DNA from: an uncultured Kaistella sp.
GTDB lineage: Bacteria > Bacteroidota > Bacteroidia > Flavobacteriales > Weeksellaceae
DNA: 64,000 nt
Assembly (NCBI GenBank): GCA_964532055.1
Contig: CAZHFE010000001.1
Span: 3,576-67,575 of the forward strand
Direction of reading: 5' to 3'
In this document: piece after piece, positions 1 to 64,000 of the stretch
Layout of the letters: every line of letters starts with the position of its first letter
How positions within the stretch are numbered: the first letter of the stretch is position 1
Notes under the pieces: generated by a model
Told to the model about the DNA's origin: nothing
What the model saw: only the letters and a program-made list of their open reading frames with translations
The model's database searches: none
Program-made: the position numbers and the translations under genes

Positions 1-461
1 GAACTTAATAAAGACAATCTGCATGTTTTCAGAAGATTATTAAAAGTTACAATTTTATCCGCTTCAAAATCGCCAATTTTAGTTGGATTCAGGTTTTCGT
101 CGCAACGCGAATAATTGGAGTAAGCGAGTTCTGCATTTTCCCTTTTCATAAAATCTACCATTTCTTCGAGAAAATCAGCTTCCCAAAAATCGTCTGCATC
201 AAGGAAAGTGATGAATCTTCCGGTTGCATTTTCTAGGGAAATGTTTCTTGCATGTCCTGCTCCACAATTTTTTTCGGTTCGATAAATTTTGATTCTGCGG
301 TCGTTTGTTTTTTCTAGAATTTCTATGGAATTATCCTGTGAACAATCATCCGTAACCAGCCATTCCCAATCGGTAAAATTCTGATGAAGAACAGAATCAA
401 TCGTTTCCTGCAAAAATTTTGAAGAATTGTAACAAGGCGTGATAATAGAAACTTCCGGCAT
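1..461 (-). CDS. Glycosyltransferase family 2 (partial, runs off the window start)
   Basis: Hand translation from ATG at 461: MPEVSIITPCYNSSKFLQETIDSVLHQNFTDWEWLVTDDCSQD...GAGHARN...FITFLDADD. This is a typical GT2 N-terminus with a DxD motif; not in the ORF track. Confidence 0.9.
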   Translation of the reverse strand, partial: MPEVSIITPCYNSSKFLQETIDSVLHQNFTDWEWLVTDDCSQDNSIEILEKTNDRRIKIYRTEKNCGAGHARNISLENATGRFITFLDADDFWEADFLEEMVDFMKRENAELAYSNYSRCDENLNPTKIGDFEADKIVTFNNLLKTCRLSLLS

Positions 462-490
462 TTGCGAGTTTTTGCAAAGATAAAGAAAGA

Positions 491-552
491 TGTTGGATAG
501 TGGAAGCAAGAACACATTCAGTATTCGGAGCCAAAAAACTTCCCACTTCCAA
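491..552. repeat. 7-nt-unit GGA(AG)/CTTCC stem-loop repeat, intergenic
   Basis: tgttgga tagtgga agc ... cttccca cttccaa; same type as 6040-6085. Confidence 0.45.
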
Positions 553-596
553 ACTTTTTCTTAAATTTGTCAATCTTAAAAAACAATCAGAATATT

Positions 597-1787
597 ATGA
601 ATCTTCACGAGTATCAATCCAAAGAGATTTTATCGAAATACGGTGTTTCAATACAGCGCGGTTTTGTTGCCAATAATGTAGAGGAAGCAGTTGCTGCTGC
701 CGAAAAACTCACTGCCGAAACCGGAGCAAACGGTTGGGTGGTAAAAGCACAAATTCACGCAGGTGGACGAGGAAAAGGGGGTGGTGTAAAGTTTTCACCC
801 AATATGGACAAATTGAAAGAAAATGCAGGGAACATTCTCGGAATGCAGTTAATAACCCCGCAAACTTCTGCCGAAGGTAAAAAAGTAAACTCGGTTTTGG
901 TGGCAGAAGATGTCTATTATCCGGGTGAAACGGAAACCAAAGAATTTTATATTTCTATTCTTTTGGACAGAGCGCAGGGAAAAAACACAGTTGTTTACTC
1001 AACAGAAGGAGGAATGGATATTGAGCATGTTGCTGAAGTTACACCACATCTCATTCATAAAGAAACCATAGATCCTACTTTAGGTTTACAAGGTTTTCAG
1101 GCGAGAAAAATCGCCTTCAATCTCAGTTTGGAAGGAAATGCTTTCAAAGAATTTACAAAATTCATCACCAATCTTTACAATGCTTATGTAGGAATTGATG
1201 CATCACTTTTTGAAATCAATCCGGTTCTGAAAACGTCCGACAACAAAATTATCGCCGTAGATGCAAAAGTAACTTTAGATGATAATGCTTTGTTCCGTCA
1301 TAAAGATTTGGCTGAACTTAGAGATAAAAGAGAAGAAGACCCAATGGACGTTGAAGCGGGAGATGCAGGTTTGAATTTCGTGAAATTGGACGGAAACGTT
1401 GCCTGCATGGTAAACGGAGCTGGATTGGCAATGGCGACAATGGATATCATCAAACTTTCTGGCGGAAATCCTGCAAACTTCCTTGATGTTGGCGGAACTG
1501 CAGATGCGCAAAGAGTACAAACCGCTTTCGGAATTATTTTGAGAGACCCGAATGTAAAAGCAATTCTGATTAATATTTTTGGCGGAATCGTGCGTTGCGA
1601 TCGTGTTGCACAAGGTGTTGTAGATGCGTACAAAGCTATGGGAAGTTTACCTGTTCCTTTGATTGTTCGTCTTCAGGGAACCAACGCTGTTGAAGCAAAA
1701 CAATTGATTGACAACTCAGGTTTACCTGTTCATTCTGCAATTACGCTGGAAGAAGCGGCAAATAAAGTAAAAGAAGTTTTGGCTTAA
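597..1787 (+). CDS. sucC: Succinyl-CoA synthetase beta subunit
   Basis: MNLHEYQSK start, KAQIHAGGRGKGGGVK, NGAGLAMATMD, NFLDVGG, NIFGGIVRCD. Start set to ATG 597. Confidence 0.97.
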   Translation: MNLHEYQSKEILSKYGVSIQRGFVANNVEEAVAAAEKLTAETGANGWVVKAQIHAGGRGKGGGVKFSPNMDKLKENAGNILGMQLITPQTSAEGKKVNSVLVAEDVYYPGETETKEFYISILLDRAQGKNTVVYSTEGGMDIEHVAEVTPHLIHKETIDPTLGLQGFQARKIAFNLSLEGNAFKEFTKFITNLYNAYVGIDASLFEINPVLKTSDNKIIAVDAKVTLDDNALFRHKDLAELRDKREEDPMDVEAGDAGLNFVKLDGNVACMVNGAGLAMATMDIIKLSGGNPANFLDVGGTADAQRVQTAFGIILRDPNVKAILINIFGGIVRCDRVAQGVVDAYKAMGSLPVPLIVRLQGTNAVEAKQLIDNSGLPVHSAITLEEAANKVKEVLA

Positions 1788-1803
1788 ACCCAAACACATA
1801 ATA

Positions 1804-1838
1804 AAAAAAATCTTCTTTCATTGAAAGAAGATTTTTTT
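1804..1838. terminator. Bidirectional intrinsic terminator
   Basis: aaaaaaatcttctttca-t-tgaaagaagattttttt perfect inverted repeat between convergent genes. Confidence 0.85.
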
Positions 1839-1851
1839 ATGTCCTCATTTT

Positions 1852-2163
1852 TTAAAAATGATGATTCGGATTTTGATTTTCAGCGGTTTGCTGTTTCGCC
1901 AGTTCTGCCGCTTGTTTTTCTAATTCTTCTTTCTCTTTTTTCAGCTGTTTTAGTTCTTTTCTCTTTTGCTCTTCTTTTAGTGCGGCTCCTTTGCTAAGGT
2001 AACCTACAATACCTCCAATAATTAAACCGATTCCGATTCCGGCAAGAATTCCCATTAAACTAATGGGTTCAAAAAGTCTCACCAATGAAAACTGAGGCAG
2101 CATATAATACAGCAAAAAAGACAACCCGAGAAGCAATAATCCTATAAAGTGTAAATTTTTCAT
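1852..2163 (-). CDS. Small membrane protein with C-terminal coiled coil
   Basis: Two hydrophobic segments followed by a charged K/E/Q-rich tail. Confidence 0.75.
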   Translation of the reverse strand: MKNLHFIGLLLLGLSFLLYYMLPQFSLVRLFEPISLMGILAGIGIGLIIGGIVGYLSKGAALKEEQKRKELKQLKKEKEELEKQAAELAKQQTAENQNPNHHF

Positions 2164-2223
2164 TTTAAAGAAATTAAAAACTGATTTTCAAAATTAAACA
2201 AATTTCATAAACCAGAGTTAATA

Positions 2224-3033
2224 TTAAATTTTTCCTCCGGAAGCTTTATAATATTCCAAAGCTTTTGCTAAATGTTTTTCTAAATCGGCTCTTCTAGTAT
2301 CAGGATTTGGGTGGGTCGAAAGAAACTCCGGTGTTTGCTGTCCGTTTGAAGCGGCTTCCATTCTTTGCCAGAAAGGTTGTGCTTGTCTTGGATCGTAACC
2401 TGCCATAGACATCAGATAAAGTCCCATTTCATCTGCTTCTAATTCTTGACTTCTGCCATATTTTAAAAGCGCAACTTGTGCACCGATTGGATATGCCTGT
2501 TGAAAAATTGCTGCCATCTGCGAATTGGAAATTGTACTGCCTAAAATCGCACCGCCGTATTGTGCAACCATTGCCTGGGAAATTCTTTCATTTCCGTGTC
2601 CGGCAAGAGCATGGGAAATCTCGTGTCCTAAAACAACCGCCATTCCTGCGTCATTTAGTGTAATGGGTAAAATCCCAGAATAAACGGCAACTTTTCCTCC
2701 CGGCATACACCATGCATTAACCTGTTTATCTTCTAACAAATTGAATTCCCACTGATAATTGGCAAGGTCTTGTTCTCTGCCGATTTGCCGGTAATAATTT
2801 TCTGCTGCATTTTTTATTCTTAGTCCTACGTTTTGCAAACCCTTAGCGGCGGTAGTTCCGGATATTACTTTTGCGCTTGAGAGTGTTTCCCGATACTGCT
2901 GCAAAGCAACGGCTGCAATTTCTTGATTGTTGGCTAATTGCAATGATTTTCTTCCGGTAATGGGATTGGTTGTACAAGCGAATAACGCGATAGATAAAGT
3001 TGCTGCTGCAAATAATTTTTTAATTTTATTCAT
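2224..3033 (-). CDS. M48 family metallopeptidase lipoprotein
   Basis: Lipobox LFAC, NAWCMPGG, HEISH zinc motif, ELEADEMG, FLSTHP. Confidence 0.93.
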   Translation of the reverse strand: MNKIKKLFAAATLSIALFACTTNPITGRKSLQLANNQEIAAVALQQYRETLSSAKVISGTTAAKGLQNVGLRIKNAAENYYRQIGREQDLANYQWEFNLLEDKQVNAWCMPGGKVAVYSGILPITLNDAGMAVVLGHEISHALAGHGNERISQAMVAQYGGAILGSTISNSQMAAIFQQAYPIGAQVALLKYGRSQELEADEMGLYLMSMAGYDPRQAQPFWQRMEAASNGQQTPEFLSTHPNPDTRRADLEKHLAKALEYYKASGGKI

Positions 3034-3144
3034 TGTGTAGATTTTTAATTAATATTCACGAATCAACATCTGTTCCAACGAATTGTTTTAATTTTATTAA
3101 AAACATTTTTTGAAAACAAACTAAAAAGGCAATGTTATGAAAAA

Positions 3145-4167
3145 TTACAATTTCCCGAGCAATTTGTCCACAAAAGATTTGGCTTCACTACTCGGATTCG
3201 ATTGCTGTTCAGATGCTTTTTTTCTGTGCATTTCATACTCGTTTCCTGTTGATTTACGCGATTTTGTTTTTTGTAAAATATATTCCTGAACCCAATAATC
3301 AAATCTTTTTTCCTGCTGTTTTTTTCGGGTTTCCATAAAAGAATTGTTCTTGATTTTTAGCTGAACAAAAGCGTCTATTTTTTCATAAACCTCATCTAAA
3401 CCATTGTTATTGAGAGCAGAGCCGAGCAAAACAGGAACCGTCCAATCTTTTTCTTTCGGAGCCATAAAATGCAATGCACGAAGTAATTCTACTTTGGTAC
3501 TCTTTGCTTTGTGCAGATTTTCTTCTTCCACTTTATTGATGAAAATAACATCTACCATTTCCATTACGCCGCGTTTTATTCCCTGCAATTCATCACCGCC
3601 GCCGATGATTTTCAGAAAAATGAAAATATCTGTAATATCTGAAACCAGCACTTCGCTTTGGCCAACTCCCACCGTTTCTATCAAAATATAATCATATCCT
3701 GCAGCTTCGCAAATGAGCAGGGTTTCAAAAGTGGTGTTTGCAATTCCGCCCAAAAATCCGGAGTTCGGACTTGGTCGTATGAACGCATTTTCTTCTTTTG
3801 CCAATTCTTCCATTCTGGTTTTATCGCCCAAAATAGAACCTTTGTTCAAAGAAGAACTCGGGTCAATTGCCAAAACCGCAACTTTCTTAGATTTGGAAAT
3901 GGCGAGTTTGCCGAAGTTTTCGATAAAGGTTGATTTTCCTGCACCCGGAACTCCCGTAATTCCTATTCTTATTGAGTTTCCTGTAAAAGGCAAGATTTCT
4001 TTCAGCAGTTCATCTGCTTGTGTGCGGTGTTCTGGTTTTTTGCTTTCTATCAATGTAATGGCTTTTCCGAGCATGCGTTTGTCGCCGGATTTTATGCCAT
4101 TGATAAGTTCTTGTGTTGAAAGCGTTTTCAAAGTAATGTTTGTTTTTAACCAGAGTAACTGCTTCAA
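3145..4167 (-). CDS. meaB: Methylmalonyl-CoA mutase-associated GTPase MeaB/ArgK
   Basis: GITGVPGAGKST, LAIDPSS, GDKTRM, FIRPSP, ETVGVGQSE, GDELQGIKRG. True start may be TTG 4131. Confidence 0.93.
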   Translation of the reverse strand: MKQLLWLKTNITLKTLSTQELINGIKSGDKRMLGKAITLIESKKPEHRTQADELLKEILPFTGNSIRIGITGVPGAGKSTFIENFGKLAISKSKKVAVLAIDPSSSLNKGSILGDKTRMEELAKEENAFIRPSPNSGFLGGIANTTFETLLICEAAGYDYILIETVGVGQSEVLVSDITDIFIFLKIIGGGDELQGIKRGVMEMVDVIFINKVEEENLHKAKSTKVELLRALHFMAPKEKDWTVPVLLGSALNNNGLDEVYEKIDAFVQLKIKNNSFMETRKKQQEKRFDYWVQEYILQKTKSRKSTGNEYEMHRKKASEQQSNPSSEAKSFVDKLLGKL

Positions 4168-4178
4168 AATTACGAAAT

Positions 4179-5177
4179 CTAAATCAAAGAAATTCCCAAT
4201 CCGGGTTTTTCTGAAAGCACCAATTTCCCTTTTTCTACAAAGCTGCCTTTAGCAAAATCACTTGAAATTAAATTTGCACCGTCTAAATCAGCAAAATCGC
4301 ACAAAGTCGAGATGGCAATTCCTGCAGAAATTCCCACAGAAGATTCTGTCATGCAACCAATCATGATTTTGTAACCGGATTTTCTTGCTTCGGCAATCAG
4401 CTCCAAAGCAGGACTTATTCCGCCGCATTTCATCAACTTGATGTTGATTGCTGCATAATGCGGTTTTAGTTTTTGCAGGTAAGAAATATCTTGACAATCT
4501 TCATCTGCCATCCAAACTGCGTTTTTGTTTTTATCTAAAACGTGGTATTCACCAATCGGTCGAGGTTGTTCTATATAAAGGAAATTCTTGCTCAGTGCAT
4601 TGTTTTGCAGAAAATTACAATCATCATCAGAAAAACTTGTATTGGAATCAAGTGCGATTTCTTTTCCTGTATTGATGAGCTGATGAAGATTTTCACGATT
4701 CAATCCGTTGCATTTTACTTTAAACTTTTGCCATTCCGAATTTTCTATTTTTCTGATTTGCTTATCAATTTCTGCGATGCTTATGGTGAAAGAAGATTCT
4801 GGTAAGCAATTGTGATTTAATTTATTAAGTTCGTGAAAGGTTTTATTTTCCAACTTTCCGAATAAATCCCAATATGCACAATCTAAAGCGGAACGTAAAA
4901 AAGAATGAACCTCTAAATTCAAAATAAATTGGTAAAATTCTTTTGGATGTATGATTTTTGTGTTTTCAATAAGGTGCTGAATTTCAGTTAATTTCAAAAT
5001 CAATTCGTCAAGATTAATCCCGTAATAATTAATAGCAACACATTCGCCGAAACCGGCTTTATCTTGATGAGAAAGGATCACCAAAAGCGATTCCCGAAAA
5101 TCATAATTTCCGTAAGCGATTGAAAACGTTTCTTTTAGCAAGAGTTTTTTCTTTGTCCAGGAAATTTTCATCGGCAA
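4179..5177 (-). CDS. Enolase-superfamily dipeptide (L-Ala-D/L-Glu) epimerase-like protein
   Basis: ETFSIAYG, GFGEC, KFKVK, LDSN, IEQP, ADED, NIKLMKCGG, MIGCMTES, DLDG. Confidence 0.88.
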   Translation of the reverse strand: MPMKISWTKKKLLLKETFSIAYGNYDFRESLLVILSHQDKAGFGECVAINYYGINLDELILKLTEIQHLIENTKIIHPKEFYQFILNLEVHSFLRSALDCAYWDLFGKLENKTFHELNKLNHNCLPESSFTISIAEIDKQIRKIENSEWQKFKVKCNGLNRENLHQLINTGKEIALDSNTSFSDDDCNFLQNNALSKNFLYIEQPRPIGEYHVLDKNKNAVWMADEDCQDISYLQKLKPHYAAINIKLMKCGGISPALELIAEARKSGYKIMIGCMTESSVGISAGIAISTLCDFADLDGANLISSDFAKGSFVEKGKLVLSEKPGLGISLI

Positions 5178-5243
5178 TTTTTTTTGTGTGTATTAGCAAA
5201 TGTAAACAGAATTTTGTTTATTTTTGGATTATAATTATTAGTT

Positions 5244-5531
5244 ATGAAAAATATAATCGTTGTTGCTGTTTTGATTGGAACAGGTTTTTTGATTTCATGT
5301 ACCCCAAAAACAACACCCGAAGCTGCAGGAAAGAAAATCATCACCGCAGAATATCTTGCACAGGGAAAAACGATTTTTGATAATTCTTGTGGTAAATGTC
5401 ACGATTTGCCAAACCCTACCGACCATTCTGCACAAGATTGGGTGGGAATCATGAATTCTATGGCTCCGAAATCCCGATTAAATGAGCAGCAACATGAAAT
5501 GGTATATGATTATATTGTCTCGGTGAAGTAA
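5244..5531 (+). CDS. Single-haem cytochrome c lipoprotein
   Basis: Lipobox LISC, CGKCH haem motif, W-x3-M-x2-M distal ligand region. Confidence 0.85.
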   Translation: MKNIIVVAVLIGTGFLISCTPKTTPEAAGKKIITAEYLAQGKTIFDNSCGKCHDLPNPTDHSAQDWVGIMNSMAPKSRLNEQQHEMVYDYIVSVK

Positions 5532-5535
5532 TTTG

Positions 5536-6027
5536 TTAATCAACATAAATTCCTGCCCAACTTCTTTTCAAAGGGAGCAGAAAATCTGAAAGAAAATTAA
5601 CGTAAGTAGATTTTGAAAAATCGAAAACCTCTATATCTTGTGAGATTTCACTGTTTTTCAGTCCGTTTCGGAAATCCTGAAGTTTCATCGTTTTCACTTC
5701 ACCGTTTTCTACAAAACTCGCTTTCATTCTGTCGAATAATCCCAATCCCAATTGGTTATCAATTTCTCTCATCACTCCGCCAAGAGAATCTATGGAACAA
5801 CCCGATGCGGCTTCTTTTTCTTCGTCCACACAAACCACGATAAACTGATTTTTTTCAATCTTAAAAGACGAAGAAAGTGGTTTTCCGTGTGCAGCCCAAG
5901 TTGCGAGAAAATCATATAATTTTTCGGTAATGACTTTGCTCTCTTTCGGTGTAAACGGTCGAGATGCGGGATAAATAATCACTCGGTAATCGTTGGTTTC
6001 TATGATTTCGGATTGTTCTATTTTCAT
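5536..6027 (-). CDS. Conserved Bacteroidota hypothetical protein
   Basis: RVIIYPASR, WAAHGKPL, ASGCSID, FDRM motifs. Start moved to ATG 6027 because the upstream extension is a repeat element. Confidence 0.8.
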   Translation of the reverse strand: MKIEQSEIIETNDYRVIIYPASRPFTPKESKVITEKLYDFLATWAAHGKPLSSSFKIEKNQFIVVCVDEEKEAASGCSIDSLGGVMREIDNQLGLGLFDRMKASFVENGEVKTMKLQDFRNGLKNSEISQDIEVFDFSKSTYVNFLSDFLLPLKRSWAGIYVD

Positions 6028-6039
6028 AATTCTTAAATT

Positions 6040-6085
6040 TGGGAGATGGAAGTTGGAAGAAGGAAGAAAAACTTCCGACTTCATG
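6040..6085. repeat. 7-nt-periodic stem-loop repeat
   Basis: tgggaga tggaagt tggaaga aggaaga aaaa cttccga cttcatg. Confidence 0.6.
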
Positions 6086-6088
6086 CTT

Positions 6089-6874
6089 TTATAAATCCTC
6101 TGCTTCTGCCAAAAGTTCTGCGATATCTTTTACGGCAACTTCTTCGTTTTTGTTAAAATGTTTCACGCCGTCTGTAATCATTGTCATACAAAACGGACAA
6201 CCTGTTGCAATAACATTCGGTTTTTCGGCAAGTGCTTCTTCGGTTCTTTCTACATTGATGTCTTTGTTTCCTTTTTCGGGTTCTTTGAACATTTGCGCTC
6301 CACCTGCTCCGCAACATAATCCGTTAGATTTACAGCGTTTCATTTCCACCAATTCAACATCAAGTTTTTCCAGCAACATTCTTGGTGCTTCATACTCATT
6401 GTTGGCTCTTCCGAGATAACATGGGTCGTGAAAAGTGATTTTTCTGCCTTTGAAACTTCCGCCTTCAATTTTCAGTCGTCCTTCTTCCATCAATTGTCTT
6501 AGGAACTGTGTATGATGAACCACTTCGTAATTGCCACCCAAACTTGGATATTCGTTTTTCAAAGTATTGAAGCAGTGCGGACAAGCTGTTACGATTTTTT
6601 TTACTTCGTAAGCATTTAGAACTTCAATATTCGTCAAAGCCATCATTTGAAAAACAAATTCGTTTCCGGCGCGTTTTGCAGGGTCACCTGTGCAACTTTC
6701 CTCTTGTCCGAGAACGGCAAATTCAACATTGATTTTGTTCAGGATTTTGCAGAAAGCACGTGTAATTTTTTTTGCTCTGTCATCGAAACTTCCGGCGCAA
6801 CCAACCCAAAAGAGAACTTCTGGAGATTTACCTTCGGCTGCATATTCTGCCATTGTTTTTATCGTGAAATCCAT
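6089..6874 (-). CDS. CCG-domain (Fe-S)-binding protein
   Basis: FWVGCAGSFD, ESCTGD, TACPHC, FHDPCYLGR, LCCGAGG, TGCPFC. Confidence 0.92.
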   Translation of the reverse strand: MDFTIKTMAEYAAEGKSPEVLFWVGCAGSFDDRAKKITRAFCKILNKINVEFAVLGQEESCTGDPAKRAGNEFVFQMMALTNIEVLNAYEVKKIVTACPHCFNTLKNEYPSLGGNYEVVHHTQFLRQLMEEGRLKIEGGSFKGRKITFHDPCYLGRANNEYEAPRMLLEKLDVELVEMKRCKSNGLCCGAGGAQMFKEPEKGNKDINVERTEEALAEKPNVIATGCPFCMTMITDGVKHFNKNEEVAVKDIAELLAEAEDL

Positions 6875-6953
6875 AATTTTAATTTGCTAATTAGTTGATT
6901 TGAAGATGTGCTGATAAAAAATTACCACATCGTCACATTTCCAAATCATCACA

Positions 6954-8279
6954 TTATTCATTTGCCCAATTCAATCTATCGGCTTGGTTATATTGCCACG
7001 GTGCAGCGTTGTTTTCTACATTGGTCATCATTAAGTTTAATTCTTGCGGAGCTGCAGATTGTTCCATGACCAAAAATCGACGCATTTCAAAAATAATGGA
7101 AAGCGGGTCTATCAAAATCGGACACGCTTCTACACATGCGTTGCAGGTTGTACACGCCCAAAGTTCTTCTTTGGCAATGTAATCGTTCAGCAGTTTTTTT
7201 CCGTCATCTGCAAATTTTCCGTTTTTGTTGATGTTTCTTCCGACTTCTTCTAATCTGTCCCGTGTTTTCATCATTATCAATCTCGGCGAAAGTTTTTTTC
7301 CAGTGATATTTGCGGGACAAACCGCAGTACATCTTCCGCATTCCGTGCAGGAATAAGCGCTTAACAACTGAACCTGATTCAAATCAAAAACATCTTCCGC
7401 ACCGAATTTTGATGGAACTTCCGCGTCGTTTTCCGGTGGTGCTGCGTAAGGATCTGCATTCGGATCCATCATCAGTTTTATTTCTTTGGTAACGGAATCC
7501 AGATTATTGAAACTTCCTTTCTTTTCAAGATTGGCGTACCAAGTGTTCGGAAATGCGAAAATAATATGCAGATGTTTGGAATAATACAGATAATTCATAA
7601 AGAACAAAATCCCCAAAAAGTGAAACCACCACACTGCTCTTTCTGTAAAAATAAGAAAATTGTTGCTGAAATTTTCAAAAATAGGAGCCATTAAATGTGA
7701 GCTTATCGGAAAACTTCCGTGTGCGTGAAAAACTCCTCTTTGCTGCAACACCCAATCTGCTCCATTCATTTTGAAGAACGCCATCATCAAAGCAAATTCG
7801 ATAATCAAAATCCAGTTTGCATCGTGTTTCGGCCAACCAAAAAGCTCTTTCATCGTCAATCTTTTCACACCGTAAAAATTTCTTCGGATAAAGAAAATTA
7901 CAACGGCTACAACGACCAGTAATGCTAAAATTTCCAGAGTTGCGGTAAAAATTGAATATAACGATTCGCCGAAAATTCCTGCTAAAAACCGATGTGTCCC
8001 GAAAATTCCATCAACAATAATTTCGATGAGTTCTAAGTTGATAATCACAAAACCAACGTAAACGAAAATGTGTAAAATCCCTGCAATTGGGCGTTTCGTC
8101 ATTTTGCTTTGTCCGAGTGCGACTTTCGCCATTGTTTTCCAGCGTTCTGGTTTACGGTCGGTTCTGTCGATTTCTTTCCCGAGTTTGATGTTGCGATACA
8201 GTTCTCTCAAACTTTTTGCAAAAAGCCCGAATCCTGCAACGAGGAGAACAAAAAAAATGATATTGTCAATATATTGCAT
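6954..8279 (-). CDS. Membrane-bound 4Fe-4S oxidoreductase subunit
   Basis: Several TM helices plus CTECGRCTAVCP and CTTCNACVEACP ferredoxin motifs. Confidence 0.92.
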   Translation of the reverse strand: MQYIDNIIFFVLLVAGFGLFAKSLRELYRNIKLGKEIDRTDRKPERWKTMAKVALGQSKMTKRPIAGILHIFVYVGFVIINLELIEIIVDGIFGTHRFLAGIFGESLYSIFTATLEILALLVVVAVVIFFIRRNFYGVKRLTMKELFGWPKHDANWILIIEFALMMAFFKMNGADWVLQQRGVFHAHGSFPISSHLMAPIFENFSNNFLIFTERAVWWFHFLGILFFMNYLYYSKHLHIIFAFPNTWYANLEKKGSFNNLDSVTKEIKLMMDPNADPYAAPPENDAEVPSKFGAEDVFDLNQVQLLSAYSCTECGRCTAVCPANITGKKLSPRLIMMKTRDRLEEVGRNINKNGKFADDGKKLLNDYIAKEELWACTTCNACVEACPILIDPLSIIFEMRRFLVMEQSAAPQELNLMMTNVENNAAPWQYNQADRLNWANE

Positions 8280-8290
8280 ATTGAAGATTT

Positions 8291-9250
8291 TTAGTCCTTA
8301 CTATTTTTCCCGAAAACCGAAAAGTTGATGTATCGTTTCGGATTGGTTTTGATGTCTTCTACCAATTTGTTGAGGTTATCTGATGTGGTGATGAGATTGT
8401 TGTACAATTGCTCGTCTTTCGCCAATTTGCCTAAACTTCCGTCTCCGTTTTGTATTCCTCCGATAACGGAATTCAATTTATCTGCCGTCAAACTCAGTTT
8501 ATCTATTGTATTGTTGAGTTTTTTCACATCTATTTCATCGGCAACTCTTCCGTATTTGTCAATTGTGGTTCTTGCACTGATTGTCGCGAGATTTGCGTTA
8601 TCCAGCATTTTCTGAATTTTCGGGTCGTTATTTCCTACCAATGCATTGGCTTGTTTGGAAGTGATTTCAAACGAAGCCACCGTTCTGTTGAGATTATTGA
8701 GCAAAGCGCGAATTTCTGTTCTATTATTTTCATCTAAAATTTTGTTGGCGTTATCGGTAAGAGAATCCACCCTTTTCAGAACAACCTGCAATTGGTCTTT
8801 TACGGGCATTATCTGTGTAGAAATATCGTTCATCATCGAGAGCCGATAAGCACCGGACAAAGTATCGCCGTCTTTTGCCATCGGTTGTCCGTATGCAAGA
8901 TTGATGCGCATTTCCTTTCCCGACATCAGTCCCGGTTCAAAAATCTCTAATGTTGATTTTTTTGAAAACTGAAAATTATTGTCCACAATAACTTTTACCA
9001 CGAAATAAATCTGTCCGCTTTTTTCGGTAATGGGAATGATTTTATCTACCCTTCCTACTTTCAAACCGTTGATGGAAACAGGATTAGATGCAGCCAAACC
9101 TTCTACATTATCAAATTTTGCATAAAAAATATTATCCGTTGTGAACAAACTTTTTCCTTTCATATACTGAAATAGGAAAACAAATCCTACAATAGCAAGT
9201 AGCGCAATGAGACCTGCTTTTATTTCTTTGGTGAACTTCACTTTCTTCAA
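8291..9250 (-). CDS. MlaD/MCE family protein
   Basis: N-terminal TM helix, VEGLAASNPVSINGLKVGRV MCE motif, C-terminal GSLGKL...NPKRY. Confidence 0.92.
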   Translation of the reverse strand: MKKVKFTKEIKAGLIALLAIVGFVFLFQYMKGKSLFTTDNIFYAKFDNVEGLAASNPVSINGLKVGRVDKIIPITEKSGQIYFVVKVIVDNNFQFSKKSTLEIFEPGLMSGKEMRINLAYGQPMAKDGDTLSGAYRLSMMNDISTQIMPVKDQLQVVLKRVDSLTDNANKILDENNRTEIRALLNNLNRTVASFEITSKQANALVGNNDPKIQKMLDNANLATISARTTIDKYGRVADEIDVKKLNNTIDKLSLTADKLNSVIGGIQNGDGSLGKLAKDEQLYNNLITTSDNLNKLVEDIKTNPKRYINFSVFGKNSKD

Positions 9251-9373
9251 ATTTTATGATAACAAATATAGAATATTTTTAATAAATGCAGTATGCAGAA
9301 TTCCTGATATTGCTGCACAAAAAAAGCGACTGTTAAAAAAGCCGCCTTTTTGAATATATTGTTTAAAAAAGTA

Positions 9374-11518
9374 TTACTGTTGAGAAACGTTGTTATACAA
9401 ATCTATTCTGTAATCTTTTATCTTGGCGTTGTCTTGCAAACTCTTCAGGAAAAACTGCCCAAACTGTTGTGAACTTCTCCCTTGAATAGATTCAGAAAAT
9501 TGTTTGATATCTCCCGGTTGTTTGCTCAGCGTTTCAGATTTTTTCACCAAAACATAAACTCCGGTTATTCCCTGTACAGGATTTGAGAGTTTTCCTTTTG
9601 CAACACCAAAAGCAGCTCCTGCAACTTTCGGTTCCATAGCACCTGCAATTTGCGGACTCAGCAAATTAATTTGTCCGGATTGTTTTGAGGTGTTGAATTG
9701 TTTCGCAATCTGGTCAAGACCGGTTGCTTTTGCAGCGTTGATTTTATCGGAAATCTGTTTTCCAACGAGTTGGTTTTTTACGATAGGTTCTATCTGTTCT
9801 CTCATTGCTTCAGCATCTGCAAGTCCCGCATCTTGAATACCGTTCAGATAAGCTACAATTCTGTCGCCTGTGCCTTCAACAGTGAAAATGTCGGTATCGC
9901 CTTTTTTTCTTTTTTTGTTAAATGCCCACGAAATTACTTCTTCATCTTTATCTGTTCCTAAACCGGGAAGTTGCCCCTGAAATCTGCCCACTTCTTTAGG
10001 ATTGCTGAATTGGTAGTTTGCTTTTTTGGAGATGTTTGTAAAATCATTGAAACTCTTACCTTGAACTTGCTGAATGAATTTCGTTGCTTTAACATGGATT
10101 TGGTTTTCTGTTTTATCAGATGATTTCACCGCTTTTACAAGATTAGCTACTTTATAAGTCATCGCCCCCGATTTTTTATCTTCTACATTGATGATGTGAT
10201 ATCCGAAAGATGTTTCTGCCAAACCAGTACTTCCTTTACTATTATTTGCAAGGAAACTCAAATATCCAGGTGCAAATTGTGATTCAGGAGTAGTCCATCC
10301 CACACTACCATTTCTCTCTACAGCATTCGGTTCGTCTGAAAGTTTCAGACCTTCTGCGAATTTCGTAGAATTTGCTTTAATGACAACAAGTAAACTATCT
10401 GCAATTTTTTTAGCTTGTTCTTTAGTTCTTGTTGCGGTAGATCTTTCAGCTCCTTTATAGGCAATCAAAATATGTTTTGAAAGTGTAGAATCTGAAGTTT
10501 TTTTATCTAAAAGTTTAGATACCACATAAAAATTTTGCTCTTTGTAAGGTCCGAAAGTTTGTCCTATACTTGCTGTAGAAACCTTGTCCTTAATTTCTGA
10601 CGGTAATTGATTGGATGAAAAATATTGAGGATTAAATGGAAAATCAGAATTCAATGCGACAAACATAGAGTCATTTGTCGTATTTTGGAAATTTTCTTTT
10701 CCACCGCTCATATCGCTTCCTTCGGAAAATAATTTGTTGATTTCTTTTTGTGTTGCAGCATCGTCTTCATTACTCGGAGTTGATGGGAAATAAACCAAAC
10801 CGATATTTCTGCTCGCATCTCTTTTAAACTGAATCGGGTGTTTTTTGATGTAATCTGTTAAATCCTGTGTAGTAACTTTCACCGGATTTTTTTGTGCATA
10901 AGCATCATAATCAATTTTCACGAAATCAATGTCTGCGATTTGGTCGCGCTGCTTCATCAATTCTTCTACCTCTTTTTTACCTACGGTAACTCCTGTAGAA
11001 ATATTGGCAAAAACTTGTCTTGCCATCATTCTATATTCAATAGCTTGTCTTGTTTTTAGCCAGTTGTTGTATAATTCGGCGTTGGTTCCTTTTGCTTCTT
11101 CTACCTGTTTTTTGATTTCCTGTAATTTGAAGTTCCCTTTTTCGTCAAAATTTTCTTTATTTTGAGCAAACATCGGGTCAAACTGCAATTGATTCCAAAA
11201 CATATCATCAGTAAGCTTCAGTCCCATTTTTTCAAATTGCTGTTTGATGAGTTTAGACTGCACCGCCAATTGCCATGCTCTCTCTTCTAAGCCTTTTGTG
11301 GGTTGTCCTTGTTGTTGCGCTTGCTGCTGAAGTATAAAAAGCTGGTTGTCATATTCTTCTTTGCTTATTTCGTCGCCATTTACTTTCCCGAAAACTCCGG
11401 GATTTGCTCCAAATAGTTTTTCTAAACTGTCGGGATTTACAACAAAAGCCAACATTGCCACTGCAATAATCCCCATCAAAAGCCAAGGTCTATTTCTAAT
11501 CTGTCCTAAAACTGCCAT
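9374..11518 (-). CDS. Peptidyl-prolyl isomerase/chaperone, PpiD/SurA N-terminal family
   Basis: MAVLGQIRNR start, N-terminal TM helix, GKVNGDEI, SKHILIAY parvulin motif, FGYHII. Confidence 0.9.
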   Translation of the reverse strand: MAVLGQIRNRPWLLMGIIAVAMLAFVVNPDSLEKLFGANPGVFGKVNGDEISKEEYDNQLFILQQQAQQQGQPTKGLEERAWQLAVQSKLIKQQFEKMGLKLTDDMFWNQLQFDPMFAQNKENFDEKGNFKLQEIKKQVEEAKGTNAELYNNWLKTRQAIEYRMMARQVFANISTGVTVGKKEVEELMKQRDQIADIDFVKIDYDAYAQKNPVKVTTQDLTDYIKKHPIQFKRDASRNIGLVYFPSTPSNEDDAATQKEINKLFSEGSDMSGGKENFQNTTNDSMFVALNSDFPFNPQYFSSNQLPSEIKDKVSTASIGQTFGPYKEQNFYVVSKLLDKKTSDSTLSKHILIAYKGAERSTATRTKEQAKKIADSLLVVIKANSTKFAEGLKLSDEPNAVERNGSVGWTTPESQFAPGYLSFLANNSKGSTGLAETSFGYHIINVEDKKSGAMTYKVANLVKAVKSSDKTENQIHVKATKFIQQVQGKSFNDFTNISKKANYQFSNPKEVGRFQGQLPGLGTDKDEEVISWAFNKKRKKGDTDIFTVEGTGDRIVAYLNGIQDAGLADAEAMREQIEPIVKNQLVGKQISDKINAAKATGLDQIAKQFNTSKQSGQINLLSPQIAGAMEPKVAGAAFGVAKGKLSNPVQGITGVYVLVKKSETLSKQPGDIKQFSESIQGRSSQQFGQFFLKSLQDNAKIKDYRIDLYNNVSQQ

Positions 11519-11752
11519 TTTTTTGTTAATTTTATCAGTCTGCGAAAATACACATTTTTAACAGATTAGAAAAAAAAAACAGGATTTATTTATAATGAAA
11601 GCAGGAATGCGGTAATTTTGTCTAAAATTTGCTGTGGCATAATGCTTGTCAAATAATTGCCAGCTTTTTATTATGCACTATAGCAAACGTTTTTATCTAA
11701 AAACAAATTTTAAACTTTAACTAAAATGACAAATTGTCATCAGTAATATAAT

Positions 11753-14158
11753 ATGACAGAATTTGAAGACATCAGTTTTGATGAGATTATGAATGACGGA
11801 TTTAGTATTGTAGCGGAAGAAATCAATATGAATGATTTTGTGGAAACCGGCGAAAACACCACCCAGAAAATCTTCCCTATTTTGCCGGTGAGAAATATGG
11901 TGATGTTTCCAAAAGTAGTTATCCCGATTACTGCCGGAAGAGAAATGTCTATCAAACTCTTAGAAGAAGCGCAGCTGAGCGGCGAACTCATCGGGATTTT
12001 GAGTCAGAACAATGCCAGTATCGATAATCCTTCACAAAAAGATTTGTACCAAACCGGAACATTGGCAAGAATCGTGAAAATCATCAAACTTCCCGATGGA
12101 AATACCACTGCAATTACTAAGGGCTTTCAAAGATTTAAAATTAAAAATTTCACCGCTTCCAAACCATATTTCAAGGCGGAAGTAACAAAATTGAAAGATA
12201 CACCTCCTAAAAATTCGGAGCAATTTGTTGCGCTCATTGAAAATATAAAAGATCTTGCTGAGAAAATCATCAATCTCGACCCCAACATTCCGAATGCTGC
12301 GAATTTCGCCATTAAAAATATCGGGGAAAGTGAAGATTTGCTGAACTTCGTTTGTGTAAATGCCAATTTTTCGGCAGAAGAAAAACAAAAACTGCTGCAG
12401 GAAAAAAATCTGCATTCTCGTGCAGAGAATTTGTACCAATTAATGCACGATGATTTCAGAAAACTGGAACTCAGAAACCAAATCCACCAAAAAACCAATA
12501 AAGAACTCGACAAAAATCAAAGAGAATACTTCTTAAATCAGCAGCTGAGAACCATACAGGAAGAACTTGGTGGAGGTTTGGAATCTGATGTGGACGAACT
12601 TTTGGAAAAAGCCAAAAAACTGAAGTGGAGTGATGAGGTTGAAAAACATTTCACAAAAGAAATCAACCGGCTGCAAAGACAAAACCAAAACTCGCCGGAT
12701 TATAATGTGCAGAGAAATTACTTGGATTTCTTCACCGATTTGCCTTGGGAAAAATACTCGAAAGATATTTTTGACCTCAACAAAGCGGAACGCATTTTAG
12801 ACAAAGAACATTTCGGGTTAGAAGATATTAAAAAACGCATTCTGGAGCATGTTGCGGTTTTGAAATTAAAGAAAAATATGAAGTCGCCGATTTTGTGTTT
12901 AGTTGGTCCTCCCGGAGTTGGGAAAACCTCTCTCGGAAAATCTGTTGCAGATGCTCTCGGTAGAAAATATGTGCGTGTTTCTTTGGGCGGATTGCACGAT
13001 GAATCTGAAATCCGCGGACACCGGAAAACCTATATCGGAGCAATGGCGGGAAGAATCTTACAGTCCATAAAAAAAACCGGAACTTCAAATCCCGTAATCG
13101 TTTTAGATGAAATTGATAAAATCGGACAGGGAATTCACGGTGACCCGAGTTCTGCGCTGCTTGAAGTTCTAGATCCCGAACAAAACAATTCTTTTTACGA
13201 TAATTTTTTAGAGTTCGGTTACGACTTGTCCAAAGTCATGTTTATTGCAACAGCAAATTCACTTTCTACCATTCAAAGACCGCTTCTCGATAGAATGGAA
13301 GTCATAGAAATTGCAGGATATACTTTAGAAGAAAAAACAGAAATCGCAAAACGCCATCTCATCAAAAAACAATTGGGCGAAAACGGATTGCAGACAAAAT
13401 CTTTTAAACTCGGAAATCCCGAACTAAAACATATTATAGATGCACATACATCTGAAAGCGGAGTGCGCGGATTAGAAAAACAAATCGCAGCTATTTCGAG
13501 ATGGGTAGCTTTGCAAATCGCGATGGAAAAAGATTATGACCCGAAAATTCCCATTAATAAAATTGATGAAATTTTGGGCGTTCCGCGACCGAAAAATTTA
13601 TCTGAAATCAGCGGAGTTCCGGGTGTTGTAACAGGTTTAGCTTGGACTTCAGTTGGCGGCGATATTCTCTTCATCGAAAGTATTTTGAGTGAGGGAAAAG
13701 GAAATCTCACTATGACCGGAAATCTGGGAACAGTGATGAAAGAATCTGCCACAATTGCATTAGAATACATCAAAGCAAAACATGAAGAATTGGGAATTTC
13801 TTCAGAAGACATTCAGAAAAAAAACATTCACGTTCACGTTCCGGAAGGAGCAACGCCGAAAGACGGTCCTTCCGCAGGAATTGCCATGCTGACTTCTATG
13901 GTTTCGAGTTTCAAAAACAAGAAAGTAAAATCGCATTTTGCGATGACCGGTGAAATTACGCTTCGCGGAAAAGTACTTCCTGTAGGTGGAATTAAAGAAA
14001 AATTACTCGCTGCAAACAGAGCAGGAATCAAAGAAATCATTCTCTGCGATGCAAACCGCAAAGATGTTGAAGAAATCAAAAAAGATTATTTGAAGGGGTT
14101 GAAAATCAATTATGTAAAGAGAATGAGCGAAGTGATTGATTTGGCTCTCGAAAAATAA
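11753..14158 (+). CDS. lon: ATP-dependent protease La
   Basis: LPVRNMVMFP, GPPGVGKTS, LDEIDK, PKDGPSAG, GGIKEK. Confidence 0.98.
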   Translation: MTEFEDISFDEIMNDGFSIVAEEINMNDFVETGENTTQKIFPILPVRNMVMFPKVVIPITAGREMSIKLLEEAQLSGELIGILSQNNASIDNPSQKDLYQTGTLARIVKIIKLPDGNTTAITKGFQRFKIKNFTASKPYFKAEVTKLKDTPPKNSEQFVALIENIKDLAEKIINLDPNIPNAANFAIKNIGESEDLLNFVCVNANFSAEEKQKLLQEKNLHSRAENLYQLMHDDFRKLELRNQIHQKTNKELDKNQREYFLNQQLRTIQEELGGGLESDVDELLEKAKKLKWSDEVEKHFTKEINRLQRQNQNSPDYNVQRNYLDFFTDLPWEKYSKDIFDLNKAERILDKEHFGLEDIKKRILEHVAVLKLKKNMKSPILCLVGPPGVGKTSLGKSVADALGRKYVRVSLGGLHDESEIRGHRKTYIGAMAGRILQSIKKTGTSNPVIVLDEIDKIGQGIHGDPSSALLEVLDPEQNNSFYDNFLEFGYDLSKVMFIATANSLSTIQRPLLDRMEVIEIAGYTLEEKTEIAKRHLIKKQLGENGLQTKSFKLGNPELKHIIDAHTSESGVRGLEKQIAAISRWVALQIAMEKDYDPKIPINKIDEILGVPRPKNLSEISGVPGVVTGLAWTSVGGDILFIESILSEGKGNLTMTGNLGTVMKESATIALEYIKAKHEELGISSEDIQKKNIHVHVPEGATPKDGPSAGIAMLTSMVSSFKNKKVKSHFAMTGEITLRGKVLPVGGIKEKLLAANRAGIKEIILCDANRKDVEEIKKDYLKGLKINYVKRMSEVIDLALEK

Positions 14159-14187
14159 TTTGAGAATTAAACGGAAATTTTTTCTAT

Positions 14188-14220
14188 AAAAATTCTGTGA
14201 TGTTATGTTACAGAATTTTT
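14188..14220 (+). terminator. Intrinsic terminator of lon
   Basis: aaaaattctgt...acagaattttt followed by a T-run. Confidence 0.7.
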
Positions 14221-14251
14221 TTATTTTTGATGAAACACAATCACATTTCCC

Positions 14252-15361
14252 ATGAAAGAGTTTAAACTCCCGTTTTTGGTAAATCTTGCGCTTATTTTGC
14301 TCTGCATTTTGGCGTTTGGTTATCTTGCGTATCTTGGTAAAAATATACTTTCGCCGCTGTTTTTTTCTTTTCTCATGGCATTGTTGTTTTTGCCTTTTGC
14401 TCATTTTTTAGAGAAAAAACTACGATTTTCGCGGATAATTTCCACCTTTTCATCTGTGCTGATTATGGCGGTGGTTTTTTTGGGAATTCTTTATTTCTTT
14501 GCTTCACAGCTCAGCAATTTCAGTCAGGATTTTCCTATGCTTCGCAACCAAGTTACTCATTCACTTAACGACTTACAACTATGGATTTCCAGAACGTTTA
14601 ATCTCAATATTGACAATCAGTGGAAATATATTAATCAGGGATTAGACGAACTGCTTTCTTCAACCGGAATAATATTGGGATTTACAGTTTCTATGTTTAG
14701 TTCATCGCTTGCTTTTGTGGCATTCAGCATTTTATTTTTCATTTTTATTCTGAATTACCGCCGTTTGCTTTACGGTTTCATTGTTTCGGTTTTCAATGAA
14801 GCACATTATGCTAAAGTTTATGTCGCCATCGAAAATATCCAGAGTGTCATCAAATCTTACATTACCGGACTTTTTATTCAAATAGTGATTGTTACTATGT
14901 TAACAAGTATTTTGCTCTCAATACTCGGTGTGAAGTATGCAATTTTATTGGGCGTTTTAACCGGTTTGCTCAATGTGATTCCGTATATCGGGATTTTTGT
15001 TTCGTGTATTGTTGCATGTATTATTTCTTTAGCTACTGCAGGATCCGGAACTTTTTTCGTTTTAATCGGTTATATCGGTATTCATGCAATTGACGGAAAT
15101 ATAGTGCTGCCTTTAATTGTGGGATCCAAAGTGAAAATCAATGCGCTTTTCACGTTCATTGGTTTATTGGTGGGTGAATCTCTTTGGGGAATTTCGGGCA
15201 TGTTTCTCAGCATTCCGTTTTTGGCGATTCTGAAAATTATTTTTGAAAGTGTGAGCGGTTTAGAATCATGGGGACGACTTTTGGGTGAAGAAACCAAAAT
15301 TGCAAGAGCACGCAGAAAATACAAAATCACCAAAAACATCACACTCCAGGAAAAGGAATGA
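14252..15361 (+). CDS. AI-2E family transporter
   Basis: Multi-TM protein with GLLNVIPYIG, IDGNIVLPLIVG, LWGISGMFLSIP. Confidence 0.92.
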   Translation: MKEFKLPFLVNLALILLCILAFGYLAYLGKNILSPLFFSFLMALLFLPFAHFLEKKLRFSRIISTFSSVLIMAVVFLGILYFFASQLSNFSQDFPMLRNQVTHSLNDLQLWISRTFNLNIDNQWKYINQGLDELLSSTGIILGFTVSMFSSSLAFVAFSILFFIFILNYRRLLYGFIVSVFNEAHYAKVYVAIENIQSVIKSYITGLFIQIVIVTMLTSILLSILGVKYAILLGVLTGLLNVIPYIGIFVSCIVACIISLATAGSGTFFVLIGYIGIHAIDGNIVLPLIVGSKVKINALFTFIGLLVGESLWGISGMFLSIPFLAILKIIFESVSGLESWGRLLGEETKIARARRKYKITKNITLQEKE

Positions 15362-15492
15362 TTTTACAAGTCGCTTATTTTCAATGATTTAAATTTCCAA
15401 ATCGGCTTTACAAATATTTTAAAACCATTTTACAAAAATCATGAATTTTTCTTATGGAAATTTGGTTTCAACAAATCAATAAAAATTTCGTT

Positions 15493-16404
15493 ATGAAAAA
15501 TTCAGTTTTAAAAACCATTCTTGGTTCGCTCGTTTTCGTAGCCGTTTTCTCATGTAAAAAAGATGAATCCGCATTAGCTTATTCCGAAAAAGAAGAAGTT
15601 TCTTCCGCAAGTGATTATGCAGTGGAAGTTTCAGACAGTATATCTTCCGTTCCCACAATGAAAGTAAAAGACAAGCAATTTATAAAATCTGCGCAGGTAA
15701 ATATGGAAGTGAAAGGGGTTTATGATGCCACGATTTCCATTGAAAAATTGGTGAAAGATTTGGGTGGATTTGTAACCAAGAGTAATCTCCAAAGCAATGT
15801 GGTTTCCGAAGAAACGTATAATACATCTGATGAAAATGCTGTTTTGGTTCGCAAATTCCAAACAGAAAACCAAATGCAGGTTCGTATTCCTATGGCAAAG
15901 CTGGGCGAATTTCTTTCTGTCATTAATGATAAAAAACTGTTTTTATATTCAAGGAATATTTCCGCAGAAGATGTAACTTCAAATATCAAGCTCGCCGAAT
16001 TGGAGGCAAAAAGAAATGCAAAAACCGCAGAAAATATTGCTCAACTCAAAATCAATTCCGGCAAAGTAAAAATAGATGATGAAAATATGAGCGAGGCAAA
16101 TCAGCAGAAAATCGCAAGTCTTGAGATGACCGACAATCTGCAATATTCTGACGTAGATCTTTACCTAAAAGAACCGAAACTGCGTATCGCAGAAATTGCA
16201 GTAAACAACATCAAAAACATTGACAATAAATATAAATTCAGTTTTTTCTATGATGTAAAAAATGCTTTCGTGGAAGGGTTTTATCTGATGATGGCTTTAC
16301 TGGTGTTTTTGGTGAGAATTTGGTTTATAATCGTAATTGGCGGTGTAATTTTCTATTTTTACAAAAGAAGAAAGAAGAACTTAAAAGCCAAATCAGCCGA
16401 TTGA
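15493..16404 (+). CDS. DUF4349-like lipoprotein
   Basis: Lipobox VFSC, FIKSAQVNMEV, GGFVTKSNL, EDVT, C-terminal TM helix. Confidence 0.75.
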   Translation: MKNSVLKTILGSLVFVAVFSCKKDESALAYSEKEEVSSASDYAVEVSDSISSVPTMKVKDKQFIKSAQVNMEVKGVYDATISIEKLVKDLGGFVTKSNLQSNVVSEETYNTSDENAVLVRKFQTENQMQVRIPMAKLGEFLSVINDKKLFLYSRNISAEDVTSNIKLAELEAKRNAKTAENIAQLKINSGKVKIDDENMSEANQQKIASLEMTDNLQYSDVDLYLKEPKLRIAEIAVNNIKNIDNKYKFSFFYDVKNAFVEGFYLMMALLVFLVRIWFIIVIGGVIFYFYKRRKKNLKAKSAD

Positions 16405-16491
16405 AAAAACCTATTGCTGTTTTTTTCGATAAAAGTTAGGGTGCAGAAGTAAATCTTATTGCTTATTTTTGAGCATTATAATACAATGATA

Positions 16492-18555
16492 ATGAAATTT
16501 AAAAATTATTTGGTTCTGCTTTTGGTCTTCCTTTTTCAAGGGATTTCTGCGCAGATTAAAGACCCTGTAAAATTCAAATACAATATCAATCAGCTTCCCA
16601 ATGATGAATATGAAGCGGTTCTCACGGCGACTATCGAAAAAAACTGGCACATTTATTCCAAAGATTTGCCAGAAGATTCAGGGATTCCTACAGAAATGAA
16701 ACTCAGTTCAAAAGACGGAATTCAACTCATCGGAAAAGTAACGGAACTCGGAAAAAAACACGACGAGTTTTCGGAAGCATTCGGAGTACAGATTGTGTAT
16801 TATTCTGATATAGTGCAGTTTAAGCAGAAATTTAAACTCAAAAATAAATCTAAACCAGCCAACATTGCGGCAGAAATCACTTATCAAACTTGCGATGATC
16901 GGGTTTGTCTCGCTCCGAATACTTTAGAATTTGAGCAGAAAGTTATTCCCATTTCTGCAGGAACTGTAATAATTACAGAAGAAAAAATCCCGAAAACAGA
17001 AACCTCTGAAACTCCTGTCATTCAAACGAATACAACAGAAAACACCAAAATTATTTCACCCAATACAACACAACAAAAAGGGCTGAAAATTGCTTCCATT
17101 GACTTAGAAAATCCTTTGACAGATTGCGGAGTTGCAAAACAAAAAAATAACGAAAATTTTTGGAATTATCTTCTTCTTGGGTTTTTCGGCGGATTGATTG
17201 CATTGCTCACTCCGTGCGTTTTTCCGATGATTCCGCTCACGGTTTCTTTTTTCACGAAGGGACAAAAAAATACGGCAAAAGGAAAACGCGACGCTTTTAT
17301 TTATGGATTTTTCATTCTGCTGATTTTCGTTTTGTTGAGCGTTCCGTTTCATATTATCGACGGAATTGCCGGAAATATCTTTAACCAAATTTCTACTTCG
17401 GTTTGGCTGAACATTGCATTTTTCCTCATCTTTTTATTTTTTGCCGGAAGTTTTTTCGGGTATTATGATATTGCATTGCCGAGTTCTATTGCCAACAAAT
17501 CTTCTAAAGCCGAAGAAGCGGGCGGAATCATCGGAATATTTTTCATGGCGCTGACTTTGGTGATTGTTTCGTTTTCCTGTACAGGTCCTATTTTGGGCAG
17601 TTTGCTGGGAAGTGCAGTTACCGGTTCTGCAAATGTACCGTTGCTTTTAACTTTCGCTTTAGCAGGATTTGGGTTGAGTTGGGCAATTGTTTTCGGACTT
17701 TTGGCGCTGTTTCCTCAAGCGTTGCAGAGCTTGCCGAAATCAGGCGGTTGGATGAATACGCTGAAAGTCGTTTTAGGATTCATAGAACTTGGATTGGCTC
17801 TGAAATTTTTGTCGAAAGCAGATTTGGTTTCCAAAACATTTTTGCTGAAAAGAGAACTGTTTATCATACTCTGGATTATGATTACACTCGGTTTGGTATT
17901 TTATTTATTCGGGAAAATCAGATTTCCGCACGATGATAAAAAACCGAAAATTTCAATGACAAGAAAAATTTTCGGCATGTTGGGAATTGCATTTCTCGTT
18001 TATCTGATTCAGGGATTATTTCCTGCGGAAAGACCAAAACTGCAAATGCTTTCGGGAATTTTGCCGCCGATAAATGTAAGTTATCTTCATAACGAAAAAG
18101 ACGGAATTTTAGGAATGCATCCTGAACACGATTATTTCAAAGCAATAGAACTTGCCCGAAAAGAAAACAAACCCGTTCTCATTGATTTTACGGGATACGG
18201 TTGTGAAAATTGTCGAAAAATGGAAGAGTTTGTTTGGAGCGAACCCGACATTTTACCAATACTGCAAAACGAGGTGATTCTCGCGTCACTTTATGTGGAC
18301 GATAAAGAGGAACTGCCGGAAAACGAGCAGACAAAAATCGATATGGGAAATGGACAAAAGAAAAAAATAAAAACCATCGGTGATAAGTGGAGTTTGTTTC
18401 AGCAGGTGAATTTCAACAACAACTCTCAGCCGCATTATGTATTGCTCAATCCCGACGGAAAAATGCTCAATCACCACGTTTCCGGATATATGCCGAAAGA
18501 AGATTTTAAAAATTTCCTGAAATGCGGCATTGATTATTTTAAGAAAAATCCGTAG
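16492..18555 (+). CDS. dsbD: Thiol:disulfide interchange protein DsbD family
   Basis: WHIYS, QTCDDRVC, LLTPCVFPMIP, FSCTGP, thioredoxin motif GCENC. Confidence 0.93.
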   Translation: MKFKNYLVLLLVFLFQGISAQIKDPVKFKYNINQLPNDEYEAVLTATIEKNWHIYSKDLPEDSGIPTEMKLSSKDGIQLIGKVTELGKKHDEFSEAFGVQIVYYSDIVQFKQKFKLKNKSKPANIAAEITYQTCDDRVCLAPNTLEFEQKVIPISAGTVIITEEKIPKTETSETPVIQTNTTENTKIISPNTTQQKGLKIASIDLENPLTDCGVAKQKNNENFWNYLLLGFFGGLIALLTPCVFPMIPLTVSFFTKGQKNTAKGKRDAFIYGFFILLIFVLLSVPFHIIDGIAGNIFNQISTSVWLNIAFFLIFLFFAGSFFGYYDIALPSSIANKSSKAEEAGGIIGIFFMALTLVIVSFSCTGPILGSLLGSAVTGSANVPLLLTFALAGFGLSWAIVFGLLALFPQALQSLPKSGGWMNTLKVVLGFIELGLALKFLSKADLVSKTFLLKRELFIILWIMITLGLVFYLFGKIRFPHDDKKPKISMTRKIFGMLGIAFLVYLIQGLFPAERPKLQMLSGILPPINVSYLHNEKDGILGMHPEHDYFKAIELARKENKPVLIDFTGYGCENCRKMEEFVWSEPDILPILQNEVILASLYVDDKEELPENEQTKIDMGNGQKKKIKTIGDKWSLFQQVNFNNNSQPHYVLLNPDGKMLNHHVSGYMPKEDFKNFLKCGIDYFKKNP

Positions 18556-18609
18556 AAAACCGAACCGTAAAAAATTATTTTGGAAATTTAAAATTAACAA
18601 AGACTTATC

Positions 18610-18723
18610 ATGAACAAAATATTTAAAATATTGTTCTTTTTAATCGTATTATCCAATTACTCTTTTGCCCAAAATAATAAAGAAATTGCCATGCAAAAAG
18701 GAAGAGAAGCAATAACTCATTAA
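18610..18723 (+). pseudogene. 5' remnant of a secreted-protein gene (37 aa)
   Basis: MNKIFKILFFLIVLSNYSFAQNNKEIAMQKGREAITH*: intact signal peptide (A|Q cleavage site), then an abrupt stop. Confidence 0.5.
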
Positions 18724-18852
18724 TATTAAATTCTGTTAAAATTTAGGCGAATTTTAAACACATATCCTATTTTTGCACGATTATTGATTTCACCCATTGA
18801 TTTTGAAAATATTTCAGACAAATTAATGCAGTATAAACCATAAACTTTTATC

Positions 18853-19536
18853 ATGATGAAAAAATCGTATGAAGTTATTTTCGAAAACAACAGAAAATGG
18901 GTAGAATCCAAAATTGCTGAAACCCCTGATTATTTTCACGAACTTGCTAAAACGCAGACCCCGGAATTTCTCTACATCGGTTGTTCAGACAGCAGAGTTT
19001 CCGCAGAAGAACTGATGGGCATGAAACCAGGCGAAGTTTTTGTAACCCGAAACATCGCAAACGTAGTAAACACTTTAGATATGAGTTCTACTGCGGTTAT
19101 TCAGTATGCAGTGGAGCATTTAAAAGTGAAGCACATTATTGTCTGCGGACATTACGGTTGCGGCGGTGTAAAAGCAGCGATGACTCCCGAGGATTTGGGA
19201 CTTCTGAATCCTTGGTTAAGAACAATTCGTGATGTGTACAGATTGCATCAAAAAGAACTGGATTCTATTGAAAATGAACAGAAACGGTATGATAAACTTG
19301 TGGAACTTAATGTTCAAGAGCAGTGCATCAACGTTATCAAAATGGCTGTAGTGCAGGAACAATATTTACTTGATGAGTATCCTGTTGTTCATGGATGGGT
19401 TTTTGATTTGAAGACTGGAAAAATTATTGATTTGGAAATTGATTTCGAGAAAATCCTAAAAGACATCCAGAAAATCTATAACCTAACAAACTCAGATTGG
19501 GTGATGAGTAAAAAGAATAACAAAAATTTCATCTAA
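18853..19536 (+). CDS. can: Beta-class carbonic anhydrase
   Basis: IGCSDSRV, RNIAN, CGHYGCGG zinc ligands. Confidence 0.95.
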   Translation: MMKKSYEVIFENNRKWVESKIAETPDYFHELAKTQTPEFLYIGCSDSRVSAEELMGMKPGEVFVTRNIANVVNTLDMSSTAVIQYAVEHLKVKHIIVCGHYGCGGVKAAMTPEDLGLLNPWLRTIRDVYRLHQKELDSIENEQKRYDKLVELNVQEQCINVIKMAVVQEQYLLDEYPVVHGWVFDLKTGKIIDLEIDFEKILKDIQKIYNLTNSDWVMSKKNNKNFI

Positions 19537-19830
19537 ATGAAACTTTGGAGTATTATTACATTAGCGGTTTTTTTCAATTTTATGGCTTTACCAAGTATTG
19601 CCACAATTTTAGATTGGGATTTGCCGGGAACCAATGTCGTAATTTCCGAAGAAGAAACCCACTCCTCATCTTTTACAGTTTTTGAAAAAGTAATGCCGGA
19701 AATTTTGACTGTTCACAATTTTCTGAAATTTTTTGAAAATGATTTACAACGCAAATCTTTTGTAATGATAGATGATTCCATTCATTTGTCTCCTTTTCTC
19801 ACAATATTTTCTCCTCCTCCGGAAATTTAA
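19537..19830 (+). CDS. Small hypothetical protein in the carbonic anhydrase operon
   Basis: Abuts the can stop; N-terminal hydrophobic helix and C-terminal IFSPPPE. Confidence 0.75.
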   Translation: MKLWSIITLAVFFNFMALPSIATILDWDLPGTNVVISEEETHSSSFTVFEKVMPEILTVHNFLKFFENDLQRKSFVMIDDSIHLSPFLTIFSPPPEI

Positions 19831-19970
19831 TTTTTAAACAAAATTATTCATAGACTCTTTTTCTTTTTGGGATTTGAGTTGTATGACTTCGTCTTAAAAT
19901 TAAATTTCAATCTTTTGTAAGGTCTAAAAAATTAAAATACAGATCATTACATTAAAATCTTTTTCTTAAA

Positions 19971-21569
19971 ATGAAAAAAGCAAAATCATTATATGGAGGA
20001 ATGAAAGAAAATTTCCCTTCAGGACTTGTTGTATTTTTAGTGGCACTTCCGTTGTGTTTAGGAATTGCATTGGCTTCAGGAGCACCTCCTTTATCAGGAA
20101 TTATTGCGGGAATTGTCGGTGGAATTGTCGTGGGATACATCAGTAATTCTAATATTTCAGTTTCGGGTCCTGCTGCAGGATTAACGGCAATTGTTCTATC
20201 TGCTATTACAGATTTGGGAACATTCGAACTATTTCTTTGTGCCGGAATTATTGCCGGAATCATTCAACTGGTTTTAGGATTTATCAAAGCCGGAAGTATT
20301 TCCAATTATTTTCCGAATAACGTAATTGAAGGAATGCTTGCCGGTATCGGAATTATTATTATTCTAAAACAAATTCCTCACGCTTTAGGGTTTGACAAGG
20401 ATTATATAGGAAACCAAAGTCTTTTCGACAACGGATTCAATCTTGATTATTTTTCAGAATTGTTTTCTGGTATTCATTTGGGAGTAATTGCAGTTACTAT
20501 GGTTTCTATATCCATTCTTTTAGCGTGGGACAAAATCCCAAAACTAAAACAACTTAAAATGCTTCCTGGTGCTTTGGTTGCTGTTGCTGTGGGAATTTTG
20601 CTGAATTATATTTTCACAATTTCGGGGAGTTCACTGGCAATTGGTTCAGAACATTTGGTGTCGCTTCCTGTTCCGCAGAATGTTGACGATTTCAAAAATC
20701 TAATTGTATTTCCCGATTTTTCAGGACTTTTAAACTCAAAAGTTTGGATTGCAGGTGCAACGATTGCTATTGTCGCTTCTATCGAAACATTGCTTTGTAT
20801 TGAAGCTTCAGATAGATTAGACACTCACAGAAGAATTACGGACACCAATCTCGAACTAAAAGCACAGGGAATTGGTAATCTCATTAGTTCTGCTATCGGA
20901 GGTTTACCAATGACTTCGGTTGTAGTGAGAAGTTCCGCAAATGCAAACGCAGGAGCAACGTCGAAATTTTCTACAATAATTCACGGTGTACTTCTGTTGG
21001 TTTGTGTACTTTCCATTCCGTTTATTTTAAATTTAATCCCATTGGCAACATTGGCAGCAGTTCTTATCTTAATCGGATATAAATTGGCAAAACCCACGAC
21101 CATCGTACATTTTTGGCATAAAGGAAAATATCAGTTTATCCCGTTCATTGCTACAATTATTGCGGTTGTATTTCTTGATTTGTTGAAAGGAGTCGGAATT
21201 GGTTTGTTGATTTCCGTTATCTATATTTTGCAGGGAAATATGAAACGTGCTTATTATCTGAGTCGCGAAGAACTTGATGATGCTGATGAAATCAATATTA
21301 AATTGGCTGAAGAAGTTTCTTTCCTGAATAAAGCCGCTATCAAAAAAACACTGAAAAATGTAAAACCCAATTCAATTGTTCAGATTGATGCAAGAGGAAC
21401 TTCATATATTGCGACTGATATTCTAGAGATGATTCAGGATTTTGCCAATATCCGTGCAAAAGAAGAAGATATTGAAGTGAAGCTTATAGGATTTAGGACC
21501 TCTTACAAAGAGTTTGAAGATGAAGCGGAGGATTCTCATATAGTCATCGCACACAGAAGAGCAATGTAA
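19971..21569 (+). CDS. SulP/SLC26 anion (probable bicarbonate) transporter
   Basis: GLVVFLVALPLCLGIALASG, VSGPAAGL, ELKAQGIGN, PMTSVVVRSS, STAS-like tail. Confidence 0.94.
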   Translation: MKKAKSLYGGMKENFPSGLVVFLVALPLCLGIALASGAPPLSGIIAGIVGGIVVGYISNSNISVSGPAAGLTAIVLSAITDLGTFELFLCAGIIAGIIQLVLGFIKAGSISNYFPNNVIEGMLAGIGIIIILKQIPHALGFDKDYIGNQSLFDNGFNLDYFSELFSGIHLGVIAVTMVSISILLAWDKIPKLKQLKMLPGALVAVAVGILLNYIFTISGSSLAIGSEHLVSLPVPQNVDDFKNLIVFPDFSGLLNSKVWIAGATIAIVASIETLLCIEASDRLDTHRRITDTNLELKAQGIGNLISSAIGGLPMTSVVVRSSANANAGATSKFSTIIHGVLLLVCVLSIPFILNLIPLATLAAVLILIGYKLAKPTTIVHFWHKGKYQFIPFIATIIAVVFLDLLKGVGIGLLISVIYILQGNMKRAYYLSREELDDADEINIKLAEEVSFLNKAAIKKTLKNVKPNSIVQIDARGTSYIATDILEMIQDFANIRAKEEDIEVKLIGFRTSYKEFEDEAEDSHIVIAHRRAM

Positions 21570-21629
21570 TTTTAAAAAATAAATAATCCGGTTTTTTCGG
21601 TTAAAAATCAATTTAAAATATTAAAAATA

Positions 21630-22268
21630 ATGAAAGCACATACTTTAGAAACACAAGCTACCATAACACCTGAAAAAGCCCTCTTGTTTTTGAAAGAGGG
21701 CAACGAAAGATTTATTAATAATTTAAAAATCAATAGAAATCTGTTGGAGCAGGTAAATGATACAAGGGAAGGACAATGGCCATTTGCAGTAATCCTGAGT
21801 TGTATTGACAGCCGGACTTCTTCCGAACTGATTTTCGATCAGGGTTTAGGCGATATTTTCAGCATCAGGATTGCAGGGAATTTTGTAAATCAGGATATTC
21901 TCGGCTCTATGGAATTTGGCTGTAATGTTGCCGGTTCCAAACTGATTGTAGTTTTGGGGCACAGCAAATGCGGTGCGCTGAAAGGCGGTTTAGACGCCTC
22001 GAAAATTGAAGGTTTAGGAATGGATAATCTCAATCATCTCATCAATCATTTCGATGGCTGCATCACCGAAATTTTGAAAGAAGGCGAAGAAAGGTCCTCT
22101 AAAAATGAAGATTTGTTAGAAAGATTGGCTATTTGCAACATTCATAAAACAATTGCGGACATTCGAGATAAAAGTTCCACATTACGAAACCTAGAAAAAA
22201 ATGGAGATATAAAAATCGTAGGTGCAAATTATTGCGTGGAAACCGGTGTTGTAGAATGGTTCGGGTAA
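21630..22268 (+). CDS. Second beta-class carbonic anhydrase
   Basis: LKEGNERF, LSCIDSRT, RIAGN, GHSKCGA. Confidence 0.94.
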   Translation: MKAHTLETQATITPEKALLFLKEGNERFINNLKINRNLLEQVNDTREGQWPFAVILSCIDSRTSSELIFDQGLGDIFSIRIAGNFVNQDILGSMEFGCNVAGSKLIVVLGHSKCGALKGGLDASKIEGLGMDNLNHLINHFDGCITEILKEGEERSSKNEDLLERLAICNIHKTIADIRDKSSTLRNLEKNGDIKIVGANYCVETGVVEWFG

Positions 22269-22281
22269 ACTGAAATACAGC

Positions 22282-22307
22282 AAAGCCGGAATGTTTGTTC
22301 CGGCTTT
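22282..22307. terminator. Intrinsic terminator between convergent genes
   Basis: aaagccggaa-tgtttg-ttccggcttt. Confidence 0.8.
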
Positions 22308-22871
22308 TTATTTTCCGTTAAACGTGGTCATTGTATTTTGTATTCCTGCGAAAACGAATGACAGAGATGCTTTTGCGGCGGTTTCTATCCTTTCAAGAAG
22401 TGTTGCGTATTCTTCTTCGTTCCATTTTCCGAGAACGTAATCTACTTGTTTTCCTTCGGAAAAGTCGGCGGAAATTCCGAACCGTAATCTCTGGTAATTT
22501 TGGGTTTGCAATTCTTCTTGAATGCTTTTCAATCCGTTGTGTCCCGCATCAGAACCTTTCATTTTCATCCTTAAAGTTCCGAAAGGAAGCGCTAAATCAT
22601 CGGTAATAATCATTACATTTTCCAACGGAATATTTTCTTTCTGAAGCCAGAATTTCACGGCTTTTCCACTTAAGTTCATATAAGTATCGGGTTTCAGAAC
22701 GAGGACTTTTCTACCCTTATATTTTCCTTCGGCAAGAAGTCCGAAGTTTGAAGATTTGAAAGTAACTTCCAAAGTTTCCGCAATTTTATCGGCAATTTTA
22801 AACCCGACATTATGCCGGGTTTCAGTATATTCTTCTCCTTTGTTACCAAGCCCAACAATAAGATATTTCAT
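22308..22871 (-). CDS. pth: Peptidyl-tRNA hydrolase
   Basis: LIVGLGN, TRHNVGF, KPDTYMNLSG, DDL, GHNGLKSI. Confidence 0.97.
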   Translation of the reverse strand: MKYLIVGLGNKGEEYTETRHNVGFKIADKIAETLEVTFKSSNFGLLAEGKYKGRKVLVLKPDTYMNLSGKAVKFWLQKENIPLENVMIITDDLALPFGTLRMKMKGSDAGHNGLKSIQEELQTQNYQRLRFGISADFSEGKQVDYVLGKWNEEEYATLLERIETAAKASLSFVFAGIQNTMTTFNGK

Positions 22872-22881
22872 AACGAAAGGA

Positions 22882-23715
22882 TTATTGATAGGTATATTTT
22901 ACCGATCCACCGTCAATACCTGTTGTCATTTCCACATAATCTTCACTGTCATAAGTGTGGTTATAATTTACCTCTTCTGAAGTGCCATCATTATTGACAA
23001 CTTTGTATTTTGTTACGTTGTTTGTGGACAGAAAAGCTGCGCCTTGTGGACCCACTCCGGCCAAATAAATTGCAAATTCTTGAGGTAGCAATTTGTATGG
23101 AGATTTTTTAGCATCATAGGTAAAATCTGCCATTGTTGGGCGATCGTCCATTTCTAAAGTTCCGTCCGGTAAATACACTCCTGCATGTGCAACTAATTTT
23201 ATCATATTTTCACCTGCAAATTGGTATGTTGATTCCAAATATATTTTCACAGGAAACGGAAAAGTATATTCTTGGGTTGAGATAGATTTTGAAAGTTTAC
23301 CCGCTGTATAAGTGTAAGTTGTGGTAATTTTCCCAAATCCACCCGCTATTTCCGTAATCATTTTAGAAACCGAACCGCCACTGTATTCTAATGTAGTGTT
23401 TTGTCCTGTATTTTTAATTTTAGAAATCTTATTATTACTGTTGTATTCAAAAGTTGTTACCCCAGATTCATCACTAGTAGAAATGAGTTTGCTTCCTGAA
23501 TAATTAAAAACCATTTCTGTATCTTCCCACTCTCCGACATCATTTTTTTCGTGCGAATTGATTTTTTTCAACAACCTTGTTGAAGTAGGATTTTCGCCCG
23601 AACCGTTATTGATAAGTCCGTTCAGCAAATCACCGTTATCATCGCGGCTTGGTTCACATGAGAACACAATAAGCAAACTGAAAATAAACGCTAAAATATT
23701 AATAGTCTTTGTCAT
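22882..23715 (-). CDS. Hypothetical lipoprotein (beta-rich)
   Basis: Lipobox VFSC followed by RDDNGDLL; YD/RHS-like Y-x-Y pattern. Start set to ATG 23715. Confidence 0.75.
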   Translation of the reverse strand: MTKTINILAFIFSLLIVFSCEPSRDDNGDLLNGLINNGSGENPTSTRLLKKINSHEKNDVGEWEDTEMVFNYSGSKLISTSDESGVTTFEYNSNNKISKIKNTGQNTTLEYSGGSVSKMITEIAGGFGKITTTYTYTAGKLSKSISTQEYTFPFPVKIYLESTYQFAGENMIKLVAHAGVYLPDGTLEMDDRPTMADFTYDAKKSPYKLLPQEFAIYLAGVGPQGAAFLSTNNVTKYKVVNNDGTSEEVNYNHTYDSEDYVEMTTGIDGGSVKYTYQ

Positions 23716-23791
23716 CTTAAAAATGTTTTTGCAAAAGTAATCTTTTTTACAAAACAAAAATTTTGATTTTTTATTTTGAAAAATACAATTT

Positions 23792-26700
23792 TTATCCCAA
23801 AATTCTCTCCAAAACCAAATTCACTTCATCTACATTTTTTACGTTGTCTTTTCTCATTAAGAGTTGATTGTTTTTTTCTTTCAAAGTCGCTTCTTGCGGG
23901 TTTTGTGTGAGATAAGCGATGATGTTCCGGAATTTTTCACTTTGATAAAATTTATCCTGCGGATTTGGAGGAAAATATCCCAGAAAAACTCCGTTTTTTA
24001 CCACCAATTTTTCAAAGCCAATTTCTGCAGCGAGCCATTTCAGTTCTACCGATTTCAAAAGATTTTTAGCTTCTTTTGGTAGATTTCCGAAACGGTCAAT
24101 GAGTTCATTTTCAAATTGCTGCAAATCTTTTTCGTTGTCAATTTCCGCTAATTTCTGATAAAGCGACAATCGTTCTTCGGTTGAACTCACATAAAAATCA
24201 GGCAGCATCAGTTCCAAATCGGTGTCGATATTCACATCTTTTGTCGATTTGAAAAATTTTTTTCGGTCTTCTTTATTTTCAAAAAGATTGGTAAAATTAT
24301 CATCGTCTTTCAGTTCTTCCAACGCTTCCTGCATTAATTTCTGGTAAGTTTCAAAACCCATTTCGTTGATGAATCCGCTTTGTTCCGCTCCTAATAAATC
24401 TCCTGCTCCGCGAATTTCTAGATCTTTCATCGCAATCTGAAAACCGCTTCCCAAATCCGAAAACTGCTCAATCGCTTCGAGGCGTTTTCTCGCATCTGTA
24501 GTCATCATATCAAAAGGCGGCGTTATCATATAACAAAACGCTTTTCTGTTGCTTCGTCCTACTCTTCCGCGCATTTGGTGCAAATCTGCCATTCCGAATT
24601 TCTGGGCATCGTTAATAAAAATTGTATTTGCGTTTGGAACATCTACGCCACTTTCCACAATCGTTGTGGAAACCAAAACATCATATTTTCCTTCCATAAA
24701 ATCCAGAACATTTTGTTCCAGTTGTTTTCCTTCCATTTGTCCGTGTCCCGTAATAACTTTTGCATCAGGAACTAAACGCTGAATTAAACCGGCAATGTCT
24801 TTCAGGTTTTCAATTCTGTTGTTGATGAAATACACTTGTCCGTCCCGCTGAATTTCGTACGAAACCGCATCACGGATAATTTCTTCATTAAATACAATAG
24901 ATTGTGTTTCAACTGGTTGTCTGTTTGGTGGCGGAGTTTTAATCACGGATAAATCTCTTGCTGCCATGAGTGAAAATTGTAAAGTTCTCGGAATCGGAGT
25001 TGCCGTTAATGTCAAAGTATCGACATTGGTTTTCAGTGTTTTCAGTTTGTCTTTTACAGAAACGCCGAATTTATGTTCTTCATCAATAATTAATAAACCT
25101 AAATCTTTGAATTTCAAGTCTTTTCCAACTAACTGATGAGTTCCTATGACAATATCGATTTTTCCGTTTTTTAACCCTTCCAATGTTTCGGATTTTTGTT
25201 TTGCAGAACGAAAACGATTTAAATATGAAACAGTTACGGGAAAATCCTTTAATCTTTCTGTGAAACTTCGATAATGCTGAAACGCCAAAATCGTAGTCGG
25301 AACAAGAACTGCAACTTGTTTTCCGTCAGTTGCTGCTTTGAAAGCCGCTCTCATTGCAACTTCTGTTTTCCCGAAACCTACATCTCCGCAAATTAATCTG
25401 TCCATCACCGTTTCTGCTTCCATATCTTTTTTCACTTCGAAAGTCGCTTTTTCCTGATCGGGAGTATCTTCGTAAATGAAACTTGCCTCCAATTCGTTTT
25501 GCAGATAAGAATCCGGCGAATATTGAAATCCTTTTGCGGTTTTTCTTTGAGCGTATAATTTTATTAAATCAAATGCGATTTGCTTTACCTTTGCTTTGGT
25601 TTTTTGTTTCAGCGATTTCCAAGTAGGAGAACCGAGTTTCGACAAAATGATTTCTTTTCCATCGGGACCATTATATTTTGAAATTTTGTGAAGCGAATGA
25701 ATGGAAACGTACAGCAAATCGCCATTTTTATAAGTCAGTTTGAAACATTCCTGAACTTTTCCATCATTATTCACTTTTACCAATCCCATAAATTTCCCGA
25801 TTCCGTGGTCAATGTGTGCAATGTAATCACCGACTTTCAAAGACATTAAATCTTTCAGAGTGAGTTGTTCGGATTTTGCAAAAGCATTTTTGGCTTGATA
25901 TTTTTGATAGCGGTCAAAAATCTGATGGTCTGTATAGACTAAAATTTTATGTTCGGAATCGATAAAACCTTCGTGCAGTTCCGATTTGAAATTCTTAAAT
26001 GGAATTTCGTGTTCAAGTTCTTCAAAAATAGATTCGAGGCGTTCTCTCTGCTTTTCAGAGGAAAATGAAATCCAAATATCAAAACCCTGCTCTTTTTTTT
26101 CCTTTAAATCTTCGGCAAGAAGTTCAAAATTTTTGTGAAAACTCGGTTGAGGTTTTTGGTTAATAGTTATGAGTTTTGAGTTATGAATTCTTGATTCTTG
26201 GCTCTCGGTTCTTGGTTCTCTTGAAAAATCAACGGTTTTAAAATTTCTAATTCCATTTAAAAATTCGTCTTCGGAAACAAATAATTCTTCCGGTTTTTGG
26301 TGTTGGATATTTCCGCTGAATTTGGCAAAATTTTCTTCGGCTTTTTCGTAGAAATTTTTAATTTTATTCATTCCCAAATCCAGATTTTTAGAAATGATAA
26401 TCGCATTTTCCGGCAGCAATTCCAACAAAGAAACCTTGTTTCCCGAAACCGAAAAATTCATATTGGAAACCAACTGAAATTCATCAATTTTTTCCTGGGA
26501 AAGCTGCGTTTCGATGTCGAAAGTTTTAATGTTTTCAACCTCATTTCCGAAAAAAGAAATCCGGTACGGTTTTTCATTGGAGTAGGAAAAAACATCTACA
26601 ATTCCGCCTCTCACGGAAAATTCACCCGGTTCGGAAACAAAATCGGTTTGATGAAAATTGTATTTTTCCATCAGTTCTTCCGAAATATCAAAATCCAGAG

Positions 26701-27157
26701 AATCGCCGGTTTTTATTTTCAGGGAAATCGCTTTGAAGTCTTCTTTTTTTAGCACTTTTTCGGAAACCGCTCCGGAATAGGCAACGATAATTTTTGGATT
26801 TTTTTCGGAATTGAGTTTGTTCAAAACTTCGGTTCTCAAAACCAAATTTGCATTTTGTGTTTTCTCAATTTGATACGGTTCGAGATGAGTTGCCGGAAAA
26901 TATAGCACGTTTTCTTTACCCAAAAGATCTTCCATTTCGGCATTTGCATAGAGTGCGTTTTCTTTGTCATCAAAAAGAAAAAGTGTGGTTTTTTTCTGAA
27001 TCAGAAAAAGTTCCGACGCAAAAACCGACGGCGAAGAACCCGCAAAACCTTTCACGGAAAGATGCTGATGATTCTCAGAATTTTTAAAAATGGCTGCTCC
27101 GAATTCATTTTTCAGAAGATACGGAAGAAACGCTTCACTGATTTTTTTTAGTCCCAT
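23792..27157 (-). CDS. mfd: Transcription-repair coupling factor
   Basis: GEFSVRGGIVD, HIDHGIG, CGDVGFGKTEVAMRAAF, IIDEEH, QMRGRVGRS, DLEIRGAG. Confidence 0.98.
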   Translation of the reverse strand: MGLKKISEAFLPYLLKNEFGAAIFKNSENHQHLSVKGFAGSSPSVFASELFLIQKKTTLFLFDDKENALYANAEMEDLLGKENVLYFPATHLEPYQIEKTQNANLVLRTEVLNKLNSEKNPKIIVAYSGAVSEKVLKKEDFKAISLKIKTGDSLDFDISEELMEKYNFHQTDFVSEPGEFSVRGGIVDVFSYSNEKPYRISFFGNEVENIKTFDIETQLSQEKIDEFQLVSNMNFSVSGNKVSLLELLPENAIIISKNLDLGMNKIKNFYEKAEENFAKFSGNIQHQKPEELFVSEDEFLNGIRNFKTVDFSREPRTESQESRIHNSKLITINQKPQPSFHKNFELLAEDLKEKKEQGFDIWISFSSEKQRERLESIFEELEHEIPFKNFKSELHEGFIDSEHKILVYTDHQIFDRYQKYQAKNAFAKSEQLTLKDLMSLKVGDYIAHIDHGIGKFMGLVKVNNDGKVQECFKLTYKNGDLLYVSIHSLHKISKYNGPDGKEIILSKLGSPTWKSLKQKTKAKVKQIAFDLIKLYAQRKTAKGFQYSPDSYLQNELEASFIYEDTPDQEKATFEVKKDMEAETVMDRLICGDVGFGKTEVAMRAAFKAATDGKQVAVLVPTTILAFQHYRSFTERLKDFPVTVSYLNRFRSAKQKSETLEGLKNGKIDIVIGTHQLVGKDLKFKDLGLLIIDEEHKFGVSVKDKLKTLKTNVDTLTLTATPIPRTLQFSLMAARDLSVIKTPPPNRQPVETQSIVFNEEIIRDAVSYEIQRDGQVYFINNRIENLKDIAGLIQRLVPDAKVITGHGQMEGKQLEQNVLDFMEGKYDVLVSTTIVESGVDVPNANTIFINDAQKFGMADLHQMRGRVGRSNRKAFCYMITPPFDMMTTDARKRLEAIEQFSDLGSGFQIAMKDLEIRGAGDLLGAEQSGFINEMGFETYQKLMQEALEELKDDDNFTNLFENKEDRKKFFKSTKDVNIDTDLELMLPDFYVSSTEERLSLYQKLAEIDNEKDLQQFENELIDRFGNLPKEAKNLLKSVELKWLAAEIGFEKLVVKNGVFLGYFPPNPQDKFYQSEKFRNIIAYLTQNPQEATLKEKNNQLLMRKDNVKNVDEVNLVLERILG
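26166..26221. repeat. In-frame 7-nt-periodic repeat insertion inside mfd
   Basis: gttatga gttttga gttatga attcttg attcttg gctctcg gttcttg gttctct (8 x 7 nt), translated as ...SREPRTESQESRIHNSKLIT... Confidence 0.7.
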
Positions 27158-27365
27158 TTATTAATCGTATAAACGCAAAAAGCGATTCCGAAAGATTTTC
27201 CGAAACCGTGATTTACACCGCAAATTTACGAAAAATAAAGAACCGGTTGTTTTCAAAATCTTATTAATCTTTTTTTAAGAAGCGGTAAAGTTTGGTTAAA
27301 GTTAACCGAGATGAAATTTGTAGCATATAATTTGTTAATTTTACTTCAACAAATATTTTTTAATT

Positions 27366-27605
27366 ATGAAAAAATTATTAACAGCACTTTCCGTAGTCAT
27401 CGGACTCGGTTTGGCAAATGCACAACAAGTTGCTCCTGCTGCAACTACCACACAAACAAAATCTGCAAAACCGGCAGTTTCTGAAACAGTATCAAAACCC
27501 GGCGTAAAGTTGAAAAAAGACGGAACACCGGACAAAAGGTACAAAGCCAACAAACGCCTGAAGAAAGATGGAACTCCCGACAAAAGGTATAAAGAAAACA
27601 AATAG
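27366..27605 (+). CDS. Small secreted basic protein with two KKDGTPDKRYK repeats
   Basis: Signal peptide ending ANA|Q, low-complexity linker, tandem LKKDGTPDKRYK. Confidence 0.85.
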   Translation: MKKLLTALSVVIGLGLANAQQVAPAATTTQTKSAKPAVSETVSKPGVKLKKDGTPDKRYKANKRLKKDGTPDKRYKENK

Positions 27606-27623
27606 ATTTTTGTCAAACCCAAC

Positions 27624-27654
27624 AAAAACGGCTCAAATAATTTGAGCCGTTTTT
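27624..27654. terminator. Bidirectional intrinsic terminator
   Basis: aaaaacggctcaaa-taa-tttgagccgttttt. Confidence 0.85.
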
Positions 27655-28185
27655 TTATTTTTCAGAGAGTTCTTTCAGTTTTGCCAATCCTTCTTCAAAA
27701 GATTTATTCATCTGCCAATTCATACAGGGTTTCATCGGTTTGAAGTACGTATCTATTTCATAATCTATTGTCCACGTTACTTTTGTTGCGTCGTTTTCCG
27801 TTGAAAGAAGTAAGTCAGAAACGGCAGTATCTTCCATTGGTTTAATGAAATGCATTTTCGTAGAAACCTTTTTCATTGGTACAATTGCAGTAATTTCCTG
27901 TTCGCCTTCACCTACATCGTCATTTCCTTTCCAGTGATAACCATCGCCGATTTCTCCGCTTGTTCCTTTGTAAGTTATGACCAGATTCGGGTCGTATTTC
28001 ATCCACGGGTTCCATGAATTTATTGCTTTTGTAGAATTTACACTCTGCCACACTTTTTCTTTGGGAGCATTGATGACGATTGATTGTTCGTTATGACATT
28101 TGCTGTCAAAAAACAACATTGCAATCACGCAATACACTATCAGCAAAGCGATAATGACACCTAAAATTTTCAGAATTTTTTTCAT
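27655..28185 (-). CDS. SRPBCC (START-like) family protein
   Basis: IVINAPKEKVWQSV, WNPW, YHWKGN..VGEG, TKVTW, FEEGLAKLK. Confidence 0.88.
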   Translation of the reverse strand: MKKILKILGVIIALLIVYCVIAMLFFDSKCHNEQSIVINAPKEKVWQSVNSTKAINSWNPWMKYDPNLVITYKGTSGEIGDGYHWKGNDDVGEGEQEITAIVPMKKVSTKMHFIKPMEDTAVSDLLLSTENDATKVTWTIDYEIDTYFKPMKPCMNWQMNKSFEEGLAKLKELSEK

Positions 28186-28286
28186 TTTTAATTATTTTGT
28201 TGCAAACAAAGTTAGTCAATTTTACTATTCAAATTTATTTTTTGGTTTTGATGATAATAAATTTTCTTTACCTTTAAAAACAAAAA

Positions 28287-28655
28287 ATGCGAAGGTTTTT
28301 TTCAATTTTTCTTTTGTCGGTTTTTTTAGTTTTTATCGGCTGTATAAGAGCAGATACCAATAATTCCAGAGCGTATGCAGAAGGAAAAATTTCAGGCGAA
28401 AATGTGAATTTTTCTTCCGTTACCATAAAATTAGTGAGCGACAATACCCATATCGCATCTGCAATTCCTGATGATTCGGGAAATTTTGTTTTATCGGGAC
28501 CAATGACTTCCAGCTCTTTTTCATTGGTTTTGAACCAGAAAATAAAATCTTTCAGCGCATCAATGCAGGGTTGCGAAATTTCCGGAAACGGCAAAAAAAT
28601 TACTGTTCCCAAAGAGATTACTTATATTGTATTTCACGAAATTGTTTTGGAATGA
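28287..28655 (+). CDS. Hypothetical lipoprotein
   Basis: Signal peptide with FIGC lipobox; stop overlaps the next start (ATGA). Confidence 0.75.
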   Translation: MRRFFSIFLLSVFLVFIGCIRADTNNSRAYAEGKISGENVNFSSVTIKLVSDNTHIASAIPDDSGNFVLSGPMTSSSFSLVLNQKIKSFSASMQGCEISGNGKKITVPKEITYIVFHEIVLE

Positions 28656-29263
28656 AGAGCGTTTTCACTTTAATTTTACTGATGATTTCTGCGATGGTTT
28701 TTTCGCAGAATAAGAAAAAATACGATTTAGATGTGGTTGCAAATATTGATGCGAAATTCATTGCAATGCAGCCGATTGGGAACAATGCTTTTGCAAAATA
28801 TCTGCGTAGTTTTTACGGATTCGGTTTTGGCGGAAATTTGATGACGCCTATCAATTTCGGGATTGGTCTTGATGTGAATTTTCTGTATTCTAACGTGATT
28901 TATGGCAAAGAAAATCTCTACGGAAGTATTGCTTCACCGGTGATTAATTCTTATGATATTTATCTCACGCACCGCAGTATTCTTTCGGAAGAATTCTTTA
29001 CCGAAGAAATGGCGGGTTTCACTTTTTACCGGCAAATCAATCTTTTCACCGAAGAAAAAAACACGAAAAATATCAATTTGGGAAACGGTTTAAACTTCGG
29101 TGCAAAACTCGTTTATGTGCTTACAGAACCGCAGCAGGTTTTTCTCGCTGCGAAATTCAACACTTATAAAACTTCTGTTTTCAATGAAAATCCCGAAATT
29201 GAAAATTTCTATAATCATTCTTATTTTCTGAGTTTGAGTTTAGGGTATCGTTATCAATTCTGA
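28652..29263 (+). CDS. Outer-membrane beta-barrel-like hypothetical protein
   Basis: Signal peptide from ATG 28652; alternating hydrophobic strands; C-terminal LGYRYQF. Confidence 0.7.
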   Translation: MKSVFTLILLMISAMVFSQNKKKYDLDVVANIDAKFIAMQPIGNNAFAKYLRSFYGFGFGGNLMTPINFGIGLDVNFLYSNVIYGKENLYGSIASPVINSYDIYLTHRSILSEEFFTEEMAGFTFYRQINLFTEEKNTKNINLGNGLNFGAKLVYVLTEPQQVFLAAKFNTYKTSVFNENPEIENFYNHSYFLSLSLGYRYQF

Positions 29264-29282
29264 AATTTTATACATTTGCTCT

Positions 29283-30782
29283 ATGCTAAATTTCATTAAG
29301 AAAAAAATCGCATTGCTTTGGGCAAAAAAACATGTACGGAACTCCGGAATTTTCAAGCAAAACACTGTTGAAAATCAGGAAAAACTTTTGCTTTCTTTGA
29401 CGAAAACCGCCGAAAAAACCCTTTTCGGAAGAGAACACCGTTTTGAAGAAATACAATCTGTTGAAGATTTTCAAAAACGAGTTCCAATCGCTGATTATGA
29501 AGATTTAAAACCTTATATCGAAAGAGTAAAAAAAGGACAAAGAAACATTCTCTGGACAGAAACTCCGGAATATTTTGCCAAAACTTCCGGTACAACTTCC
29601 GGCTCAAAATATATACCGATTTCCAAAGAGGGAATGCCGTTTCAAATTGCTGCTGCACAAAGTGCGATTTTTCATTACATCGAAAAAAAAAACAATGCAG
29701 ATTTCGTCAACGGGAAAATGATTTTTTTGCAAGGAAGTCCGGAATTGCAGGAAATCAACGGCATCAAAACCGGAAGATTGTCGGGAATTGTTGCACATCA
29801 CATTCCGAATTATCTGCAAAAAAACCGATTGCCGAGTTTCAAAACTAACCTTATCGACGATTGGGAAACAAAAGTTGATGAAATCGTAAAAGAAACTGAA
29901 AAGGAAAATATGACTTTGATTTCGGGAATTCCGCCTTGGTTGATTATGTATTTTGAAAAACTGATTGAGAGAAACGGCAAAAAAATTTCTGAACTTTTCC
30001 CCAATCTGCAACTCATCATTACAGGCGGCGTAAATTACGAACCGTACCGCGAAAAGATGAATGAACTCATCGGAAAACCAATAGATATTGTACAAACATT
30101 TCCTGCAAGTGAAGGATTTTTCGGGTTTCAAGACGATTATCAAAATGACGGACTTTTACTTTTGACCAATCACGGAATTTTCTATGAATTTATTCCGCTG
30201 GAAGAATTTGGGAAAACTGATGCGAAAAGATTAACATTAAAAGATATTGAACTTCATAAAGATTATGCGTTGATTCTCACGACCAACTCAGGACTTTGGT
30301 CTTATTCTATTGGTGATGTAGTGAGATTTATTTCTAAAAATCCGTACAGAATTTTGGTTTCGGGAAGAACAAAACATTACACTTCTGCTTTCGGTGAACA
30401 CGTGATTGCCTTTGAAGCTGAAGAAGCGATGAAAGCAACTGTGGAAAAATTTCATGCACAGATTACCGAGTTTCATCTCGCTCCGCAAGTGAATCCTAAA
30501 CAGGGACTTCCTTTTCACGAATGGTTTATTGAGTTTGAAAAAGAACCGGAAAATTTTGAGGATTTCAGAAAAAATTTGGACTTAGAAATGCGGAAAAGAA
30601 ATTCGTATTACGATGATTTGATTTCCGGAAACGTGCTGCAATCTTTGGTAATTTCCAAACTCAAGAAAAACGCTTTCAACGAATATGCAAAATCCGAAGG
30701 GAAACTCGGCGGACAAAACAAAATTCCGAGATTGGCAAATGACAGAAAAATTGCAGATTTTTTAGCAGATTTCAGAATGTGA
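29283..30782 (+). CDS. GH3-family acyl-adenylate/amido synthetase-like protein
   Basis: FAKTSGTTSGSKYIP, YPASEG-like FPASEG, GLWSYSIGDVV, GGQNKIPRL. Confidence 0.9.
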   Translation: MLNFIKKKIALLWAKKHVRNSGIFKQNTVENQEKLLLSLTKTAEKTLFGREHRFEEIQSVEDFQKRVPIADYEDLKPYIERVKKGQRNILWTETPEYFAKTSGTTSGSKYIPISKEGMPFQIAAAQSAIFHYIEKKNNADFVNGKMIFLQGSPELQEINGIKTGRLSGIVAHHIPNYLQKNRLPSFKTNLIDDWETKVDEIVKETEKENMTLISGIPPWLIMYFEKLIERNGKKISELFPNLQLIITGGVNYEPYREKMNELIGKPIDIVQTFPASEGFFGFQDDYQNDGLLLLTNHGIFYEFIPLEEFGKTDAKRLTLKDIELHKDYALILTTNSGLWSYSIGDVVRFISKNPYRILVSGRTKHYTSAFGEHVIAFEAEEAMKATVEKFHAQITEFHLAPQVNPKQGLPFHEWFIEFEKEPENFEDFRKNLDLEMRKRNSYYDDLISGNVLQSLVISKLKKNAFNEYAKSEGKLGGQNKIPRLANDRKIADFLADFRM

Positions 30783-30829
30783 GATTTAACTGTTTGAAAT
30801 TACGTATTTTTGTCCCTTAATTTCATCGA

Positions 30830-32668
30830 ATGAAACCGCTACAACGTATTCTTTCTTTTGCAAAACCTCATCAGAAATATCTTTTCGGAAGCATTTTTTT
30901 CAATCTGCTTTATTCTATGTTACAAATTGCTTCTATCGTTACAATGCTCCCGATTCTCAGAATCCTTTTTAAATTAGATGATGAAGTCGATACTTCTAAA
31001 GTTCCTGTTTACAGTGGAAAATTCGCAGATTATTTCGGATATCTGAAAGATACGGCGTATTACAAAATACAAATGAGCATCAACGAACACGGTGCAATTC
31101 ATATTTTGGCGATTCTCTGTGGAATTACCGGATTGGCGTTTCTGCTGAGAAATCTCTTCCGCTATATCGGTGCTTATTTGCTGGTCAATTACCGAGTTGG
31201 GATTACCAAAGATTTGCGAACCGCAATGTATGACAAGTTTCTGAAACTGCCGGTTTCGTTTTTTACCGAACAGCGAAAAGGCGATATGATGAGCAGGATT
31301 TCAAACGACATTGGTGCCGTAGAAGGCGGAATTATGGGAAGTTTGGTAGATTTGCTGAACTCGCCGTTTATGATTATCACTTCGTTGATTACGCTTTTCA
31401 TTCTCTCTCCGCAACTCACGCTGTTTTCACTTTTGGTTTTTCCGGTGATGGGTTGGCTGATTTCTTTTGTCGGAAAAAGTTTGAAAAGACACGCAACTGC
31501 TGCACAAGAAGAACTGGGGAATCTTTTTTCTTTGGTAGATGAAACCCTGAAATCTTCTAAAGTCATCAAGATTTTCAATGCAGACAAAATCCTGAAAAAC
31601 CGTTTTAACACAACAACCGACAATTGGCAAAAATATGCGATAGGAATGAGCAGAAGAAGGGAACTCGCTTCACCGATGAGTGAATTTCTAGGTTCTGTTA
31701 CAATGTTGATTATCACTTGGTTTGCAGGAGTACAGATCATTAGTGGCGTGAACAAAGACCCTGTAACTTTTCTTGCATTTATCGGGGTTTTCTTTCAGAT
31801 TCTTGACCCTGCGAAAAAATTGTCGAATGCGTTTTCTGCAATTCAGGGCGGAATGGCGAGTTTAGACCGCGTTTCAGAAGTTCTGGATTACGATTTAAAA
31901 ATTGATGAAGCCGAAAATCCCATTCCTGTTTCCGATTTGAAGGACAAGATAGAATTTAGAAACATCGGTTTTTTCTACGATAAAGACAATGTGATTCTCA
32001 AGAATTTTTCGCTCACGATTCCGAAAGGAAAAACCATTGCTTTGGTCGGTCAATCCGGTTCTGGAAAAACAACGATTGCTAATTTGCTTGCAAGGTTTTA
32101 TGATGTTTCCGAAGGGGAAATTTTAATTGACGGCATCAATATTAAAGAGTTGAAAATAAAGGATTACCGCCATCTTTTAGGAATGGTAACACAAGAATCG
32201 GTTTTGTTCAATGATTCTGTTTTCAATAATATTTTGATGGGAAAACCTGATGCAGCCGAAGAAGAAGTGATTGCCGCCGCAAAAATTGCAAACGCTCATC
32301 AGTTCATCGAAAATCTCCCAGAAAAATATTTTACCAATATCGGGGATGATGGCAACAAACTTTCCGGAGGACAAAAACAGCGTGTTTCAATTGCAAGAGC
32401 CGTTCTGAAAAATCCGCCAATCATGATTTTAGACGAAGCTACTTCCGCTTTGGATACCGAAAGCGAAAGATTTGTGCAGGACGCTTTGGAAAAAATGATG
32501 GAAAACCGCACTTCATTGGTTATTGCACACCGACTTTCAACCATTCAAAAAGCCGATTTAATTGTCGTAATGGAACGCGGTGAAATTGTGGAACAGGGAA
32601 CTCATCAAGAACTTTTCGACAAAAATGGCATTTATAGAAAGTTGGTGGAGTTGCAGAATTTTACATAG
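30830..32668 (+). CDS. MsbA-like ABC exporter (TMD-NBD fusion)
   Basis: GQSGSGKTT, LSGGQKQR, LDEATSALD, IAHRLST, six TM helices. Confidence 0.93.
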   Translation: MKPLQRILSFAKPHQKYLFGSIFFNLLYSMLQIASIVTMLPILRILFKLDDEVDTSKVPVYSGKFADYFGYLKDTAYYKIQMSINEHGAIHILAILCGITGLAFLLRNLFRYIGAYLLVNYRVGITKDLRTAMYDKFLKLPVSFFTEQRKGDMMSRISNDIGAVEGGIMGSLVDLLNSPFMIITSLITLFILSPQLTLFSLLVFPVMGWLISFVGKSLKRHATAAQEELGNLFSLVDETLKSSKVIKIFNADKILKNRFNTTTDNWQKYAIGMSRRRELASPMSEFLGSVTMLIITWFAGVQIISGVNKDPVTFLAFIGVFFQILDPAKKLSNAFSAIQGGMASLDRVSEVLDYDLKIDEAENPIPVSDLKDKIEFRNIGFFYDKDNVILKNFSLTIPKGKTIALVGQSGSGKTTIANLLARFYDVSEGEILIDGINIKELKIKDYRHLLGMVTQESVLFNDSVFNNILMGKPDAAEEEVIAAAKIANAHQFIENLPEKYFTNIGDDGNKLSGGQKQRVSIARAVLKNPPIMILDEATSALDTESERFVQDALEKMMENRTSLVIAHRLSTIQKADLIVVMERGEIVEQGTHQELFDKNGIYRKLVELQNFT

Positions 32669-32680
32669 ATTTTAAAGCTG

Positions 32681-32749
32681 ATGAATCCGATTCAGGAATA
32701 TTTTTACCGTATAGACGAACCGGCAAGAAGCGTTTTTTGTTCATCGTGA
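32681..32749 (+). pseudogene. 5' remnant of a DUF1801-like gene
   Basis: MNPIQEYFYRIDEPARSV, then loss of frame and a stop. N-terminus recalled as typical of Weeksellaceae DUF1801 proteins (not verified). Confidence 0.4.
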
Positions 32750-32792
32750 TTCATCATATAACTCCTATATTTTACGTTAATAAAAAAATGTA

Positions 32793-33578
32793 ATGAAGAA
32801 AATACTTTCAGTTTGTTTTATTTTCAGTTTATTTTTTTGTTTTTCGCAAAGAACAGAAACTTTTGCCGTAAACGGAGCAGAACGACAAGCATTAATTTTT
32901 GAACCCAGCATAAAATCTGCTAAAATTCCGGTTGTATTTGTTTTTCATGGACACGGCGGTAATGCACGTTTTGCAAGCCGAAAAATCAATTTTCAGGATT
33001 ATTACAAAGAAGCACTTGTCATTTTTATGCAGGGAATTCCAGGCAGGACTTCAATACGAGTAGATCCGAAAGGAGTGATGAACGGTTGGCAATTTTTTCC
33101 CAATGATTTAGGAAATCGCGATGTGTTGTTTTTCGATGAGGTTTTAGCGAAGTTGCATCAAAATTATACGATTGATGATGACCGAATTTATGTTGTGGGT
33201 CATTCAAACGGAGCGCGTTTTGTGAATGTGCTTTGGAAAGAACGTCCGGAAAAAATTGCCGCAATTATTTCTGTTGCCGCTCAAGGTGGTTTTATGGTTT
33301 CCGGAGCCAAACCGATTTCTGTTTGGATGAGTATGGGCAAAAAAGATCCTTTGGTTTCGTTTGAAAGTCAGGTGAGATCTGTTCCTATTATTCAAAAAAA
33401 CTTAGCTGTAAATACTGAAAATCTTACTGTAAAAGGTGATTTGCAAATATATAAAGCAATCGGTAAAACAGAACTTGTTTTAGAACAAAGAAATTCAGGA
33501 CACGAATTTCCCGAAAATTCACTTGCAGAAATGACCGATTTTTTGAAACGGAATCAAAAATATCATGAAGAGAGGTAA
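32793..33578 (+). CDS. Secreted alpha/beta-hydrolase (PHB depolymerase/LpqC-like esterase)
   Basis: Signal peptide, VFHGHGG, RIYVVGHSNGA nucleophile elbow, C-terminal GHEF. Confidence 0.85.
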   Translation: MKKILSVCFIFSLFFCFSQRTETFAVNGAERQALIFEPSIKSAKIPVVFVFHGHGGNARFASRKINFQDYYKEALVIFMQGIPGRTSIRVDPKGVMNGWQFFPNDLGNRDVLFFDEVLAKLHQNYTIDDDRIYVVGHSNGARFVNVLWKERPEKIAAIISVAAQGGFMVSGAKPISVWMSMGKKDPLVSFESQVRSVPIIQKNLAVNTENLTVKGDLQIYKAIGKTELVLEQRNSGHEFPENSLAEMTDFLKRNQKYHEER

Positions 33579-34072
33579 ACCAATTCTCTACTGAAAATAT
33601 CATCGGGATTTTCTAATATTTTTGCAGATTTTGTTTTCTCAAAAAGCTTTTCAACGAAAAAATTAGTCTCAAAAAACTGCCGGTGAATTCCTTTGAGCAT
33701 TTCCATGAACAAATCTATTCCGAGCTGGTTATTATGCAAATCCATTTTGGTTTCCAATGGCTCATTGGGGAAAAGTTCTTCGTGCAAATCGGTCATTCTT
33801 TTACAGAAATCCCGTGCTTTTTCGGGGGAAGAAATTTTGCAGCAATACATCATGATTAAGCAAGTCCAGAGTGCATGTCTGAAAGCATTTCCTATTCCGT
33901 TGGAAGAACTTGTTTCGGGGAAATATTTTTGTGCAATCGCAAACGACTTTACCGTTGCAAAAAATCCTAAAATTGTAAACAGCGGATGCGGAACTGTTAA
34001 TCTTAAAATTTTAACAATTTTGGTAAAACTCAGCGTTCTTAAAGCATTAATTAAAATTACGGCAGTTCTCAT
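33563..34072 (-). CDS. DUF6973-like protein
   Basis: GNAFRHALW and MDLHNNQLG motifs. Start moved to ATG 34072. Confidence 0.7.
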   Translation of the reverse strand: MRTAVILINALRTLSFTKIVKILRLTVPHPLFTILGFFATVKSFAIAQKYFPETSSSNGIGNAFRHALWTCLIMMYCCKISSPEKARDFCKRMTDLHEELFPNEPLETKMDLHNNQLGIDLFMEMLKGIHRQFFETNFFVEKLFEKTKSAKILENPDDIFSRELVYLSS

Positions 34073-34126
34073 AACAGAAATCTCTCCCAAAAATAAGGAG
34101 AGATTTTTTATTCGCTAAAAATTTGA

Positions 34127-34978
34127 TTAAGAATGAACCAAAAGATTGACAGTTTTAGAAACCTTGTCTTTGATTTCCGTTCTTTTTACGATAAAATCTA
34201 CAAATCCTTTTTCCTGCAAAAACTCGGAAGTTTGGAATCCTTCTGGTAAATCTTTACCAATGGTTTCGCGAATTACTCTCGGTCCTGCAAAACCAATTAA
34301 AGCTCCTGGTTCTGCCATGATAATATCTGCAGTCATCGCAAAAGAAGCGGTAATTCCTCCGAAAGTAGGGTCGCACAAATAAGCGATGTATAAAAGTCCT
34401 GCTTCGGAAAGCTGTGCCAATTTTGACTGTACTTTTGCGAGTTGCATCAGAGAATAGGTTGCTTCTTGCATTCTTGCTCCTCCTGATTGACAAATTATCA
34501 TGTACGGAAGTTTATTTTCGATACAATAATCTACTGCTCTGCGAATTTTTTCGCCCATTACAGAACCTAAAGAACCGCCGATAAATCCGAAATCCATACA
34601 TGAAATGACCATTTCCGTTCCGTTTACTTTTCCTACAGCATTGCGGAGAGAATCATTGAGTTTGGTTTTGGCTTTCACCTCTTTCAACCGATCAGAATAT
34701 GATTTGGTATCTTTGAAATTCAGCATATCTACACTTTCTACATTTGCATTAAGTTCGGTGTATTTATTTTCATCAAAAAGGATTGAGAAAAATTCGTTGC
34801 TGCCGATTCTCACGTGAAAACCATCTTCAGGCGAAACATAATTGTTGGCTTTCAGATCTTCGTGCTCGATGATTTTTCCTGTCGGAGTTTGATGCCAAAG
34901 TCCTTTCGGAACGTCTTTTTTGTTTTCCGTAGAAGTGGTGATGTTCTTCTCTTTTCTTTTAAACCAGTCGAATGCCAT
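34127..34978 (-). CDS. accD: Acetyl-CoA carboxylase carboxyltransferase beta subunit
   Basis: [45 protein letters not shown]. Confidence 0.97.
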
Positions 34979-34984
34979 AATCTA

Positions 34985-35045
34985 TGATTGATAAGTGATG
35001 ATTGACAAGTGGTGATTGACAAAGCACGAAAGCTTTAATCAATCA
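34985..35045. repeat. 7/14-nt-periodic stem-loop repeat, intergenic
   Basis: TGATTGA at 34985, 34999 and 35013; aaagc/gcttt inner stem; complementary TCAATCA at 35039-35045. Confidence 0.65.
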
Positions 35046-35064
35046 ACAATTATCATTTATAAAT

Positions 35065-36132
35065 TTAGAGTGTATTAATATTATTCAGGTCTTCAAATGC
35101 CTGAACCAATCTTTTGCTAAAGGTTTCTTCGCCTTTTCTTACCCAAACTCTTGGGTCGTAATATTTTTTGTTCGGTTTGTCGTCTCCTTCCGGATTTCCG
35201 ATTTGGGATTTCAGATATTCCAGTTTTTCTGTCATATAATCTCTTATTCCTTCGGTGTAAGCAAATTGCAGGTCGGTATCAATATTCATTTTAATCGCAC
35301 CATAACTTATTGCCTCTCTAATTTCTTCTAAGGTAGAACCTGAACCGCCGTGGAAAACAAAGTTGACAGGTTTTGCTCCCAAACCAAATTTTTCTGCGGT
35401 ATATTTTTGAGAATTATCCAAGATTTTCGGGGTGAGTTTTACGTTCCCTGGTTTGTAAACGCCGTGTACATTTCCGAAAGCAGCAGCAATTGTAAAGTTC
35501 GGCGAGATTGCTTTTAATCTTTCGTAAGCATAAGCAACTTCATCGGGTTGTGTATAGAGTTTGGAAGAATCTACACCAGAATTGTCCACTCCGTCTTCTT
35601 CGCCTCCTGTAACACCGAGTTCTATTTCTAAAGTTATTCCTATTTTCGCCATTCTCTCAAAATATTTGCAAGAAATATCGAGGTTTTCTTCAATAGGTTC
35701 TTCAGATAAATCGAGCATGTGTGATGAGTAAAGAGGTTTTCCTGTTTGTTTGAAAAATTCTTCATTGGCATCCATCAACCCATCAATCCACGGAAGAAGT
35801 TTTTTTGCACAGTGGTCTGTATGCAGAATTACCGTTGCTCCATAAGCTTCTGCCAAAGTGTGGATATGTTTTGCACCTGCAATTCCGCCTAGAATTGCGG
35901 CTTGTTGCCCGTCATTGCTTAAACCTTTTCCTGCGTTGAAAGCTGCACCACCATTAGAAAACTGAATGATAACCGGTGCGTTTAGTTTTGCTGCAGTTTC
36001 CATCGTAGCATTTACGTTGCTAGAGCCGATGACGTTAACCGCCGGAAGTGCATATTGATTTTCTTTAGCGTGTTCAAAAATTTCTGTGACCAAGTTACCA
36101 GTGGCAACACCTGCCGGAAATAGTCTGCTCAT
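35065..36132 (-). CDS. fbaA: Class II fructose-bisphosphate aldolase
   Basis: LHTDHCAKKLLPW, SSHMLDLS, ELGVTGGEED, FGNVHGVY, FHGGSG, KMNIDTD. Confidence 0.97.
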   Translation of the reverse strand: MSRLFPAGVATGNLVTEIFEHAKENQYALPAVNVIGSSNVNATMETAAKLNAPVIIQFSNGGAAFNAGKGLSNDGQQAAILGGIAGAKHIHTLAEAYGATVILHTDHCAKKLLPWIDGLMDANEEFFKQTGKPLYSSHMLDLSEEPIEENLDISCKYFERMAKIGITLEIELGVTGGEEDGVDNSGVDSSKLYTQPDEVAYAYERLKAISPNFTIAAAFGNVHGVYKPGNVKLTPKILDNSQKYTAEKFGLGAKPVNFVFHGGSGSTLEEIREAISYGAIKMNIDTDLQFAYTEGIRDYMTEKLEYLKSQIGNPEGDDKPNKKYYDPRVWVRKGEETFSKRLVQAFEDLNNINTL

Positions 36133-36201
36133 AATTTAATTGTTTTTAGATTTGTTTTTAAATTCAGGACTGTAAAGTTAAGAATTTTTAAGGGAATTAT
36201 C

Positions 36202-37068
36202 TCAATTCCTCTTGTCATTTCCCCAAAGCAGCTTTTGGCGTATGGTTTCGTAGAAACTTAAATTGTTCGGGTAAATCAGTGAGATTTGGAAGTTTGCTTT
36301 TCGAAGCACAACTTCTACATCGGTTTCCATATTGACCAATCGAGAATCCAGCGAAAGTGTATATTGCGGAACACGACTTTTTATTTTCATTCGTATTTCT
36401 ACATTATCATTTACAATTAAAGGACGTACATTCAGATTGTGCGGAGCAATTGGTGTTACAACGAAATTATCATTGTTTGGCGTGAGAATAGGACCGCCGC
36501 AACTCAGTGAATATGCCGTAGAACCAGTCGGTGTAGAAATGATAAGTCCGTCTCCCCAAAAAACATTTAGAAATTCATCATTGATATAAGAATCTACCGT
36601 AATCATAGAAGTTGTTTCTTTTCTGGAAATGGTAATATCATTCAGCGCATAAGGAAAGAAAAATGCATTTTTCGGCGAAACTACTTCTATCACAGAACGT
36701 TTACTGATTTTTACATTACCTTTGATAATCTCGTCAAGCTCTGCAAAAATTTCTTCTTTGGTAAAATTCGCCAAAAAACCCAGCCGACCTGTATTGACAC
36801 CGACTACGGGAATTTCTGAATCGTGAACATACAAAAGAGAATTTACGATAGTGCCGTCTCCGCCGAAAGTAAAGAACAAATCGACATTCTTTTCGCACAA
36901 GTCTTCTTTAGAAGCAAATCGCTCAAAATTTCCATTAAAAGGCATTTCGTTTGCCATTTCCTGAAACAAAATCGGCTGTACTCCTCTTTTTTCAAGCTCA
37001 GAAATAAATTTGCCTAAATACAGAAAAGTATCTTGGTCATTTTTTTGGGTATAAACAGCGGCTTTCAT
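36202..37068 (-). CDS. nadK: NAD kinase
   Basis: GGDGT, GRLGFL, NDITI, GDGLIISTPTGSTAYSLSCGG. Confidence 0.96.
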   Translation of the reverse strand: MKAAVYTQKNDQDTFLYLGKFISELEKRGVQPILFQEMANEMPFNGNFERFASKEDLCEKNVDLFFTFGGDGTIVNSLLYVHDSEIPVVGVNTGRLGFLANFTKEEIFAELDEIIKGNVKISKRSVIEVVSPKNAFFFPYALNDITISRKETTSMITVDSYINDEFLNVFWGDGLIISTPTGSTAYSLSCGGPILTPNNDNFVVTPIAPHNLNVRPLIVNDNVEIRMKIKSRVPQYTLSLDSRLVNMETDVEVVLRKANFQISLIYPNNLSFYETIRQKLLWGNDKRN

Positions 37069-37069
37069 T

Positions 37070-37723
37070 TTAATACTCAAGATATTTTTGGAAAAAATCA
37101 AATCGGTTTTTCAGCAGTTCTTCTTTTTCATCGTCATAAAATTTATGAACCACGCTGTAACCGTATCTTTCAAAGGTTTCGTCTATAGAGCTCAAATTTT
37201 CGCTGCTGATTTTCAAAGTTACCTGTATCTCGTCTTCAATGATAGAACTAATGTAACAACTGTAAATTTTGGCATCATTCTGCTCCACGATTTTGCAAAT
37301 CTCCGTCATGGAATAATTTTTCTCATGTACCTGAACCACAAGCAACGCACCGTTTTCTGAAAATAAAGGATATTTTGAAAACTCGTTGAAAATATCATCA
37401 CAGGAAAGATAACCTCTGTATTTTTCATCTTTGTTGATGACGGGAACCACGTTTGCATTGAACGTGTGAAACAACTTAATAGAATCTAAAATATTGCCGT
37501 CATCTAAAATCGCAAATTTCTCGTAATGAATTGCAAGAGAAGCCAAATTTCCTTCCGGACTTTCATCTAAAAAAGATTGGCTGATTGCACCTTGGTAAAT
37601 TCCCTTTTTTTTGATGAAAATATGGGTATAACCAAATTCTTTGGCAATTTCATTGGCAACCTCAATTGAGTCGCTGCTTTGAAATGCGGGATAATCTTTA
37701 GAAATATATTCTTTAATAAACAT
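37070..37723 (-). CDS. CBS domain protein
   Basis: Tandem CBS-like repeats (VVPVIN...YRGYL); directly upstream of nadK on the same strand. Confidence 0.8.
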   Translation of the reverse strand: MFIKEYISKDYPAFQSSDSIEVANEIAKEFGYTHIFIKKKGIYQGAISQSFLDESPEGNLASLAIHYEKFAILDDGNILDSIKLFHTFNANVVPVINKDEKYRGYLSCDDIFNEFSKYPLFSENGALLVVQVHEKNYSMTEICKIVEQNDAKIYSCYISSIIEDEIQVTLKISSENLSSIDETFERYGYSVVHKFYDDEKEELLKNRFDFFQKYLEY

Positions 37724-37830
37724 TAGCCAAATTTAGCAAAAATCTGAATTAGAAAGCGTATTTGTGGTTAAATTTAAAAATTAAACAAAAAATTTGCAGC
37801 ATACGGAAACTTTTATATATCTTTGTAGCC

Positions 37831-37895
37831 TTTCATTTTTACTTTTTATTAGATTTATTTCAAACTGCGCTGTTTTAGGACGGTGCAGTTTTTTA
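37831..37895 (+). ncRNA. Candidate small RNA
   Basis: TATCTTTG (-7 box) at 37818-37825, U-rich body, terminator aaactgcgctg/cggtgcagttt plus T-run on the + strand, in a block of minus-strand genes. Confidence 0.4.
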
Positions 37896-38777
37896 TTTCT
37901 TTGGGGTTTGATTGCTCCTTAAAAAAATAAGTCCTGCTAAAATAATCGCTCCGCCGAAAAGCTCTACCACACCGAGTTTTTCACCATCTAAAATTCCCCA
38001 AATTACGGCAACAATCGGCATGAGCAAAGTAACGGTAGAAGTAAATAATGCGTTTGAAATCTTCAGCAGACGGTAGTTCATCATCATCGCAAGTCCCGTT
38101 CCGAAAACTGCAAGCAGGGAAACAAAACCCATTCCCGCTAAATGATTTCCGGAAAAATGAAAATCCTTGAAAAACCCAGAAATTGCAAGCGAAACCAATG
38201 ACGGAAAAAACAAGACAAACCCGAAAATAAAAGAAGAAAGCGCAATCGGTTCTATATGATTTAATTTTTTCTTCACCGTGAGTTGATTAATGGCGTATAA
38301 TAAGGTAGCCAAAAGCAGAAGTAAAATCGGGAACAGTTTCAGTTCGCCCGCTTCATGACCGCCTAAAGTCAAAATGCAAACTCCTGTAAAACTGATGATT
38401 ACTCCAATTTTTTGAGCACGGGTAGAAATTTCTTGGTAGAGAAAAGGACCAATGATAATGATGAAAATGGGAACCATAGAATTGATGATTCCTGCAACAC
38501 TGCTACTGATTTCGGTTTCAGCCATCGGAAAGAGAAACATGGGGAAGAAATTTCCGCACGCCGCAGAAAGAAGCAGCCATTTTATATGCTTTCTCGGGAA
38601 TTTTTTAATATTCAGAATAGCGACCGGCATAAGCAAAATTGAAGCAATTAGAATCCTCAAAGCTCCTATTTCGTAGGGATTGTAATAATCAAGCGATTTT
38701 TTGATGAGGATAAATGATGAACCCCAAATCAGGGTTAAAACCATCAGCAAAACCCATTTTTCTTTTTCTCGGCTCAT
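37893..38777 (-). CDS. DMT/EamA family transporter
   Basis: TLIWGSSFILIK, ten TM helices, two EamA repeats. Confidence 0.92.
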   Translation of the reverse strand: MSREKEKWVLLMVLTLIWGSSFILIKKSLDYYNPYEIGALRILIASILLMPVAILNIKKFPRKHIKWLLLSAACGNFFPMFLFPMAETEISSSVAGIINSMVPIFIIIIGPFLYQEISTRAQKIGVIISFTGVCILTLGGHEAGELKLFPILLLLLATLLYAINQLTVKKKLNHIEPIALSSFIFGFVLFFPSLVSLAISGFFKDFHFSGNHLAGMGFVSLLAVFGTGLAMMMNYRLLKISNALFTSTVTLLMPIVAVIWGILDGEKLGVVELFGGAIILAGLIFLRSNQTPKK

Positions 38778-39418
38778 TGATTTTCTTTTAAAATTTTAAG
38801 ATATTCTTTTTTGGGAATCATTTTCGCGCCAAGCGATTCCAAATGCTCGGAATAAATCTGACAGTCGATAAGCTCAAAATTTTCGAGATTTTTCTGAACG
38901 AAATTGATGAATCCCGCTTTAGAAGCATTGCTCACTTTAGAAAACATACTTTCTCCGCAAAATACTTTCCCGATTTGAATCCCATAAAATCCACCGACTA
39001 ATTCATTATTTTGCCAAACCTCTATACTTTTTGCAAATCTGTTTTTGTGAAGAATTTCAAAAGAATCAATCAGCGCTCCGGAAATCCACGTTCCGTCTTG
39101 GTCTTTTCTAAAAGTACTTCTGCATGCTTCCATCACTTTCTTGAAACATTGATTTTCGGTAAAGGTGAAAATCTCATCGCGAAGTATTTTCTTCATTGAT
39201 TTTGAAATTTTCAACTCGTCGGGAAACAATACAAATCTCGGATTTGGGCACCACCAAAGAATTTCTTCGCCCTCATTAAACCAAGGAAACAACCCTAGTT
39301 GATAACCGAATAATAATCTTTCCGGTGATAAATCGCCGCCAATCGCAATCACTCCCGACTCTGAGTTGAGTAATTCGGGATTTGGAAACGAAATTTCTTT
39401 AGAATTTAGCCGAATCAT
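38774..39418 (-). CDS. aat: Leucyl/phenylalanyl-tRNA--protein transferase
   Basis: GGDLSPERLL, GLFPW, WWCPNPR, ELVGGFYG, FCGESMFS, LIDCQ. Confidence 0.96.
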   Translation of the reverse strand: MIRLNSKEISFPNPELLNSESGVIAIGGDLSPERLLFGYQLGLFPWFNEGEEILWWCPNPRFVLFPDELKISKSMKKILRDEIFTFTENQCFKKVMEACRSTFRKDQDGTWISGALIDSFEILHKNRFAKSIEVWQNNELVGGFYGIQIGKVFCGESMFSKVSNASKAGFINFVQKNLENFELIDCQIYSEHLESLGAKMIPKKEYLKILKENQ

Positions 39419-39475
39419 GACTGCAAAAGAAATCCCACTTAATCAGTAGGATTATTTTCAATGCGGATAAATCGT

Positions 39476-39877
39476 TTAGAATGGTAAATCGTCATTTTCA
39501 TCAGTTCCAAAAGGGTCGTCGTCTTTTGCTGCGATGTTTTCAACAGAGTTAGATGAAGTTGCTGCAACATTGATCGGCTCGTTATAATCTGCAGAACCAT
39601 CAGTTTTTTGAATTCTCCAGCCGACAATCGAGTTAAAATATTTCACTTCACCTTGCGGCGAAGTCCACTCTCTGCCTCTTATGTTAATGCCGATTTTCAC
39701 TTTGTCACCCTCTTTTATATTATTGAGCAATTCTGCTTTTTCCTGCAAAAACTCTATATTAATAGGTTGTGGATACTGTTCTTCTGTTGAAAGTACCAAT
39801 TCTCTTTTCTGAAAGCCGCTTGCAAAAGTCAGTATTTCAGATAATTTCTTTACTGTTCCCTGTAATTCCATAATCAA
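39476..39877 (-). CDS. DUF3127 family (SSB-like OB fold) protein
   Basis: GFQKRELV, YPQ, GREW, YFNSIVGWRI, acidic DDLPF tail. Confidence 0.88.
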   Translation of the reverse strand: MIMELQGTVKKLSEILTFASGFQKRELVLSTEEQYPQPINIEFLQEKAELLNNIKEGDKVKIGINIRGREWTSPQGEVKYFNSIVGWRIQKTDGSADYNEPINVAATSSNSVENIAAKDDDPFGTDENDDLPF

Positions 39878-40024
39878 AATATTAAAAATGTAAAGGTAAT
39901 AAAAACCATAGAAAAAATAAAACAGAGGTTAAAATTTCGCGAATATTTTTTCAAAAAAGACTTTGTTCAGAATTGAAAAAGTTTATATATTTGCAATCAC
40001 CAAAAAAGGAATATTGTTCATTCA

Positions 40025-40106
40025 GCGGATGTGGTGTAATTGGTAGCCACGCCAGACTTAGGATCTGGTGCCGTGAGGCGTGGGGGTTCGAGTCCCTTCA
40101 TCCGCA
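40025..40106 (+). tRNA. tRNA-Leu (TAG)
   Basis: GCGGATG/CATCCGC acceptor stem, CTTAGGA anticodon loop, long variable arm, GGTTCGAGTCCC T-arm. Confidence 0.96.
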
Positions 40107-40115
40107 CATTTTTTT

Positions 40116-40188
40116 GCGAAAATAGCTCAGCTGGTAGAGCGCAACCTTGCCAAGGTTGAGGTCGCGGGTTCGAACCCCGTTTTTCGCT
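40116..40188 (+). tRNA. tRNA-Gly (GCC)
   Basis: GCGAAAA/TTTTCGC acceptor stem, TTGCCAA loop, GGGTTCGAACCC. Confidence 0.96.
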
Positions 40189-41831
40189 CATATTTCTACC
40201 TGCCTTGGTGGTGGAACTGGTAGACACGCAGGACTTAAAATCCTGTGTCCGCAAGGACGTACGGGTTCAAGTCCCGTCCGAGGTACATAGCGGGAGTTGG
40301 TTGAAAAATCATCTCCCGTTTCTTTTTTCAACCTCTGGAAATCTCGATTATACCTGCAAAGTAATGAGATTGCTTCATTAAAAGGAAGGGTTCGGAATTT
40401 ATTTTTTTCAAAAATTAATTTTTCTGTGAAGTACGAACCCAATAAAAGTACTTTCGTTTCTACAGTAGCATTTTTGTAAAAATCATCGAGATTTGAGATA
40501 ACCGTAAGTCCGAAAGATAGAAGTTTATTTAAATCATCATTGTAGTTACTATATTCGTTTTTTCTTAACTTCAAATCGACCAGCTCTGACTTTTTTATTT
40601 CCGACATTTTTAAATAGAGGCTGTCATCAATAATCCCATTTATATTTTTATTTACAAGTGCTATTTGCTCTTTTTCTAACTGGCATATTTTTTCCTCTAT
40701 ACTTTTTGATAGTCTAATGCTTTCTTGAAGAGTTTCTTGGTATTCATCAATTAGAATTTCTTCAAATAACTTTAGAATGCCTTTAGAGGGTTTTGCTTTA
40801 GAAAGAACTCTATATAATTCTTTGTGAATTATTTCAGGGGAATACTTCTCTCCACAGTTGTTTGAACATCTATATGAAGAATGAAATACCTTTTTCTGTT
40901 TTCCATTATTACTCTTACTTCCGTAGAGTGGGCTACCACAGCAAGCACATACCAAAAACCCACTTAAAGGAAAGTCAGGGTTTTTAGGTCGTTTCTTTTT
41001 AATCATCCTGTTTCTGCCTTTTTTGATGTCCTGCACCGTGTTAAATAATTTTTCCGGGATGATTGCTTCGTGCAGCCCTTTTTGCAAATTGTAAGGAGGT
41101 ATTTTATGCTTTTTAAGGTCAATATAACCTGCGTACAAAATATTACTCAGGATTATGCTTAATGACGATTCAGAAATATTTAGTCCTTCTGCCTTATATT
41201 TTTTTACCAACTCTGCCTGTGTATATAAACCAGTCGAGTAATCTTCAAATAACTGTCTTATTAGAGGTGCTTTTTCATTTGGTACTATGCCTTTTTTTAA
41301 AGAACCATCTTCATTAATTCTTCCCCACTTATAACCATTCGGGGGAGTTTTAATATATCTTCCCTTCTTCATTGCTCTTCTTTCCCCAAGCCTTGTCCGT
41401 TCGTTAATGATCGCCCTCTCATATTCAGCAAAAGTAAACTTCAAATGCATTATCATTCTACCTTGTGCAGAATCAATATCATTAATCCATTCATCAACGA
41501 AATTAACTTCAATACCTAATTTATTGATGTCTTCATAAGCCTCAACACCTGTCTTAACCCCTCTTGTAAATCTATCGGCTTTTTTAGTTAAAAAGAGGTT
41601 AATTTCACCTTTATTTTCTTTCAAAAATTTATGCGCTTTTTCAAATTGAGGTCTTTTAAAGTCCTTTCCTGAATAAACATCTACATAAGTATCTAAAAGA
41701 ATAATGTTATTGTTTATACAAAAATTTTTAATGCTTTCTTTTTGGCTTTCAAGTGAAGTACCATCTTCTTGGCTAACAGAACTAACACGTAAATATCCTA
41801 CCGCTGTTTTATATGTTTTTTTCTTCTCCAT
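40188..41831 (-). CDS. Large serine recombinase (integrase); C-terminus reads through attL antisense to tRNA-Leu
   Basis: GYLRVSS catalytic motif, SGKDFKRP, KADRFTR, AEYERAIINERT, recombinase domain, zinc ribbon CACC...YRCSNNC, coiled coil. Confidence 0.95.
   Translation of the reverse strand: MEKKKTYKTAVGYLRVSSVSQEDGTSLESQKESIKNFCINNNIILLDTYVDVYSGKDFKRPQFEKAHKFLKENKGEINLFLTKKADRFTRGVKTGVEAYEDINKLGIEVNFVDEWINDIDSAQGRMIMHLKFTFAEYERAIINERTRLGERRAMKKGRYIKTPPNGYKWGRINEDGSLKKGIVPNEKAPLIRQLFEDYSTGLYTQAELVKKYKAEGLNISESSLSIILSNILYAGYIDLKKHKIPPYNLQKGLHEAIIPEKLFNTVQDIKKGRNRMIKKKRPKNPDFPLSGFLVCACCGSPLYGSKSNNGKQKKVFHSSYRCSNNCGEKYSPEIIHKELYRVLSKAKPSKGILKLFEEILIDEYQETLQESIRLSKSIEEKICQLEKEQIALVNKNINGIIDDSLYLKMSEIKKSELVDLKLRKNEYSNYNDDLNKLLSFGLTVISNLDDFYKNATVETKVLLLGSYFTEKLIFEKNKFRTLPFNEAISLLCRYNRDFQRLKKETGDDFSTNSRYVPRTGLEPVRPCGHRILSPACLPVPPPRQVEI
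40202..40285 (+). tRNA. tRNA-Leu (TAA); integration target
   Basis: GCCTTGG/CCGAGGT acceptor stem, CTTAAAA loop, variable arm, GGGTTCAAGTCCC. Confidence 0.96.
40271..40300. other. attL site
   Basis: tRNA 3' end gtcccgtccgag-GT-acatagcgggag. Confidence 0.75.
40291..40328 (+). terminator. Element-supplied terminator after the tRNA cluster
   Basis: cgggag-t-tggtt-gaaa-aatca-t-ctcccg followed by tttctttttt. Confidence 0.65.
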
Positions 41832-41985
41832 CTTTTATTTTTGTTTTTACAGAATTGGCTTTAAACTCTTTGATAACTATCTTAGCCTGTCTTTGGAGTT
41901 CCCAAAGAATTTTTTCTATCTCATCATCAGAAAAATTTTCTCCTGCGTTTTGGAGGGTTTTTCGGGCTTTCTCCTTTGTAACCAT
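41809..41985 (-). CDS. 58-aa ORF immediately upstream of the recombinase (not in ORF track)
   Basis: MVTKEKARKTLQNAGENFSDDEIEKILWELQRQAKIVIKEFKANSVKTKIKDGEEKNI*. Starts 4 nt after the upstream stop and overlaps the LSR start by 23 nt. Confidence 0.65.
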   Translation of the reverse strand: MVTKEKARKTLQNAGENFSDDEIEKILWELQRQAKIVIKEFKANSVKTKIKDGEEKNI

Positions 41986-41988
41986 CAC

Positions 41989-42786
41989 TTATAGTTTTAT
42001 ACTTGTCTCTAATTCATCATTAATGGCAATATCAATCTTCTGAAAACTCCAGCTAATGATTGTCTCCATTACTTCTTCATTGAGAAGTAAACTTTGGGAA
42101 TTTTCAATAAACCTTATATCCCCTTCTTTCAGATGAAACTTGAGGTACTGATAATCGCCCGTTTTAAGAAAGTAAAGCAATAGCATTTTATTTTTATCCT
42201 CTAACGGGTTTTGTATTTTAAAATCTGTTGAAAGAGCATTATTAGGATATTCTAAAGCGATATAATCCTCCAGTTTGAAAATTGTGTGAACAGGAAACCT
42301 TCCTTTAGAAAACCATCTCATATAGGCTTCAAACGAGTATAATCTTGCGTGTCCCTCAATAGGAATATATAAGACTTGGGGCATTGAAAACAAAGTTTTA
42401 ATAACCTCCAACTTAAAAAGTGAAAAATCTTTTATAGATGATTCTAATAATGTCTTTCTCGCATCCTTTAAAATATTTATGGGAATCCCAAACTTACGAG
42501 CATCAAAAACTATATTGAGCCAAATATTCTCCAACCTATTAAATCTTCGTATTTTTCCTTTGTCTCCGTCCTGTAATTTAATGACAGCTTGAGCGAGCCA
42601 ACTATTAACAATTCTTGCAGGATGTTCTGGTTTGATTCCTGTTTTATTTTCCTGCAAACAGTAGTTTAATACATCGTTTCTCAAAAAATGAACGACCTCT
42701 AATGGCAAATCTCCATAAACATCCAATACTGCTTTTTCGCTAATACTTTTTTCCTGTTGTCTTGCTTTCTCAATATCAAATCCCAT
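41989..42786 (-). CDS. Protein with MerR-like HTH region
   Basis: ARIVNSWLAQAVIK...IRRFNRLENIWLNIVFDARKFGIPINILK resembles the MerR wHTH pattern; TATATTTG promoter at 42803-42810. Confidence 0.55.
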   Translation of the reverse strand: MGFDIEKARQQEKSISEKAVLDVYGDLPLEVVHFLRNDVLNYCLQENKTGIKPEHPARIVNSWLAQAVIKLQDGDKGKIRRFNRLENIWLNIVFDARKFGIPINILKDARKTLLESSIKDFSLFKLEVIKTLFSMPQVLYIPIEGHARLYSFEAYMRWFSKGRFPVHTIFKLEDYIALEYPNNALSTDFKIQNPLEDKNKMLLLYFLKTGDYQYLKFHLKEGDIRFIENSQSLLLNEEVMETIISWSFQKIDIAINDELETSIKL

Positions 42787-42883
42787 AATCGAAATATTTT
42801 TACAAATATATAAATTTTACAATTAAATGTAACAAAAATTTTATTTTATTTCTTTTCGATGTATTATGAATTGTTTTCTACAA

Positions 42884-42913
42884 AAAAGACTTTCTAATAA
42901 TAAGAAAGTCTTT
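42884..42913 (-). terminator. Terminator after qatD
   Basis: aaagacttt(t)ct-aataata-agaaagtcttt. Confidence 0.65.
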
Positions 42914-42948
42914 AAAATGAAATAGTACTTTTATTAAGTGTAAAGTTC

Positions 42949-43680
42949 TTATTTCAAACAACTAATTAATCTTAAGAAGTTAGATGAAATAATATTTTCT
43001 ACGTTGTAACTCGAGGCATTCCATTCTTGAGCCAAATAATCGATTACTGGGGATGTTTCTCCCGGATTTAAAGGTAAACCTTTCTCAACTATAAATGGAC
43101 CATCTGTTTCTGTTAAAATAAACTCTTTAGGTATTTTTGATATGATTTTCCTTCCAGAGACAGATTTTATCATTGCCGGATTAACAGAGAAAAAATAACC
43201 TGCTTCTCTAATGGCTTCAATTAAATCTAATCTTCCTGAATACCAATGAAAAATTGCATATTTTATATTATATTCTAACAATAGATCTAAAACTTCTTTC
43301 TCCGCTTTTCTGGAATGAATGCTCAATATTTTTTTCTGCCCTGAAATAATCTTAAGTATTTTAGAAAAAGTATCTAATTGAATATCTTTTGTAGAAATCC
43401 CTTCTTTAGAAAAGTCTAAACCAATTTCTCCTATATACGATGTTTTACCAACGTTCTTAATGAATAAATCAAACTCCTTTTTATGCGAATCGGCCATCAA
43501 AGGGTGCATTCCTAAAGCTAATCTTATTCTTTTTAATGATTGAAAATGAGCGTATCCCATTTCAAAATGGCTTGGCAAATTGGTCATTGCTAATACTGAT
43601 ATATTAGCTTTTATGCAATCCTGCAAAACTTTTCTTGGATTCTGATATAAATCTATATGGCAGTGTGTATCAATAATCAT
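42949..43680 (-). CDS. qatD: TatD-family nuclease, Qat defence subunit D
   Basis: DTHCH, LGMHP, IGEIGLD, SIHSR, FHWYSG, LTETDGP; ATGA overlap with qatC. Confidence 0.9.
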   Translation of the reverse strand: MIIDTHCHIDLYQNPRKVLQDCIKANISVLAMTNLPSHFEMGYAHFQSLKRIRLALGMHPLMADSHKKEFDLFIKNVGKTSYIGEIGLDFSKEGISTKDIQLDTFSKILKIISGQKKILSIHSRKAEKEVLDLLLEYNIKYAIFHWYSGRLDLIEAIREAGYFFSVNPAMIKSVSGRKIISKIPKEFILTETDGPFIVEKGLPLNPGETSPVIDYLAQEWNASSYNVENIISSNFLRLISCLK

Positions 43681-45044
43681 CTTATCCCTAACTCAGACTT
43701 TACAAATCTATTTCCTTTATCTCTAAATAATTGTAAAACCTCTTCTTTAGACCTTAATACCATATCCGCATACTCTTCAAGATCAGCAATCTCAATATTT
43801 CCATTCACTAATAAATCTCTTTTCATATTTTCCAAAGAAATATTTCTTTTTAAATAGCTGGTTAATGCAGGCAGATCTTTACTGTAATTTCGTGAAGTGG
43901 CATTAGTAATAAAATTGCCATAGTGGTCTTCATTATCTAATGTTGCTTTATTTAGAGCAGCCCTTCTATAAATGCAAGGCATACATATTCCACATTCTTG
44001 TACTCCAGTTCTTACTTCCCAATTTTGTTTCCTTCCTCTTTTACCACAAGAAACCGAATCTTGAAAAATACTTTGTATAAATGTTTGGTTTGTACATTCA
44101 ACAAACATTTCCCCCTTAGTTTTAAATGTATAAGGGTTATGTATTCTTGTAGATACTCCTAAATCGGCAAGTAATTCTTGAGTGTTTTTCAATACATAAG
44201 GATGCGTTGTTCTAGTACTTAAAGAACTCACTCTTGATGGAGTTAGTGGATAATTGATTGAGATTGTGCCGTTCTCAGGAATTATCAAATCATCAGTAGG
44301 GGACAAATAACAACCCAAACCAATGAAAAAGAAAGAACGACTACGGTAATTATTTTCGACATTTATTTTATTGCCATCACTATCTTTTCTTAACAATGCC
44401 AATTTTGATTGCACCCAATATATTTTGTCTTGATATTGGGCCATCAAATGCCTTAATAGCTTTCTTTGGTCTCCATTTGGACCTGGGGATTTTGAATCAA
44501 AATGAGATACCAAAAGTATTCTTTCATTATTTCCTAGCTTCTCCAATTCATCGATAACTCCAATTAAAGAATCCAAACCACCCGAAAATAAACTTACAGA
44601 TTTGATGGAGTCTCTGTCGTAAGTTGGAATTTTTCTTCTGTTTGTACGTGGTTGAAACAAATTAACTTCTTCTATTTCTCGGAAATAAATCTGCCAATTA
44701 TCACCTGTTAAGAAGTCTAAAACTTGTTTCAATTTTTCTTCTTTCCCACTCCAAACAGCTAAGTTATTCACTGGAAATTCCACTTCTATATCTCTTGCCC
44801 AACCATCATTTGAATAAATAGCCCGACTAAGCAGGTTATCTACACCATAAACTATTGCAGACACAAGAAAAAAATCAAATTTTACAGAAGTAAAATCAGT
44901 CGTAAAATCAAAAACCCTTTCATAACCTAAGAATGATAATGGAACTTTTCTATTCACTCCATTATCCATATAACAAAGTTGCAAATCTGAGAACTTGCCA
45001 TAATCTGCATCCTCAATAACTACGTTTACTCTCATATTATTCAA
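43677..45044 (-). CDS. qatC: QueC-like protein, Qat defence subunit C
   Basis: SLFSGGLDS PP-loop, RSRSFFF, IPENG, TRTTHP, SCGK...CGICMPCIYRR. Confidence 0.9.
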   Translation of the reverse strand: MNNMRVNVVIEDADYGKFSDLQLCYMDNGVNRKVPLSFLGYERVFDFTTDFTSVKFDFFLVSAIVYGVDNLLSRAIYSNDGWARDIEVEFPVNNLAVWSGKEEKLKQVLDFLTGDNWQIYFREIEEVNLFQPRTNRRKIPTYDRDSIKSVSLFSGGLDSLIGVIDELEKLGNNERILLVSHFDSKSPGPNGDQRKLLRHLMAQYQDKIYWVQSKLALLRKDSDGNKINVENNYRSRSFFFIGLGCYLSPTDDLIIPENGTISINYPLTPSRVSSLSTRTTHPYVLKNTQELLADLGVSTRIHNPYTFKTKGEMFVECTNQTFIQSIFQDSVSCGKRGRKQNWEVRTGVQECGICMPCIYRRAALNKATLDNEDHYGNFITNATSRNYSKDLPALTSYLKRNISLENMKRDLLVNGNIEIADLEEYADMVLRSKEEVLQLFRDKGNRFVKSELGIR

Positions 45045-45777
45045 ATACGGTTAATATATCTTGCTGAATATTTTTAACAACCCTATCGGCTTCGTCAGAA
45101 CTCCAATCAATGTTTTGTAGTGGATTTCTTTTGTGCATATCTCCAACTCTTTCAACTATAAAATTTTTTATTTGGTTGAAAAGGTTGTTACAATCACTTT
45201 CACTCTTATTTTTTATTAAATTTTCATAGAACCACTTTGATAAAAGCTCATTAATGTAATATCCAAAATATTTTACTATTACATCTTCCAATGTATTTGT
45301 GGTAAAAGTCTCCTGTAATAAAGTTTGTACTTCATCAATGGATTCAGCTTGCCCCATTAGTTCTTCTAATAATAATCTTGTGGCTTCTTTTGCCGCATTA
45401 TCATCAATTGAAGTTGCATTACCGGAACAATACTCAATCAAATGATTAATTACATCGCCAACCGTTTTATTATCAATATCGGTTAAACCAGTAGATTCAA
45501 GAGTTTCTCTAATATTATTACCCGAACTGATAAACTTTGAAAAGACTCCTCCGATTTTCTTTGCAGTTCTGATACTGCTTCTTCCTCCTGCTTTTGAACC
45601 GCCACGCCCTCCTGTTGATGCTCCGCCCAATGCTGAAACAAAATGCCCCATAATGTTCTGTAGCTTCTGAGCTGGAAGAACAGAAGAATCACAATTTGAG
45701 GTAAGCGAAGAACTAAGCGTACCCCAATTCGGAACCATTGAGTGTTTTACATCAGAAAATGATTTAGATGTTCCCAT
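45037..45777 (-). CDS. qatB: Qat defence subunit B
   Basis: MGTS N-terminus, Gly-rich GGASTGGRGGS segment, position between qatA and qatC. Confidence 0.8.
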   Translation of the reverse strand: MGTSKSFSDVKHSMVPNWGTLSSSLTSNCDSSVLPAQKLQNIMGHFVSALGGASTGGRGGSKAGGRSSIRTAKKIGGVFSKFISSGNNIRETLESTGLTDIDNKTVGDVINHLIEYCSGNATSIDDNAAKEATRLLLEELMGQAESIDEVQTLLQETFTTNTLEDVIVKYFGYYINELLSKWFYENLIKNKSESDCNNLFNQIKNFIVERVGDMHKRNPLQNIDWSSDEADRVVKNIQQDILTVFE

Positions 45778-45779
45778 TT

Positions 45780-47678
45780 CTATTTTTTTAGATTAAACGC
45801 TTTACTTGCTCTTGATTTTCCATCTTTGAAATAATCATTCAAAAACGTTCCAATTTCAGGTTCTGATTTAAAGTCTGCCAATCTCGTAGCAACCGCAGGT
45901 TCAATATCTGATACGCTGATTATTTTAAGAGTTTCCATATAGTGATAAACTGCATTTTCTATTTTATCTTCTGTCATTACATTGAAAATGTCATACAACC
46001 GCTTTTGCTGAGGATTCCTTTTTAAATTTGAAGATAAAAGATTGAAAAAAGCATCTTTTTCAATATCGCTAAAAGGTTGAAATTTTTCATATAGTAGAGA
46101 TTTTGTAACTGTTGCCGTCATATTATCGGGTAATAACTCATTAAACAATGCCCTTACTACTGGTGGAATCATACTCGTTGCAGTGATAGAATTTTCTAAT
46201 TTATCACGGGCAATCCAATAATAATCCCGTAAATCAACTCCTGATAACAATGGTTCTATTTGAAACCATTTTATTATTTTGGGTTTACTCCATTCTTTGA
46301 AATCAGTATCTTTTATTTCCAAAAGAACATCCTCAATGCCTTTATCCTTACATATAGATTCTATTTCTGTTATTTCTTTTGGCATTCCGTCTTGGGAAAT
46401 TTGCCACTCAAATAATTTTTTGAACAGCTTGGGTTCTGAATATTCAAGTATCATCATTTTTGCAAGAACAGCATCATTAAAACTTTGTAACGATGCAACT
46501 TCGGCAAGTCTTTTTCTAATTGTATAAGTATTTAGAAACCGTTTAATCTGTCGGGGATTTCCATACAAACTATTTGTAATCAATGGTACTAATGCCGGAA
46601 TCGTAATTACATTATCTTTAACTTTTCCAAATTCCTCTGCTTCTAAAATCTTTTCAAAATTTGATAATCCAAATGCAGAATATTTATTCGTTAACCTATA
46701 CTTCTGAAATTCAGCAAGTACGTTTTCAAATTTGGTATTATCAATCTCTTTTTTACAGATAAGCATTGATATATAAGTTTCGACTTCTGATTCCGACAAT
46801 CTCGGTAACGAATATGGAAGCTGAATTAATTTTTCTAAATAATCAATAACAATTCGGTTGTTATCTTCTTCGATTTCTTTATTATTTTTGTATTTATTTT
46901 CAATGGCATATTTCACTATTCGAGGGTCTGCTCCAATAATGAATGCTGTTTTGGGTACGTTTAGGAAAAGTTTAATTGCTTCAAGGTTCTCAATAATTCT
47001 TTCGGGGCTACATCTGTCTAAATCATCAATAATTACAACCAATCTTTTAAAGTTTGTGGCTTCTAAGAGTTCAGCAAAATCTTTTCTAAATTCTGCCACC
47101 GCATTAGTGGAATTTTTATCTTCCTCTTTACTTTCTTTTATAAAGGCTTTAAATGTTTCCTGACCTTCTTTGGAGTTAAGTTTTTCTATTATTTTTTCAG
47201 GATTATCTCCCCATTCGGTTAGCTTTTGAACGGCAAAAGGAAGTAAACTAATGCCTCCTGTAAAGTATGCAGAAACAGCGGGTAAGGCAACATTCTTCAT
47301 AACCATACCTGCTCCACGTATCCAATCAATAGATTTCCAAAGTTTCTTTGCTTTTTCTTTTATCGTATCCTTTATTTCGGCTGAAATCTTTTTATTGTCT
47401 TCCAATTCCTTAAGAATTGAATTTAGCAATGCGGCTTTAGCATCATCATATCCTTCAAAAGTCCATCCATTAAAGTATATGCAGAGAGAATCCTTATCAT
47501 CCTCCTTATCAAATTCTTCTTTTACTATTTGTAAGATACTGGATTTCCCACTTCCCCAATCGCCAAAAACGCCTATTGTAATCGGCAAAACAGACTCGTC
47601 ATTGATTATATTGATTAACAAATCTGCGTGTACTTTAAAACCTAAAAGGTCTTCGGAGGTTTCGTTATCTGCCCACAT
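45780..47678 (-). CDS. qatA: KAP-family P-loop NTPase, Qat defence subunit A
   Basis: MWADNET, IGVFGDWGSGKSS, FNGWTFEGYDDAK, IIDDLDRC, YLEKLIQ, GNPRQIKRFLN. Confidence 0.92.
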   Translation of the reverse strand: MWADNETSEDLLGFKVHADLLINIINDESVLPITIGVFGDWGSGKSSILQIVKEEFDKEDDKDSLCIYFNGWTFEGYDDAKAALLNSILKELEDNKKISAEIKDTIKEKAKKLWKSIDWIRGAGMVMKNVALPAVSAYFTGGISLLPFAVQKLTEWGDNPEKIIEKLNSKEGQETFKAFIKESKEEDKNSTNAVAEFRKDFAELLEATNFKRLVVIIDDLDRCSPERIIENLEAIKLFLNVPKTAFIIGADPRIVKYAIENKYKNNKEIEEDNNRIVIDYLEKLIQLPYSLPRLSESEVETYISMLICKKEIDNTKFENVLAEFQKYRLTNKYSAFGLSNFEKILEAEEFGKVKDNVITIPALVPLITNSLYGNPRQIKRFLNTYTIRKRLAEVASLQSFNDAVLAKMMILEYSEPKLFKKLFEWQISQDGMPKEITEIESICKDKGIEDVLLEIKDTDFKEWSKPKIIKWFQIEPLLSGVDLRDYYWIARDKLENSITATSMIPPVVRALFNELLPDNMTATVTKSLLYEKFQPFSDIEKDAFFNLLSSNLKRNPQQKRLYDIFNVMTEDKIENAVYHYMETLKIISVSDIEPAVATRLADFKSEPEIGTFLNDYFKDGKSRASKAFNLKK

Positions 47679-47759
47679 AAATTGTAATTGTTAATGTGTG
47701 AAAATTATTCAAAGTATTCTATGTTGTCAGCAAAAATATTTCATTACGATTAATAAATA

Positions 47760-47775
47760 TTACGGAAAACCGTAA
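47760..47775. repeat. TTACGG-N4-CCGTAA palindrome, copy 1
   Basis: ttacggaaaaccgtaa between the Sir2 remnant and qatA. Confidence 0.75.
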
Positions 47776-47800
47776 AAATGAATTTAGTATTAAAAAATAA

Positions 47801-48012
47801 TTTTTCATATTTATAGTTCTTATAAAATTCGGCAGAATTTATATTTTAGACAGATAAATATCTTTTTTCCTCTTCCAAATACAGTCATAAGCAGATTGAA
47901 TACCAGAACTAATAGACGCTCCAGCACCCAATAAAAAAGAATGCGGAACATCCAAATTCCATTTAAAAGACCTTAAAAATGCATCGTATTCAAGTAGTAT
48001 GTTTTCTGTCAT
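47801..48012 (-). pseudogene. Truncated, frameshifted Sir2-domain gene (resembles SPARSA Sir2-APAZ N-termini)
   Basis: MTENILLEYDAFLRSFKWNLDVPHSFLLGAGASISSGIQSAYDCIWKRKKDIYLSKI* (47839-48012); one extra A would continue it as SKNINSAEFYKNYK. Confidence 0.75.
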
Positions 48013-48043
48013 ATTAATTTACCTTTATATACAGACGGGTTAT

Positions 48044-48748
48044 TTATAAATATTTTAATAATTCTTCTGCCAACCTAAATACTGTAGTCGATGATTCTTC
48101 TTTCGCTGGATTTTTGTGGTCAAATTGTTCAAAGTTTCTTGTAGCTCTTGTAATAGCTAAATCAACTCTTTTCTTTTTTGTTTTCGTATCAATTCCGTCT
48201 AATAACTCAAAAAAATCCTCACTCACTTTTTTAGTCCCGTTTCCGTCATATGTTACGCCGAACGGTTTAAGTAATTCATTTATTTTGTCGTTGTAATCAC
48301 TCCTGTGCATTCCTCCTCCTTGATGGTCGTCAAAATGAAGAATTAACCAATACTCAAAAGATTGATTAGAATAAGCTACATTAAAATTTTGAGCTTCTGC
48401 TATTTGGATTGCACGATTAAAATCATTTTCAGTAAAGTCGTCTTTGTCAAATACACACCAAACTTGGTCATATTGCTTTTCGCCCGCTAATTGTTCTGCT
48501 CTATTGACCAACGATATTGTGTTATACCCTTCGCCAACTGATTTTACCGTTGCAGAAGAAAGTCTAAACTGATTGAAATAGGAAGGCTCTGTATTTTCAC
48601 CTTCACAAACAATCAATATCGAAGGTTTTTCAATCAATTCAGCATCTGGTCTTTCCAAATTTGGTTCAATCCGCCTTTTAGCTTTAAGTTGTTCCTTATG
48701 TTTTTGTTTAGCCGCTATTTGCTCAGCTCTTTTGTTCTTCATTTTCAT
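48044..48748 (-). CDS. RloB-family (AbiLii-like, TOPRIM-like) protein
   Basis: LIVCEGENTEPSYF, VWCVFDKD, AYSNQSFEYWLILHF, STTVFRL. Confidence 0.9.
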   Translation of the reverse strand: MKMKNKRAEQIAAKQKHKEQLKAKRRIEPNLERPDAELIEKPSILIVCEGENTEPSYFNQFRLSSATVKSVGEGYNTISLVNRAEQLAGEKQYDQVWCVFDKDDFTENDFNRAIQIAEAQNFNVAYSNQSFEYWLILHFDDHQGGGMHRSDYNDKINELLKPFGVTYDGNGTKKVSEDFFELLDGIDTKTKKKRVDLAITRATRNFEQFDHKNPAKEESSTTVFRLAEELLKYL

Positions 48749-50057
48749 ATTGCGGCATATTAAAATTTAGGTTATCAAAAAAGCCTAAATATGGAATAGC
48801 ACCATATTTACCTCTAATGTAATTATCTTCAAAAGGTTCATTTTTCTTAACTTCATCAGACTTAAAGTTTGCTAAAGAATATAGTTTAGCCTCACCGTAT
48901 TTATCTTTATTCGTAAACCAAATTTGGTCTCTTCTAAATAAGCCTGAACTTAATAAGTTAGTATCGTGAGTGTTGAAAATTAATTGAGCGTTTTTTGTAT
49001 TGAATTCTTTTGAGTTAAACAAAGAAACAATTTTACACACTAAATTGGGATGTAACTTTGAATCAAGTTCGTCAACAACTAAAGTGTCGCCGTTTTCAAT
49101 GACATCTAAAATAGGACCCGTTAAAGCAAAAAACTTTCTTGTCCCCGAAGATTCATCTTCATCAAGAGAAAAATTCACATTGCCCAATAATTGCTTATTT
49201 AAGTCATACTTTTTATGGGTTGTCAATATATCAGCAAAAAACTGAGTGTTTTCTTCTTTCATTTTCCTAATAATTTCATCCTTCATCTCTTTAGGCATTC
49301 CTGTAGGCAATTTATCAATATCCAATTTTTGAATCTTAATATCCTGAATCCCTAAGTCAGCAGCTTTTAATAATTCAAGAATTTTTGCTTTATGTGTTGG
49401 AATTTCGGTTTTGCCAACAGTAAAACCTTGATATCCGATTTCATCTAAACCTGAAAGGAATTTCAGTTTTTTAAACCAATCAACGACTGCAATAGCTATT
49501 TTTTCATTGAATTGTGCTGCAACTGAAATGAAAAGAGCATTATCTCTTACAAGCCCTCCTTTTATTACTGCTGAACCTCTTGTGAATTTTCTGCTATGAG
49601 TTTCAAATTGATTTCCATCTCTGTAAAACAATTCAATCTCCTTTGTTTTAGGTTTATGATATAGCCATTCTGAAACAATATTTTCTTTAGTCGCTTCAAA
49701 ACCATAACGAAATAATTCTCCATTAAAAAGAAAAATAATTTCAAATTCAGATGGCTCATTTTCGGTTTCTTTACTTAAACGAAATGGTTCAACTTCAATG
49801 CTTTCTCCTTTTTGAGTTTCTTTTGAACTATTAATCACAAAATATCTCATAAAAGCAATAGCATCTAAAAATTTACTTTTTCCACTTGCGTTTGCTCCAT
49901 AGATTACTGCACTTTTGAGTAATCTGTAATTAAATGTTTGGTCTTCAAAAACATTCTCTACTTCTCGTGTTTCTTTATCATAATTAGAAGCAATTAAACT
50001 CAAAGTTGCTTTATCCTTAAAGATTCTGAAATTTTTAACTGAAAATTGTAGAAGCAT
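48723..50057 (-). CDS. RloA/AbiLi-like ABC-type ATPase
   Basis: IYGANASGKS, ESSGTRKFF, LVVDELDSKLHP, QLIFNTHD, RRDQIWF, YIRGKYGAIP. Confidence 0.92.
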   Translation of the reverse strand: MLLQFSVKNFRIFKDKATLSLIASNYDKETREVENVFEDQTFNYRLLKSAVIYGANASGKSKFLDAIAFMRYFVINSSKETQKGESIEVEPFRLSKETENEPSEFEIIFLFNGELFRYGFEATKENIVSEWLYHKPKTKEIELFYRDGNQFETHSRKFTRGSAVIKGGLVRDNALFISVAAQFNEKIAIAVVDWFKKLKFLSGLDEIGYQGFTVGKTEIPTHKAKILELLKAADLGIQDIKIQKLDIDKLPTGMPKEMKDEIIRKMKEENTQFFADILTTHKKYDLNKQLLGNVNFSLDEDESSGTRKFFALTGPILDVIENGDTLVVDELDSKLHPNLVCKIVSLFNSKEFNTKNAQLIFNTHDTNLLSSGLFRRDQIWFTNKDKYGEAKLYSLANFKSDEVKKNEPFEDNYIRGKYGAIPYLGFFDNLNFNMPQYENEEQKS

Positions 50058-50361
50058 AATAATTTCGCTTTTGTTAAATTTTATTACAAAGATAATACTT
50101 ATTTATTTCGCATATACAAAATAAATGTAATTTTTAACAAATTTACGATTTAAAACGCTTTTATTTTACGAGTATTAACAAAATAATAATTTCCATAGAG
50201 GTGTTTTTATTATAAGATATTTTTAATACTTTATGATGGTTGATGTTTAATTTTGCAAAAATTCAGGTGTTTTTCAAGTGGAAACTCAAAGCCAAATTTA
50301 AAATCTCAACTTAACAAATATATCTCTTTAAAAGTTTTGCTACCTTTCTAATCATTCATAA

Positions 50362-50395
50362 AAAATGCTACTTATGTCTAAATAAGTAGCATTTT
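50362..50395 (-). terminator. Terminator after the OB-fold membrane gene
   Basis: aaaatgctactta-N8-taagtagcatttt. Confidence 0.75.
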
Positions 50396-50415
50396 ACTAT
50401 TATCAACTCAATTCA

Positions 50416-51672
50416 TCACTCCCACAACTCGCAATTTTTAACAACCACATCCGTCAGAGAACGTCCTGAGCAAGTTCCGATAATCTGAACCTTCTGACCT
50501 TTATTAAGTTGGGAAAGAACTTTATTATTTTTATCCGAGAAATAGCAGTTCACACTTTGCAGGTAGTCGATTTTCAGAGAAACATAAGGGTCATCCAATA
50601 CATCCTTTCCAATTGTTCCTACAACTCCTTTAATCAGTAGTCTTTTTCCTTTATATTGTCCATCTGCTGAAACTTCATTAGCTTCATAGGCATTGTAAAG
50701 TTCCGATGCTGATACTTCCATATCAACCTTTGGAAACAGCTTGCTGTTAGGGTCAACTTCTTTCAGCTTGGTTAAAAATCCGTCTTTGGTGGCAAGATAA
50801 GGATAGATATAACTTCCTTTGTCATTCCAAGAAGAAAGACCTTTATTTTTAGCCTCGTAAAGTGCTTCTAAATTTTGCTTATCCGGGTTCATTAAAGCAA
50901 AGAAAGGGGTTAAATCATAGTCGTATTTGATTTGCTGTGAGTTCATATTCGCATCATACGTCATTCCTTTTACTCCAGATGCATTGAATTTGTTTTTATA
51001 ACGGACAAAGACATCAATAATCTCTTCCGGCAATCCGCCATTTACAGTTGGCATAGCCAAAGCACCACACTTAACCACAAAATCCATTTTGTTTTCTCCG
51101 TCTTCGGAGGATGTTACCTGTTTTTCCAAATCTGCATTAATAGCATAATTCTTAGACGAAATATTAGTAATTCCATTGGTTATAGCGTTGAGAACCGGCA
51201 GATATTCCGAACTCACAACTTTTTCAGTCACCAGCTTAGTATAAACCGGATTTTCTTTTAATGCGGAAAGCAGTTTCTCTCTGTTGGCTTTCAACTCCGG
51301 AGAAAGAGAAGCAATATTTTTAGCCGATTCGTCAAGATAGCTTTGATAAGGGTTTTGATTGACAACCTCTTCGGTTTTTTCTTTTGTAATCGAAGTGGAA
51401 GCAGGAAATTTTGTTTTGTTGGCTGTTATTCCAATCAAAGCCAACAGCACAGCATAAGAAACATACCGGACAGCCCGACTGTTCCATTGCTTTAATTTTT
51501 GTTTTAAATTTTCCGAGACCGGAGGAAGGATAACCACTCCTAAAATTGCAGAAATTAATCCTGCGAGCACTTCTTTCTGTGCAATCATTCCGAGTGCGGC
51601 AATGATGAACAATGCACCGATAATAAACTTTACGATTCTCATAAGACTGATATTTTTAAAATTAAACTTCAA
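50416..51672 (-). CDS. Membrane-anchored protein with C-terminal tRNA_anti-like OB fold
   Basis: Three N-terminal TM helices; C-terminal VSASELYNAYEANEVSADGQYKGKRLLIKGVV...LNKGQKVQIIGTC. Confidence 0.8.
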   Translation of the reverse strand: MKFNFKNISLMRIVKFIIGALFIIAALGMIAQKEVLAGLISAILGVVILPPVSENLKQKLKQWNSRAVRYVSYAVLLALIGITANKTKFPASTSITKEKTEEVVNQNPYQSYLDESAKNIASLSPELKANREKLLSALKENPVYTKLVTEKVVSSEYLPVLNAITNGITNISSKNYAINADLEKQVTSSEDGENKMDFVVKCGALAMPTVNGGLPEEIIDVFVRYKNKFNASGVKGMTYDANMNSQQIKYDYDLTPFFALMNPDKQNLEALYEAKNKGLSSWNDKGSYIYPYLATKDGFLTKLKEVDPNSKLFPKVDMEVSASELYNAYEANEVSADGQYKGKRLLIKGVVGTIGKDVLDDPYVSLKIDYLQSVNCYFSDKNNKVLSQLNKGQKVQIIGTCSGRSLTDVVVKNCELWE

Positions 51673-51768
51673 TTTTATTCTCTTTCAGCCCCAGAAAGAT
51701 TCATAAAACCGGAAACCGACCTTTAATAAAATGAGTTTCCAATTTTAAAGATTGTTTATTGGTTTTCC

Positions 51769-51784
51769 TTACGGAAATCCGTAA
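51769..51784. repeat. TTACGG-N4-CCGTAA palindrome, copy 2
   Basis: ttacggaaatccgtaa, extended by flanking tattggtt/aaccaata. Confidence 0.75.
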
Positions 51785-51819
51785 AACCAATAAAAAAAGG
51801 CGTGAGGACTTAACCAAAC

Positions 51820-51931
51820 GCTTCAAAGGCATCGCCAAACGCCCTATAACAATATGGAAAGCCCCACACCAAGTGTGGTAGCGGTTTTCCATATTCTCTG
51901 TTATAATTTGAAATTGGCGATTTCTTGAAGC
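51820..51931 (-). ncRNA. Structured RNA candidate: five nested stems
   Basis: gcttcaa/ttgaagc, atcgccaa/ttggcgat, tataac/gttata, aatatggaaa/tttccatatt, ccacac/gtgtgg. Strand inferred from the flanking genes. Confidence 0.6.
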
Positions 51932-52220
51932 AAGAATATGATTACACTACTTTGTTTTATCTATATTAAATTTACTTTTCTTATAAGTTTTATTTTTTAA
52001 CTTCTGCTAATATAGAAATTTCCTTCCATAAATTAAATCGGTTGCTTTAAAATTATATTCCTTTAAAAATTTTCGCATCAGCGAAAATTCCTCTATTCAT
52101 GGTATTTTCAACGGGTTTGTTGAAATATTTTACATTCAAAATTCGGTTGTTTTTCCTGCGATATTTCCGTTCAAAATTCCTTTTGGTGTTATCCCTTTGC
52201 TTTTAAAATTTGAAGGAATT

Positions 52221-52898
52221 TTAAACCTCTATTTGCGCTTGAAAAAATCTATCATATAATATCAACACTTGAGATGAGGTAAATTCACAGCCTCTGCTGG
52301 TCTTGAAACCGCTTTTATTCAGCTCATCAGCAATCTTTCCGTAACTGTTTCCGGCATTTCGTAATGAAACAATGAGGGCAGTTGCCTTACGGTTGTTCTC
52401 ATTTTGAAGAGCCTTTAACCTCATCGCCTCGCTTCCCATTTGTCTGGCTTTGGCAGTTAGGTTATTTGGAGTTCCAAGTTTTACGCCTTTCGCTTTGAGT
52501 TCCTGAAGTGCAGCAATGGTTCTTTTGCTGATGAGTTCCCGCTCTTCTTGTGCAAGAACTGCCATTATTCCGATTGTAATCGAATTGGCTTCCGGCATAT
52601 CACAGCATTTGAAATCTATATTGCTATCCTTCAATAAAAAGATAAACCCAGCATTTCTGCTGAGTCTATCAAGTTTAGCGATGAGCAAGGTTGCACCTTC
52701 ATTCTTACTTTTCTCTATGGCTTTCAGGAGCTGAGATCTGTTATCATTCTTGCCACTCTCAATTTCCTCGAATTCGTCTATCAGAATATCATCATCTTTG
52801 AGATAATTTCTTACCATTGATTTCTGGGCTTCCAATCCTAAGCCGGAATTTCCTTGTCTCTGAGTTGACACTCTGTAATAGGCTATGTATTTTTTCAT
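52221..52898 (-). CDS. Small serine recombinase (resolvase/invertase family)
   Basis: YIAYYRVSTQRQ, ESGKNDNR, AKLDRLSRN, AQEERELISKRT, GVKLG, C-terminal HTH. Confidence 0.93.
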   Translation of the reverse strand: MKKYIAYYRVSTQRQGNSGLGLEAQKSMVRNYLKDDDILIDEFEEIESGKNDNRSQLLKAIEKSKNEGATLLIAKLDRLSRNAGFIFLLKDSNIDFKCCDMPEANSITIGIMAVLAQEERELISKRTIAALQELKAKGVKLGTPNNLTAKARQMGSEAMRLKALQNENNRKATALIVSLRNAGNSYGKIADELNKSGFKTSRGCEFTSSQVLILYDRFFQAQIEV

Positions 52899-53041
52899 TT
52901 TTAGTAGTTGGGTTGGTTTGTAATGGTGCTTGAACGCTCGTTTATGAAATTCAACGGCAGTGATTTCCTATGCAAATATTTAATTTTCAGGGTCTGATTC
53001 TCTTAAGCATGCCTCATTTGCCTCGTTATATGCACAAATTG

Positions 53042-53785
53042 TCACGAAAATTCAATGTGTTTTTTGTTTATTAAATCCACCTCTTCATTTAGCAAGTCGC
53101 TTGGAACTGTCCAGTAGGAAAGGCTTTTGTAAGTCCAGACCCTGTAAATTATATCCTCATATTCAACTAAATTCCCAAAGTACCTTATATGAGAAACTAT
53201 CTTCAAAAAAGTGGAATTATTGCCGAATTTCTCACGGATTGAATAGAAATGAGGATTGTTTTGCATCGTTTTAGCAAACGTCCATTCCATACGTTCTAAA
53301 GTTTCCCCTGCGAACTGGTCAGTCAGATTGAAATGACCTCTGAGTTTGTAGATGTCTTCACTCCAGTATTTGCGTTGGATGTTTTGGTCAATACCTGTTT
53401 CATCTTCTACAGGGATTTTGTTGGCTCTTAAAAAGTCTGCAAAGATGTGACGGTAGCAAAACTCGTTGCCTTCTCCATATCCGAGCAGGACAACCTTAGT
53501 GGTATTCTCTTCTTTGCAGAACTGTCTGAGGTCAGTCAGTAGTTTTTCTACTCCCTTTCTTTCCACCTTTTTCCGGTAAAGTAGATTACAGGCTAAAAAA
53601 TCTCCTGCTCTCTGATTATCATACATTCTGAATATACTGAACCCTACCAGCTTTCTGACCTTCTCCGAGTTTCTGAAACTTCCATAGACTTTCCCTACAA
53701 CGCTTACCAGTGTATAGCCTTCATAGGTTTTTGTGTTTAAACTCTCGAAACTTTCAGTAACTATCTGTAAATCTGCATTTTTCAT
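53042..53785 (-). CDS. DUF488-like domain fused to an uncharacterised WTFAKTM..PH.Y domain
   Basis: VVLLGYGEGNEFCYRHIFADFL resembles the DUF488 LLCxE..FCHRH motif; C-terminal WTFAKTMQNNPHFYSIR...SYWT. Confidence 0.55.
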   Translation of the reverse strand: MKNADLQIVTESFESLNTKTYEGYTLVSVVGKVYGSFRNSEKVRKLVGFSIFRMYDNQRAGDFLACNLLYRKKVERKGVEKLLTDLRQFCKEENTTKVVLLGYGEGNEFCYRHIFADFLRANKIPVEDETGIDQNIQRKYWSEDIYKLRGHFNLTDQFAGETLERMEWTFAKTMQNNPHFYSIREKFGNNSTFLKIVSHIRYFGNLVEYEDIIYRVWTYKSLSYWTVPSDLLNEEVDLINKKHIEFS

Positions 53786-53840
53786 TACTTAAAGATACAA
53801 AAATTTTCGCATACGCAAAAATAAATCACTGATATACTGT

Positions 53841-54035
53841 AAGTTACAATCAGGATGTCAAGTAACTTTATAAAAACTGCCTAACACTACTGCTGGTGGT
53901 TTGAATGTTTCTGACTCTTCCCATACTTCCTAACCCTATCTACCTTTCTCCTCTCTGCTATATAATTAATTTACTCTGTACTGTACAGAGTTCACAGAGT
54001 AAGGTGTAGGGGATATTTTCTTTTCCCCTATATAC
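53841..54035. other. Inverted-repeat cluster, candidate origin (oriV/oriT)
   Basis: aagttac/gtaactt (53841-53868), actctgtac-t-gtacagagt (53973-53991), tagggga/tccccta (54007-54030). Confidence 0.35.
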
Positions 54036-54061
54036 CCCATTACTACTGTACACATTTTTTC

Positions 54062-54814
54062 CTAATCAATTTTTTTAAATTTCCGCTTCAAATGAACATT
54101 GATTTTGATGAGGTCTGAGCCTTTGATTAAAATTCCTCTCGCTGATTTTATGCAATACTGTTTATTGAAACTGATGTGCTTCATAAATTCTGCACTCACT
54201 TTGTTTCCCCTATCATCTTCTAAATAAAAATGGTTTTTCTTAATCGAAATAAAGTTGTTTTTTAAAGCCTCTTTTTTCAAGTTCTCTGCTGTGGTAACAG
54301 AAACGCCCAAACACTTGGCAAAATACCTCACAGGAAGGTCGTAAAAGTTTTTAGGATAAGCATAGGTATTCATACTGGGTATTCCATTAATTACACCCGA
54401 CACCTTATTTTTCTTATCCGTAAATTTTTTTGAGTTCCTGTAAAATCCTATAAGTGCAGCAGCACAAAGTCCACGAAAATCTTTAAAATCATTTCTATCA
54501 AATTTTAGAGCAGTTTGTGAACTTAATCTGTATTGCCGTTTTAATTGAACATAACTTACTACCCTCAACGATTGTTTTTTGGAGTTAAAAGAAAGCCATC
54601 TTTTTCTCAGCATCCAATCCAGAGAACTCTTAAAGGTTTTTACATTAATCCCTATTTCTTTTGCCTATATTTTATGACTGTCGGCTTTCACAGACAAATG
54701 ACCGCTGGATATGCACTTTAGAAAAATGTATATTTTAAGATGATTGAGTTTTCGTCTGGTAATAGCAAATTGTATTAACCCAATAGGAATTGTTGTGTAA
54801 GCCCCCTTCATCAT
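54062..54814 (-). pseudogene. Rep-like/HTH protein (250 codons) interrupted by an in-frame TAG at 54665-54667
   Basis: Frame is open from ATG 54814 (MMKGAYTTIPIGLIQFA...) to 54062 except for TAG at codon 50. HTH-like segments AKEIGINVKTFKSSLDW and YFAKCLGVSVTTAENLK. Confidence 0.65.
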
Positions 54815-54942
54815 AACCTTGCGAAATTTTGAGGGGTTTGTGCTAATGGGTATAAGCCTGCCTCTTCCAAGATGGGCTTCAGGTCATACAATCTCTTTAA
54901 ACCTTCATAAAATTGGTTCGTAATGAGTTTCGCTACGGGTAC
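54811..54942 (-). other. Orphan 3' exon-like segment: alternative LSR C-terminus used in the excised form
   Basis: In frame with the LSR across the core: VP-VAKLITNQFYEGLKRLYDLKPILEEAGLYPLAQTPQNFARL*; the stop overlaps the next ATG. Confidence 0.7.
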
Positions 54943-54955
54943 TTAAAACACTGAT
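54925..54955. other. attR site
   Basis: gagtttcgctacgg-GT-acttaaaacactg. Confidence 0.75.
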
Positions 54956-54978
54956 GATTTGATAATTGTCAGTGTTTT
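54945..54978. terminator. Host hairpin (original tRNA-Leu/pyrD convergent terminator)
   Basis: aaaacactga...tcagtgtttt starting 3 nt after the GGTAC core. Confidence 0.7.
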
Positions 54979-54988
54979 TGTTTAACAG

Positions 54989-55996
54989 TTACCCTATATT
55001 TAATATTTCCTCATTAATTTTCTTGATTAAACTAGACCCCTCATAAATAAATCCGGTATACAACTGTACCAAACTTGCTCCTGCATTGAGTTTTTCTATG
55101 GCGTCTTTTGCAGAATGAATTCCGCCGACTCCGATAATCGGGAATGCTTTGTTGCTTTTTTCTGAAAGAAAACTAATAACTTCCGTAGAACGTTCTGTTA
55201 AAGGTTTTCCGGAAAGTCCGCCTGTTTCTTTTTTGTTTTCGGAAACTAAATTTTCTCTCGACAAAGTTGTGTTTGTTGCAATAACACCTGCAATTTTGGT
55301 TTCTTTCACAATGTCGATAATATCCAGCAGTTGTTCGTCGGATAAATCCGGTGCGATTTTCAGAAGAATCGGTTTCGGGTTTTGCTTTTCAGAATTTAGT
55401 TTTTGCAGTTCACATAAAAGTTTCGTTAAAGGTTCTTTATCCTGCAATTCCCGAAGATTCGGCGTGTTTGGCGAAGACACATTAACTACAAAATAATCCA
55501 CATAATCAAACAGTTTTTCAAAACAGATTTTGTAATCATCTGCTGCATTTTCATTCGGCGTGATTTTATTTTTCCCGATGTTTCCGCCAATCAGAATATT
55601 TTTATTTTTGTTTAATCTTTCAACTGCCGCATCAACTCCGTCATTATTAAATCCCATTCTGTTGATGATTCCCGAATCTTCAATCAGCCGAAACAATCTT
55701 TTTTTATCGTTTCCTGGTTGTGCTTTCGGCGTTAAAGTCCCGATTTCGACAAACCCGAATCCTAAATCTGACAGTTCTTTGTAGAGTTTCGCATCTTTAT
55801 CAAAACCTGCCGCTAAACCAACCGGATTTTTGAATTTTAAACCGAAAACTTCACGCTCTAATCGTTTGTCTTCAATCGGTCTCGGAAAAAATAATTTTGC
55901 TAAAAACCCGAAATTCTTTAAGAAAGAAAAAGTAAAATGATGAACTTTTTCGGGGTCGAATTTGAAAAGAATAGGTCGGATTATGTTTTTGTACAT
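54989..55996 (-). CDS. pyrD: Quinone-dependent dihydroorotate dehydrogenase
   Basis: [44 protein letters not shown]. Confidence 0.97.
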
Positions 55997-56096
55997 CGGA
56001 GAAAAGTTTTACAAAAATACCGAATTTTGTTGGAAGTTTGAAGACGAAAGTTTGTAACATTTTTCTTTCCTTTACCTCTAAACATAAAATCACTCG

Positions 56097-56594
56097 ATGC
56101 AGGATTTACATTTTGAAACCATTTACGAAAAATTCCGAAAGCCGATTTTCAGGCTTTGTATGGGTTATGTAAATGATGATGAACTTGCAAAAGATTTGGT
56201 GCAGGAAACTTTCATCGCGGTTTTTCGGCAGCTCCCGAAATTCCGGCACGAAGCAGCGATAGGAACTTGGGTTTACAGAATTGCTTCAAACATTTGTCTT
56301 AAACAGATTAATCTGGAAAAAAGAATGCCCAAATCGGAAATTCCGGCTTCGCTGAAAGATAATGATACACTTCACGAAAAAATCGAGAAAGATAGAATGA
56401 CAGATTTTTTGTATCAATGTATTTCAGAGCTTCCGGAAACGGAAAGAATCATTATCTCTATGGAACTGGAAAATGTGAAACAAGCCGAAATCGCAGAAAC
56501 TCTGGGAATCTCTGCCGGAAATGTGAGGATAAAAATCCACAGAATTAAAGAAAAATTAACCGAAAAATTCAGACATTATGGAAACCCAATATAA
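56097..56594 (+). CDS. ECF sigma factor
   Basis: AKDLVQETFI, TWVYRIASN, region 4 QAEIAETLGISAGNVRIKIHRIK. Confidence 0.93.
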   Translation: MQDLHFETIYEKFRKPIFRLCMGYVNDDELAKDLVQETFIAVFRQLPKFRHEAAIGTWVYRIASNICLKQINLEKRMPKSEIPASLKDNDTLHEKIEKDRMTDFLYQCISELPETERIIISMELENVKQAEIAETLGISAGNVRIKIHRIKEKLTEKFRHYGNPI

Positions 56595-57168
56595 TTTTGA
56601 GGAAATCTGGAAAAAGAAAAAAGCCGATGTTCCTGATGCTTCGGAAATTAAATCCAAAGCAAACAAATTCAGAAGAAAACAACTGCTTTCTTCTCTGTAC
56701 AACACGCTTTGTCTTCTCATCAGTTTGGGAACGGTAACCTGGGTTTGGTTCAGTTTCCCGAATCTGCATTTTCTTACAAAATCGGGAATGGTTCTGATGT
56801 TGGCTGCACTTGTGATTTTTATTTTTCAGAATTTTCAGAAAATCAGAATCATCAACAAAATCAATCCGTCGCTCAGCAATCAGGAGTATCTGAAACAGAT
56901 GAAAATGCTGCAGCAGAAAGACCTGTATTTGCAGACAAAAGGAATCAGTGTTTATTATCTGCTCCTTTCACTCGGGATTGCATTTTACCTTTTCGAATTT
57001 ACACAGAGAATGACCCTTTTCTGGGGAATCTTCACCTATTCCGTTACATTCGGGTGGATTCTTTTCGGGTGGATTTTCATCAGACCAAGAAAAATACGGA
57101 AAGAGCAAAAGAAAATTTCTGAAGTGATACAATCTTTAGAGAAAATGGAAGAGGATTTTTTAGAATAA
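56578..57168 (+). CDS. Putative membrane anti-sigma factor
   Basis: Overlaps the sigma stop; four TM helices. Confidence 0.75.
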   Translation: METQYNFEEIWKKKKADVPDASEIKSKANKFRRKQLLSSLYNTLCLLISLGTVTWVWFSFPNLHFLTKSGMVLMLAALVIFIFQNFQKIRIINKINPSLSNQEYLKQMKMLQQKDLYLQTKGISVYYLLLSLGIAFYLFEFTQRMTLFWGIFTYSVTFGWILFGWIFIRPRKIRKEQKKISEVIQSLEKMEEDFLE

Positions 57169-57205
57169 TAGTGAGATGTATTATATTTGCTTTAAATTAT
57201 AAATA

Positions 57206-57691
57206 ATGAAAAAAGGAATATTATTTTTAGGAATTTTCTTAGCACAATTTGTATCTGCACAAGTTTCTATCGAAAAAAACAAATTGGTAAAAGATGGCAT
57301 TTCGTATAAATTTTCAAAATATGAAGATGTTTTACAAAACACCGAAGCAAAAGAGTATTTCAAAAAAGCGCGAACCAACAATACAGTCGCACAAATTTTT
57401 GCCTATACTGGAGGTTTTGGCTTAGGATATGGACTTGCAACATTAATTTCAGGCAAAGAAAACACAATTTCTGCAAACGGAACTACTTATACAAAGGAAG
57501 CAAAAAGTGGAGGTTGGGCATTTTTGGCAGCAGGAGTTGGACTTATAGGAGTTGGGATTCCATTTGCACTTGCAGTAAAGAAAAATATGGATAAAGCTAT
57601 ACAAATGGAAAACGGGGAAACAACCGCATTTCAACCTTATTTCAAATTAGAACCAACAGGAAACGGATTTGCTTTGAGTTATAATTTCTAA
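57206..57691 (+). CDS. Hypothetical exported/membrane protein
   Basis: Signal peptide VSA|Q, two Gly-rich hydrophobic segments, C-terminal FALSYNF. Confidence 0.75.
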   Translation: MKKGILFLGIFLAQFVSAQVSIEKNKLVKDGISYKFSKYEDVLQNTEAKEYFKKARTNNTVAQIFAYTGGFGLGYGLATLISGKENTISANGTTYTKEAKSGGWAFLAAGVGLIGVGIPFALAVKKNMDKAIQMENGETTAFQPYFKLEPTGNGFALSYNF

Positions 57692-57793
57692 AAAAATTGA
57701 CAAAAAAACATAATAAAGACAGAACTTTTGTTTCTGTCTTTTCTTATTCTAAACTTGATAAATTTACCTATTTTTGCACTTCAATTCAGATTT

Positions 57794-59335
57794 ATGGCAA
57801 AGCAAGAAGATGTTTTCAAAAAAGTGGTTTCCCACGCTAAAGAATACGGTTTTATTTTTCAATCCAGCGAAATCTATGACGGACTTTCCGCTGTTTACGA
57901 TTACGGACAAAATGGTGCGGAACTGAAAAATAACATCAAACAATACTGGTGGAAAGCAATGGTGCAACTCAATGAAAATATTGTCGGGATTGATTCTGCT
58001 ATTTTGATGCACCCTACAACTTGGAAAGCATCGGGACACGTTGATGCATTCAATGACCCTTTGATTGATAATAAAGATTCTAAAAAACGTTTCCGTGCCG
58101 ATGTTTTAGTAGAAGATTGGGCTGCAAAACAAGAAGAAAAAGCACAAAAAGAAATCGAAAAAGCTGCAAAAAGGTTTGGAGATTCTTTTGACCAAGCGCA
58201 ATTTGAAGCGACAAATCCAAGAGTTTTGGAATATCGTGCAAAGCAAGATGCAGCCGTAAAAAGATTGGCGAGATCTTTGGAAGCAAATGATTTGGCTGAT
58301 GTGAAAGCATTAATCGAAGAATTGGAAATTGCAGATCCTGATACAGGTTCTAAAAACTGGACCGATGTTCGTCAATTCAACTTGATGTTCGGAACAAAAT
58401 TGGGTGCTTCTGCAGAAAATGCAACGGATCTTTATCTAAGACCAGAAACTGCACAAGGTATTTTCGTCAACTTTCTGAATGTTCAAAAAACATCAAGACA
58501 TAAACTTCCTTTCGGAATTGCTCAAATTGGTAAAGCATTTAGAAATGAGATTGTTGCGAGACAATTTATTTTCAGAATGAGAGAATTCGAACAAATGGAA
58601 ATGCAATTTTTCGTTCCTCCCGGGACTGAGTTGGATTTCTACGAAGCATGGAAAGAAAAGCGTTTGAATTGGCATTTAGCTTTAGGTTTAGGAAGCGAAA
58701 ATTACAAATTCCACGATCACGAAAAATTAGCGCATTACGCAAATGCAGCTGCAGATATTGAGTTTAAATTTCCATTTGGTTTTAAGGAATTAGAAGGAAT
58801 TCACTCACGAACTGATTTTGATTTGTCGGCACACGAAAAATTCTCCGGAAGAAAATTGCAGTATTTCGACCCTGAAAGAAACGAAACTTATACTCCGTAT
58901 GTCGTGGAAACTTCTATCGGTTTAGACAGAATGTTTCTTGCGATGATGTCGTATTGCCTGAAAGACGAGGTTTTAGAAGACGGCTCAGAAAGAACTGTAT
59001 TAAATTTACCTCCAGCTTTAGCTCCGGTAAAAACGGCAATTCTACCTTTGGTAAAAAAAGACGGATTACCGGAAATGGCAGAAAAAATCTTTAATGATTT
59101 GAAGTATGATTTCAATGTAATTTTTGAAGAAAAAGATTCTATCGGAAAACGTTACAGAAGACAAGATGCGATTGGGACACCTTTCTGCATCACAGTTGAT
59201 CACGACTCTTTAAATGATTTCACTGTAACTCTAAGAGAAAGAGATACCATGAGACAAGAAAGAGTTCCTATCGAAAATTTGAGAAGAATTATTGATGAAA
59301 AAGTGAATTTCAGAACTTTGCTAGAAAAACTTTAA
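57794..59335 (+). CDS. glyQS: Glycine--tRNA ligase (homodimeric type)
   Basis: YDYGQNG, LRPETAQGIF, GKAFRNEI, FRMREFEQMEM, PYVVETSIG, YRRQDAIGTP. Confidence 0.97.
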   Translation: MAKQEDVFKKVVSHAKEYGFIFQSSEIYDGLSAVYDYGQNGAELKNNIKQYWWKAMVQLNENIVGIDSAILMHPTTWKASGHVDAFNDPLIDNKDSKKRFRADVLVEDWAAKQEEKAQKEIEKAAKRFGDSFDQAQFEATNPRVLEYRAKQDAAVKRLARSLEANDLADVKALIEELEIADPDTGSKNWTDVRQFNLMFGTKLGASAENATDLYLRPETAQGIFVNFLNVQKTSRHKLPFGIAQIGKAFRNEIVARQFIFRMREFEQMEMQFFVPPGTELDFYEAWKEKRLNWHLALGLGSENYKFHDHEKLAHYANAAADIEFKFPFGFKELEGIHSRTDFDLSAHEKFSGRKLQYFDPERNETYTPYVVETSIGLDRMFLAMMSYCLKDEVLEDGSERTVLNLPPALAPVKTAILPLVKKDGLPEMAEKIFNDLKYDFNVIFEEKDSIGKRYRRQDAIGTPFCITVDHDSLNDFTVTLRERDTMRQERVPIENLRRIIDEKVNFRTLLEKL

Positions 59336-59411
59336 GAATCTAAAAAAACAGTGAGTAGAGTTCAATAAAAAAACTAAATTCACGGAATATTAATTTTTGA
59401 AATCAAAAATC

Positions 59412-60149
59412 ATGAGAAGAGATTTATTCGGGTGGTACAGCCCTTCATTACAGAAAGAAATGCCAATTGTGAGTTACGGACATTACGGTTTTGCTTTGCT
59501 TTTGGTTCCTACTGCCGCTGCAGACTATTTAGAGTATGAGCGTTTTTTGCTTTTAGATATTTTAAAACCTTATATCGAAGCCGGAAAACTCCGCGTTTTT
59601 TCTGTGAACAGTATTAACAGTGAAAGTTGGCTGAATAAAGAACTACTCGGTGAACACAAAGCAATTCGCCACAATCAGTTTAATGACTATATCTACAACG
59701 AGGTGATTCCGTTTATTAAGCAGAATACATCACCTGAAACTCCCATTATTACTTGCGGTGCTTCACTCGGTGCGCTGCACAGCATGAATCTCTTTTTAAA
59801 ACGCCCAGATTTAATCAACGGTGTTATTGCAATGAGCGGTGTTTATGATTTAACTTCTTATACATCAGGTTTTTATGATGAGCAGGTTTATTTCAATTCA
59901 CCTTGTCATTATCTTCCTAATCTGAATGATGAGTATGTTTTAAATCAAATCCGAAACAGCGAGCATATTCATCTTCTTTCCGGTTCCGGTAGTTATGAAG
60001 ATCCCGATGCAAGCAGAAAACTCAGCGGAATTTTCTCCGGAAAAGGAATTACTCACGACCTTGATATTTGGGATTCGCAATGGACCCATGATTGGCCAAC
60101 TTGGCGCGCAATGCTACCAATTGTTTTGGAGCACAGATTTGGGTTGTAA
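59412..60149 (+). CDS. Putative esterase (alpha/beta hydrolase)
   Basis: YGHYG, VPTAAAD, CGASLGALH, AMSGVYD, HDWPTW. Confidence 0.85.
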   Translation: MRRDLFGWYSPSLQKEMPIVSYGHYGFALLLVPTAAADYLEYERFLLLDILKPYIEAGKLRVFSVNSINSESWLNKELLGEHKAIRHNQFNDYIYNEVIPFIKQNTSPETPIITCGASLGALHSMNLFLKRPDLINGVIAMSGVYDLTSYTSGFYDEQVYFNSPCHYLPNLNDEYVLNQIRNSEHIHLLSGSGSYEDPDASRKLSGIFSGKGITHDLDIWDSQWTHDWPTWRAMLPIVLEHRFGL

Positions 60150-60280
60150 GATCTAAACCTCTTTATTTGAGCGTGTTGAAATTTTGAATGGTCAACAAAC
60201 TCTGAAAAACTGACATTCAAAAGATTGTTAATAACTTTCTTTTGGAAAACTCTTGACTTTTCCCTTTTATGGAATTATTT

Positions 60281-60297
60281 TTGAAATATAATTTCAA
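60281..60297. promoter_or_regulatory. Palindromic operator candidate upstream of the radical SAM gene
   Basis: ttgaaat-ata-atttcaa about 30 nt before the ATG. Confidence 0.35.
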
Positions 60298-60328
60298 GAC
60301 TGTTTCTTTGTTTCCCTAATCTTTAAAA

Positions 60329-61585
60329 ATGAATTTCGACCGCCTCAAAGAAAAACTCGAAATACTTGCAGATGCTGCGAAGTACGATGTTTCTTGCTCT
60401 TCAAGTGGTGGGAATAGAAAAAATAACGGCGGATTGGGCGACAGTTCCGTAAGCGGAATTTGTCATACTTACACAGAAGACGGACGATGCGTTTCGCTGC
60501 TGAAAATCCTTTTGACCAACCACTGTATTTATGATTGTGCATATTGCGTTTCCAGAAAATCAAACGATATTAAAAGAGCTGCTTTCACGGTAGATGAAGT
60601 CGTGGATTTAACGATTAATTTTTATCGCAGAAATTACATAGAAGGATTATTTCTAAGTTCTGGAATTTTTAAAGATGCCGATACTACAATGGAAAGATTG
60701 GTGAGAGTTGCAAAAAAACTGAGAACAGAACATAAATTCAATGGATACATTCATCTTAAATCAATTCCTGGTGCGAGTGATTTGCTAATGCAGGAAGCTG
60801 CACTTTATGCAGACAGATTATCCGTAAATATTGAAATTCCGACAGAATCTGGTTTAAAATTATTGGCTCCAGACAAAAATCGAGAAGATATGTTGCAACC
60901 AATGCGGATTGTTCAAAAAGGAATTATACAATATAAAGACGAAAAAAAATTAATTAAAAGGGTTCCGAAATTTGCACCTGCAGGACAATCTACTCAAATG
61001 ATTGTAGGAGCAACCAACGAAAATGATTTACAAATTATAAAAGTTGCAGATTATTTCTACAAAAAATACGGAATGAAACGCGTTTATTATTCTGGGTACG
61101 TTCCTGTTTTAGAAGATAAAAGATTGCCTGCTTTAACTACAGCAGTTCCGATACTTCGTGAAAATCGGCTGTATCAATCGGATTGGTTGATGCGTTTTTA
61201 TGGTTTTAAAGCAGATGAAATTTTGGATTTCAATATGCCGTTCCTCGATTTGGAAATTGACCCGAAACTGAGTTGGGCTTTGCGAAATTTAGAACAGTTT
61301 CCCATTAATCTTCAAGCCGCAGATTATAAAATGATTCTCAGAATCCCTGGAATTGGAGTGAAAACTGCGAAAAAAATTGTTTTAGCAAGGCGTTTTCAGG
61401 TTTTGAATATTGATCATCTCAAAAAACTAGGAGCTGCAACAAATCGTGCTAAATATTTTATTGATTTCACTTACGGAAATCCATTTCTGAAACATTTAAC
61501 CGATTTGAATCTTCGAAAATTAATTATTGGTGGAAGTCAATCCAAATTTCAGAATCAGTTTTCACAGCAGTTGACTTTGTTTTGA
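60329..61585 (+). CDS. Putative DNA modification/repair radical SAM protein (TIGR03916-like)
   Basis: AAKYDVSCSSSG, GICH, CIYDCAYC, GQSTQMIVG, RENRLYQSDWL, HhH IPGIGVK. Confidence 0.93.
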   Translation: MNFDRLKEKLEILADAAKYDVSCSSSGGNRKNNGGLGDSSVSGICHTYTEDGRCVSLLKILLTNHCIYDCAYCVSRKSNDIKRAAFTVDEVVDLTINFYRRNYIEGLFLSSGIFKDADTTMERLVRVAKKLRTEHKFNGYIHLKSIPGASDLLMQEAALYADRLSVNIEIPTESGLKLLAPDKNREDMLQPMRIVQKGIIQYKDEKKLIKRVPKFAPAGQSTQMIVGATNENDLQIIKVADYFYKKYGMKRVYYSGYVPVLEDKRLPALTTAVPILRENRLYQSDWLMRFYGFKADEILDFNMPFLDLEIDPKLSWALRNLEQFPINLQAADYKMILRIPGIGVKTAKKIVLARRFQVLNIDHLKKLGAATNRAKYFIDFTYGNPFLKHLTDLNLRKLIIGGSQSKFQNQFSQQLTLF

Positions 61586-61595
61586 AATATAAAAC

Positions 61596-62240
61596 ATGAA
61601 AATTCAAAAAGATATTGTTGAAAAATGGCTGAAAGCGTGGTCTTTATCGAGAGAATTACCATTGCCTGTTCCTTTCAAATCGGGTTACAAAGTTGAGGTT
61701 GGTTATGAAAACCAGAAATCCCGTTACGTATTTCCCGAACTGAACAATGATTTTATCAGACTTTCAAAATCCGTTGAAGACCCTTTTGTTTTCATGAAAG
61801 TTTGTGCGTCTCAAGAAGATGTCAAAAATAAAATTCCCGAAAAATGGCAAATCCAGCCGCAAGGTTATATGATGTCCTGTTTTCGCCCGATGAAAATTCC
61901 GGATATCGATTTGCCTGATGAATACAATCTGGAATCCGACCTATATAATTCCACATTTCTTCTCCGGATTGTTACGGAAAACGGAAAAACTGCTTCAACG
62001 GGACGTGTGGTTATGGTGGACGATTTGGCTGTTTACGACCAGATTTTGACGGAAGAAAATCACAGAAGAAAGGGTCTTGCAACTTTTCTGATAAAAGAAC
62101 TCGAAAAAATCGCTTTGTCAAAAGGTATTTACAAAAATTTTCTCGTGGCAACGGAACAGGGAAAACGACTTTATCAGTCCTTGGGTTTTGATGTTTATAG
62201 TCTTTATACTTCGGCGGTGATTCCTGTTGATTCAGAATAA
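61596..62240 (+). CDS. GNAT N-acetyltransferase
   Basis: Motif A HRRKGLAT, LVATEQGKRLYQSLGF. Confidence 0.85.
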   Translation: MKIQKDIVEKWLKAWSLSRELPLPVPFKSGYKVEVGYENQKSRYVFPELNNDFIRLSKSVEDPFVFMKVCASQEDVKNKIPEKWQIQPQGYMMSCFRPMKIPDIDLPDEYNLESDLYNSTFLLRIVTENGKTASTGRVVMVDDLAVYDQILTEENHRRKGLATFLIKELEKIALSKGIYKNFLVATEQGKRLYQSLGFDVYSLYTSAVIPVDSE

Positions 62241-63024
62241 ACTGATAAAAAATAATGACATAAAAATGACTATACTTATTTACGACGGCAGTTTCGATGG
62301 ACTTTTCACAGCGATATTTGAAGTTTTCGAATACCATTATAAGGATGTAAAAATTGTCAGCAAAGAGCGATTTCATCAGGAAAATATTTTTGCGGAAATT
62401 CACGAAGTTATTACTCAAAACGAAAAATCGGAGCGGGTTTTAAAAAAAATAGAACAAAATATCGAAAAACAAGGAATTCTTCAACTTCTGAAAGTCTATT
62501 TATCTGAAAATTCTGAAGCCGAATATCTTATTTTATCGGCAGTAAAGCAATCCATAGAAAATCCCGACAAAAATATTCTACAAAATTATGCAGATGATGA
62601 TATTCTAAAAATTTCAAAAATCTGCAAATCCGTAAGCAGAGAACGCCACAGAATGACCGCTTTTGTAAGGTTCGAGAAAATGCAAGACGATATTTATTTT
62701 GCCAAAATAGAACCCGATTTCAATGTTCTTCCGTTGGTTCGCAAATTTTTCAAAGACCGTTATCAAGATCAGAAATGGATGATTTTTGATTTGAGGCGAA
62801 ACTTCGGACTTTTTTATGATTTAAAGAATTGCGATTTTTTCTATCCCGATGACAATTTCTCGCTTAACAATTACGATGAAAAATTCCATGATGAGGAAAG
62901 GAATTATCAAAAATTATGGCAACGTTATTTTACCAAAACTAATATTGTAGAACGGAAAAATACGAAATTACATCTGCAACACGTTCCGAAAAGATATTGG
63001 AAATATCTAACTGAGAAATTTTAA
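62227..63024 (+). CDS. DUF4130 / TIGR03915-like DNA metabolism protein
   Basis: YDGSFDGLFTAIF, ERHRMTAFVRF, EPDFNVL, LWQRYF, HVPKRYWKYL. Confidence 0.9.
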   Translation: MIQNKLIKNNDIKMTILIYDGSFDGLFTAIFEVFEYHYKDVKIVSKERFHQENIFAEIHEVITQNEKSERVLKKIEQNIEKQGILQLLKVYLSENSEAEYLILSAVKQSIENPDKNILQNYADDDILKISKICKSVSRERHRMTAFVRFEKMQDDIYFAKIEPDFNVLPLVRKFFKDRYQDQKWMIFDLRRNFGLFYDLKNCDFFYPDDNFSLNNYDEKFHDEERNYQKLWQRYFTKTNIVERKNTKLHLQHVPKRYWKYLTEKF

Positions 63025-63027
63025 TTA

Positions 63028-64000
63028 TTAATCTTCCAACTGCGTTCCCAGAAATTCCCATTCCTGCAATGCTAAATCGAGTTCTTCTTTTTTAGAATTG
63101 TATTGCTCCAAGGTTTCTTCTGTTGGATTTTCTTTGGCAAAATCGGCTTCAAATTTTTCAATTTCCATTTCCAGAAGCGAAATTTTTTCCTCTGTTTTTT
63201 TGATTTTATTCTGAATGTTTTTTTGCTCTTTCGATACAATGGTCGTCGGTTGAGAGTTGTTGGTTGTCGGTTTTTCAGAATCTTGATTCTTGGTTCTTGA
63301 ATTTTGATTCTCTTCTGTGTGCAATTTTGAACGTTCCATCGATACCTCTCTCAAACTTTCTTTCTGCCGGTAATCCAGATATTCATTAATGTCGCCGAGA
63401 AATTCTTTCATATTTCCGTCACGGAATTCAAAAATCTTATCTGAAAGTCCCTGTAAAAATTCACGATCGTGAGAAATGAGGATAAGCGTTCCGTCAAAAT
63501 TTTTCAATGCCAATTTGATGATTTCTTTAGACTGAATATCAAGGTGATTCGTCGGTTCGTCCATAATTAGCGTGTTGAACGGACGAAGCAATAATTTGCA
63601 CAAAGCCAATCGGTTTCGCTCACCTCCGGAAAGTACTTTTGTTTTCTTCTGAACATCTTCACCCGAAAATAGAAAACTTCCCAACAAATCCCGAACTCTT
63701 GGTCTGGTTTCTTCCGTTGCAGAATCTTCTGCTTCCTGAAGAACGGTTTTGTTCGGTGTGAGAACCTCCTCCTGATTTTGGGCGAAATATCCGATATTCA
63801 CATTATGACCGAGTTTCCAATCTCCGGTATAATCTTTAATTTCTCCGGCAAGAATTTTGGCTAAAGTGGTTTTTCCTTGTCCGTTTTGCCCTAAAAGTGC
63901 AATTCTATCACCTCGCTCTACGAAGAAATTTACGTTGTCGAAAATTTTTTTTGTGCCGTAACTTTTCCCGAGATTTTCGGCTTCAAAAATCACTTTTCCT
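63028..64000 (-). CDS. ABC-F family ATPase (3' part; 5' end outside the window)
   Basis: GQNGQGKTT, LSGGERNRL, MDEPTNHLD, ISHDR, C-terminal coiled coil. Confidence 0.93.
   Translation of the reverse strand, partial: GKVIFEAENLGKSYGTKKIFDNVNFFVERGDRIALLGQNGQGKTTLAKILAGEIKDYTGDWKLGHNVNIGYFAQNQEEVLTPNKTVLQEAEDSATEETRPRVRDLLGSFLFSGEDVQKKTKVLSGGERNRLALCKLLLRPFNTLIMDEPTNHLDIQSKEIIKLALKNFDGTLILISHDREFLQGLSDKIFEFRDGNMKEFLGDINEYLDYRQKESLREVSMERSKLHTEENQNSRTKNQDSEKPTTNNSQPTTIVSKEQKNIQNKIKKTEEKISLLEMEIEKFEADFAKENPTEETLEQYNSKKEELDLALQEWEFLGTQLED
63242..63313. repeat. In-frame 7-nt-periodic repeat insertion inside the ABC-F gene
   Basis: gtcgtcg gttgaga gttgttg gttgtcg ... aatcttg attcttg gttcttg aattttg attctct; encodes ENQNSRTKNQDSEKPTTNNSQPTT. 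Confidence 0.7.

What the first reader, a model, noticed from the sequence alone, without database searches (positions are those of the whole stretch)
40188..54942. Split integrase: the att site lies inside the LSR gene and swaps its C-terminus (tRNA-antisense tail versus far-end tail)
Seen: integrated, the LSR reads ...STNSRYVP and then 30 aa (RTGLEPVRPCGHRILSPACLPVPPPRQVEI) that are simply the antisense of tRNA-Leu(TAA), stopping at the 3' end of tRNA-Gly (547 aa). Across the predicted attP, the same frame continues at 54936-54814 as an uninterrupted, amphipathic-looking 41-aa VAKLITNQFYEGLKRLYDLKPILEEAGLYPLAQTPQNFARL (558 aa total), whose TGA overlaps the next ATG. Established: attP inside the int gene, altering the C-terminus on integration, is known for some tyrosine integrases (e.g. 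Myxococcus phage Mx8). Inference: here a large serine recombinase uses the swap as a directionality, activity or stability switch, and the integrated mRNA is antisense to a host tRNA. I am not aware of this being characterised for Bacteroidota LSRs.
Basis: partly seen in the sequence, partly recalled or inferred. Interest (0 to 1): 0.88.

Follow-up and report, generated by a model that had tools for sequence, protein, structure and literature searches.

The report
Serine integrase gene split by integration
A 14.7-kb phage-defence island sits at the end of a tRNA gene, and its integrase gene is cut by the island's own insertion, so the complete enzyme with a conserved 41-residue tail can only be encoded by the excised circle; this layout is shared by a whole clade of such integrases but has never been tested in the laboratory.

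Summary
The large serine recombinase (LSR) ORF 41831..40188(-) leaves the island after codon 517. It then reads 30 codons of antisense tRNA-Leu(taa).

Joining attL to attR at the shared GGTAC gives a 558-aa ORF. Its 41-aa tail is encoded at 54936..54814(-).

Homologues at 25-87% identity almost all end in antisense tRNA or tmRNA. The tail is a conserved motif, (S/T)NQ-F-Y..L..LYDLKP.L, found joined to several full-length LSRs and to many LSR fragments.

In a sister element from another host, homology starts exactly at the core. The first 10 tail codons are conserved as DNA (the P' half-site). The rest is conserved only as protein (pN 0.15, pS 0.76).

Two features are new here:
- The last ~15 LSR codons encode, on the other strand, an intrinsic terminator for the tRNA.
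- The tail's stop codon overlaps the start of a far-end gene, which is broken in this window.

The proposed directionality or stability switch is untested. The same layout was noted in 2011 for Dehalococcoides ssrA islands. No circle or empty-site junction was found, but only assembled contigs were available.

The parts
40025..40286 (+). Host tRNA cluster: Leu(tag) 40025-40107, Gly(gcc) 40116-40189, Leu(taa) 40202-40286. The 3' end of tRNA-Leu(taa) is the B' half of attB.
   Evidence: ARAGORN. My reading of the acceptor stem from the sequence: the core covers tRNA positions 70-73 plus one base, so the tRNA sequence is unchanged by integration.
40282..40286 (.). attL core GGTAC, the only identity shared with attR. 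By attP symmetry the crossover dinucleotide is probably GT at 40283-40284 (inference).
   Evidence: My reading of the junction sequences: the inner arms of attP are symmetric (CGCTA..TAGCG).
40188..41831 (-). Large serine recombinase in its integrated form, 547 aa: 517 element-encoded residues plus 30 residues of antisense tRNA-Leu (40280..40191), stop at 40190-40188.
   Evidence: Pfam Resolvase, Recombinase and Zn_ribbon_recom. Match to the A118 integrase C-terminal domain, 4kis.
40289..40331 (+). Element-borne intrinsic terminator for the tRNA operon: hairpin 40289-40320, then GTTTCTTTTTTC. It is encoded antisense within LSR codons ~503-515 and also forms the P half-site of attP.
   Evidence: Fold -17.6 kcal/mol, z -4.0 on the + strand, against -10.5 on the LSR strand. 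The same feature is present in all 26 related loci examined, with unrelated stem sequences.
41809..41988 (-). Conserved 59-aa ORF that overlaps the LSR start; candidate accessory or directionality protein (inference).
   Evidence: Conserved in L001, L002, L133 and L134. No family match.
41989..42786 (-). 265-aa backbone ORF of unknown function, upstream of the 59-aa ORF.
   Evidence: An ORF of similar size (265-289 aa) occupies the same position in L133, L134, L001 and L135; homology was not tested. No family match.
42949..47678 (-). Cargo: QatD, QatC, QatB, QatA defence system.
   Evidence: PADLOC QatA 1.4e-113, QatC 2e-92, QatD 1.6e-61, QatB 9e-9.
48044..50057 (-). Cargo: AbiL-type defence pair (AAA_21 ATPase AbiLi plus RloB-like AbiLii).
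   Evidence: PADLOC AbiLi 1.7e-102, AbiLii 1.6e-30. Pfam.
52221..52898 (-). Small serine recombinase (225 aa), part of the far-end backbone.
   Evidence: Pfam Resolvase. 54% identical to the corresponding gene of the sister element L139.
54062..54814 (-). First far-end gene (250 aa, unknown function). Its ATG overlaps the tail's stop codon. It is broken here by an in-frame TAG at codon 50 (54667-54665; Trp in the sister element).
   Evidence: tblastn 77.6% identity over 250 aa in a single frame. Translations.
54814..54936 (-). Far-end tail of the LSR: 41 codons in frame across attP, stop at 54813-54811.
   Evidence: Conserved motif. Versus L139, codons 11-43 give pS 0.76, pN 0.15, with differences by codon position 9/3/16. 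AF2 predicts helices 519-534 and 537-542 at pLDDT ~70-77, after a disordered linker 503-518.
54915..54942 (-). P' half-site of attP: GTACC CGTAGCGAAAC TCATT ACGAACC. It resembles the tRNA arm with 5 extra bases before the GAACC motif.
   Evidence: The pattern GTAC-N17-WCGAAC occurs once in the window (0.04 expected). In L125 the arm equals the tRNA arm plus a 5-nt insertion. Synonymous sites are conserved here (pS 0.13).
54938..54942 (.). attR core GGTAC.
   Evidence: Homology to the sister element L139-L142 starts here.
54945..54985 (+). Native terminator of the tRNA operon, displaced 14.7 kb by the island (B half of attB).
   Evidence: Fold -15.5 kcal/mol, z -3.9, followed by a T run. L139 carries a different host hairpin at the same place.
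54989..55996 (-). Host flank; I read the 335-aa product as dihydroorotate dehydrogenase (pyrD-like) from its translation, with no family search run.
   Evidence: ORF and translation. The name is my own reading of that translation.

Best explanation
Window 40287-54937 is a 14.65-kb integrative defence island. It belongs to a family that inserts at the extreme 3' end of tRNA or tmRNA genes using a large serine recombinase (LSR) whose attP site lies inside the 3' end of its own gene.

Shown:
1. In the chromosome the LSR ORF is cut after codon 517 and runs into antisense tRNA-Leu(taa), adding 30 host-dictated residues.
2. Joining the two island ends restores a 558-aa ORF. The first ~9 tail codons are the P' half-site, conserved as DNA. 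The next ~25 are a conserved helical motif under purifying selection.
3. The tail's stop codon overlaps the start of the first far-end gene.
4. The last ~15 LSR codons before the crossover form, on the opposite strand, a hairpin plus T-run. This replaces the tRNA operon's own terminator, which integration displaces to attR.

Inferred mechanism: the full-length, tailed LSR can be made only from the excised circle, or from a tandem array, so it is the enzyme that carries out attP x attB integration. Any excision must be done by the tail-less, junk-tailed enzyme made from the chromosome. The recombination reaction therefore rewrites its own catalyst. It also couples the far-end operon to LSR transcription and translation only after circularisation.

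I think the tail most likely modulates integration-phase activity: either directionality, by acting on the zinc-ribbon/coiled-coil region, or protein stability. That step is not shown.
For: Anatomy.

Clade-wide severed ends: 24 of 34 related loci end in an ARAGORN-called tRNA and 3 more in tmRNA. The protein ends are listed.

Boundary: homology between the window and sister element L139-L142 begins at GTACCC, and upstream each host has its own terminator hairpin.

Tail is coding: against L139, codons 11-43 give pS 0.76 and pN 0.15, with differences by codon position of 9/3/16. The other five frames are closed. Codons 1-10 give pS 0.13, as expected for an att half-site. In the marine class pN/pS is 0.21.

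Tail is widespread and found joined to the LSR: about 50 of the top 150 representatives align through it. These include full-length P0188, P0217 and P0251 and P0017 and P0019.

att geometry: the P' arm equals the tRNA arm plus a 5-bp insertion. This matches the 5-bp shift of the zinc-ribbon-domain (ZD) motif between attP and attB described for LSRs (PMC3783163).

Terminator.

Structure: a disordered linker (503-518) precedes moderately confident tail helices.

The ATGA overlap between the tail and the next gene is conserved in the sister element.
Against: No excised circle or empty site was detected. Only Logan contigs of four metagenome runs at about 10x depth were available, and they show only the integrated form.

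The first far-end gene carries a nonsense codon, so this copy may be decaying and immobile.

Most tail copies in databases sit behind truncated LSR remnants in tandem arrays, or in short called ORFs, not behind intact LSRs. Selection could therefore act in a context other than a free circle.

Similarity of the window tail to the distant marine class alone is weak (55 of 5000 shuffles score as well).

A conserved 59-aa ORF overlapping the LSR start could be a conventional directionality factor, which would make a tail switch unnecessary.

The function of the tail is not tested by anything here.
Confidence: 0.75

Rival explanations
1. The tail is simply the enzyme's native C-terminus, or a bridge that couples far-end gene expression to circularisation as in Tn916-like joints. 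It is needed for general folding, stability or operon coupling, and it has no role in choosing between integration and excision. Directionality would be set by a separate factor such as the 59-aa ORF.
For: The tail's stop codon overlaps the start of the 250-aa gene in the window and in L139-L142. A conserved small ORF overlaps the LSR start. The tail is joined to the body by a disordered linker.
Against: If the tail were needed for general activity, the chromosomal enzyme could not excise the island. The tail's sequence is conserved far more than mere coupling would require.
Confidence: 0.35
2. The tail region is expressed on its own in the integrated state, as a small protein or as a leader peptide for the 250-aa gene. 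Expression would come from read-through of host transcription (pyrD lies on the same strand). Its continuity with the LSR frame would then be incidental.
For: Gene callers find 48-66-aa stand-alone ORFs with host-supplied ATGs in other hosts: P0210, P0321, P0318, P0151.
Against: In the window an in-frame TAA immediately precedes the core. No ATG, GTG or TTG occurs before codon ~18 of the tail. The host-side sequence differs between hosts, so no conserved start or ribosome-binding site exists. The frame is in register with the LSR in every uninterrupted form.
Confidence: 0.1
3. The overlap is a neutral by-product of compaction. The far-end sequence is conserved only as DNA (att site, promoter or operator) and the tail peptide has no function.
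For: The first 10 codons are indeed conserved at the nucleotide level (pS 0.13). A 41-codon open stretch alone is only a p~0.05 event.
Against: Beyond the P' arm, synonymous sites are saturated while the protein is conserved (pS 0.76 against pN 0.15; codon positions 9/3/16). The motif LYDLKP persists among tails attached to LSRs that are only 24-29% identical to the window's over their whole length.
Confidence: 0.07
4. This particular copy is a fixed relic. The architecture is real for the family, but in this genome the island no longer moves, so the swap is history rather than a working switch.
For: There is a nonsense codon in the first far-end gene. Only the integrated form is seen in four runs.
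Against: The LSR ORF, both att arms, the tail and the terminator are all intact. The read data cannot detect rare excision.
Confidence: 0.3

Closest known systems
Dehalococcoides ssrA-specific genomic islands, serine recombinase DsiB (McMurdie et al. 2011, PMC3146451)
   Same: A ~540-aa serine recombinase sits at the island edge. Its 3' end always overlaps attL, and its stop codon lies outside the island, in the target RNA gene or in a neighbouring island. Tandem islands occur and a second small serine recombinase is present. The authors speculated that the gene is fully functional only on the circle.
   Different: The target there is tmRNA in Chloroflexota; here it is a tRNA in Bacteroidota, although some relatives of the window's LSR also target tmRNA. 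That paper judged the overlapping part divergent and reported no conserved far-end tail, no embedded terminator and no selection analysis. Sequence relatedness of DsiB to this LSR was not tested here.
Myxococcus phage Mx8 IntP/IntX and archaeal SSV1-type integrases (from my own knowledge, not checked here)
   Same: attP lies inside the integrase ORF, so integration alters (Mx8) or splits (SSV1) the integrase gene.
   Different: Those are tyrosine recombinases with different chemistry and different att architecture. Here the enzyme is a large serine recombinase with simple sites.
Integration-dependent immunity of mycobacteriophages BPs and Brujita (from my own knowledge)
   Same: attP lies inside a coding gene, so integration swaps a C-terminus and thereby changes the protein's behaviour (there, removal of a degradation tag).
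   Different: The gene cut there is the repressor, not the integrase. The integrase is a tyrosine recombinase.
Canonical large serine integrases (A118/LI, Bxb1, phiC31, SPbeta) and their directionality factors (RDFs) (PMC3783163; PMC12286644)
   Same: The domain set is the same: resolvase, recombinase domain, and zinc ribbon with a coiled coil. The sites are short. The ZD motif lies 5 bp further out in attP than in attB (seen here for P' against the tRNA arm). C-terminal extensions have been suggested to occupy the RDF site on the second DNA-binding domain.
   Different: For the LSRs whose papers were read here no attP inside the integrase ORF is mentioned, and the literature searches found no characterised case; this is my reading, not an exhaustive check. 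No known LSR changes its own C-terminus on recombination.
Tn916-type circularisation-dependent expression (from my own knowledge)
   Same: Excision joins the element's ends, so transcription from one end runs into genes at the other end.
   Different: Here an ORF itself crosses the joint and is translationally coupled to the next gene. Transcription across the joint was not tested.

Membership tests
Large serine recombinase (serine integrase) | N-terminal resolvase-type catalytic domain with the nucleophilic serine | tested here: met
   PF00239 at 1.2e-28, residues 10-159. S17 and R15 in YLRVSS are invariant or nearly so across 38 homologues. PDB resolvase and TP901-1 matches.
Large serine recombinase (serine integrase) | C-terminal recombinase domain plus zinc-ribbon domain with an inserted coiled coil | tested here: met
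   PF07508 and PF13408. Invariant Cys295, Cys298 and Cys322. Match to the A118 integrase C-terminal domain 4kis over residues 166-433. AF2 long helices 350-397 and 403-428.
Large serine recombinase (serine integrase) | Short att sites, with the ZD-binding motif 5 bp closer to the centre in attB than in attP | tested here: met
   The P' arm equals the tRNA arm plus exactly 5 inserted bases before (T/A)CGAAC in L125, L114, L104, L129 and L106. The window shows the same spacing. The rule comes from PMC3783163. The P against B half was not resolvable.
Large serine recombinase (serine integrase) | Catalyses attP x attB integration and factor-dependent attL x attR excision | not testable with these tools
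   Contig-level read data show only the integrated form.
Integrases with attP inside their own gene (Mx8 IntP, SSV1 type) | The crossover lies within the integrase ORF, so integration changes or splits the protein | tested here: met
Integrases with attP inside their own gene (Mx8 IntP, SSV1 type) | Tyrosine recombinase fold and chemistry | tested here: not met
   The protein is a serine recombinase. The resemblance is functional, not membership.
DsiB-type ssrA/tRNA-end-targeting island recombinases | The serine recombinase gene's 3' end overlaps attL, and its stop codon lies in the target RNA gene or in the next island | tested here: met
   Window. 27 of 34 related loci do the same. Cases of the stop lying in the next island.
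DsiB-type ssrA/tRNA-end-targeting island recombinases | Sequence homology to DsiB, with an adjacent small recombinase DsiA | not tested
A small serine recombinase exists, but 10 kb away at 52221-52898.

The most novel reading that the evidence does not exclude
In this LSR clade the recombination reaction itself toggles the enzyme between two forms. The circle encodes LSR plus a conserved helical tail that is competent for, or biased towards, integration. The chromosome encodes a tail-less enzyme competent for excision. Directionality would then be written into the substrate state rather than supplied by a separate directionality factor. In addition, the same ~45 bp serves at once as coding sequence, att half-site and antisense terminator for the target tRNA.
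Probability: 0.3. Interest if true: 0.85.

Novelty: new variant of a known kind. Interest (0 to 1): 0.68.

Why it matters
How large serine integrases choose direction is an active question, both for mechanism and for genome-engineering tools. All characterised systems use a separate directionality protein. A natural family in which integration rewrites the integrase's own C-terminus offers a simple test: compare three protein forms on two pairs of sites, and see whether direction can be encoded in cis.

The work also gives a clade-wide, predictable rule for finding attP, attB and both island ends from the LSR gene alone. The markers are an LSR end that runs into a tRNA, the hairpin, a tRNA-like arm with 5 extra bases, and the tail motif. 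This is useful for mining defence islands and new integrase/att pairs.

The antisense terminator shows how an element compensates for cutting a tRNA operon off from its terminator. It is also an instance of one DNA stretch under three simultaneous constraints.

Tried and rejected
1. Reads. Four metagenome runs hold the locus, but only as Logan contigs at about 10x depth. No attP or attB joint was found. This is a low-power null, not evidence against excision.

2. Empty site. A look-up of the flanking pyrD-like product found nothing on record.

It was useful for the tRNA-end rule, but no far ends lay within the 10-kb flanks.

4. The viral-contig scan with the attP pattern gave 0 hits.

5. I first read the 50 marine hits of the attP pattern as free attP sites. 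They are tandem arrays in which an old, truncated LSR end is fused to the next unit's tail.

6. An HMM of the marine tails scored the window tail only weakly (55 of 5000 shuffles as good). The exhaustive search and the sister element gave the decisive evidence instead.

7. The simple terminator scanner missed both hairpins because of its loop and mismatch rules. Folding and controls replaced it.

8. The first AF2 run gave pLDDT below 50 for residues 482-558. A tail-rich alignment raised the tail helices to about 70-77. Contacts of the tail could not be read out, so nothing is claimed about where it docks.

9. The Riemerella '10K island' paper concerns a tyrosine integrase and is irrelevant. 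The tycheposon preprint says nothing about the LSR gene overlapping att.

10. Pfam, PHROGs and NCBIfam gave no annotation for the backbone ORFs.

Full report
**1. The observation**

The window holds three tRNA genes on the + strand: Leu(tag) 40025-40107, Gly(gcc) 40116-40189 and Leu(taa) 40202-40286. An ORF on the - strand, 41831..40188, encodes 547 aa. Pfam finds Resolvase, Recombinase and Zn_ribbon_recom domains in it. A profile of the family matches the C-terminal domain of the A118 serine integrase, 4kis. It is therefore a large serine recombinase (LSR).

After ..STNSRYVP the ORF reads 30 residues that are the reverse complement of tRNA-Leu(taa). It stops at a TGA that overlaps the end of tRNA-Gly.

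The pentamer GGTAC occurs at 40282-40286 and again at 54938-54942. Joining the two there keeps the reading frame and adds 41 residues encoded at 54936..54814, for a total of 558 aa. The tail's TGA overlaps an ATG in TTATGATGA.

**2. The island and its borders**

A hairpin followed by a T run lies just beyond attR at 54945-54985 (-15.5 kcal/mol, z -3.9). Next comes a 335-aa host gene that I read as pyrD-like from its translation. I read the hairpin as the native terminator of the tRNA operon, now 14.7 kb away from it.

The cargo consists of a QatABCD system and an AbiL pair. G+C is slightly lower inside the island, about 0.29-0.33 against about 0.36 outside.

The best boundary evidence is a sister element in another host (L139-L142). 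It was found through a 49-aa called ORF that is 72% identical to the tail. Aligned with the window's attR, the homology starts exactly at GTACCC. Upstream, each host has its own unrelated A-run plus hairpin.

**3. A property of the clade, not of this copy**

Homologues at 25-87% identity align only up to about residue 517. Most then end in peptides such as GLEPxRP or GIEPT, which are antisense tRNA T-arms.

Of 34 related loci, 24 have an ARAGORN-called tRNA overlapping the LSR's 3' end. The targets are Leu, Met, Arg, Asn, Ala, Glu and Phe. Three more overlap a tmRNA gene. The hosts are mostly Bacteroidota, with some Verrucomicrobiota, Ignavibacteriota, Rhodothermales and Chlamydiae MAGs.

**4. 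The tail is a real, translated, conserved module**

*Uninterrupted forms exist.* P0017 (L002) and P0019 (L001) continue past the core into SN..Y.E.L-type tails. An exhaustive HMMER search used residues 438-558 of the composite. About 50 of its 150 best representatives align through the tail. They include full-length LSRs P0188, P0217 and P0251, and close tails P0210, P0182, P0282, P0318 and P0321.

*A motif emerges from their alignment.* It reads (S/T)N-Q-(F/L/I/V)-(Y/F)-x-x-(L/F/M)-(K/R)-x-(L/I)-Y-(D/E)-L-(K/R)-P-(F/I/V/L)-(L/I).

*Window against L139.*

| Tail codons | pS | pN | Reading |
|---|---|---|---|
| 1-10 | 0.13 | 0.09 | conserved as DNA (att half-site) |
| 11-43 | 0.76 | 0.15 | conserved as protein only |

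In codons 11-43 the differences fall 9/3/16 by codon position. All other frames are closed.

*The marine class.* Pooled pN/pS is 0.21.

*Structure prediction.* With a tail-rich alignment, AF2 predicts a disordered linker at 503-518 and helices at 519-534 and 537-542 with pLDDT about 70-77. An earlier run without tail-bearing rows was uninformative.

*No own start.* In the window the tail has none: an in-frame TAA directly precedes the core. Its translation therefore needs the LSR frame upstream. That exists only in the circle or in a tandem array.

**5. The att sites fit serine-integrase geometry**

The pattern GTAC-N17-(A/T)CGAAC occurs once in the window, at the predicted P' arm (0.04 expected).

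In marine relatives the P' arm is identical to the tRNA arm for 16 nt. It then has exactly 5 extra bases, and then TCGAAC where the tRNA has TTGAAC. The window shows the same spacing.

This matches the rule of Rutherford et al. 2013: the zinc-ribbon motif lies 5 bp nearer the centre in attB than in attP (PMC3783163).

The inner arms of the reconstructed attP are symmetric (CGCTA..TAGCG, my reading of the sequences). This points to GT (40283-40284) as the crossover dinucleotide, which is an inference.

**6. A new feature: an antisense terminator inside the LSR's coding end**

On the tRNA strand, the 45 nt that follow tRNA-Leu(taa) fold into a 13-pair hairpin followed by GTTTCTTTTTTC. The energy is -17.6 kcal/mol with z -4.0. 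On the LSR strand the same stretch folds to only -10.5, because G-U pairs are used.

All 26 related loci examined have a 10-14-bp hairpin plus T-run at this place, with unrelated stem sequences. In 24 of the 26 it is more stable than any other 45-nt window in the antisense of the LSR gene. The median is 7 T among the 10 nt after the stem.

It maps to the conserved but structurally disordered ..KKxxG..FS..S.. segment.

I infer that the island replaces the terminator it displaces. The same DNA is also the P half-site and coding sequence.

**7. Coupling to the far end**

The tail's stop codon overlaps the ATG of a 250-aa gene in the window and in L139-L142. In the contig that carries P0182, the next called gene starts at the last base of the tail ORF.

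In the window this gene has TAG in place of Trp at codon 50. This copy may therefore be decaying.

Part of the backbone is shared with the sister element. At the far end the tail, the 250-aa gene and a small serine recombinase recur, along with part of a 209-aa gene. The sister's HTH and DUF488 genes found no match in the window. At the LSR end the small ORF that overlaps the LSR start recurs in L133 and L134. An ORF of similar size to the window's 265-aa ORF sits just upstream in L133 and L134.

The 59-aa ORF is conserved and overlaps the LSR start. It is an alternative candidate for a directionality factor.

**8. Tandem arrays**

A metagenome scan with the uninterrupted attP pattern gave 50 marine loci. 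Most are not free attP sites. They are junctions in which a truncated old LSR end is fused in frame to the next unit's tail. L125 is an example: it has an intact LSR at the tRNA and a duplicated LSR C-terminal fragment plus tail at the far end.

Some units lack an LSR altogether (L095, L129, L106).

In two close relatives a tyrosine-integrase element has since inserted between the LSR and the tRNA.

**9. What is not shown**

No excision product was seen. Only assembled contigs of four runs were available.

Nothing tests whether the tailed and tail-less enzymes differ. One logical argument can be made. Any excision must use the chromosomal, tail-less form, yet the tail is under purifying selection. 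This argues for a role after excision, in integration, stability or coupling. It does not say which.

PMC12286644 notes that C-terminal extensions of some LSRs may occupy the directionality-factor site. That makes a cis-acting role plausible but unproven.

**10. Prior knowledge**

McMurdie et al. 2011 described the same layout for DsiB of the Dehalococcoides ssrA islands and speculated along the same lines. Literature searches found no experimental characterisation for any serine recombinase.

The tyrosine-recombinase analogues (Mx8 IntP, SSV1) and integration-dependent immunity are cited from my own knowledge.

**Verdict**

The structural interpretation is supported and extends to a clade. 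The functional switch remains open. This is a new variant of a known kind.

Noticed in passing
window 54665-54667 (within 54062-54814, - strand): The gene that follows the tail is a 250-aa ORF interrupted by an in-frame TAG at codon 50. The sister element L139 has Trp there. It is otherwise 77.6% identical over its full length, and no read variation was seen at this site.
   Followed up: yes
window 40289-40331 (+); also L003-L031, L104, L125: A hairpin plus T-run immediately 3' of the target tRNA, encoded antisense in the last ~15 LSR codons. It is present in all 26 loci examined, with unrelated stems. It appears to be an element-supplied terminator for the tRNA.
   Followed up: yes
window 42949-47678 and 48044-50057: The island's cargo is two anti-phage systems: QatABCD and AbiL (AbiLi/AbiLii).
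   Followed up: partly
window 41809-41988 and 41989-42786 (- strand): A conserved 59-aa ORF overlaps the LSR start. It is preceded by a 265-aa ORF with no family match. The 59-aa ORF is conserved in L001, L002, L133 and L134. A ~64-aa ORF sits in the same place in L135 but was not aligned. It is a possible directionality or regulatory protein.
   Followed up: partly
window 52221-52898 (- strand); L139 8791-9450: A second, small serine recombinase (225 aa) belongs to the conserved far-end backbone. This is reminiscent of the DsiA/DsiB and CcrA/CcrB pairs, but it is not adjacent to the LSR.
   Followed up: no
L095 6032-9900; L129 722-4065; L106 3632-6975; L084, L091, L132: Marine Flavobacteria-type contigs carry arrays of 0.9-3.3-kb units at tRNA-Leu(taa). 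Each unit is bounded by the terminator/P-arm, GTACC, the P' arm and the tail. Many have no LSR, so they are either decayed elements or units mobilised in trans.
   Followed up: partly
L133 11620-13032; L134 7058-8244: In the two closest LSR relatives (80-87% identity), a tyrosine-integrase element sits directly after the LSR. This leaves only a few tRNA-derived codons (VPQTGL.., VPQTD..). I read it as successive use of the same tRNA by two kinds of integrase.
   Followed up: no
L138 285-1976 and 10001-11644: One 37-kb contig has one LSR reading into tRNA-His. It also has a second LSR in the opposite orientation with an unrecombined attP and a contiguous tail, followed by a T4SS coupling protein and a relaxase. 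The arrangement is unexplained.
   Followed up: partly
L019 8206-8570; L021 5864-6257; L032 11509-11920: Some members of the same LSR clade read into the 3' end of tmRNA (ssrA) instead of a tRNA. This links the family to the Dehalococcoides ssrA islands.
   Followed up: partly
marine tails, e.g. L125 3024-3185; P0151, P0124: The marine tails are longer (53-59 aa) and share a second conserved element at the extreme C-terminus (..(L/I)PYRP). The window's tail lacks it.
   Followed up: no

Follow-up and report, generated by a model that had tools for sequence, protein, structure and literature searches.

How can a mobile island be delimited when its insertion has left next to no direct repeat? 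The locus that raises this question lies in a window of 64,000 nucleotides (the whole stretch of DNA analyzed), apparently from a Weeksellaceae-like genome recovered from a metagenome. A first-pass annotation had proposed a 14.7-kb serine-integrase island, and the sequence features that it described are all present. Our analysis supports that interpretation and confirms the placement, with the boundaries fixed by related loci: positions 40287 to 54942 (14,656 bp) very probably form a single integrative element, inserted by a large serine recombinase (LSR) at the extreme 3' end of a tRNA-Leu(UAA) gene. The 14.7-kb island at the 3' end of this leucine tRNA gene has anti-phage genes aboard. Three of its features had been missed: a probable attP inside the integrase open reading frame (ORF), a putative replacement tRNA terminator, and a T-loop-like GGTTCG in the P arm. 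The target, the duplicated core, and the integrase are as follows.

40202..40286, plus strand: tRNA-Leu(UAA), the integration target (ARAGORN; Rfam tRNA, 56 bits)
40282..40286, plus strand: attL core GGTAC, the sole sequence in common with attR, with the crossover somewhere inside
54938..54942, plus strand: attR core GGTAC, the right island boundary, exactly where the relatives' homology begins
40188..41831, minus strand: large serine recombinase ORF, integrated form, 547 aa (Pfam and translations; 88 homologues)

As had been reported, only the 5-bp GGTAC is duplicated (40282-40286 and 54938-54942), and not one base more matches on either side. By itself, the repeat is not above chance (25 copies of GGTAC in the window versus 28 expected), and neither is the CGCTA/TAGCG symmetry on which the first-pass annotation had also drawn. 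Related loci place the boundaries. On the right, five further contexts (L147-149, L150, L151-154, L156, and L158) become homologous to the island precisely at GTACCC, and the terminator hairpins just outside are unrelated; on the left, the stretch shared with L083, L085, and L086 ends at the GTAC that adjoins the tRNA. In all, six contexts have their boundaries at GTAC, and L156 has both end modules on one 12.5-kb contig. This comparison indicates that the island boundaries are correct to within the shared 4-5 bp core and suggests that the shared GTAC (GGTAC in this copy; tRNA positions 70-74) is the place of recombination.

The integrase itself is, by its domains and homologues, an LSR of a Flavobacteriia family that targets tRNA genes. 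It matches Resolvase PF00239 (1.2e-28, residues 10-159), Recombinase PF07508 (2.7e-8), and Zn_ribbon_recom PF13408 (2.9e-7), the latter two above their cutoffs and in the LSR order of C-terminal Recombinase followed by zinc ribbon. The N-terminal catalytic domain carries the motif YLRVSS and the nucleophilic serine; R15, S17, and Q21 are invariant across 27 family members, and the cysteines C295, C298, and C322 are conserved. For the coiled-coil motif that LSRs have inserted in the zinc-ribbon domain, the searches gave only an unspecific helical-region match at residues 350-411. The best NCBIfam matches, XisF (2.1e-35; 122 versus a 375-bit cutoff) and CcrB (8.8e-25; 87 versus 900 bits), score far below the family cutoffs, and the integrase is therefore not a member of either family. 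Similarity to solved structures is confined to the catalytic domain, and phage and plasmid relatives are less than 31% identical. The closest relative, from E. pallida, is 87% identical; no P arm was recognizable within 10 kb of it. At 25 of 42 metagenome loci, a tRNA lies directly downstream of the integrase gene and convergent with it; among the 48 closest homologues, 37 abut a tRNA 3' end and carry a tRNA-antisense tail.

Four arms surround the two cores.

40264..40281, plus strand: B arm of attB/attL, T-loop GGTTCAAGTCC and acceptor 3' strand (read from sequence)
40287..40330, plus strand: P' arm, a GAAA-loop hairpin at 40289-40320 with a T-run behind it on the tRNA-sense strand (dG -17.6, z -5.6)
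54913..54929, plus strand: P-arm outer motif TTGGTTCGTAATGAGTT, invariant in six contexts (17 consecutive invariant columns, alignments A2 and A3)
54943..54985, plus strand: B' arm, native hairpin (54945-54978) and T-run (dG -15.5, z -6.5)

The mature 3' end of the tRNA is A40285, with T72-A73-C74 at 40284-40286, and the first GGTAC takes in the end of the acceptor stem, the discriminator, and a single base beyond it. Joining the outer halves gives a predicted attB in which the T-arm and acceptor of the tRNA face its native terminator hairpin across the core. The tRNA had been described as lying directly against this hairpin, AAAACACTGA...TCAGTGTTTT at 54945-54978; it nearly abuts it, at a distance of 2 nt. 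In the same metagenome, other organisms have tRNA-Leu(UAA) sites that appear to be unoccupied; these share the resulting layout of tRNA, TAC, and A-run hairpin and read ...GAGTAC plus an AAAA-hairpin; other organisms' tRNA-Leu(UAA) copies likewise end in ...GAGTAC. The B' hairpin, which also lies 3' of pyrD on the opposite strand, would be the tRNA terminator in the empty site. Integration leaves the tRNA whole, as the A73-C74 brought in by the element is identical, and the element would also place a new hairpin plus T-run straight after the tRNA. We read this P' arm as a replacement tRNA terminator, lying antisense in the 3'-terminal part of the integrase gene. Of 26 family members, 25 have an equivalent P' hairpin with a T-run, the stem sequences differing; every host flank has a hairpin with a T-run as well, and the relatives' ends are flanked by analogous, different hairpins. 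A simple, strict terminator scan did not call the P' hairpin, and the native hairpin likewise fails it.

Joining the inner halves yields ...TTTCGCTACGGGTACATAGCGGGA..., as had been reconstructed. Its P arm contains a T-loop-like GGTTCG: the distance from the start of GGTTC to GGTAC is 23 nt here and 18 nt in the B arm, which puts the motif 5 bp farther out than the T-loop of the tRNA. The spacing is the same in the attP-form relatives L084 and L082. By analogy with the Listeria integrase LI, this displacement would fit the rule by which LSR zinc-ribbon domains (ZD) tell attP from attB: in LI, a 5-bp ZD shift places the motif further out in attP than in attB (PMC3783163). If the analogy holds, mimicry of the T-loop could explain how relatives use many different tRNAs.

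The CGCTA/TAGCG symmetry about a central GT is present but at chance level (similar 7-of-12 arm matches occur at about 650 positions per strand), and it is located in the sole P-arm segment that varies among relatives. It was not seen in the two attP-form relatives, L084 and L082, and across the family attP shows little dyad symmetry. The proposed GT crossover (40283-84 / 54939-40) does lie inside the shared core, as just one of several possible dinucleotides. We considered that the boundaries could be right and the strand-exchange pair be AC (40285-86, tRNA A73-C74) or GG (40282-83), which we regard as a real contender that falls somewhat short of an even chance. Among family members at Leu, Met, Arg, Lys, and Asn tRNAs, AC is the sole junction dinucleotide in common, and it forms the first two bases of a near-invariant Val codon on the integrase strand; this conservation, however, may reflect a mere need to restore the tRNA discriminator. 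The inner symmetry that would back GT is at the chance level described above, although GT has the best dyad score of the window (7 of 12) and, taken as the center, puts GGTTC at positions 21-25 of the P half-site and 16-20 of the B half-site, near the modeled ZD contact ranges of the LI integrase. GT, AC, and GG are all contained in GGTAC, and the products would therefore be identical whichever is used.

The reconstructed attP restores a conserved reading frame.

54811..54942, minus strand: integrase C-terminal "exon," read as VPVAKLITNQFYEGLKRLYDLKPILEEAGLYPLAQTPQNFARL followed by a stop, from the reconstructed 558-aa ORF; joined only in the excised circle

In the integrated ORF, codons 1-515 are element DNA and the last 31 residues plus the stop come from tRNA antisense. 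Across the reconstructed attP, the ORF runs on to 558 aa through the "exon" of about 42-43 codons plus stop at the far end of the island. The tail evolves as coding sequence solely in the integrase frame: synonymous/nonsynonymous codon differences number 95/91 in that frame versus 30/172 and 11/185 in the other frames. All five sequences have one terminal stop only, and a start codon is not conserved. In the attP-form relatives L084 and L082, too, the ORF is continuous and the CGAAC spacing identical. Reading across the junction in this way, we conclude that the 3' end of the integrase ORF probably contains attP and that integration would cut the integrase gene in two. The excised circle would encode a 558-aa integrase, the last 42 residues of which derive from DNA that becomes the far end of the island, and its stop is predicted to overlap the start of the next gene (ATGA, with the ATG of the first far-end gene). 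The integrated element would encode the 547-aa form ending in tRNA-antisense codons.

Between its ends, the island appears to be built as variable anti-phage cargo framed by two conserved end modules.

41809..41988, minus strand: conserved 59-aa ORF overlapping the integrase start (tblastn matches directly upstream of the integrase in L082-L087 and L090)
41989..42786, minus strand: conserved 265-aa protein belonging to the integrase-end module (15 related loci have it upstream of the integrase)
42949..47678, minus strand: QatD-QatC-QatB-QatA anti-phage system, cargo (PADLOC and Pfam)
48044..50057, minus strand: AbiLii (RloB) and AbiLi (AAA_21 ATPase) abortive-infection pair, cargo (PADLOC AbiLi 1.7e-102, AbiLii 1.6e-30; Pfam RloB, AAA_21)
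50416..51672, minus strand: membrane protein with tRNA_anti-like OB domain, cargo (Pfam 4.7e-20; PHROG Sie-like 7.6e-13)
52065..52091, no strand assigned: inverted repeat AAAATTTTCGC-ATCA-GCGAAAATT (alignment A4 with L083, L147, L150, and L156)
52221..52898, minus strand: small serine recombinase of resolvase/invertase type, far-end module (Pfam Resolvase 1.4e-25; same position in L147-L156)
53042..53785, minus strand: 247-aa protein of the far-end module (245-247-aa genes at the same position in L147-L156)
54062..54814, minus strand: first far-end-module gene, about 250 aa in relatives (homologues P0090-P0101, 74-83% identity)

The integrase-end module would comprise the 265-aa gene, a gene of about 57-59 aa, and the integrase; the far-end module would comprise the small resolvase and two genes, one of about 250 aa and one of 247 aa, with a 140-aa HTH gene as well in most relatives. 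The 59-aa ORF, for which no Pfam family scored above cutoff, may from its position be a directionality factor or regulator. In the cargo, qatA (KAP ATPase), qatB, qatC (QueC-like), and qatD (TatD) are adjacent and in order (PADLOC QatA 1.4e-113, QatB 9e-9, QatC 2e-92, and QatD 1.6e-61; Pfam KAP_NTPase and TatD_DNase), as are the neighboring AbiLi and AbiLii genes adjacent to each other, and the tRNA_anti-like membrane protein resembles superinfection-exclusion proteins and has homologues in the related islands L082, L085, and L086. The inverted repeat sits inside a conserved noncoding stretch of about 200 nt between the far-end module and the cargo; a res site, an operator, and oriT are our guesses for it. 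As the first-pass annotation had it, no relaxase, type IV secretion (T4SS), or capsid domain was found by Pfam, NCBIfam, or PHROG in the tested ORFs of at least 50 aa; the same searches gave no coupling-protein gene, no match fell in the PHROG structural categories (capsid, terminase, portal, and tail), and the phage and IMG/VR collections held no relative. The 265-aa protein matched no family in Pfam, PHROG, or NCBIfam, and the family search with the 247-aa protein was also without a match. Three conserved proteins are without any family, so a novel mobilization protein could be among them.

The GC content drops to 0.29-0.34 over 41-51 kb, in keeping with an inserted element. It is host-like again (0.36-0.37) from about 51 kb, as would be expected if the small resolvase and two genes at the right-hand end (2.7 kb, 52221-54942) formed a separate tandem element and the LSR island ended further left. 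This module has a serine recombinase of its own, and in L155 the same module stands behind a tyrosine integrase without the tail region. We nevertheless judge this arrangement very improbable: the module and the integrase-end module occupy opposite ends of the single L156 contig, the resolvase in L089 adjoins the integrase module directly upstream of the 265-aa gene and integrase, the outer 132 nt of the module show coding conservation in one frame alone, the one that runs on from the integrase ORF across GGTAC, and an alternative junction motif is absent further left.

Whether the single element so delimited still moves is a separate matter. An empty site or circle junction was not found for this copy, and in the closest available genomes, only about 75-80% identical, tRNA-pyrD synteny is absent. 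The organism was found in only four metagenome runs. Their contigs cross attL and attR by a single route, with neither an excision joint nor an alternative path, and the island has the same depth as its flanks; in contigs of about 10x depth, however, rare excision would be undetectable. The first far-end gene has an in-frame TAG at 54665-54667 (codon 50, TGG to TAG; Trp in relatives), and the 140-145-aa HTH gene of L147, L150, L151, and L156 is absent. Given this nonsense codon and the missing HTH gene, the copy may be decaying. An immobile remnant is nonetheless the less likely description, since the integrase ORF with its invariant residues, the P-arm motif, the core, and the tail ORF are all intact, and the HTH gene is missing from L155 too.

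The island integrase shares the order Resolvase, Recombinase, Zn-ribbon with the Listeria A118/LI, Bxb1, phiC31, and TP901-1 integrases, and its predicted att sites, like those of phage large serine integrases, are short, with a tiny shared core and without a long direct repeat. Unlike in those phages, the target is a tRNA 3' end, the predicted attP lies inside the integrase ORF with a P' arm that would double as terminator, and the carrier is a non-phage defense island. XisF and the SCCmec recombinases CcrA/CcrB act on protein-coding or rlmH-linked sites, whereas the site here is a tRNA gene. Tyrosine-integrase islands (Islander-type, Bacteroides NBU1 at tRNA-Leu, and Riemerella 10K) also use tRNA 3' ends, and the tRNA remains functional; the hotspots are the same, and the relatives L083, L085, L086, and L151-154 stand in tandem with such islands. 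They leave direct repeats of tens of bp (53 bp for the Riemerella island, PMC6764341), compared with the 4-5 bp shared here. The island is not an Islander in the strict sense: the tyrosine-family Phage_integrase domain was found in no island ORF, and the far end holds no tRNA fragment, only the T-loop-like GGTTCG. The Islander study stated that serine integrases are not known to target tRNA genes (PMC4383910).

Splitting of a gene by integration has precedents. Archaeal viruses of the SSV1 type (fuselloviruses) encode tyrosine integrases whose own gene contains attP, and integration into a tRNA gene partitions this ORF into large N- and C-terminal parts; the serine recombinase described here would shed just its last 42 residues and gain a tRNA-antisense tail. 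In mycobacteriophages with integration-dependent immunity, attP lies inside the repressor gene and a tyrosine integrase alters the repressor C terminus upon integration. Here, too, integration would change the C terminus of an element-encoded protein with attP in its coding sequence, the split gene being that of the integrase.

We tentatively propose, with some doubt, that the state of the element sets two integrase isoforms, a 558-aa circle form with the conserved 42-residue tail and an integrated form with a tRNA-antisense junk tail, as a possible built-in switch of directionality or expression, and that the family may recognize the T-loop DNA universal to tRNA genes as its attB zinc-ribbon motif and mimic it in attP. 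If this is true, the tail might, for example, be required for integration or block excision, and control would reside partly in the position of the att site itself, not just in a separate directionality factor. Recognition of the T-loop, if true, would define a retargetable, tRNA-specific class of serine integrase.

The island proper spans positions 40287-54942 of the window (14,656 bp). It is flanked by a tRNA-Leu(UAA) gene at 40202-40286, identified with ARAGORN and Rfam, and by pyrD at 54989-55996, whose closest relatives are found in Chryseobacterium, Epilithonimonas and Kaistella; the host is therefore probably one of the Weeksellaceae, represented only by metagenome sequence. All of the island genes are located on the minus strand:

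40188-41831, minus strand: large serine recombinase, the integrase (Resolvase, Recombinase, Zn_ribbon_recom)
41809-41988, minus strand: 59-aa ORF, no family found
41989-42786, minus strand: 265-aa ORF, no family found
42949-47678, minus strand: QatD, QatC, QatB and QatA
48044-50057, minus strand: AbiLii and AbiLi
50416-51672, minus strand: membrane protein, tRNA_anti-like and Sie-like
52221-52898, minus strand: small serine recombinase
53042-53785, minus strand: 247-aa gene, no assigned family
54062-54814, minus strand: far-end gene, about 250 aa in relatives, no assigned family

The GC content drops to 0.29-0.34 across 41-51 kb of the window. Family searches with the 265-aa, 250-aa, 247-aa and 59-aa proteins gave no function, and domain searches of the island found no relaxase, T4SS, capsid or terminase, in agreement with the first-pass annotation, which had seen no relaxase, T4SS or capsid gene. 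The island is an ordinary kind of object, an integrase-carried defence island. Where the conserved module meets the variable cargo, shortly past the 3' end of the small resolvase gene, a perfect inverted repeat (AAAATTTTCGC-ATCA-GCGAAAATT, 52065-52091) lies inside a conserved noncoding stretch of about 200 nt. This repeat is conserved in four related loci (L083, L147, L150 and L156) and is a possible res site, operator or oriT.

The first-pass annotation had proposed that only GGTAC is duplicated at the island ends. We located the copies at 40282-40286 and 54938-54942, with identity ending there and no extra base on either side, and its strings for the joined inner halves (attP) and joined outer halves (attB) were correct when checked against the sequence. 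Taken alone, the GGTAC repeat and the CGCTA/TAGCG symmetry are weak signals. The window contains 25 copies of GGTAC, where 28 are expected, and an arm match equal to CGCTA/TAGCG (7 of 12) is present at about 650 positions per strand. The claim was therefore tested by comparison with related sequences.

Homologues of the right-most gene are about 250 aa long and 74-83% identical, and the far-end module has a conserved order of an approximately 250-aa gene, a 245-247-aa gene, a 140-145-aa HTH gene and a small resolvase. Elsewhere, this module is found beside urocanase (L147-149), beside a tyrosine-integrase element (L151-154) and in L150, L156 and L158. In the alignments, the homology of these relatives to the window starts exactly at GTACCC (54942-54937, minus strand). 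Outside this point are an A-run, a hairpin and a T-run that differ in each context; inside it, six variable bases are followed by 17 invariant bases, TTGGTTCGTAATGAGTT, at 54913-54929. At the left end, the integrase is 87% identical to that of the E. pallida element and 80% identical to those of the related loci L085 and L086. Homology with these three is limited to the 265-aa gene, the small ORF and the integrase and ends at ...TATGTACC, past which each carries 13-17 nt of a tRNA-Leu 3' end and then a tyrosine-integrase island, an arrangement that shows the same tRNA used in tandem. Given that L156 carries both the far-end module and a 265-aa/57-aa integrase-end module on a single 12.5-kb contig, the two modules are the two ends of one element. 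Because both the right and left homologies with relatives stop at GGTAC, the boundaries are confirmed at both ends; the overall finding is real, and the original interpretation is supported.

The integrase ORF runs through attL into the tRNA in antisense. When the inner halves are joined, it grows from 515 element-encoded codons to 558 aa, with its TGA stop and the ATG of the following gene overlapping in the sequence ATGA. The 132-nt GTA-to-TGA segment, compared across five independent copies, showed coding behaviour in the integrase frame only. That frame contained one stop, terminal, in 5/5 copies, compared to 2-4 stops per sequence in the other two frames, and synonymous/nonsynonymous codon differences were 95/91 in the integrase frame and 30/172 and 11/185 in the others. 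Variable columns at codon positions 1, 2 and 3 numbered 16, 8 and 26. Given this coding frame, the absence of a conserved start codon and upstream flanks that vary by context, the 132 nt are translatable only as the integrase end of the circular form. L084 and L082, two relatives at greater distance, have the attP configuration; their ORFs run unbroken across GTAC and, with the same spacing as the window, have CGAAC 18 nt after GTAC. The gene downstream in L084 was considered as a homologue of the window far-end gene and rejected, as the two are not homologous. L082 (7652-12053, a Polaribacter MAG) has its intact attP-type integrase 3' end within a chromosomal contig, where its neighbours are the ilv operon and two insertion sequences of the DDE_Tnp_1 type; this unrecombined attP could reflect a chimeric contig, IS-mediated capture or a tandem copy.

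The first-pass annotation had also placed a central GT within the CGCTA/TAGCG symmetry of the joined inner halves. The 7-of-12 match is present, but it is at chance level, falls within the six variable P-arm bases (the far-end half of attP) and is absent in L084 and L082. We discarded dyad symmetry as a means of placing the crossover, given its chance-level occurrence in the window and the lack of a consistent centre in those two loci. The crossover may occur at GT, AC or GG within GGTAC; AC is the sole junction dinucleotide common to all tRNA targets of the family. The distance from the start of GGTTC to GGTAC is 18 nt in the tRNA (40264 versus 40282) and 23 nt in the P arm (54915 versus 54938). 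This spacing may be analogous to that of the Listeria phage integrase LI, for which the zinc-ribbon motif is shifted 5 bp outward in attP relative to attB (PMC3783163). The P-arm motif was not found within 10 kb in the E. pallida island. An apparent "ZD motif", TTCGA, of the P' arms (the integrase-end halves) was dropped, as GNRA-type hairpin loops are a better explanation.

Within the 40 nt after the tRNA, on the tRNA-sense strand, a stable hairpin is followed by a T-run (40289-40320, dG -17.6, z -5.6). A hairpin and T-run are found in 25/26 family members with differing stem sequences, and the T-run corresponds to conserved Lys-Lys codons of the integrase. A strict terminator pattern scan called neither this hairpin nor the one at attR. 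The host flanks at attR have hairpins of the same kind, and tRNA-Leu(UAA) genes of other organisms in the same metagenome end in ...GAGTAC, with an AAAA-hairpin next to it. The layout of the reconstructed attB is therefore the native one. We infer that the element replaces the putative tRNA terminator that it displaces.

The 48 best full-length integrase homologues are all from Flavobacteriia, and 37 of them carry a C-terminal G[LIFVM][EKQ]P tail that corresponds to a T-arm translated in antisense. A tRNA was directly downstream of, and convergent with, the integrase gene in 25/42 metagenome loci scanned, with targets comprising Leu (CAA, UAA, GAG, CAG), Asn, Met, Arg and Lys. Plasmid, phage and IMG/VR collections contained no close integrase relative, and the Riemerella 10K island was rejected as a lead because its integrase is of the tyrosine type. 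A tRNA-targeting serine integrase family was not found described in the literature searched: a large LSR survey does not contain the word tRNA (PMC10083194), and tRNA genes are elsewhere stated to be targets of tyrosine integrases alone (PMC4383910). In that literature, the family's use of tRNA genes, integration that splits the integrase's own gene and a putative terminator within coding sequence all appear to be undescribed.

At 40190-40340, contigs of other organisms from the four metagenome runs (X1-X4) match the 3' half of tRNA-Leu(UAA) and diverge after GGTAC. One has an integrase hairpin of the type seen in L091, one has the P' sequence TGAACGGGAG, and a third, 3-4 times more abundant, matches through GGTACATAGC and then has a different hairpin, CCGATGCGAAGCATCGG. 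Several family elements seem to use tRNA-Leu(UAA) within one community. Tyrosine-integrase islands in tandem with serine-integrase elements (L083 11548-13032; L085 7040-8244; L151 4015-9728) sit between tRNA-Leu and the serine element or beyond its far end, and the one in L151-154 carries a small terminase and HTH_17; tRNA-Leu is a hotspot common to both integrase classes. In the tRNA-Leu at 40202-40286, the uppermost acceptor-stem pair is a G1-U72 wobble, as it is in other family-adjacent Leu tRNAs and in same-metagenome tRNA-Leu copies of other organisms without an adjoining LSR-type hairpin. Since the latter copies also have T72, we rejected the idea that the element supplies it.

We also looked for circular forms and empty sites. 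Among 185,579 species genomes, the 80 pyrD loci recovered were only about 75-80% identical in DNA, lacked any tRNA within 10 kb of pyrD and shared no left-flank gene with the window; a pyrD exact-protein look-up returned only the window's own contig. Querying the Logan run index with both flanks and the integrase end placed the organism in only four runs of one study. Contigs of these runs, compared with the island and each junction, revealed no excision joint at either junction and no loose ends at attR, with island depth equal to flank depth and one path across attR. The integrase and att sites appear intact. In the first far-end gene, an in-frame TAG at 54665-54667 stands in place of the Trp codon (TGG) of all homologues, with no read variant across the four runs, and the 140-aa HTH gene is missing from the window copy of the far-end module; this island copy may be inactive.

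Each relative carries a different cargo between the conserved ends (L083 1917-9843, L147 13284-20747, L155 6300-13826, L156 3714-9925), with genes that include AbiTii, AbiH, AAA_15/AAA_21, HSDR_N, Dnd-like genes (DndB, DndE, PAPS reductase), DUF4352 and Toxin-JAB1. The integrase family appears to be a general carrier of defence genes. In L155 (644-5750), an HTH_17 gene and a tyrosine integrase directly precede the far-end module (249-aa and 245-aa genes, resolvase), from which the GTAC end and the integrase-tail region are absent. The tyrosine- and serine-integrase kinds of island appear here to have exchanged a module.

Serine integrases are prized in genome engineering because their sites are short and host factors are not needed. 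A family using conserved tRNA 3' ends would provide attB sites in almost any bacterium, and attP, attB, attL and attR are all mapped for the island integrase. A stretch of about 60 bp packs three functions: a recombination site, protein-coding sequence and a transcription signal, the putative terminator. A tRNA-targeting serine family amends the view that tyrosine integrases alone target tRNA genes (PMC4383910). Such islands will escape tools built to detect long direct repeats or displaced tRNA fragments, and thus the defence-island mobilome of Flavobacteriia is probably unannotated in part.

Follow-up and report, generated by a model that had tools for sequence, protein, structure and literature searches.

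The window analysed in the present study is a 64,000-nt stretch of the genome of an uncultured Kaistella sp. (GCA_964532055.1, contig CAZHFE010000001.1, positions 3,576 to 67,575). Two palindromes of the form TTACGG-N4-CCGTAA are found in it, both on a 14.7-kb tRNA-Leu island, one ahead of the qatABCD defence operon and the other ahead of a gene for a membrane protein with an OB fold (Table 1). Copy 1 reads TTACGGAAAACCGTAA and copy 2 reads TTACGGAAATCCGTAA, and the description of both as 16-bp sequences with perfect 6-bp arms in the initial annotation of this DNA was confirmed, coordinates included. An exact motif scan of the whole 2.33-Mb assembly returned only these two copies, against a chance expectation of about 0.09 across the genome, and 0 of 100 shuffles of the window held even one match. 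The impression that the motif is absent from core sequence holds for this genome but not for its relatives, in which many copies occupy conserved, non-mobile chromosomal loci adjoining yajC or lpd. The qatA ATG (47678) follows copy 1 at a distance of 82 nt, within the 80-100 bp first estimated for both copies, whereas copy 2 falls within that range only when measured from the TTG used in the initial annotation (97 nt); the conserved ATG of the OB-fold gene (51642) is 127 nt downstream of it. Scans of the window with Rfam (gathering thresholds) and for tRNAs returned only the tRNA Leu-Gly-Leu cluster.

Table 1. Features around the two palindromes (positions in the window).
Feature	Position	Strand	Basis
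qatA-qatB-qatC-qatD defence operon, behind promoter 1	42949..47678	-	Pfam; PADLOC QatA 1e-113, QatC 2e-92, QatD 2e-61
Promoter segment, 125 bp, no long homologue, between the qat-side and Sir2-side breakpoints	47679..47803	-	Homology ends versus G211 and G471
-7 box TATTTTTG of the qat promoter, consensus TAnnTTTG	47731..47738	-	Sequence reading and spacing analysis
Palindrome copy 1, gene-strand sequence TTACGGTTTTCCGTAA; putative binding site for a response-regulator dimer in the qatABCD promoter	47760..47775	-	Motif scan; -7 box at exactly 21 nt
SIR2-APAZ-pAgo fusion remnant, about 70 codons, cut off where the promoter segment begins	47804..48012	-	84% nucleotide identity to the start of the G471 gene
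AbiLi/AbiLii pair, between the palindromes, without a palindrome of its own	48044..50057	-	Pfam; PADLOC AbiLi 2e-102, AbiLii 2e-30
Membrane protein with C-terminal OB fold (tRNA_anti-like), behind promoter 2	50416..51642	-	Pfam; homologues
Promoter module 2, about 92 nt (palindrome, box, leader start)	51700..51791	-	Upstream-region comparison
-7 box TAAAATTG of promoter 2, differing from TAnnTTTG at one position, 21 nt from copy 2	51740..51747	-	Sequence reading and spacing analysis
Palindrome copy 2, gene-strand sequence TTACGGATTTCCGTAA	51769..51784	-	Motif scan; conserved in G627
Long hairpin, conserved, T-run at its end, directly upstream of promoter module 2	51820..51931	-	Upstream-region comparison
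Small serine recombinase	52221..52898	-	Pfam; synteny

Comparison with related genomes revealed that both palindromes lie in short segments of junction DNA. On one side of copy 1, the qat homology with genome G211 stops at 47679, and on the other side the Sir2 homology with genome G471, where the matching gene is intact, encodes 1052 aa, and matches the PADLOC pAgo and SIR2 models, stops at 47804, 28 nt from the palindrome and close to the initial estimate of about 25 nt. The 125-bp promoter segment between these two ends has no long homologue in 300 Weeksellaceae genomes, in which only short matches centred on the palindrome were observed. The possibility that the qat cassette brought its own promoter was rejected, because the part held in common with the 87.5%-identical cassette of G211 comprises 43020-47679 only and qatA there follows directly after another gene. 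The module of about 92 nt around copy 2 is present in the window and in G627 (locus L202), a genome of another genus, and is missing at the same position in five homologous loci (L197, L199, L200, L201, and L204); in relatives, the long hairpin is found directly before the leader of the OB-fold gene. G627, which is regulator-positive as defined below, keeps copy 2 with 11 of its 12 half-site bases together with its -7 box.

The sigma-A -7 element of Bacteroidota has the consensus TAnnTTTG (PMC10309648). In both window copies, the distance from the palindrome to this box is exactly 21 nt on the minus strand, and in both cases the box lies on the coding strand upstream of the gene. The centre of the palindrome is consequently placed about 29 nt upstream of the -7 box, overlapping the -33 element. 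The same spacing is a rule in the genus, as 22 of the 25 exact TAnnTTTG boxes near Kaistella copies are exactly 21 nt from the palindrome, and the composite motif (palindrome-N21-box) gave 131 matches with at most two mismatches in 51 Kaistella genomes, compared with 17 for the reversed control. Half-site variants occur in either half (TTATGG, ATACGG, CCGTAT, and CCATAA). In a logo of 164 distinct sites, spacer positions 2 and 3 are A or T only, and the second position after the palindrome is G in 63%, coinciding with the G of a -33 TTG at a 19-nt spacer, the peak spacer in this genome. Copy 2 has GG directly after the palindrome, like most copies, and copy 1 is without the usual G at +2. The orientation of the spacer is mixed among copies, and some palindromes are common to two divergent boxes. 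A 6-N4-6 inverted repeat conserved in both halves and held at a fixed position relative to the core promoter elements supports the palindrome as a candidate dimer-binding site embedded in a promoter. Weaker sites with the 21-nt spacing were also sought in this genome, and none rose above background.

The composite motif recurs throughout Flavobacteriia and Sphingobacteriia, in at least 120 contigs of species representatives, and the genes downstream often encode Cas9, RM, Hachiman, CBASS, or Abi systems. Many of the sites are accompanied by a gene for a divergent response regulator of the NarL/FixJ type, whose usual partner is a TPR histidine kinase. A homologue of this regulator is present in 49 of 120 species-representative contigs found by the motif alone; conversely, 18 of the 21 Kaistella regulator genes found by protein search alone have a site (at most one mismatch) just downstream. 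Among the full-length homologues measured, 36 of 45 have a site 4-147 nt past the stop codon. With relatedness ignored, regulator-positive Kaistella genomes carry a mean of 5.9 sites versus 0.59 in the rest (Fisher 3e-6). In 301 Weeksellaceae genomes, 132 have both regulator and site, 137 have neither, 27 have the regulator only in a site search restricted to exact matches, and 5 have the site only, corresponding to an odds ratio of 134 (Fisher 2e-50), likewise with phylogenetic relatedness ignored. Regulator and site are found in the same 14 of 49 Weeksellaceae genera.

The regulator profile matched RcsB best among PDB entries (6e-13), followed by VraR, DesR, and NarL. The AF2 model (pLDDT 88) gave TM scores of 0.70/0.76 to full-length RcsB, the closest solved structure, and the receiver domain has an invariant aspartate, D59; the HTH was undetected by Pfam. 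In relatives, a protein with a receiver domain and a predicted tetrahelical HTH co-occurs with the sites. The same is not observed in the genome studied herein. The best ORF in this assembly scored 57 bits against the regulator family, compared with 270-335 for family members, both syntenic regulator loci are empty, and the Weeksellaceae profile search returned no regulator, placing this genome among the five with sites but without a regulator. The assembly on which this absence was judged is 94% complete in 169 contigs, so that a gap might conceal a regulator gene. This strain appears to have lost the regulator or never had one, and, judged from the sequence, the window copies look stranded because the genome encodes no family member.

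Based on these results, we consider it likely that the palindromes are operators of the NarL/FixJ-type response regulator, built into promoters at a fixed distance from the -7 box, and that in this genome they are stranded. In this promoter class, TTACGG-NWWN-CCGTAA would be followed by 21 nt and then by the sigma-A box TAnnTTTG, and a dimer of the regulator, with its receiver domain and four-helix LuxR-type HTH, would occupy the two hexamers, so that the proximal half-site abuts or overlaps a weak -33 element. Once phosphorylated, the regulator would most likely bring in RNA polymerase in the manner of a class-II-type activator; activation rather than repression is suggested because of the fixed position, with the centre about 29 nt before the -7 box and over the -33 element. 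In Flavobacteriia and Sphingobacteriia, the operator copy just past the stop codon of the regulator itself would drive a small neighbouring gene, and further copies would stand ahead of many accessory genes, among which anti-phage systems are prominent. In the window, the genes without the regulator would depend on basal activity of the -7 box or on read-through from co-directional upstream genes. The missing G at +2 of copy 1 and its weak resemblance to a terminator hairpin count against this operator reading. The initial annotation had suggested a shared repressor site for the island cargo. A regulator site is indeed indicated by the fixed spacing, although the position points to an activator and the regulator is not encoded on the island.

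Several known systems resemble this arrangement. RcsB of Enterobacteria has boxes at the rprA and flhDC promoters; at the sRNA gene rprA, its dimer binds a pseudo-palindrome that directly precedes the -35 element, and activates the gene. Several of the regulator-adjacent promoters found here likewise have no ORF behind them. However, RcsB shares only about 21% sequence identity with the regulator described here, its box has another sequence, and it is served by the RcsC/RcsD phosphorelay rather than by a TPR-type kinase. The class II activators LuxR and TraR likewise use a palindrome at a fixed distance over the upstream promoter element, the lux box being centred near -42.5, and a four-helix HTH, but their N-terminal ligand domain senses acyl-homoserine lactones, whereas a receiver domain with D59 is found here. 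The DNA site resembles that of ComA of Bacillus subtilis, the NarL/FixJ response regulator with a tetrahelical HTH in the ComP-ComA quorum response, whose dimer binds two TTGCGG hexamers, arranged as an inverted repeat around a 4-nt spacer, at an activator site that precedes the RNA polymerase site (PMC4797271). The sequence TTGCGG-N4-CCGCAA has 5 of 6 bases per half-site in common with TTACGG-N4-CCGTAA. On the other hand, ComA acts at -35/-10 promoters in another phylum, and the present regulator is only distantly related. ComA promoters also have direct-repeat elements (RE3/RE4), of which there is no sign at the present sites, and control a competence/surfactin regulon, in contrast to the mostly defence-related genes and small genes of unknown function found here. 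The nearest described lineage-wide "defence regulon" is that of DdaA, a WYL-family activator of DNA-damage and anti-phage networks in Moraxellaceae, for which a conserved motif precedes RM and CRISPR-Cas genes among others (PMC12392091). Both cases would involve one chromosomal activator and a conserved motif, but DdaA is a one-component regulator of another phylum that responds to DNA damage, whereas a two-component NarL-type regulator is proposed here. In the literature searched on the motif itself, on Flavobacterium promoter motifs, and on two-component systems tied to defence, no description of the present system was found.

The principal alternative is that the palindromes are bound by a different protein, either another host transcription factor or a repressor acting over the -33 region, and that the response regulator is merely a frequent target. 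A repressor would also act where the site lies, XRE and XRE-S24 genes are found downstream of some copies, and 73 viral contigs carry the composite motif ahead of small ORFs and have no regulator gene; the viral copies fit the use of a host factor by phages and equally fit another binder. We regard this alternative as unlikely: a spacing fixed to the single nucleotide is not needed by a repressor, no further transcription-factor family recurs beside the sites while the regulator is present in 49 of the 120 loci, the 6-N4-6 geometry is that of the NarL-family member ComA, and the co-occurrence at genome level is with this response regulator. A binder encoded on the island, for which the MerR-like protein or the resolvase had been suggested, did not hold up, as the proteins of the island have no homologues in the vicinity of any other copy; the 265-aa "MerR-like", 247-aa, and 183-aa proteins also belong to no Pfam or PADLOC family. 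An SOS/LexA box was rejected as well. Bacteroidetes LexA operators are palindromes of a phylum-specific regulator too, and an XRE-S24 gene follows one of the copies, but the published motifs (GGA-N5-TCC, CTAA-N5-TTAG, and TTAC-AAATT-GTAA for one paralogue; PMC8565304) differ in half-sites and spacer length, and LexA sites have no fixed promoter geometry.

An integron-like crossover site for a site-specific recombinase, such as the small serine recombinase of the island, through which defence cassettes are exchanged, was a tempting idea of the initial annotation. Both copies do lie in junction DNA, copy 1 within the 125-bp segment between two synteny breakpoints and copy 2 within a 92-nt indel between the window and homologous loci, with the small resolvase gene about 440 bp away. 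Nevertheless, the breakpoints fall at 47679 (at the qatA ATG), 47804, and 51796, which are 82, 28, and 12 nt from the palindromes and never inside them, and neither serine recombinase of the island has a homologue in 179 other motif-bearing loci (1.14 Mb). The small recombinase is not linked to the motif, because in genome G581 it is syntenic with the OB-fold gene and no palindrome is present. Moreover, many copies occupy the conserved loci beside yajC or lpd, 16 bp is short for a serine-recombinase crossover site, and the fixed distance to the -7 box has no role in recombination. The exchange-site reading is thus extremely improbable, and an unsupported idea can be removed. It is also very improbable that the palindromes act as RNA hairpins, that is, as weak intrinsic terminators or insulators ending upstream co-directional transcription. 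Copy 1 on the minus strand fits a simple terminator pattern (a 6-bp stem, then TATTTATT), but its folding reaches only -6.4 kcal/mol (z -1.65); copy 2 lies inside a longer hairpin (-15.2 kcal/mol, z -4.2), but has no U-tail on either strand, and its extended arms are not kept in G627. The mixed spacer orientation, the palindromes serving two divergent boxes, and the absence of an Rfam match in the window also argue against this role, which would leave both the 21-nt rule and the link to the regulator unexplained. As for chance, which might repeat a short palindrome in the AT-rich DNA of the island, by our own estimate some 6-N4-6 palindrome, with free choice of which, would recur in about 5-10% of 64-kb windows. 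For this palindrome the shuffles and the expected genome count speak otherwise, copy 2 is kept across genera, and both copies obey the phylum-wide rule. Spacing and distribution already dispose of the chance reading, whose probability is negligible.

To our knowledge, apart from a few cases such as WYL regulators, quorum sensing, and DdaA, little has been described of how bacteria control their anti-phage arsenals. With slightly less than even confidence, we suggest a broader hypothesis, in which the TPR kinase and the NarL-type regulator would be the master switch of an "immune regulon" in Flavobacteriia and Sphingobacteriia, acting via one portable promoter module. If this is true, type II-C Cas9, RM, Hachiman, CBASS, Qat, Abi, and many small uncharacterised proteins would be co-induced, possibly together with the tracrRNA, whose promoter would diverge from that of Cas9 across a shared palindrome. 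The operator would travel on mobile defence cassettes and on prophages and connect them to the signalling of the host, and hosts without the regulator, like this Kaistella, would hold stranded and possibly silent copies. The window further suggests that horizontally acquired defence genes can arrive wired to a regulator that is missing in the new host, and stranded operators would bear on whether the island cargo is expressed. The 16-bp operator, the fixed promoter geometry, and the named candidate regulator and kinase provide a testable handle across the phylum, predict which defence systems, Cas9 included, are co-regulated, and offer a candidate inducible promoter module for Bacteroidota genetics. 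Among the species-representative contigs with the motif, all are labelled Bacteroidota except two, both in a MAG labelled Bifidobacterium breve that is probably mis-binned.

Two TTACGG-N4-CCGTAA sites were found in the whole 2.33-Mb, 169-contig assembly, both in the window and at the positions given by the initial annotation, with no further copy; about 0.09 were expected by chance from base composition, and 100 shuffles of the window that preserved dinucleotide frequencies yielded no match. Both palindromes are located in a low-GC island, inserted at a tRNA Leu-Gly-Leu cluster, in which every cargo gene is on the minus strand (Table).

Table. Coordinates of the palindromes, their island and associated features (window positions unless a locus is named)
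Feature	Location	Strand	Sequence
tRNA Leu-Gly-Leu cluster	40025-40286		
Large serine recombinase gene	40188-41831		
qatDCBA	42949-47678	minus	
-7 box, copy 1	47738-47731		TATTTTTG
Palindrome, copy 1	47760-47775		TTACGGAAAACCGTAA
Sir2 remnant, roughly 70 codons	47804-48012	minus	
AbiLii/AbiLi	48044-50057	minus	
Membrane OB-fold gene	50416-51642	minus	
Short leader hairpin	51680-51699		TTTCTGGGACTGGAAG
-7 box, copy 2	51747-51740		TAAAATTG
Palindrome, copy 2	51769-51784		TTACGGAAATCCGTAA
Long hairpin	51820-51931		
Small serine recombinase	52221-52898	minus	
ORF-less promoter beside regulator gene	L011 1320-1480; also L026, L038	minus (L011)	
Divergent 260-340-aa protein	L184 6724-7662; L185 7087-8019; L186 1248-2030; also L076, L100, L120		

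The palindrome was present in 21 of 61 relatives' genomes, with at most nine copies per genome and spacers strongly skewed to AAAA, GAAA and AAAT, and the reversed control pattern gave a single match overall. In the flanks of approximately 45 copies, 22 of the 25 exact TAnnTTTG boxes (the Bacteroidota sigma-A -7 element) were exactly 21 nt from the palindrome, and this spacing was observed in about three quarters of the copies when one mismatch was allowed. Both window copies obey this rule: on the gene strand, each palindrome is separated from the box 3' of it by 21 nt, and the box precedes the qatA ATG by 52 nt (copy 1, TATTTTTG) and the start codon at 51642, an ATG, by 97 nt (copy 2, TAAAATTG). 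The composite of palindrome, 21 nt and box, searched with up to two mismatches, gave 131 matches in 31 of 51 Kaistella genomes (control, 17). Degenerate half-site variants were observed in either half of the palindrome in these genomes, as expected for a protein-binding site, and some single palindromes serve two divergent boxes, 21 nt to each. In the logo of 164 distinct sites, T is favoured immediately 5' of the palindrome, spacer positions 2 and 3 are A or T only, and G occupies position +2 past the palindrome in 63%. The modal spacer in the Kaistella genome under study (G000), 19 nt, puts the G of the -33 TTG at this same position, so that the half-site nearer the promoter adjoins the -33 element or overlaps with it; the palindrome centre is approximately 29 nt upstream of the -7 box. 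ComA, which belongs to the superfamily of the likely binder described below, recognizes two TTGCGG hexamers that form an inverted repeat around a 4-nt spacer and lie 5' of where the polymerase binds (PMC4797271); the palindrome has this geometry and shares five of six bases per half-site. The kind of element proposed here, an operator of a NarL-family regulator, is already known.

The likely binder is a divergent NarL/FixJ-family response regulator. At one conserved locus, two sites flank the gene of a 220-aa response regulator, itself 3' of a TPR histidine kinase gene. Of the 51 Kaistella genomes, 19 encode a total of 21 homologues detected by protein search alone, and a site with no more than one mismatch lies just past the stop codon, on the same strand, in 18 of the 21. 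Conversely, among the listed matches, 49 of 120 contigs collected by motif alone encode a regulator homologue (36-56% identity), and 36 of the 45 full-length homologues measured on motif contigs have a site 4-147 nt past the stop. Sites were present in 19/19 regulator-positive Kaistella genomes (mean 5.9) and in 12/32 regulator-negative ones (mean 0.59, mostly 2-mismatch noise; Fisher 3e-6, kinship ignored). Across 301 Weeksellaceae genomes, 132 had both regulator and site, 27 the regulator only, 5 the site only and 137 neither (odds ratio 134, Fisher 2e-50, kinship ignored), and the two occur in the same 14 of 49 genera. Pfam detected a sub-threshold receiver domain and nothing else in the regulator; the family profile matched RcsB (6e-13), VraR, DesR and NarL in the PDB, and the AF2 model (pLDDT 88) aligns structurally with full-length RcsB (TM 0.70/0.76) and also with LiaR, EvgA, DesR and FixJ. 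The phospho-acceptor aspartate D59 is invariant, and the catalytic part of the kinase resembles UhpB, NarX and LiaS.

Several additional features were observed around this module. Just 3' of the regulator gene, beside yajC, several promoters are ORF-less, with a terminator approximately 130-170 nt on; these are candidate small RNAs under regulator control, recalling RcsB-rprA. A conserved 260-340-aa protein without a Pfam family, divergent from the kinase-regulator operon and with its own palindrome promoter, may be an extra component of the module. Near-identical 240-aa regulator paralogues in different species (L215 and L216, from G021 and G034) are followed by a plain terminator and no palindrome, and may represent a branch of the family that is mobile and has different wiring.

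The regulator was not found in G000 itself, an assembly 94% complete: the Weeksellaceae profile search gave no member, and the best ORF scored 57 bits against the family HMM, compared with 270-335 bits for family members, and is a generic NarL-type paralogue. Both positions occupied by the regulator in relatives, the yajC/DUF2851 and the bkd E1/lpd gene intervals, are empty; at the start of lpd (C2:43640-43790, outside the window), an N run precedes 50 nt of duplicated sequence, apparently an artefact of scaffolding or masking. G000 is one of the five Weeksellaceae genomes with an exact site and no regulator, and the regulator is present in the genomes with the nearest cargo relatives, namely G211, which has the qat relative, and G627 and G581, which have those of the OB-fold locus. 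The proposal in the initial annotation of a shared operator for island cargo is supported as to the operator, but the likely regulator is not an island protein and is missing from this 94% complete assembly, in which the palindromes appear to be stranded. Transcription would then have to start from the unaided -7 box or come from read-through; qat has the same orientation as AbiLi, AbiLii and the Sir2 remnant, and the OB-fold gene that of its long hairpin leader.

The initial annotation also considered the palindromes as integron-like cassette-exchange sites, and this reading is rejected on the following comparisons. In the 179 other loci that bear the motif (1.14 Mb), neither island recombinase had a homologue. 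The qat cassette of G211, from another genus, is 87.5% identical, and the homology is confined to 43020-47679, ending at the qatA ATG, where G211 has no palindrome. On the other side, the Sir2 remnant matches, to 47804, the initial 70 codons of a gene encoding a 1052-aa SIR2-APAZ-pAgo protein (G471, L218 4080-7238); it is derived from such a fusion, of the short-pAgo type, of which only about these 70 codons survive. These limits leave a unique promoter segment of 125 bp, in which copy 1 is 82 nt from one breakpoint and 28 nt from the other. Around copy 2, the window and G627 have in common an insert of approximately 92 nt bearing palindrome and box (51627-51796 is 85% identical, and all but one of the 12 half-site bases are retained), OB-fold homologues at five loci are preceded by the long hairpin and a TTTCTGGGACTGGAAG leader and lack a palindrome, and in G581 the OB-fold gene and small recombinase are syntenic and the palindrome is absent. 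Strand exchange at the palindromes was not indicated in any of these comparisons. The functional element furthest out in a promoter module is the regulator site, which accounts for the proximity of the palindromes to junctions. Copy 1 also satisfies a loose terminator pattern, but its folding energy is just -6.4 kcal/mol (z -1.65), and the extended hairpin of copy 2 (-15.2 kcal/mol) has no U-tail and additional arms that are not conserved. Binding by a different transcription factor might be suggested by 73 viral or proviral IMG/VR stretches (L219-L291), in which the exact composite precedes recurrent small ORF families (66, 73, 65 and 85 aa) and, in some, XRE-like repressors, and all of which are devoid of the regulator gene; these motifs are most simply read as phage use of the regulator of the host.

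Two observations concern the cargo genes. In G211 (L193 5900-6425), qatA begins approximately 25 nt past the stop of the preceding gene and appears to be expressed within a longer operon; thus, the same qat cassette is wired differently between hosts. The long hairpin that precedes the OB-fold gene has a terminator-like closing stem and T-run. Several Weeksellaceae genera have conserved it, together with the TTTCTGGGACTGGAAG leader, in front of related genes for membrane proteins (L197, L199, L200, L201, L204), with apparent compensatory changes (e.g. CTCACGC/GCGTGGG vs CTCTACG/CGTAGAG); these leader hairpins look like a conserved cis-regulatory leader or attenuator.

At least 120 contigs from the genomes of species representatives contain the exact composite, in genera including Flavobacterium, Pedobacter, Chryseobacterium, Sphingobacterium, Mucilaginibacter, Polaribacter and Tenacibaculum; among the matches listed, all are labelled Bacteroidota except two contigs of one Bifidobacterium breve-labelled MAG, which is probably mis-binned. 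The 77 first downstream ORFs tallied phylum-wide include HSDR_N (5), mad2 (3), MmeI-type IIG enzymes, HamA, type I R, type I M, PbeA and DUF1508 (2 each), and Cas9, Dcm and PLD (1 each), and cysteine-rich 55-75-aa families recur. By informal comparison, defence genes are far above their genome-expected share. A literature search revealed no description of the palindrome motif, the two-component family or its link to Bacteroidota defence genes, and the closest described concept is the DdaA regulon of Moraxellaceae. In Kaistella, composite promoters precede SMODS/CD-NTase, HsdR, OLD/GajA-like ATPase, PLD-helicase, HSDR_N-domain, DUF2971 and DUF4065 proteins, a DnaQ-BRCT exonuclease, XRE and XRE-S24 regulators, small unknown proteins and, at five loci, Cas9. 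At three of the latter (L041, L045, L047), one palindrome is common to cas9 and a divergent ORF-less box, for which tracrRNA is a possible product; one regulator dimer may co-drive cas9 and a non-coding RNA.

Follow-up and report, generated by a model that had tools for sequence, protein, structure and literature searches.

A long hairpin on a Kaistella recombinase island: a divergent, orphan member of a Flavobacteriales family of structured non-coding RNAs and probable terminators

Hoffmann et al. (Nature 2026, PMC13472631) described a mode of transcription in which a nuclease-dead Cas12f (dCas12f) acts together with a guide RNA and an ECF sigma factor dedicated to it, and in which transcripts start 45–48 bp downstream of a 5'-G TAM. 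The same study reported an abundant 'hth-associated ncRNA' between hth and rpoE-dcas12f, which is also found upstream of susCD targets; the guide-matching site overlaps the 5' end of this ncRNA on the same strand, and Chryseobacterium gleum contains seven such loci. The published target classes are susCD, two-component systems, and rpoE-dcas12f. The ncRNA was abundant in Flagellimonas RNA-seq, the downstream genes were poorly expressed, and a role as a negative regulator was proposed, the role of the ncRNA and the promoter driving it being stated as open by the authors (PMC13472631). In Bacteroides, the multicopy sRNAs FopS/GibS possess sigma-A-type promoters and are functionally linked to susC genes (PMC11697453).

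The window analysed here is a 64,000-nt stretch of the genome of an uncultured Kaistella sp. RNA folding of positions 51820–51931 yielded a single long imperfect hairpin containing five stems, namely GCTTCAA/TTGAAGC (7 bp), ATCGCCAA/TTGGCGAT (8 bp), TATAAC/GTTATA (6 bp), AATATGGAAA/TTTCCATATT (10 bp), and CCACAC/GTGTGG (6 bp). All five nested stems, and an ATG inside the 10-bp stem, are present as described in a first-pass annotation made from the sequence. The 112-nt hairpin folds as RNA with energies of −47.0 kcal/mol (z −7.9) on the plus strand and −45.4 kcal/mol (z −7.1) on the minus strand, and none of 200 shuffles folded equally well on either strand. A 63-aa ORF over the hairpin (51701–51892, minus strand) is not kept in homologues and was rejected. 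The limits first assigned to the hairpin are appropriate for a core but not for the full extent of the structure: the hairpin is the core of a larger dyad-symmetric unit of ~155 nt, as pairing and conservation span from ~51799 to ~51953, with a T-run (51792–51798) beyond. As described below, we read this hairpin as a divergent, orphan member of a Flavobacteriales family of structured ncRNAs that probably act as terminators.

The full rod-like unit (51799–51953, minus strand) is delimited by the conservation limits in homologues and by covarying rod pairs. Its 5' half (~51953 to 51873) is complementary to its 3' half (51870 to 51799), and the minus-strand segment from 51960 to 51788 folds with an energy of −53.5 kcal/mol (z −4.6). 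The 3' half alone forms a hairpin of ~72 nt (51799–51870, minus strand), an intrinsic-terminator-type stem that corresponds to the published hth-associated ncRNA; its energy in the window is −32.5 kcal/mol (z −5.2), whereas the same DNA read on the plus strand yields merely −14.2 kcal/mol (z −1.4). Three segments on the minus strand define two alternative folds: region 1 (CTACCACAC, 51873–51881), which supplies the 5' strand for the rod's apical stem; region 2 (GGTGTGGGGC, 51861–51870), a homologue of the motif GGCGTGGGCTC that the dCas12f guide targets in relatives; and region 3 (CCTCACGCC, 51799–51807), which is the 3' strand of the terminator stem and lies directly before the U-run. Region 2 is able to pair with either region 1, forming the apical stem of the rod, or region 3. 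The unit is a palindrome of palindromes, in which the two halves can zip into one rod or each half can fold on itself. In the window copy, the rod (−51.8 kcal/mol) is thermodynamically favoured by ~5 kcal/mol over the two-hairpin state, in which the separate halves sum to −47.2 kcal/mol (−14.7 and −32.5 kcal/mol), and six other loci show the same behaviour; termination would therefore depend on co-transcriptional folding, which is assumed here. Both folds are intact in the window copy, as is the U7 tract (51792–51798, minus strand) that follows the hairpin.

In BLAST searches over relatives, full-length homologues were found in genome G171 (90% identity), in three species of one genus (g66, 78%), in a Kaistella MAG (G016, 74%), and in a Chryseobacterium MAG (G308, 74%). 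The edges of conservation among these homologues are sharp (~51803 and ~51945), and the flanks are unrelated. At a comparable level of identity, the element is single-copy in its own genome. A first covariance model (R1), built from five window-type sequences only, gave full-length matches in 38 of 401 Weeksellaceae genomes and scored 38–52 bits on hth-susC loci. A second model (R2), rebuilt from 25 matches, detected the element in 93 of 401 Flavobacteriales genomes, covering 16 of the 105 genera sampled and several families, with 1–7 copies each; it scored 122 bits on the window copy and 61–80 bits on the hth-sigma-dCas12f loci of three genomes (G112, G289, and G198). A diverged second copy in the genome of the window itself (contig C30, 14431–14581; L003:1479–1619, L081) was among the R1 matches and scored 88 bits with R2. 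The C30 copy is located between a divergent KilA-N gene and the gene for a 435-aa secreted protein, beside a conserved copper ATPase gene, and the part of this locus comprising the KilA-N gene and the element is variable within the genus.

Covariation in the family is strong, compensatory changes being visible both by eye and in RNAalifold. In the rod alignment, 89% of cells are paired (66% in shuffles and ~40% in slid controls) and 40 of 47 rod pairs have changed on both sides, values reached by none of 500 shuffles; these counts come from a structure-fitted alignment and are hence biased towards the structure. A plain MAFFT alignment independently showed compensatory change in 11 of the 16 outer pairs. 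The conserved box ATCGCCAA (plus-strand reading, 51831–51838), which pairs with its partner box TTGGCGAT (51914–51921), is replaced by ACTGCCAT/ATTGGCAGT, ACTGGTAA/TATACCAGT, and ATCCCCAT/ATTGGGGA in homologues; the atcgccaa...ttggcgat frame that the first-pass annotation linked with Bacteroidota mobile DNA is a conserved, covarying box of the family. The helix formed by regions 2 and 3 also exhibits compensatory changes, with ~50 G·U and only 2 A·C combinations. On the rod, the corresponding numbers are 112 and 52, which are not decisive for the strand because three columns dominate. An inverton (invertible promoter) was rejected as an explanation of the dyad, the interior of which is also palindromic and covarying.

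Searches of RNA and mobile-element collections yielded no match to this family. In the window, only three tRNAs reached the gathering score of Rfam 15; a permissive scan over the element gave best scores of 18–24 bits against thresholds of 72–208, the permissive scan of the region gave noise (12–24 bits against thresholds of 35–208), and scanning ten homologous loci gave nothing. The Rfam comparison took in 6S, 6S-Flavo, Flavo-1, FopS, and RAGATH motifs. BLAST against plasmids and phages and a pattern scan of viral contigs found no match to the element. FopS/GibS share with the element a multicopy distribution in Bacteroidota, sigma-A-type promoters, and a link to susC (PMC11697453), but FopS consists of a single-stranded 5' seed and a short terminator hairpin, is included in Rfam, and is restricted to Bacteroidaceae; identity with FopS/GibS was rejected, and the Rfam scans gave no such match at the element. 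The proposal that the hairpin is a structured nucleic-acid element is thus borne out by a conserved, covarying family lacking an Rfam entry. The accompanying designation 'undescribed' had to be abandoned, since the family can be matched to the hth-associated ncRNA that was described in 2026 from sites targeted by dCas12f-sigmaE (PMC13472631).

This correspondence was tested on loci with a dCas12f-like gene. In G112 and G289, the element is flanked on one side by a divergent hth gene and followed on the other by genes for a 271-aa sigma-like protein (Sigma70_r2/r4) and a 407-aa dCas12f-like protein and then by a guide RNA. The 407-aa protein gave no Pfam match in G112 and G289 and was regarded as a dCas12f homologue because of its position and the adjoining guide RNA. 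On the 3' side of its gene, a conserved scaffold ending in ...ATACAAC is followed by GGCGTGGGTTCTTT, a guide that matches the conserved motif GGCGTGGGCTC of the element. The last 14 nt of the guide match the most conserved motif of the family, GGCGTG(G/A)G(C/T)TC (region 2), in the same sense and with a preceding G; a same-strand guide match beside a 5'-G TAM was found in G112, G289, and G198, including all seven copies of G198, and the same guide is present in G134, in G191, and at three G308 loci. A pairing of the ParB-linked elements in g66 and G308 with the guides of their own genomes was rejected, as these do not match. Among 19 element-bearing genomes tested, 11 lack a close homologue of dCas12f.

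On the basis of this context and the guide match, the published ncRNA can be equated with the part of the unit that runs from region 2 to the U-run (its 3' half), and the family as a whole is best identified with the hth-associated ncRNA of Hoffmann et al. (2026), as judged from gene neighbourhood and sequence correspondence. As in the published description (PMC13472631), members lie beside a divergent HTH gene, upstream of and co-stranded with susCD or rpoE-dcas12f; up to seven copies occur in Chryseobacterium-like genomes; and the dCas12f guide seed coincides with the start of the 3'-half RNA. The paper covers the RNA from the guide-matching site only, whereas the unit defined here adds the 5' half complementary to it, a predicted terminator, and, ~100 nt upstream of the site matched by the guide, a sigma-A-type promoter. 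The element also differs from the dCas12f guide RNA and the omega-RNA of TnpB: it shares loci with the former, the 14 nt of the guide being near-identical to region 2 in the same sense, but the scaffold (GAGGGTGCTTGTA.ACCCGCAGGGTGAGG...ATACAAC) bears no relation to the element, whose part in the system is that of a target, not of a guide. In the ParB-linked elements of G308 (L047) and G016 (L046), ...ATACAAC is found just before region 2 and is followed by GTGAGGATTTTCC; the guide-RNA scaffold ends in the same 7 nt, which may reflect chance or a trace of common origin.

The strand on which the element works was examined using the Bacteroidota consensus TAnnTTTG for the −7 box and TTTG for the −33 element. 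An exact TAnnTTTG box is present in the minus-strand (RNA) sense in 39 of 51 unique loci, mostly 26–30 nt upstream of the modelled element, and 27 of those 39 loci also contain TTTG at the right spacing for the −33 element; the box occurs in 4.6% of control windows of the same size. In most loci, a U-run is located 3' of the element on the RNA strand, and in most of the 39 loci examined, the 3' half alone forms a closed hairpin (median −31 kcal/mol). The promoter, the U-run, and the strand-specific folding of the 3' half identify the minus strand of the window as the working strand, and the strand is settled by the helix of regions 2 and 3 and the single-strand folding of the 3' half. In the window, the stable minus-strand hairpin (51870 to 51799) is followed directly by U7, as in intrinsic terminators. 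A simple terminator scan returned nothing at the element; its rules need an unbroken stem with a loop of 3–8 nt and exclude long interrupted stems. The ParB-linked relatives do not contain the U-run; the subfamily is therefore not uniform, and the designation 'terminator' does not extend to all of its members.

The spacer between the −33 and −7 elements contains an inverted repeat that, by eye, covaries between loci (GTTAC/GTAAC, GCTAC/GTAGC, and ATTAC/GTAAT). It was seen in L064, L068, L073, L088, and L094–L112 in the forms AAGTTAC..GTAACTT, AAGCTAC..GTAGCTT, and ATTAC..GTAAT, and may be an operator to which the HTH protein encoded nearby binds. In G112, a second perfect palindrome, ATTACGGTCG-TT-CGACCGTAAT, is located nearer the start of hth.

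These strand-specific signals bear on proposals that the element acts as single-stranded DNA. The first-pass annotation had considered an antitoxin-like RNA and a single-stranded hairpin origin; neither found support, as the element has no conserved small ORF and no relaxase, Rep, or conjugation gene nearby, and the promoter, the U-run, and the G·U-dependent strand asymmetry point to RNA. More generally, the hairpin could be an ssDNA element of mobile DNA, such as a single-strand origin, an oriT hairpin, or a Frpo-like ssDNA promoter. Frpo/ssi promoters and ssoA-type origins are likewise long imperfect hairpins on mobile DNA, the present hairpin resides on an integrated island, and genes for ArdA, DUF1896, and topoisomerase-repeat proteins are found near some homologues. 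These systems differ, however, in that the element has no conjugative context and is flanked by a canonical duplex promoter and a terminator. Relaxase, Rep, and conjugation genes were not found beside the element in any locus examined, the plasmid, phage, and viral collections contain no matches, and many copies lie upstream of chromosomal susC operons together with a canonical dsDNA promoter and a U-run. The specific ideas of a Frpo-like promoter, sso, or oriT were dropped in view of the canonical minus-strand promoters, the U-runs, and the absence of relaxase and Rep, and an ssDNA function is very unlikely. An attC-like cassette was likewise dropped in view of the minus-strand promoters, the U-runs, and the absence of an IntI gene; in the comparison with integron attC sites, there was no tyrosine recombinase gene, tandem copies numbered two at most (g66), and the boxes were unlike RYYYAAC/GTTRRRY.

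The next downstream gene is co-oriented with the element in 47 of 53 loci and belongs to many unrelated families, including SusC-like receptors (14 loci), the ECF-sigma-like 271-aa protein (3 loci), lipoproteins, and an Rhs operon. A small divergent XRE/HTH gene is located upstream in ~29 of the 53 loci. In the subfamily that contains the window copy, the downstream genes encode a ParB-like protein and a large serine recombinase (g66 and G308, with a remnant in G016) or are cargo genes. The order of small serine recombinase, element, and OB-fold gene is seen again in G048, a member of another family, and G171 and g66 share part of it.

Several further features were noted around these loci. In g66 (L044/L048), two elements of different subtypes flank the gene for a 268-aa membrane protein in a layout that resembles a cassette array: small serine recombinase, element 2, 268-aa gene, element 1, ParB-like, large serine recombinase, and MerR-like. 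In L076 (G400:C1:529000–548900), the element heads a minus-sense operon encoding small secreted proteins and then a 1230-aa Rhs/YD-repeat protein, likely with immunity genes, and an ArdA antirestriction gene is located 0.9 kb away on the other side. The loci without hth (L051, L053, L060, L066, L090, L092, L093, and L103), together with the window (51732–51751), contain a conserved TAnnTTTG-GGACTG(A/G) motif after the terminator and 20–45 nt before the next start codon; the downstream gene probably has its own promoter here, together with a start region that is conserved. The spacer of ~370 nt between the element and susC (L057, L064, L068, L069, and L074) is conserved across genera (e.g. ...TCTAAGCCCGCTTCC...ACGATACAATAGGAGGGTACAACCTATTGCGGC...) and may hold a further leader element.

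The recurrent recombinase genes raise the possibility that the long dyad is a dsDNA site at which neighbouring serine recombinases carry out resolution, inversion, or attachment. In the window, as in G171 and G048, a small serine recombinase gene is the direct upstream neighbour of the element, and in g66 it is located one gene further upstream; the ParB-like and large serine recombinase genes lie directly downstream in g66 and G308, with the remnant in G016. Recombinases are adjacent in a minority of loci only, however, and for most family members none is nearby. The interior stems covary freely with complementarity kept, and the 3' half depends on G·U pairs on one strand, neither of which is expected of a duplex protein site. 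The known res, hix, and att sites of serine recombinases are also far shorter than this dyad. We therefore consider a recombination site very improbable.

The copy in the window departs from the typical arrangement in several respects. It is homologous to the other members by the covariance model and has conserved boxes in common with them, but hth and an exact promoter box are missing from its locus and dCas12f from its genome, the guide seed is mismatched, and its neighbours on the recombinase island are genes for a serine recombinase on one side and an OB-fold protein on the other. Where a divergent HTH gene would be found immediately upstream, the window contains a co-oriented gene for a small serine recombinase (225 aa; 52221–52898, minus strand; Resolvase PF00239, 1.4e-25). 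The window copy is among the 12 of 51 loci without an exact −7 box and contains no −33 TTTG. A box on the minus strand at 51967–51974, TAAATTTA, is one mismatch from TAnnTTTG and ~14 nt upstream of the rod and is a weak candidate for a promoter without a −33 TTTG; the promoter-like box indicated in the first-pass annotation, TATATTAG (52007–52014, minus strand), is indeed present and also one mismatch from the consensus. Neither dCas12f nor a cognate sigma factor was found in the 94%-complete genome by tblastn and genome search, and region 2 of the window (G followed by GTGTGGGGCTTT) differs from the canonical guide (G followed by GCGTGGGTTCTT) at seed position 2.

Downstream on the same strand, the U-run is followed by a second small hairpin (51752–51797) and, 127 nt downstream of the element hairpin, by the start of the co-oriented OB-fold gene (50416–51672, minus strand), which encodes a 418-aa tRNA_anti-like membrane protein and has a homologue after the element in G048; the small hairpin (palindrome copy 2 of the earlier annotation) and the OB-fold gene were thus both placed correctly. 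The element is therefore located upstream of a possible regulated gene and on the same strand, as in the published system, although the OB-fold gene is not among the published target classes. By eye, TAAAATTG followed by GAAACTCA (51740–51747, minus strand) resembles TAnnTTTGGGACTG downstream of the element in other loci without hth and is likely the OB-fold gene's own promoter.

The island (40188–54942) is bounded by tRNA-Leu(taa), which is overlapped by a gene for a 547-aa large serine recombinase (40188–41831), and by pyrD. It carries a Qat-like set of genes encoding a KAP NTPase (632 aa), a 246-aa protein, a QueC-like protein (455 aa), and TatD (243 aa), as well as an AAA_21 and RloB pair, and looks like a defence island. 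Short hairpin cores of the sequence TTACGGAAA(A/T)CCGTAA are located in intergenic regions of the island at 47761–47774 and 51770–51783 and represent the palindrome copies of the first-pass annotation.

The missing partners of this copy would also agree with a decaying, functionless relic left on the island by an ancestor that took part in an RNA-guided transcription circuit: its own genome is without dCas12f, hth, and the exact promoter box, and the seed of region 2 is mismatched to the canonical guide. Yet both folds are intact together with the U7 tract, G171 (90% identical) and more distant relatives maintain the pairs through compensatory changes, and the order of recombinase, element, and OB-fold gene recurs in another family (G048). 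A relic is accordingly improbable. The element most likely works as a minus-strand RNA, encoded upstream of the OB-fold gene and in the same orientation, and the explanation that we favour overall, and hold to be fairly probable, is that it is a minus-strand structured ncRNA, a divergent member of the hth-associated ncRNA family, acting here only as a terminator/insulator RNA.

We infer from the modelled folds that the 3' half serves as an intrinsic terminator. The unit would be bistable, each half folding alone as it is transcribed or the two halves zipping into one rod. Folding in the order of synthesis would generate two hairpins, the second of which (51870 to 51799) abuts U7 and would terminate transcription, an arrangement in keeping with the abundance of a discrete ncRNA and the poor expression of the genes beyond it in the published RNA-seq. 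In homologues, the position 46 nt beyond the TAM, corresponding to the published start site, is 20–39 nt before the U-run and falls within the 3' arm; the stem left after this position has a median energy of −2.2 kcal/mol, compared with −31 kcal/mol for the whole 3' half. Because the start site is inside the 3' arm, guide-directed transcripts would escape the terminator that stops sigma-A transcripts. In dCas12f-bearing relatives, guide-directed transcripts would thus be made without the stem and continue into the target gene, and those from the sigma-A promoter would stop and accumulate as the ncRNA. The window copy, most likely a terminator/insulator RNA between the recombinase and OB-fold genes according to the predicted folds, would stop transcripts that enter from the serine recombinase gene, or that start at a weak promoter of the element, before they reach the OB-fold gene, which is apparently served by its own promoter. 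The suggestion in the first-pass annotation of a cis-regulatory leader is close to this reading and to the gate outlined below.

Like Rho-independent terminators and attenuator leaders, the element has a G+C-rich stem abutting a U-tract, with region 2 pairing upstream or downstream (1:2 or 2:3). It differs from them in its far longer stem (~70 nt) and in the conservation of its sequence across families, and from attenuators in having no evident leader peptide, ligand, or antiterminator protein and in its proposed bypass, which would be initiation inside the terminator and not refolding.

The conserved interior could alternatively reflect a trans-acting or otherwise regulatory sRNA (an anti-sigma-like negative regulator or a protein-binding decoy) for which termination only sets the 3' end. 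The abundance of the ncRNA in Flagellimonas and the negative-regulator role proposed by the authors (PMC13472631) agree with such an RNA, as do the presence of the element in genomes without dCas12f and the conservation of loops and internal loops (e.g. GAGUUCCA and the AUCGCCAA box) beyond the needs of a terminator. On the other hand, neither a target nor a partner came to light, the strictly shared orientation of the element and the gene after it (47 of 53 loci) suggests action in cis, and a canonical promoter is absent at the window copy. We regard an sRNA of this type as rather unlikely.

For the family as a whole, we tentatively propose, as one possible model, a transcriptional gate composed of a sigma-A promoter (probably repressible by the HTH protein), a bistable leader whose 3' half is a strong terminator, and a dCas12f-sigmaE R-loop site in the 5' arm of that terminator, with orphan gates captured by serine-recombinase islands. 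Guide-directed initiation ~46 bp downstream, inside the 3' arm, would escape termination in such a gate, and orphan, diverged gates would front ParB/large-serine-recombinase or cargo genes and insulate them or make them switchable. If the gate is true, the 'hth-associated ncRNA' would be explained as the terminated product of a closed gate. The comparison offers a testable answer concerning this ncRNA: a −33/−7 promoter ~100 nt upstream of the guide site, a 3' half that forms a terminator hairpin, and a start site inside the 3' arm of that terminator. The family represents an RNA family that is missing from the annotation of Flavobacteriales, although it is present in 23% of the sampled genomes and is multicopy in Chryseobacterium-like genomes. 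It is wider than the dCas12f systems and reaches mobile islands with serine recombinases, as in the window.
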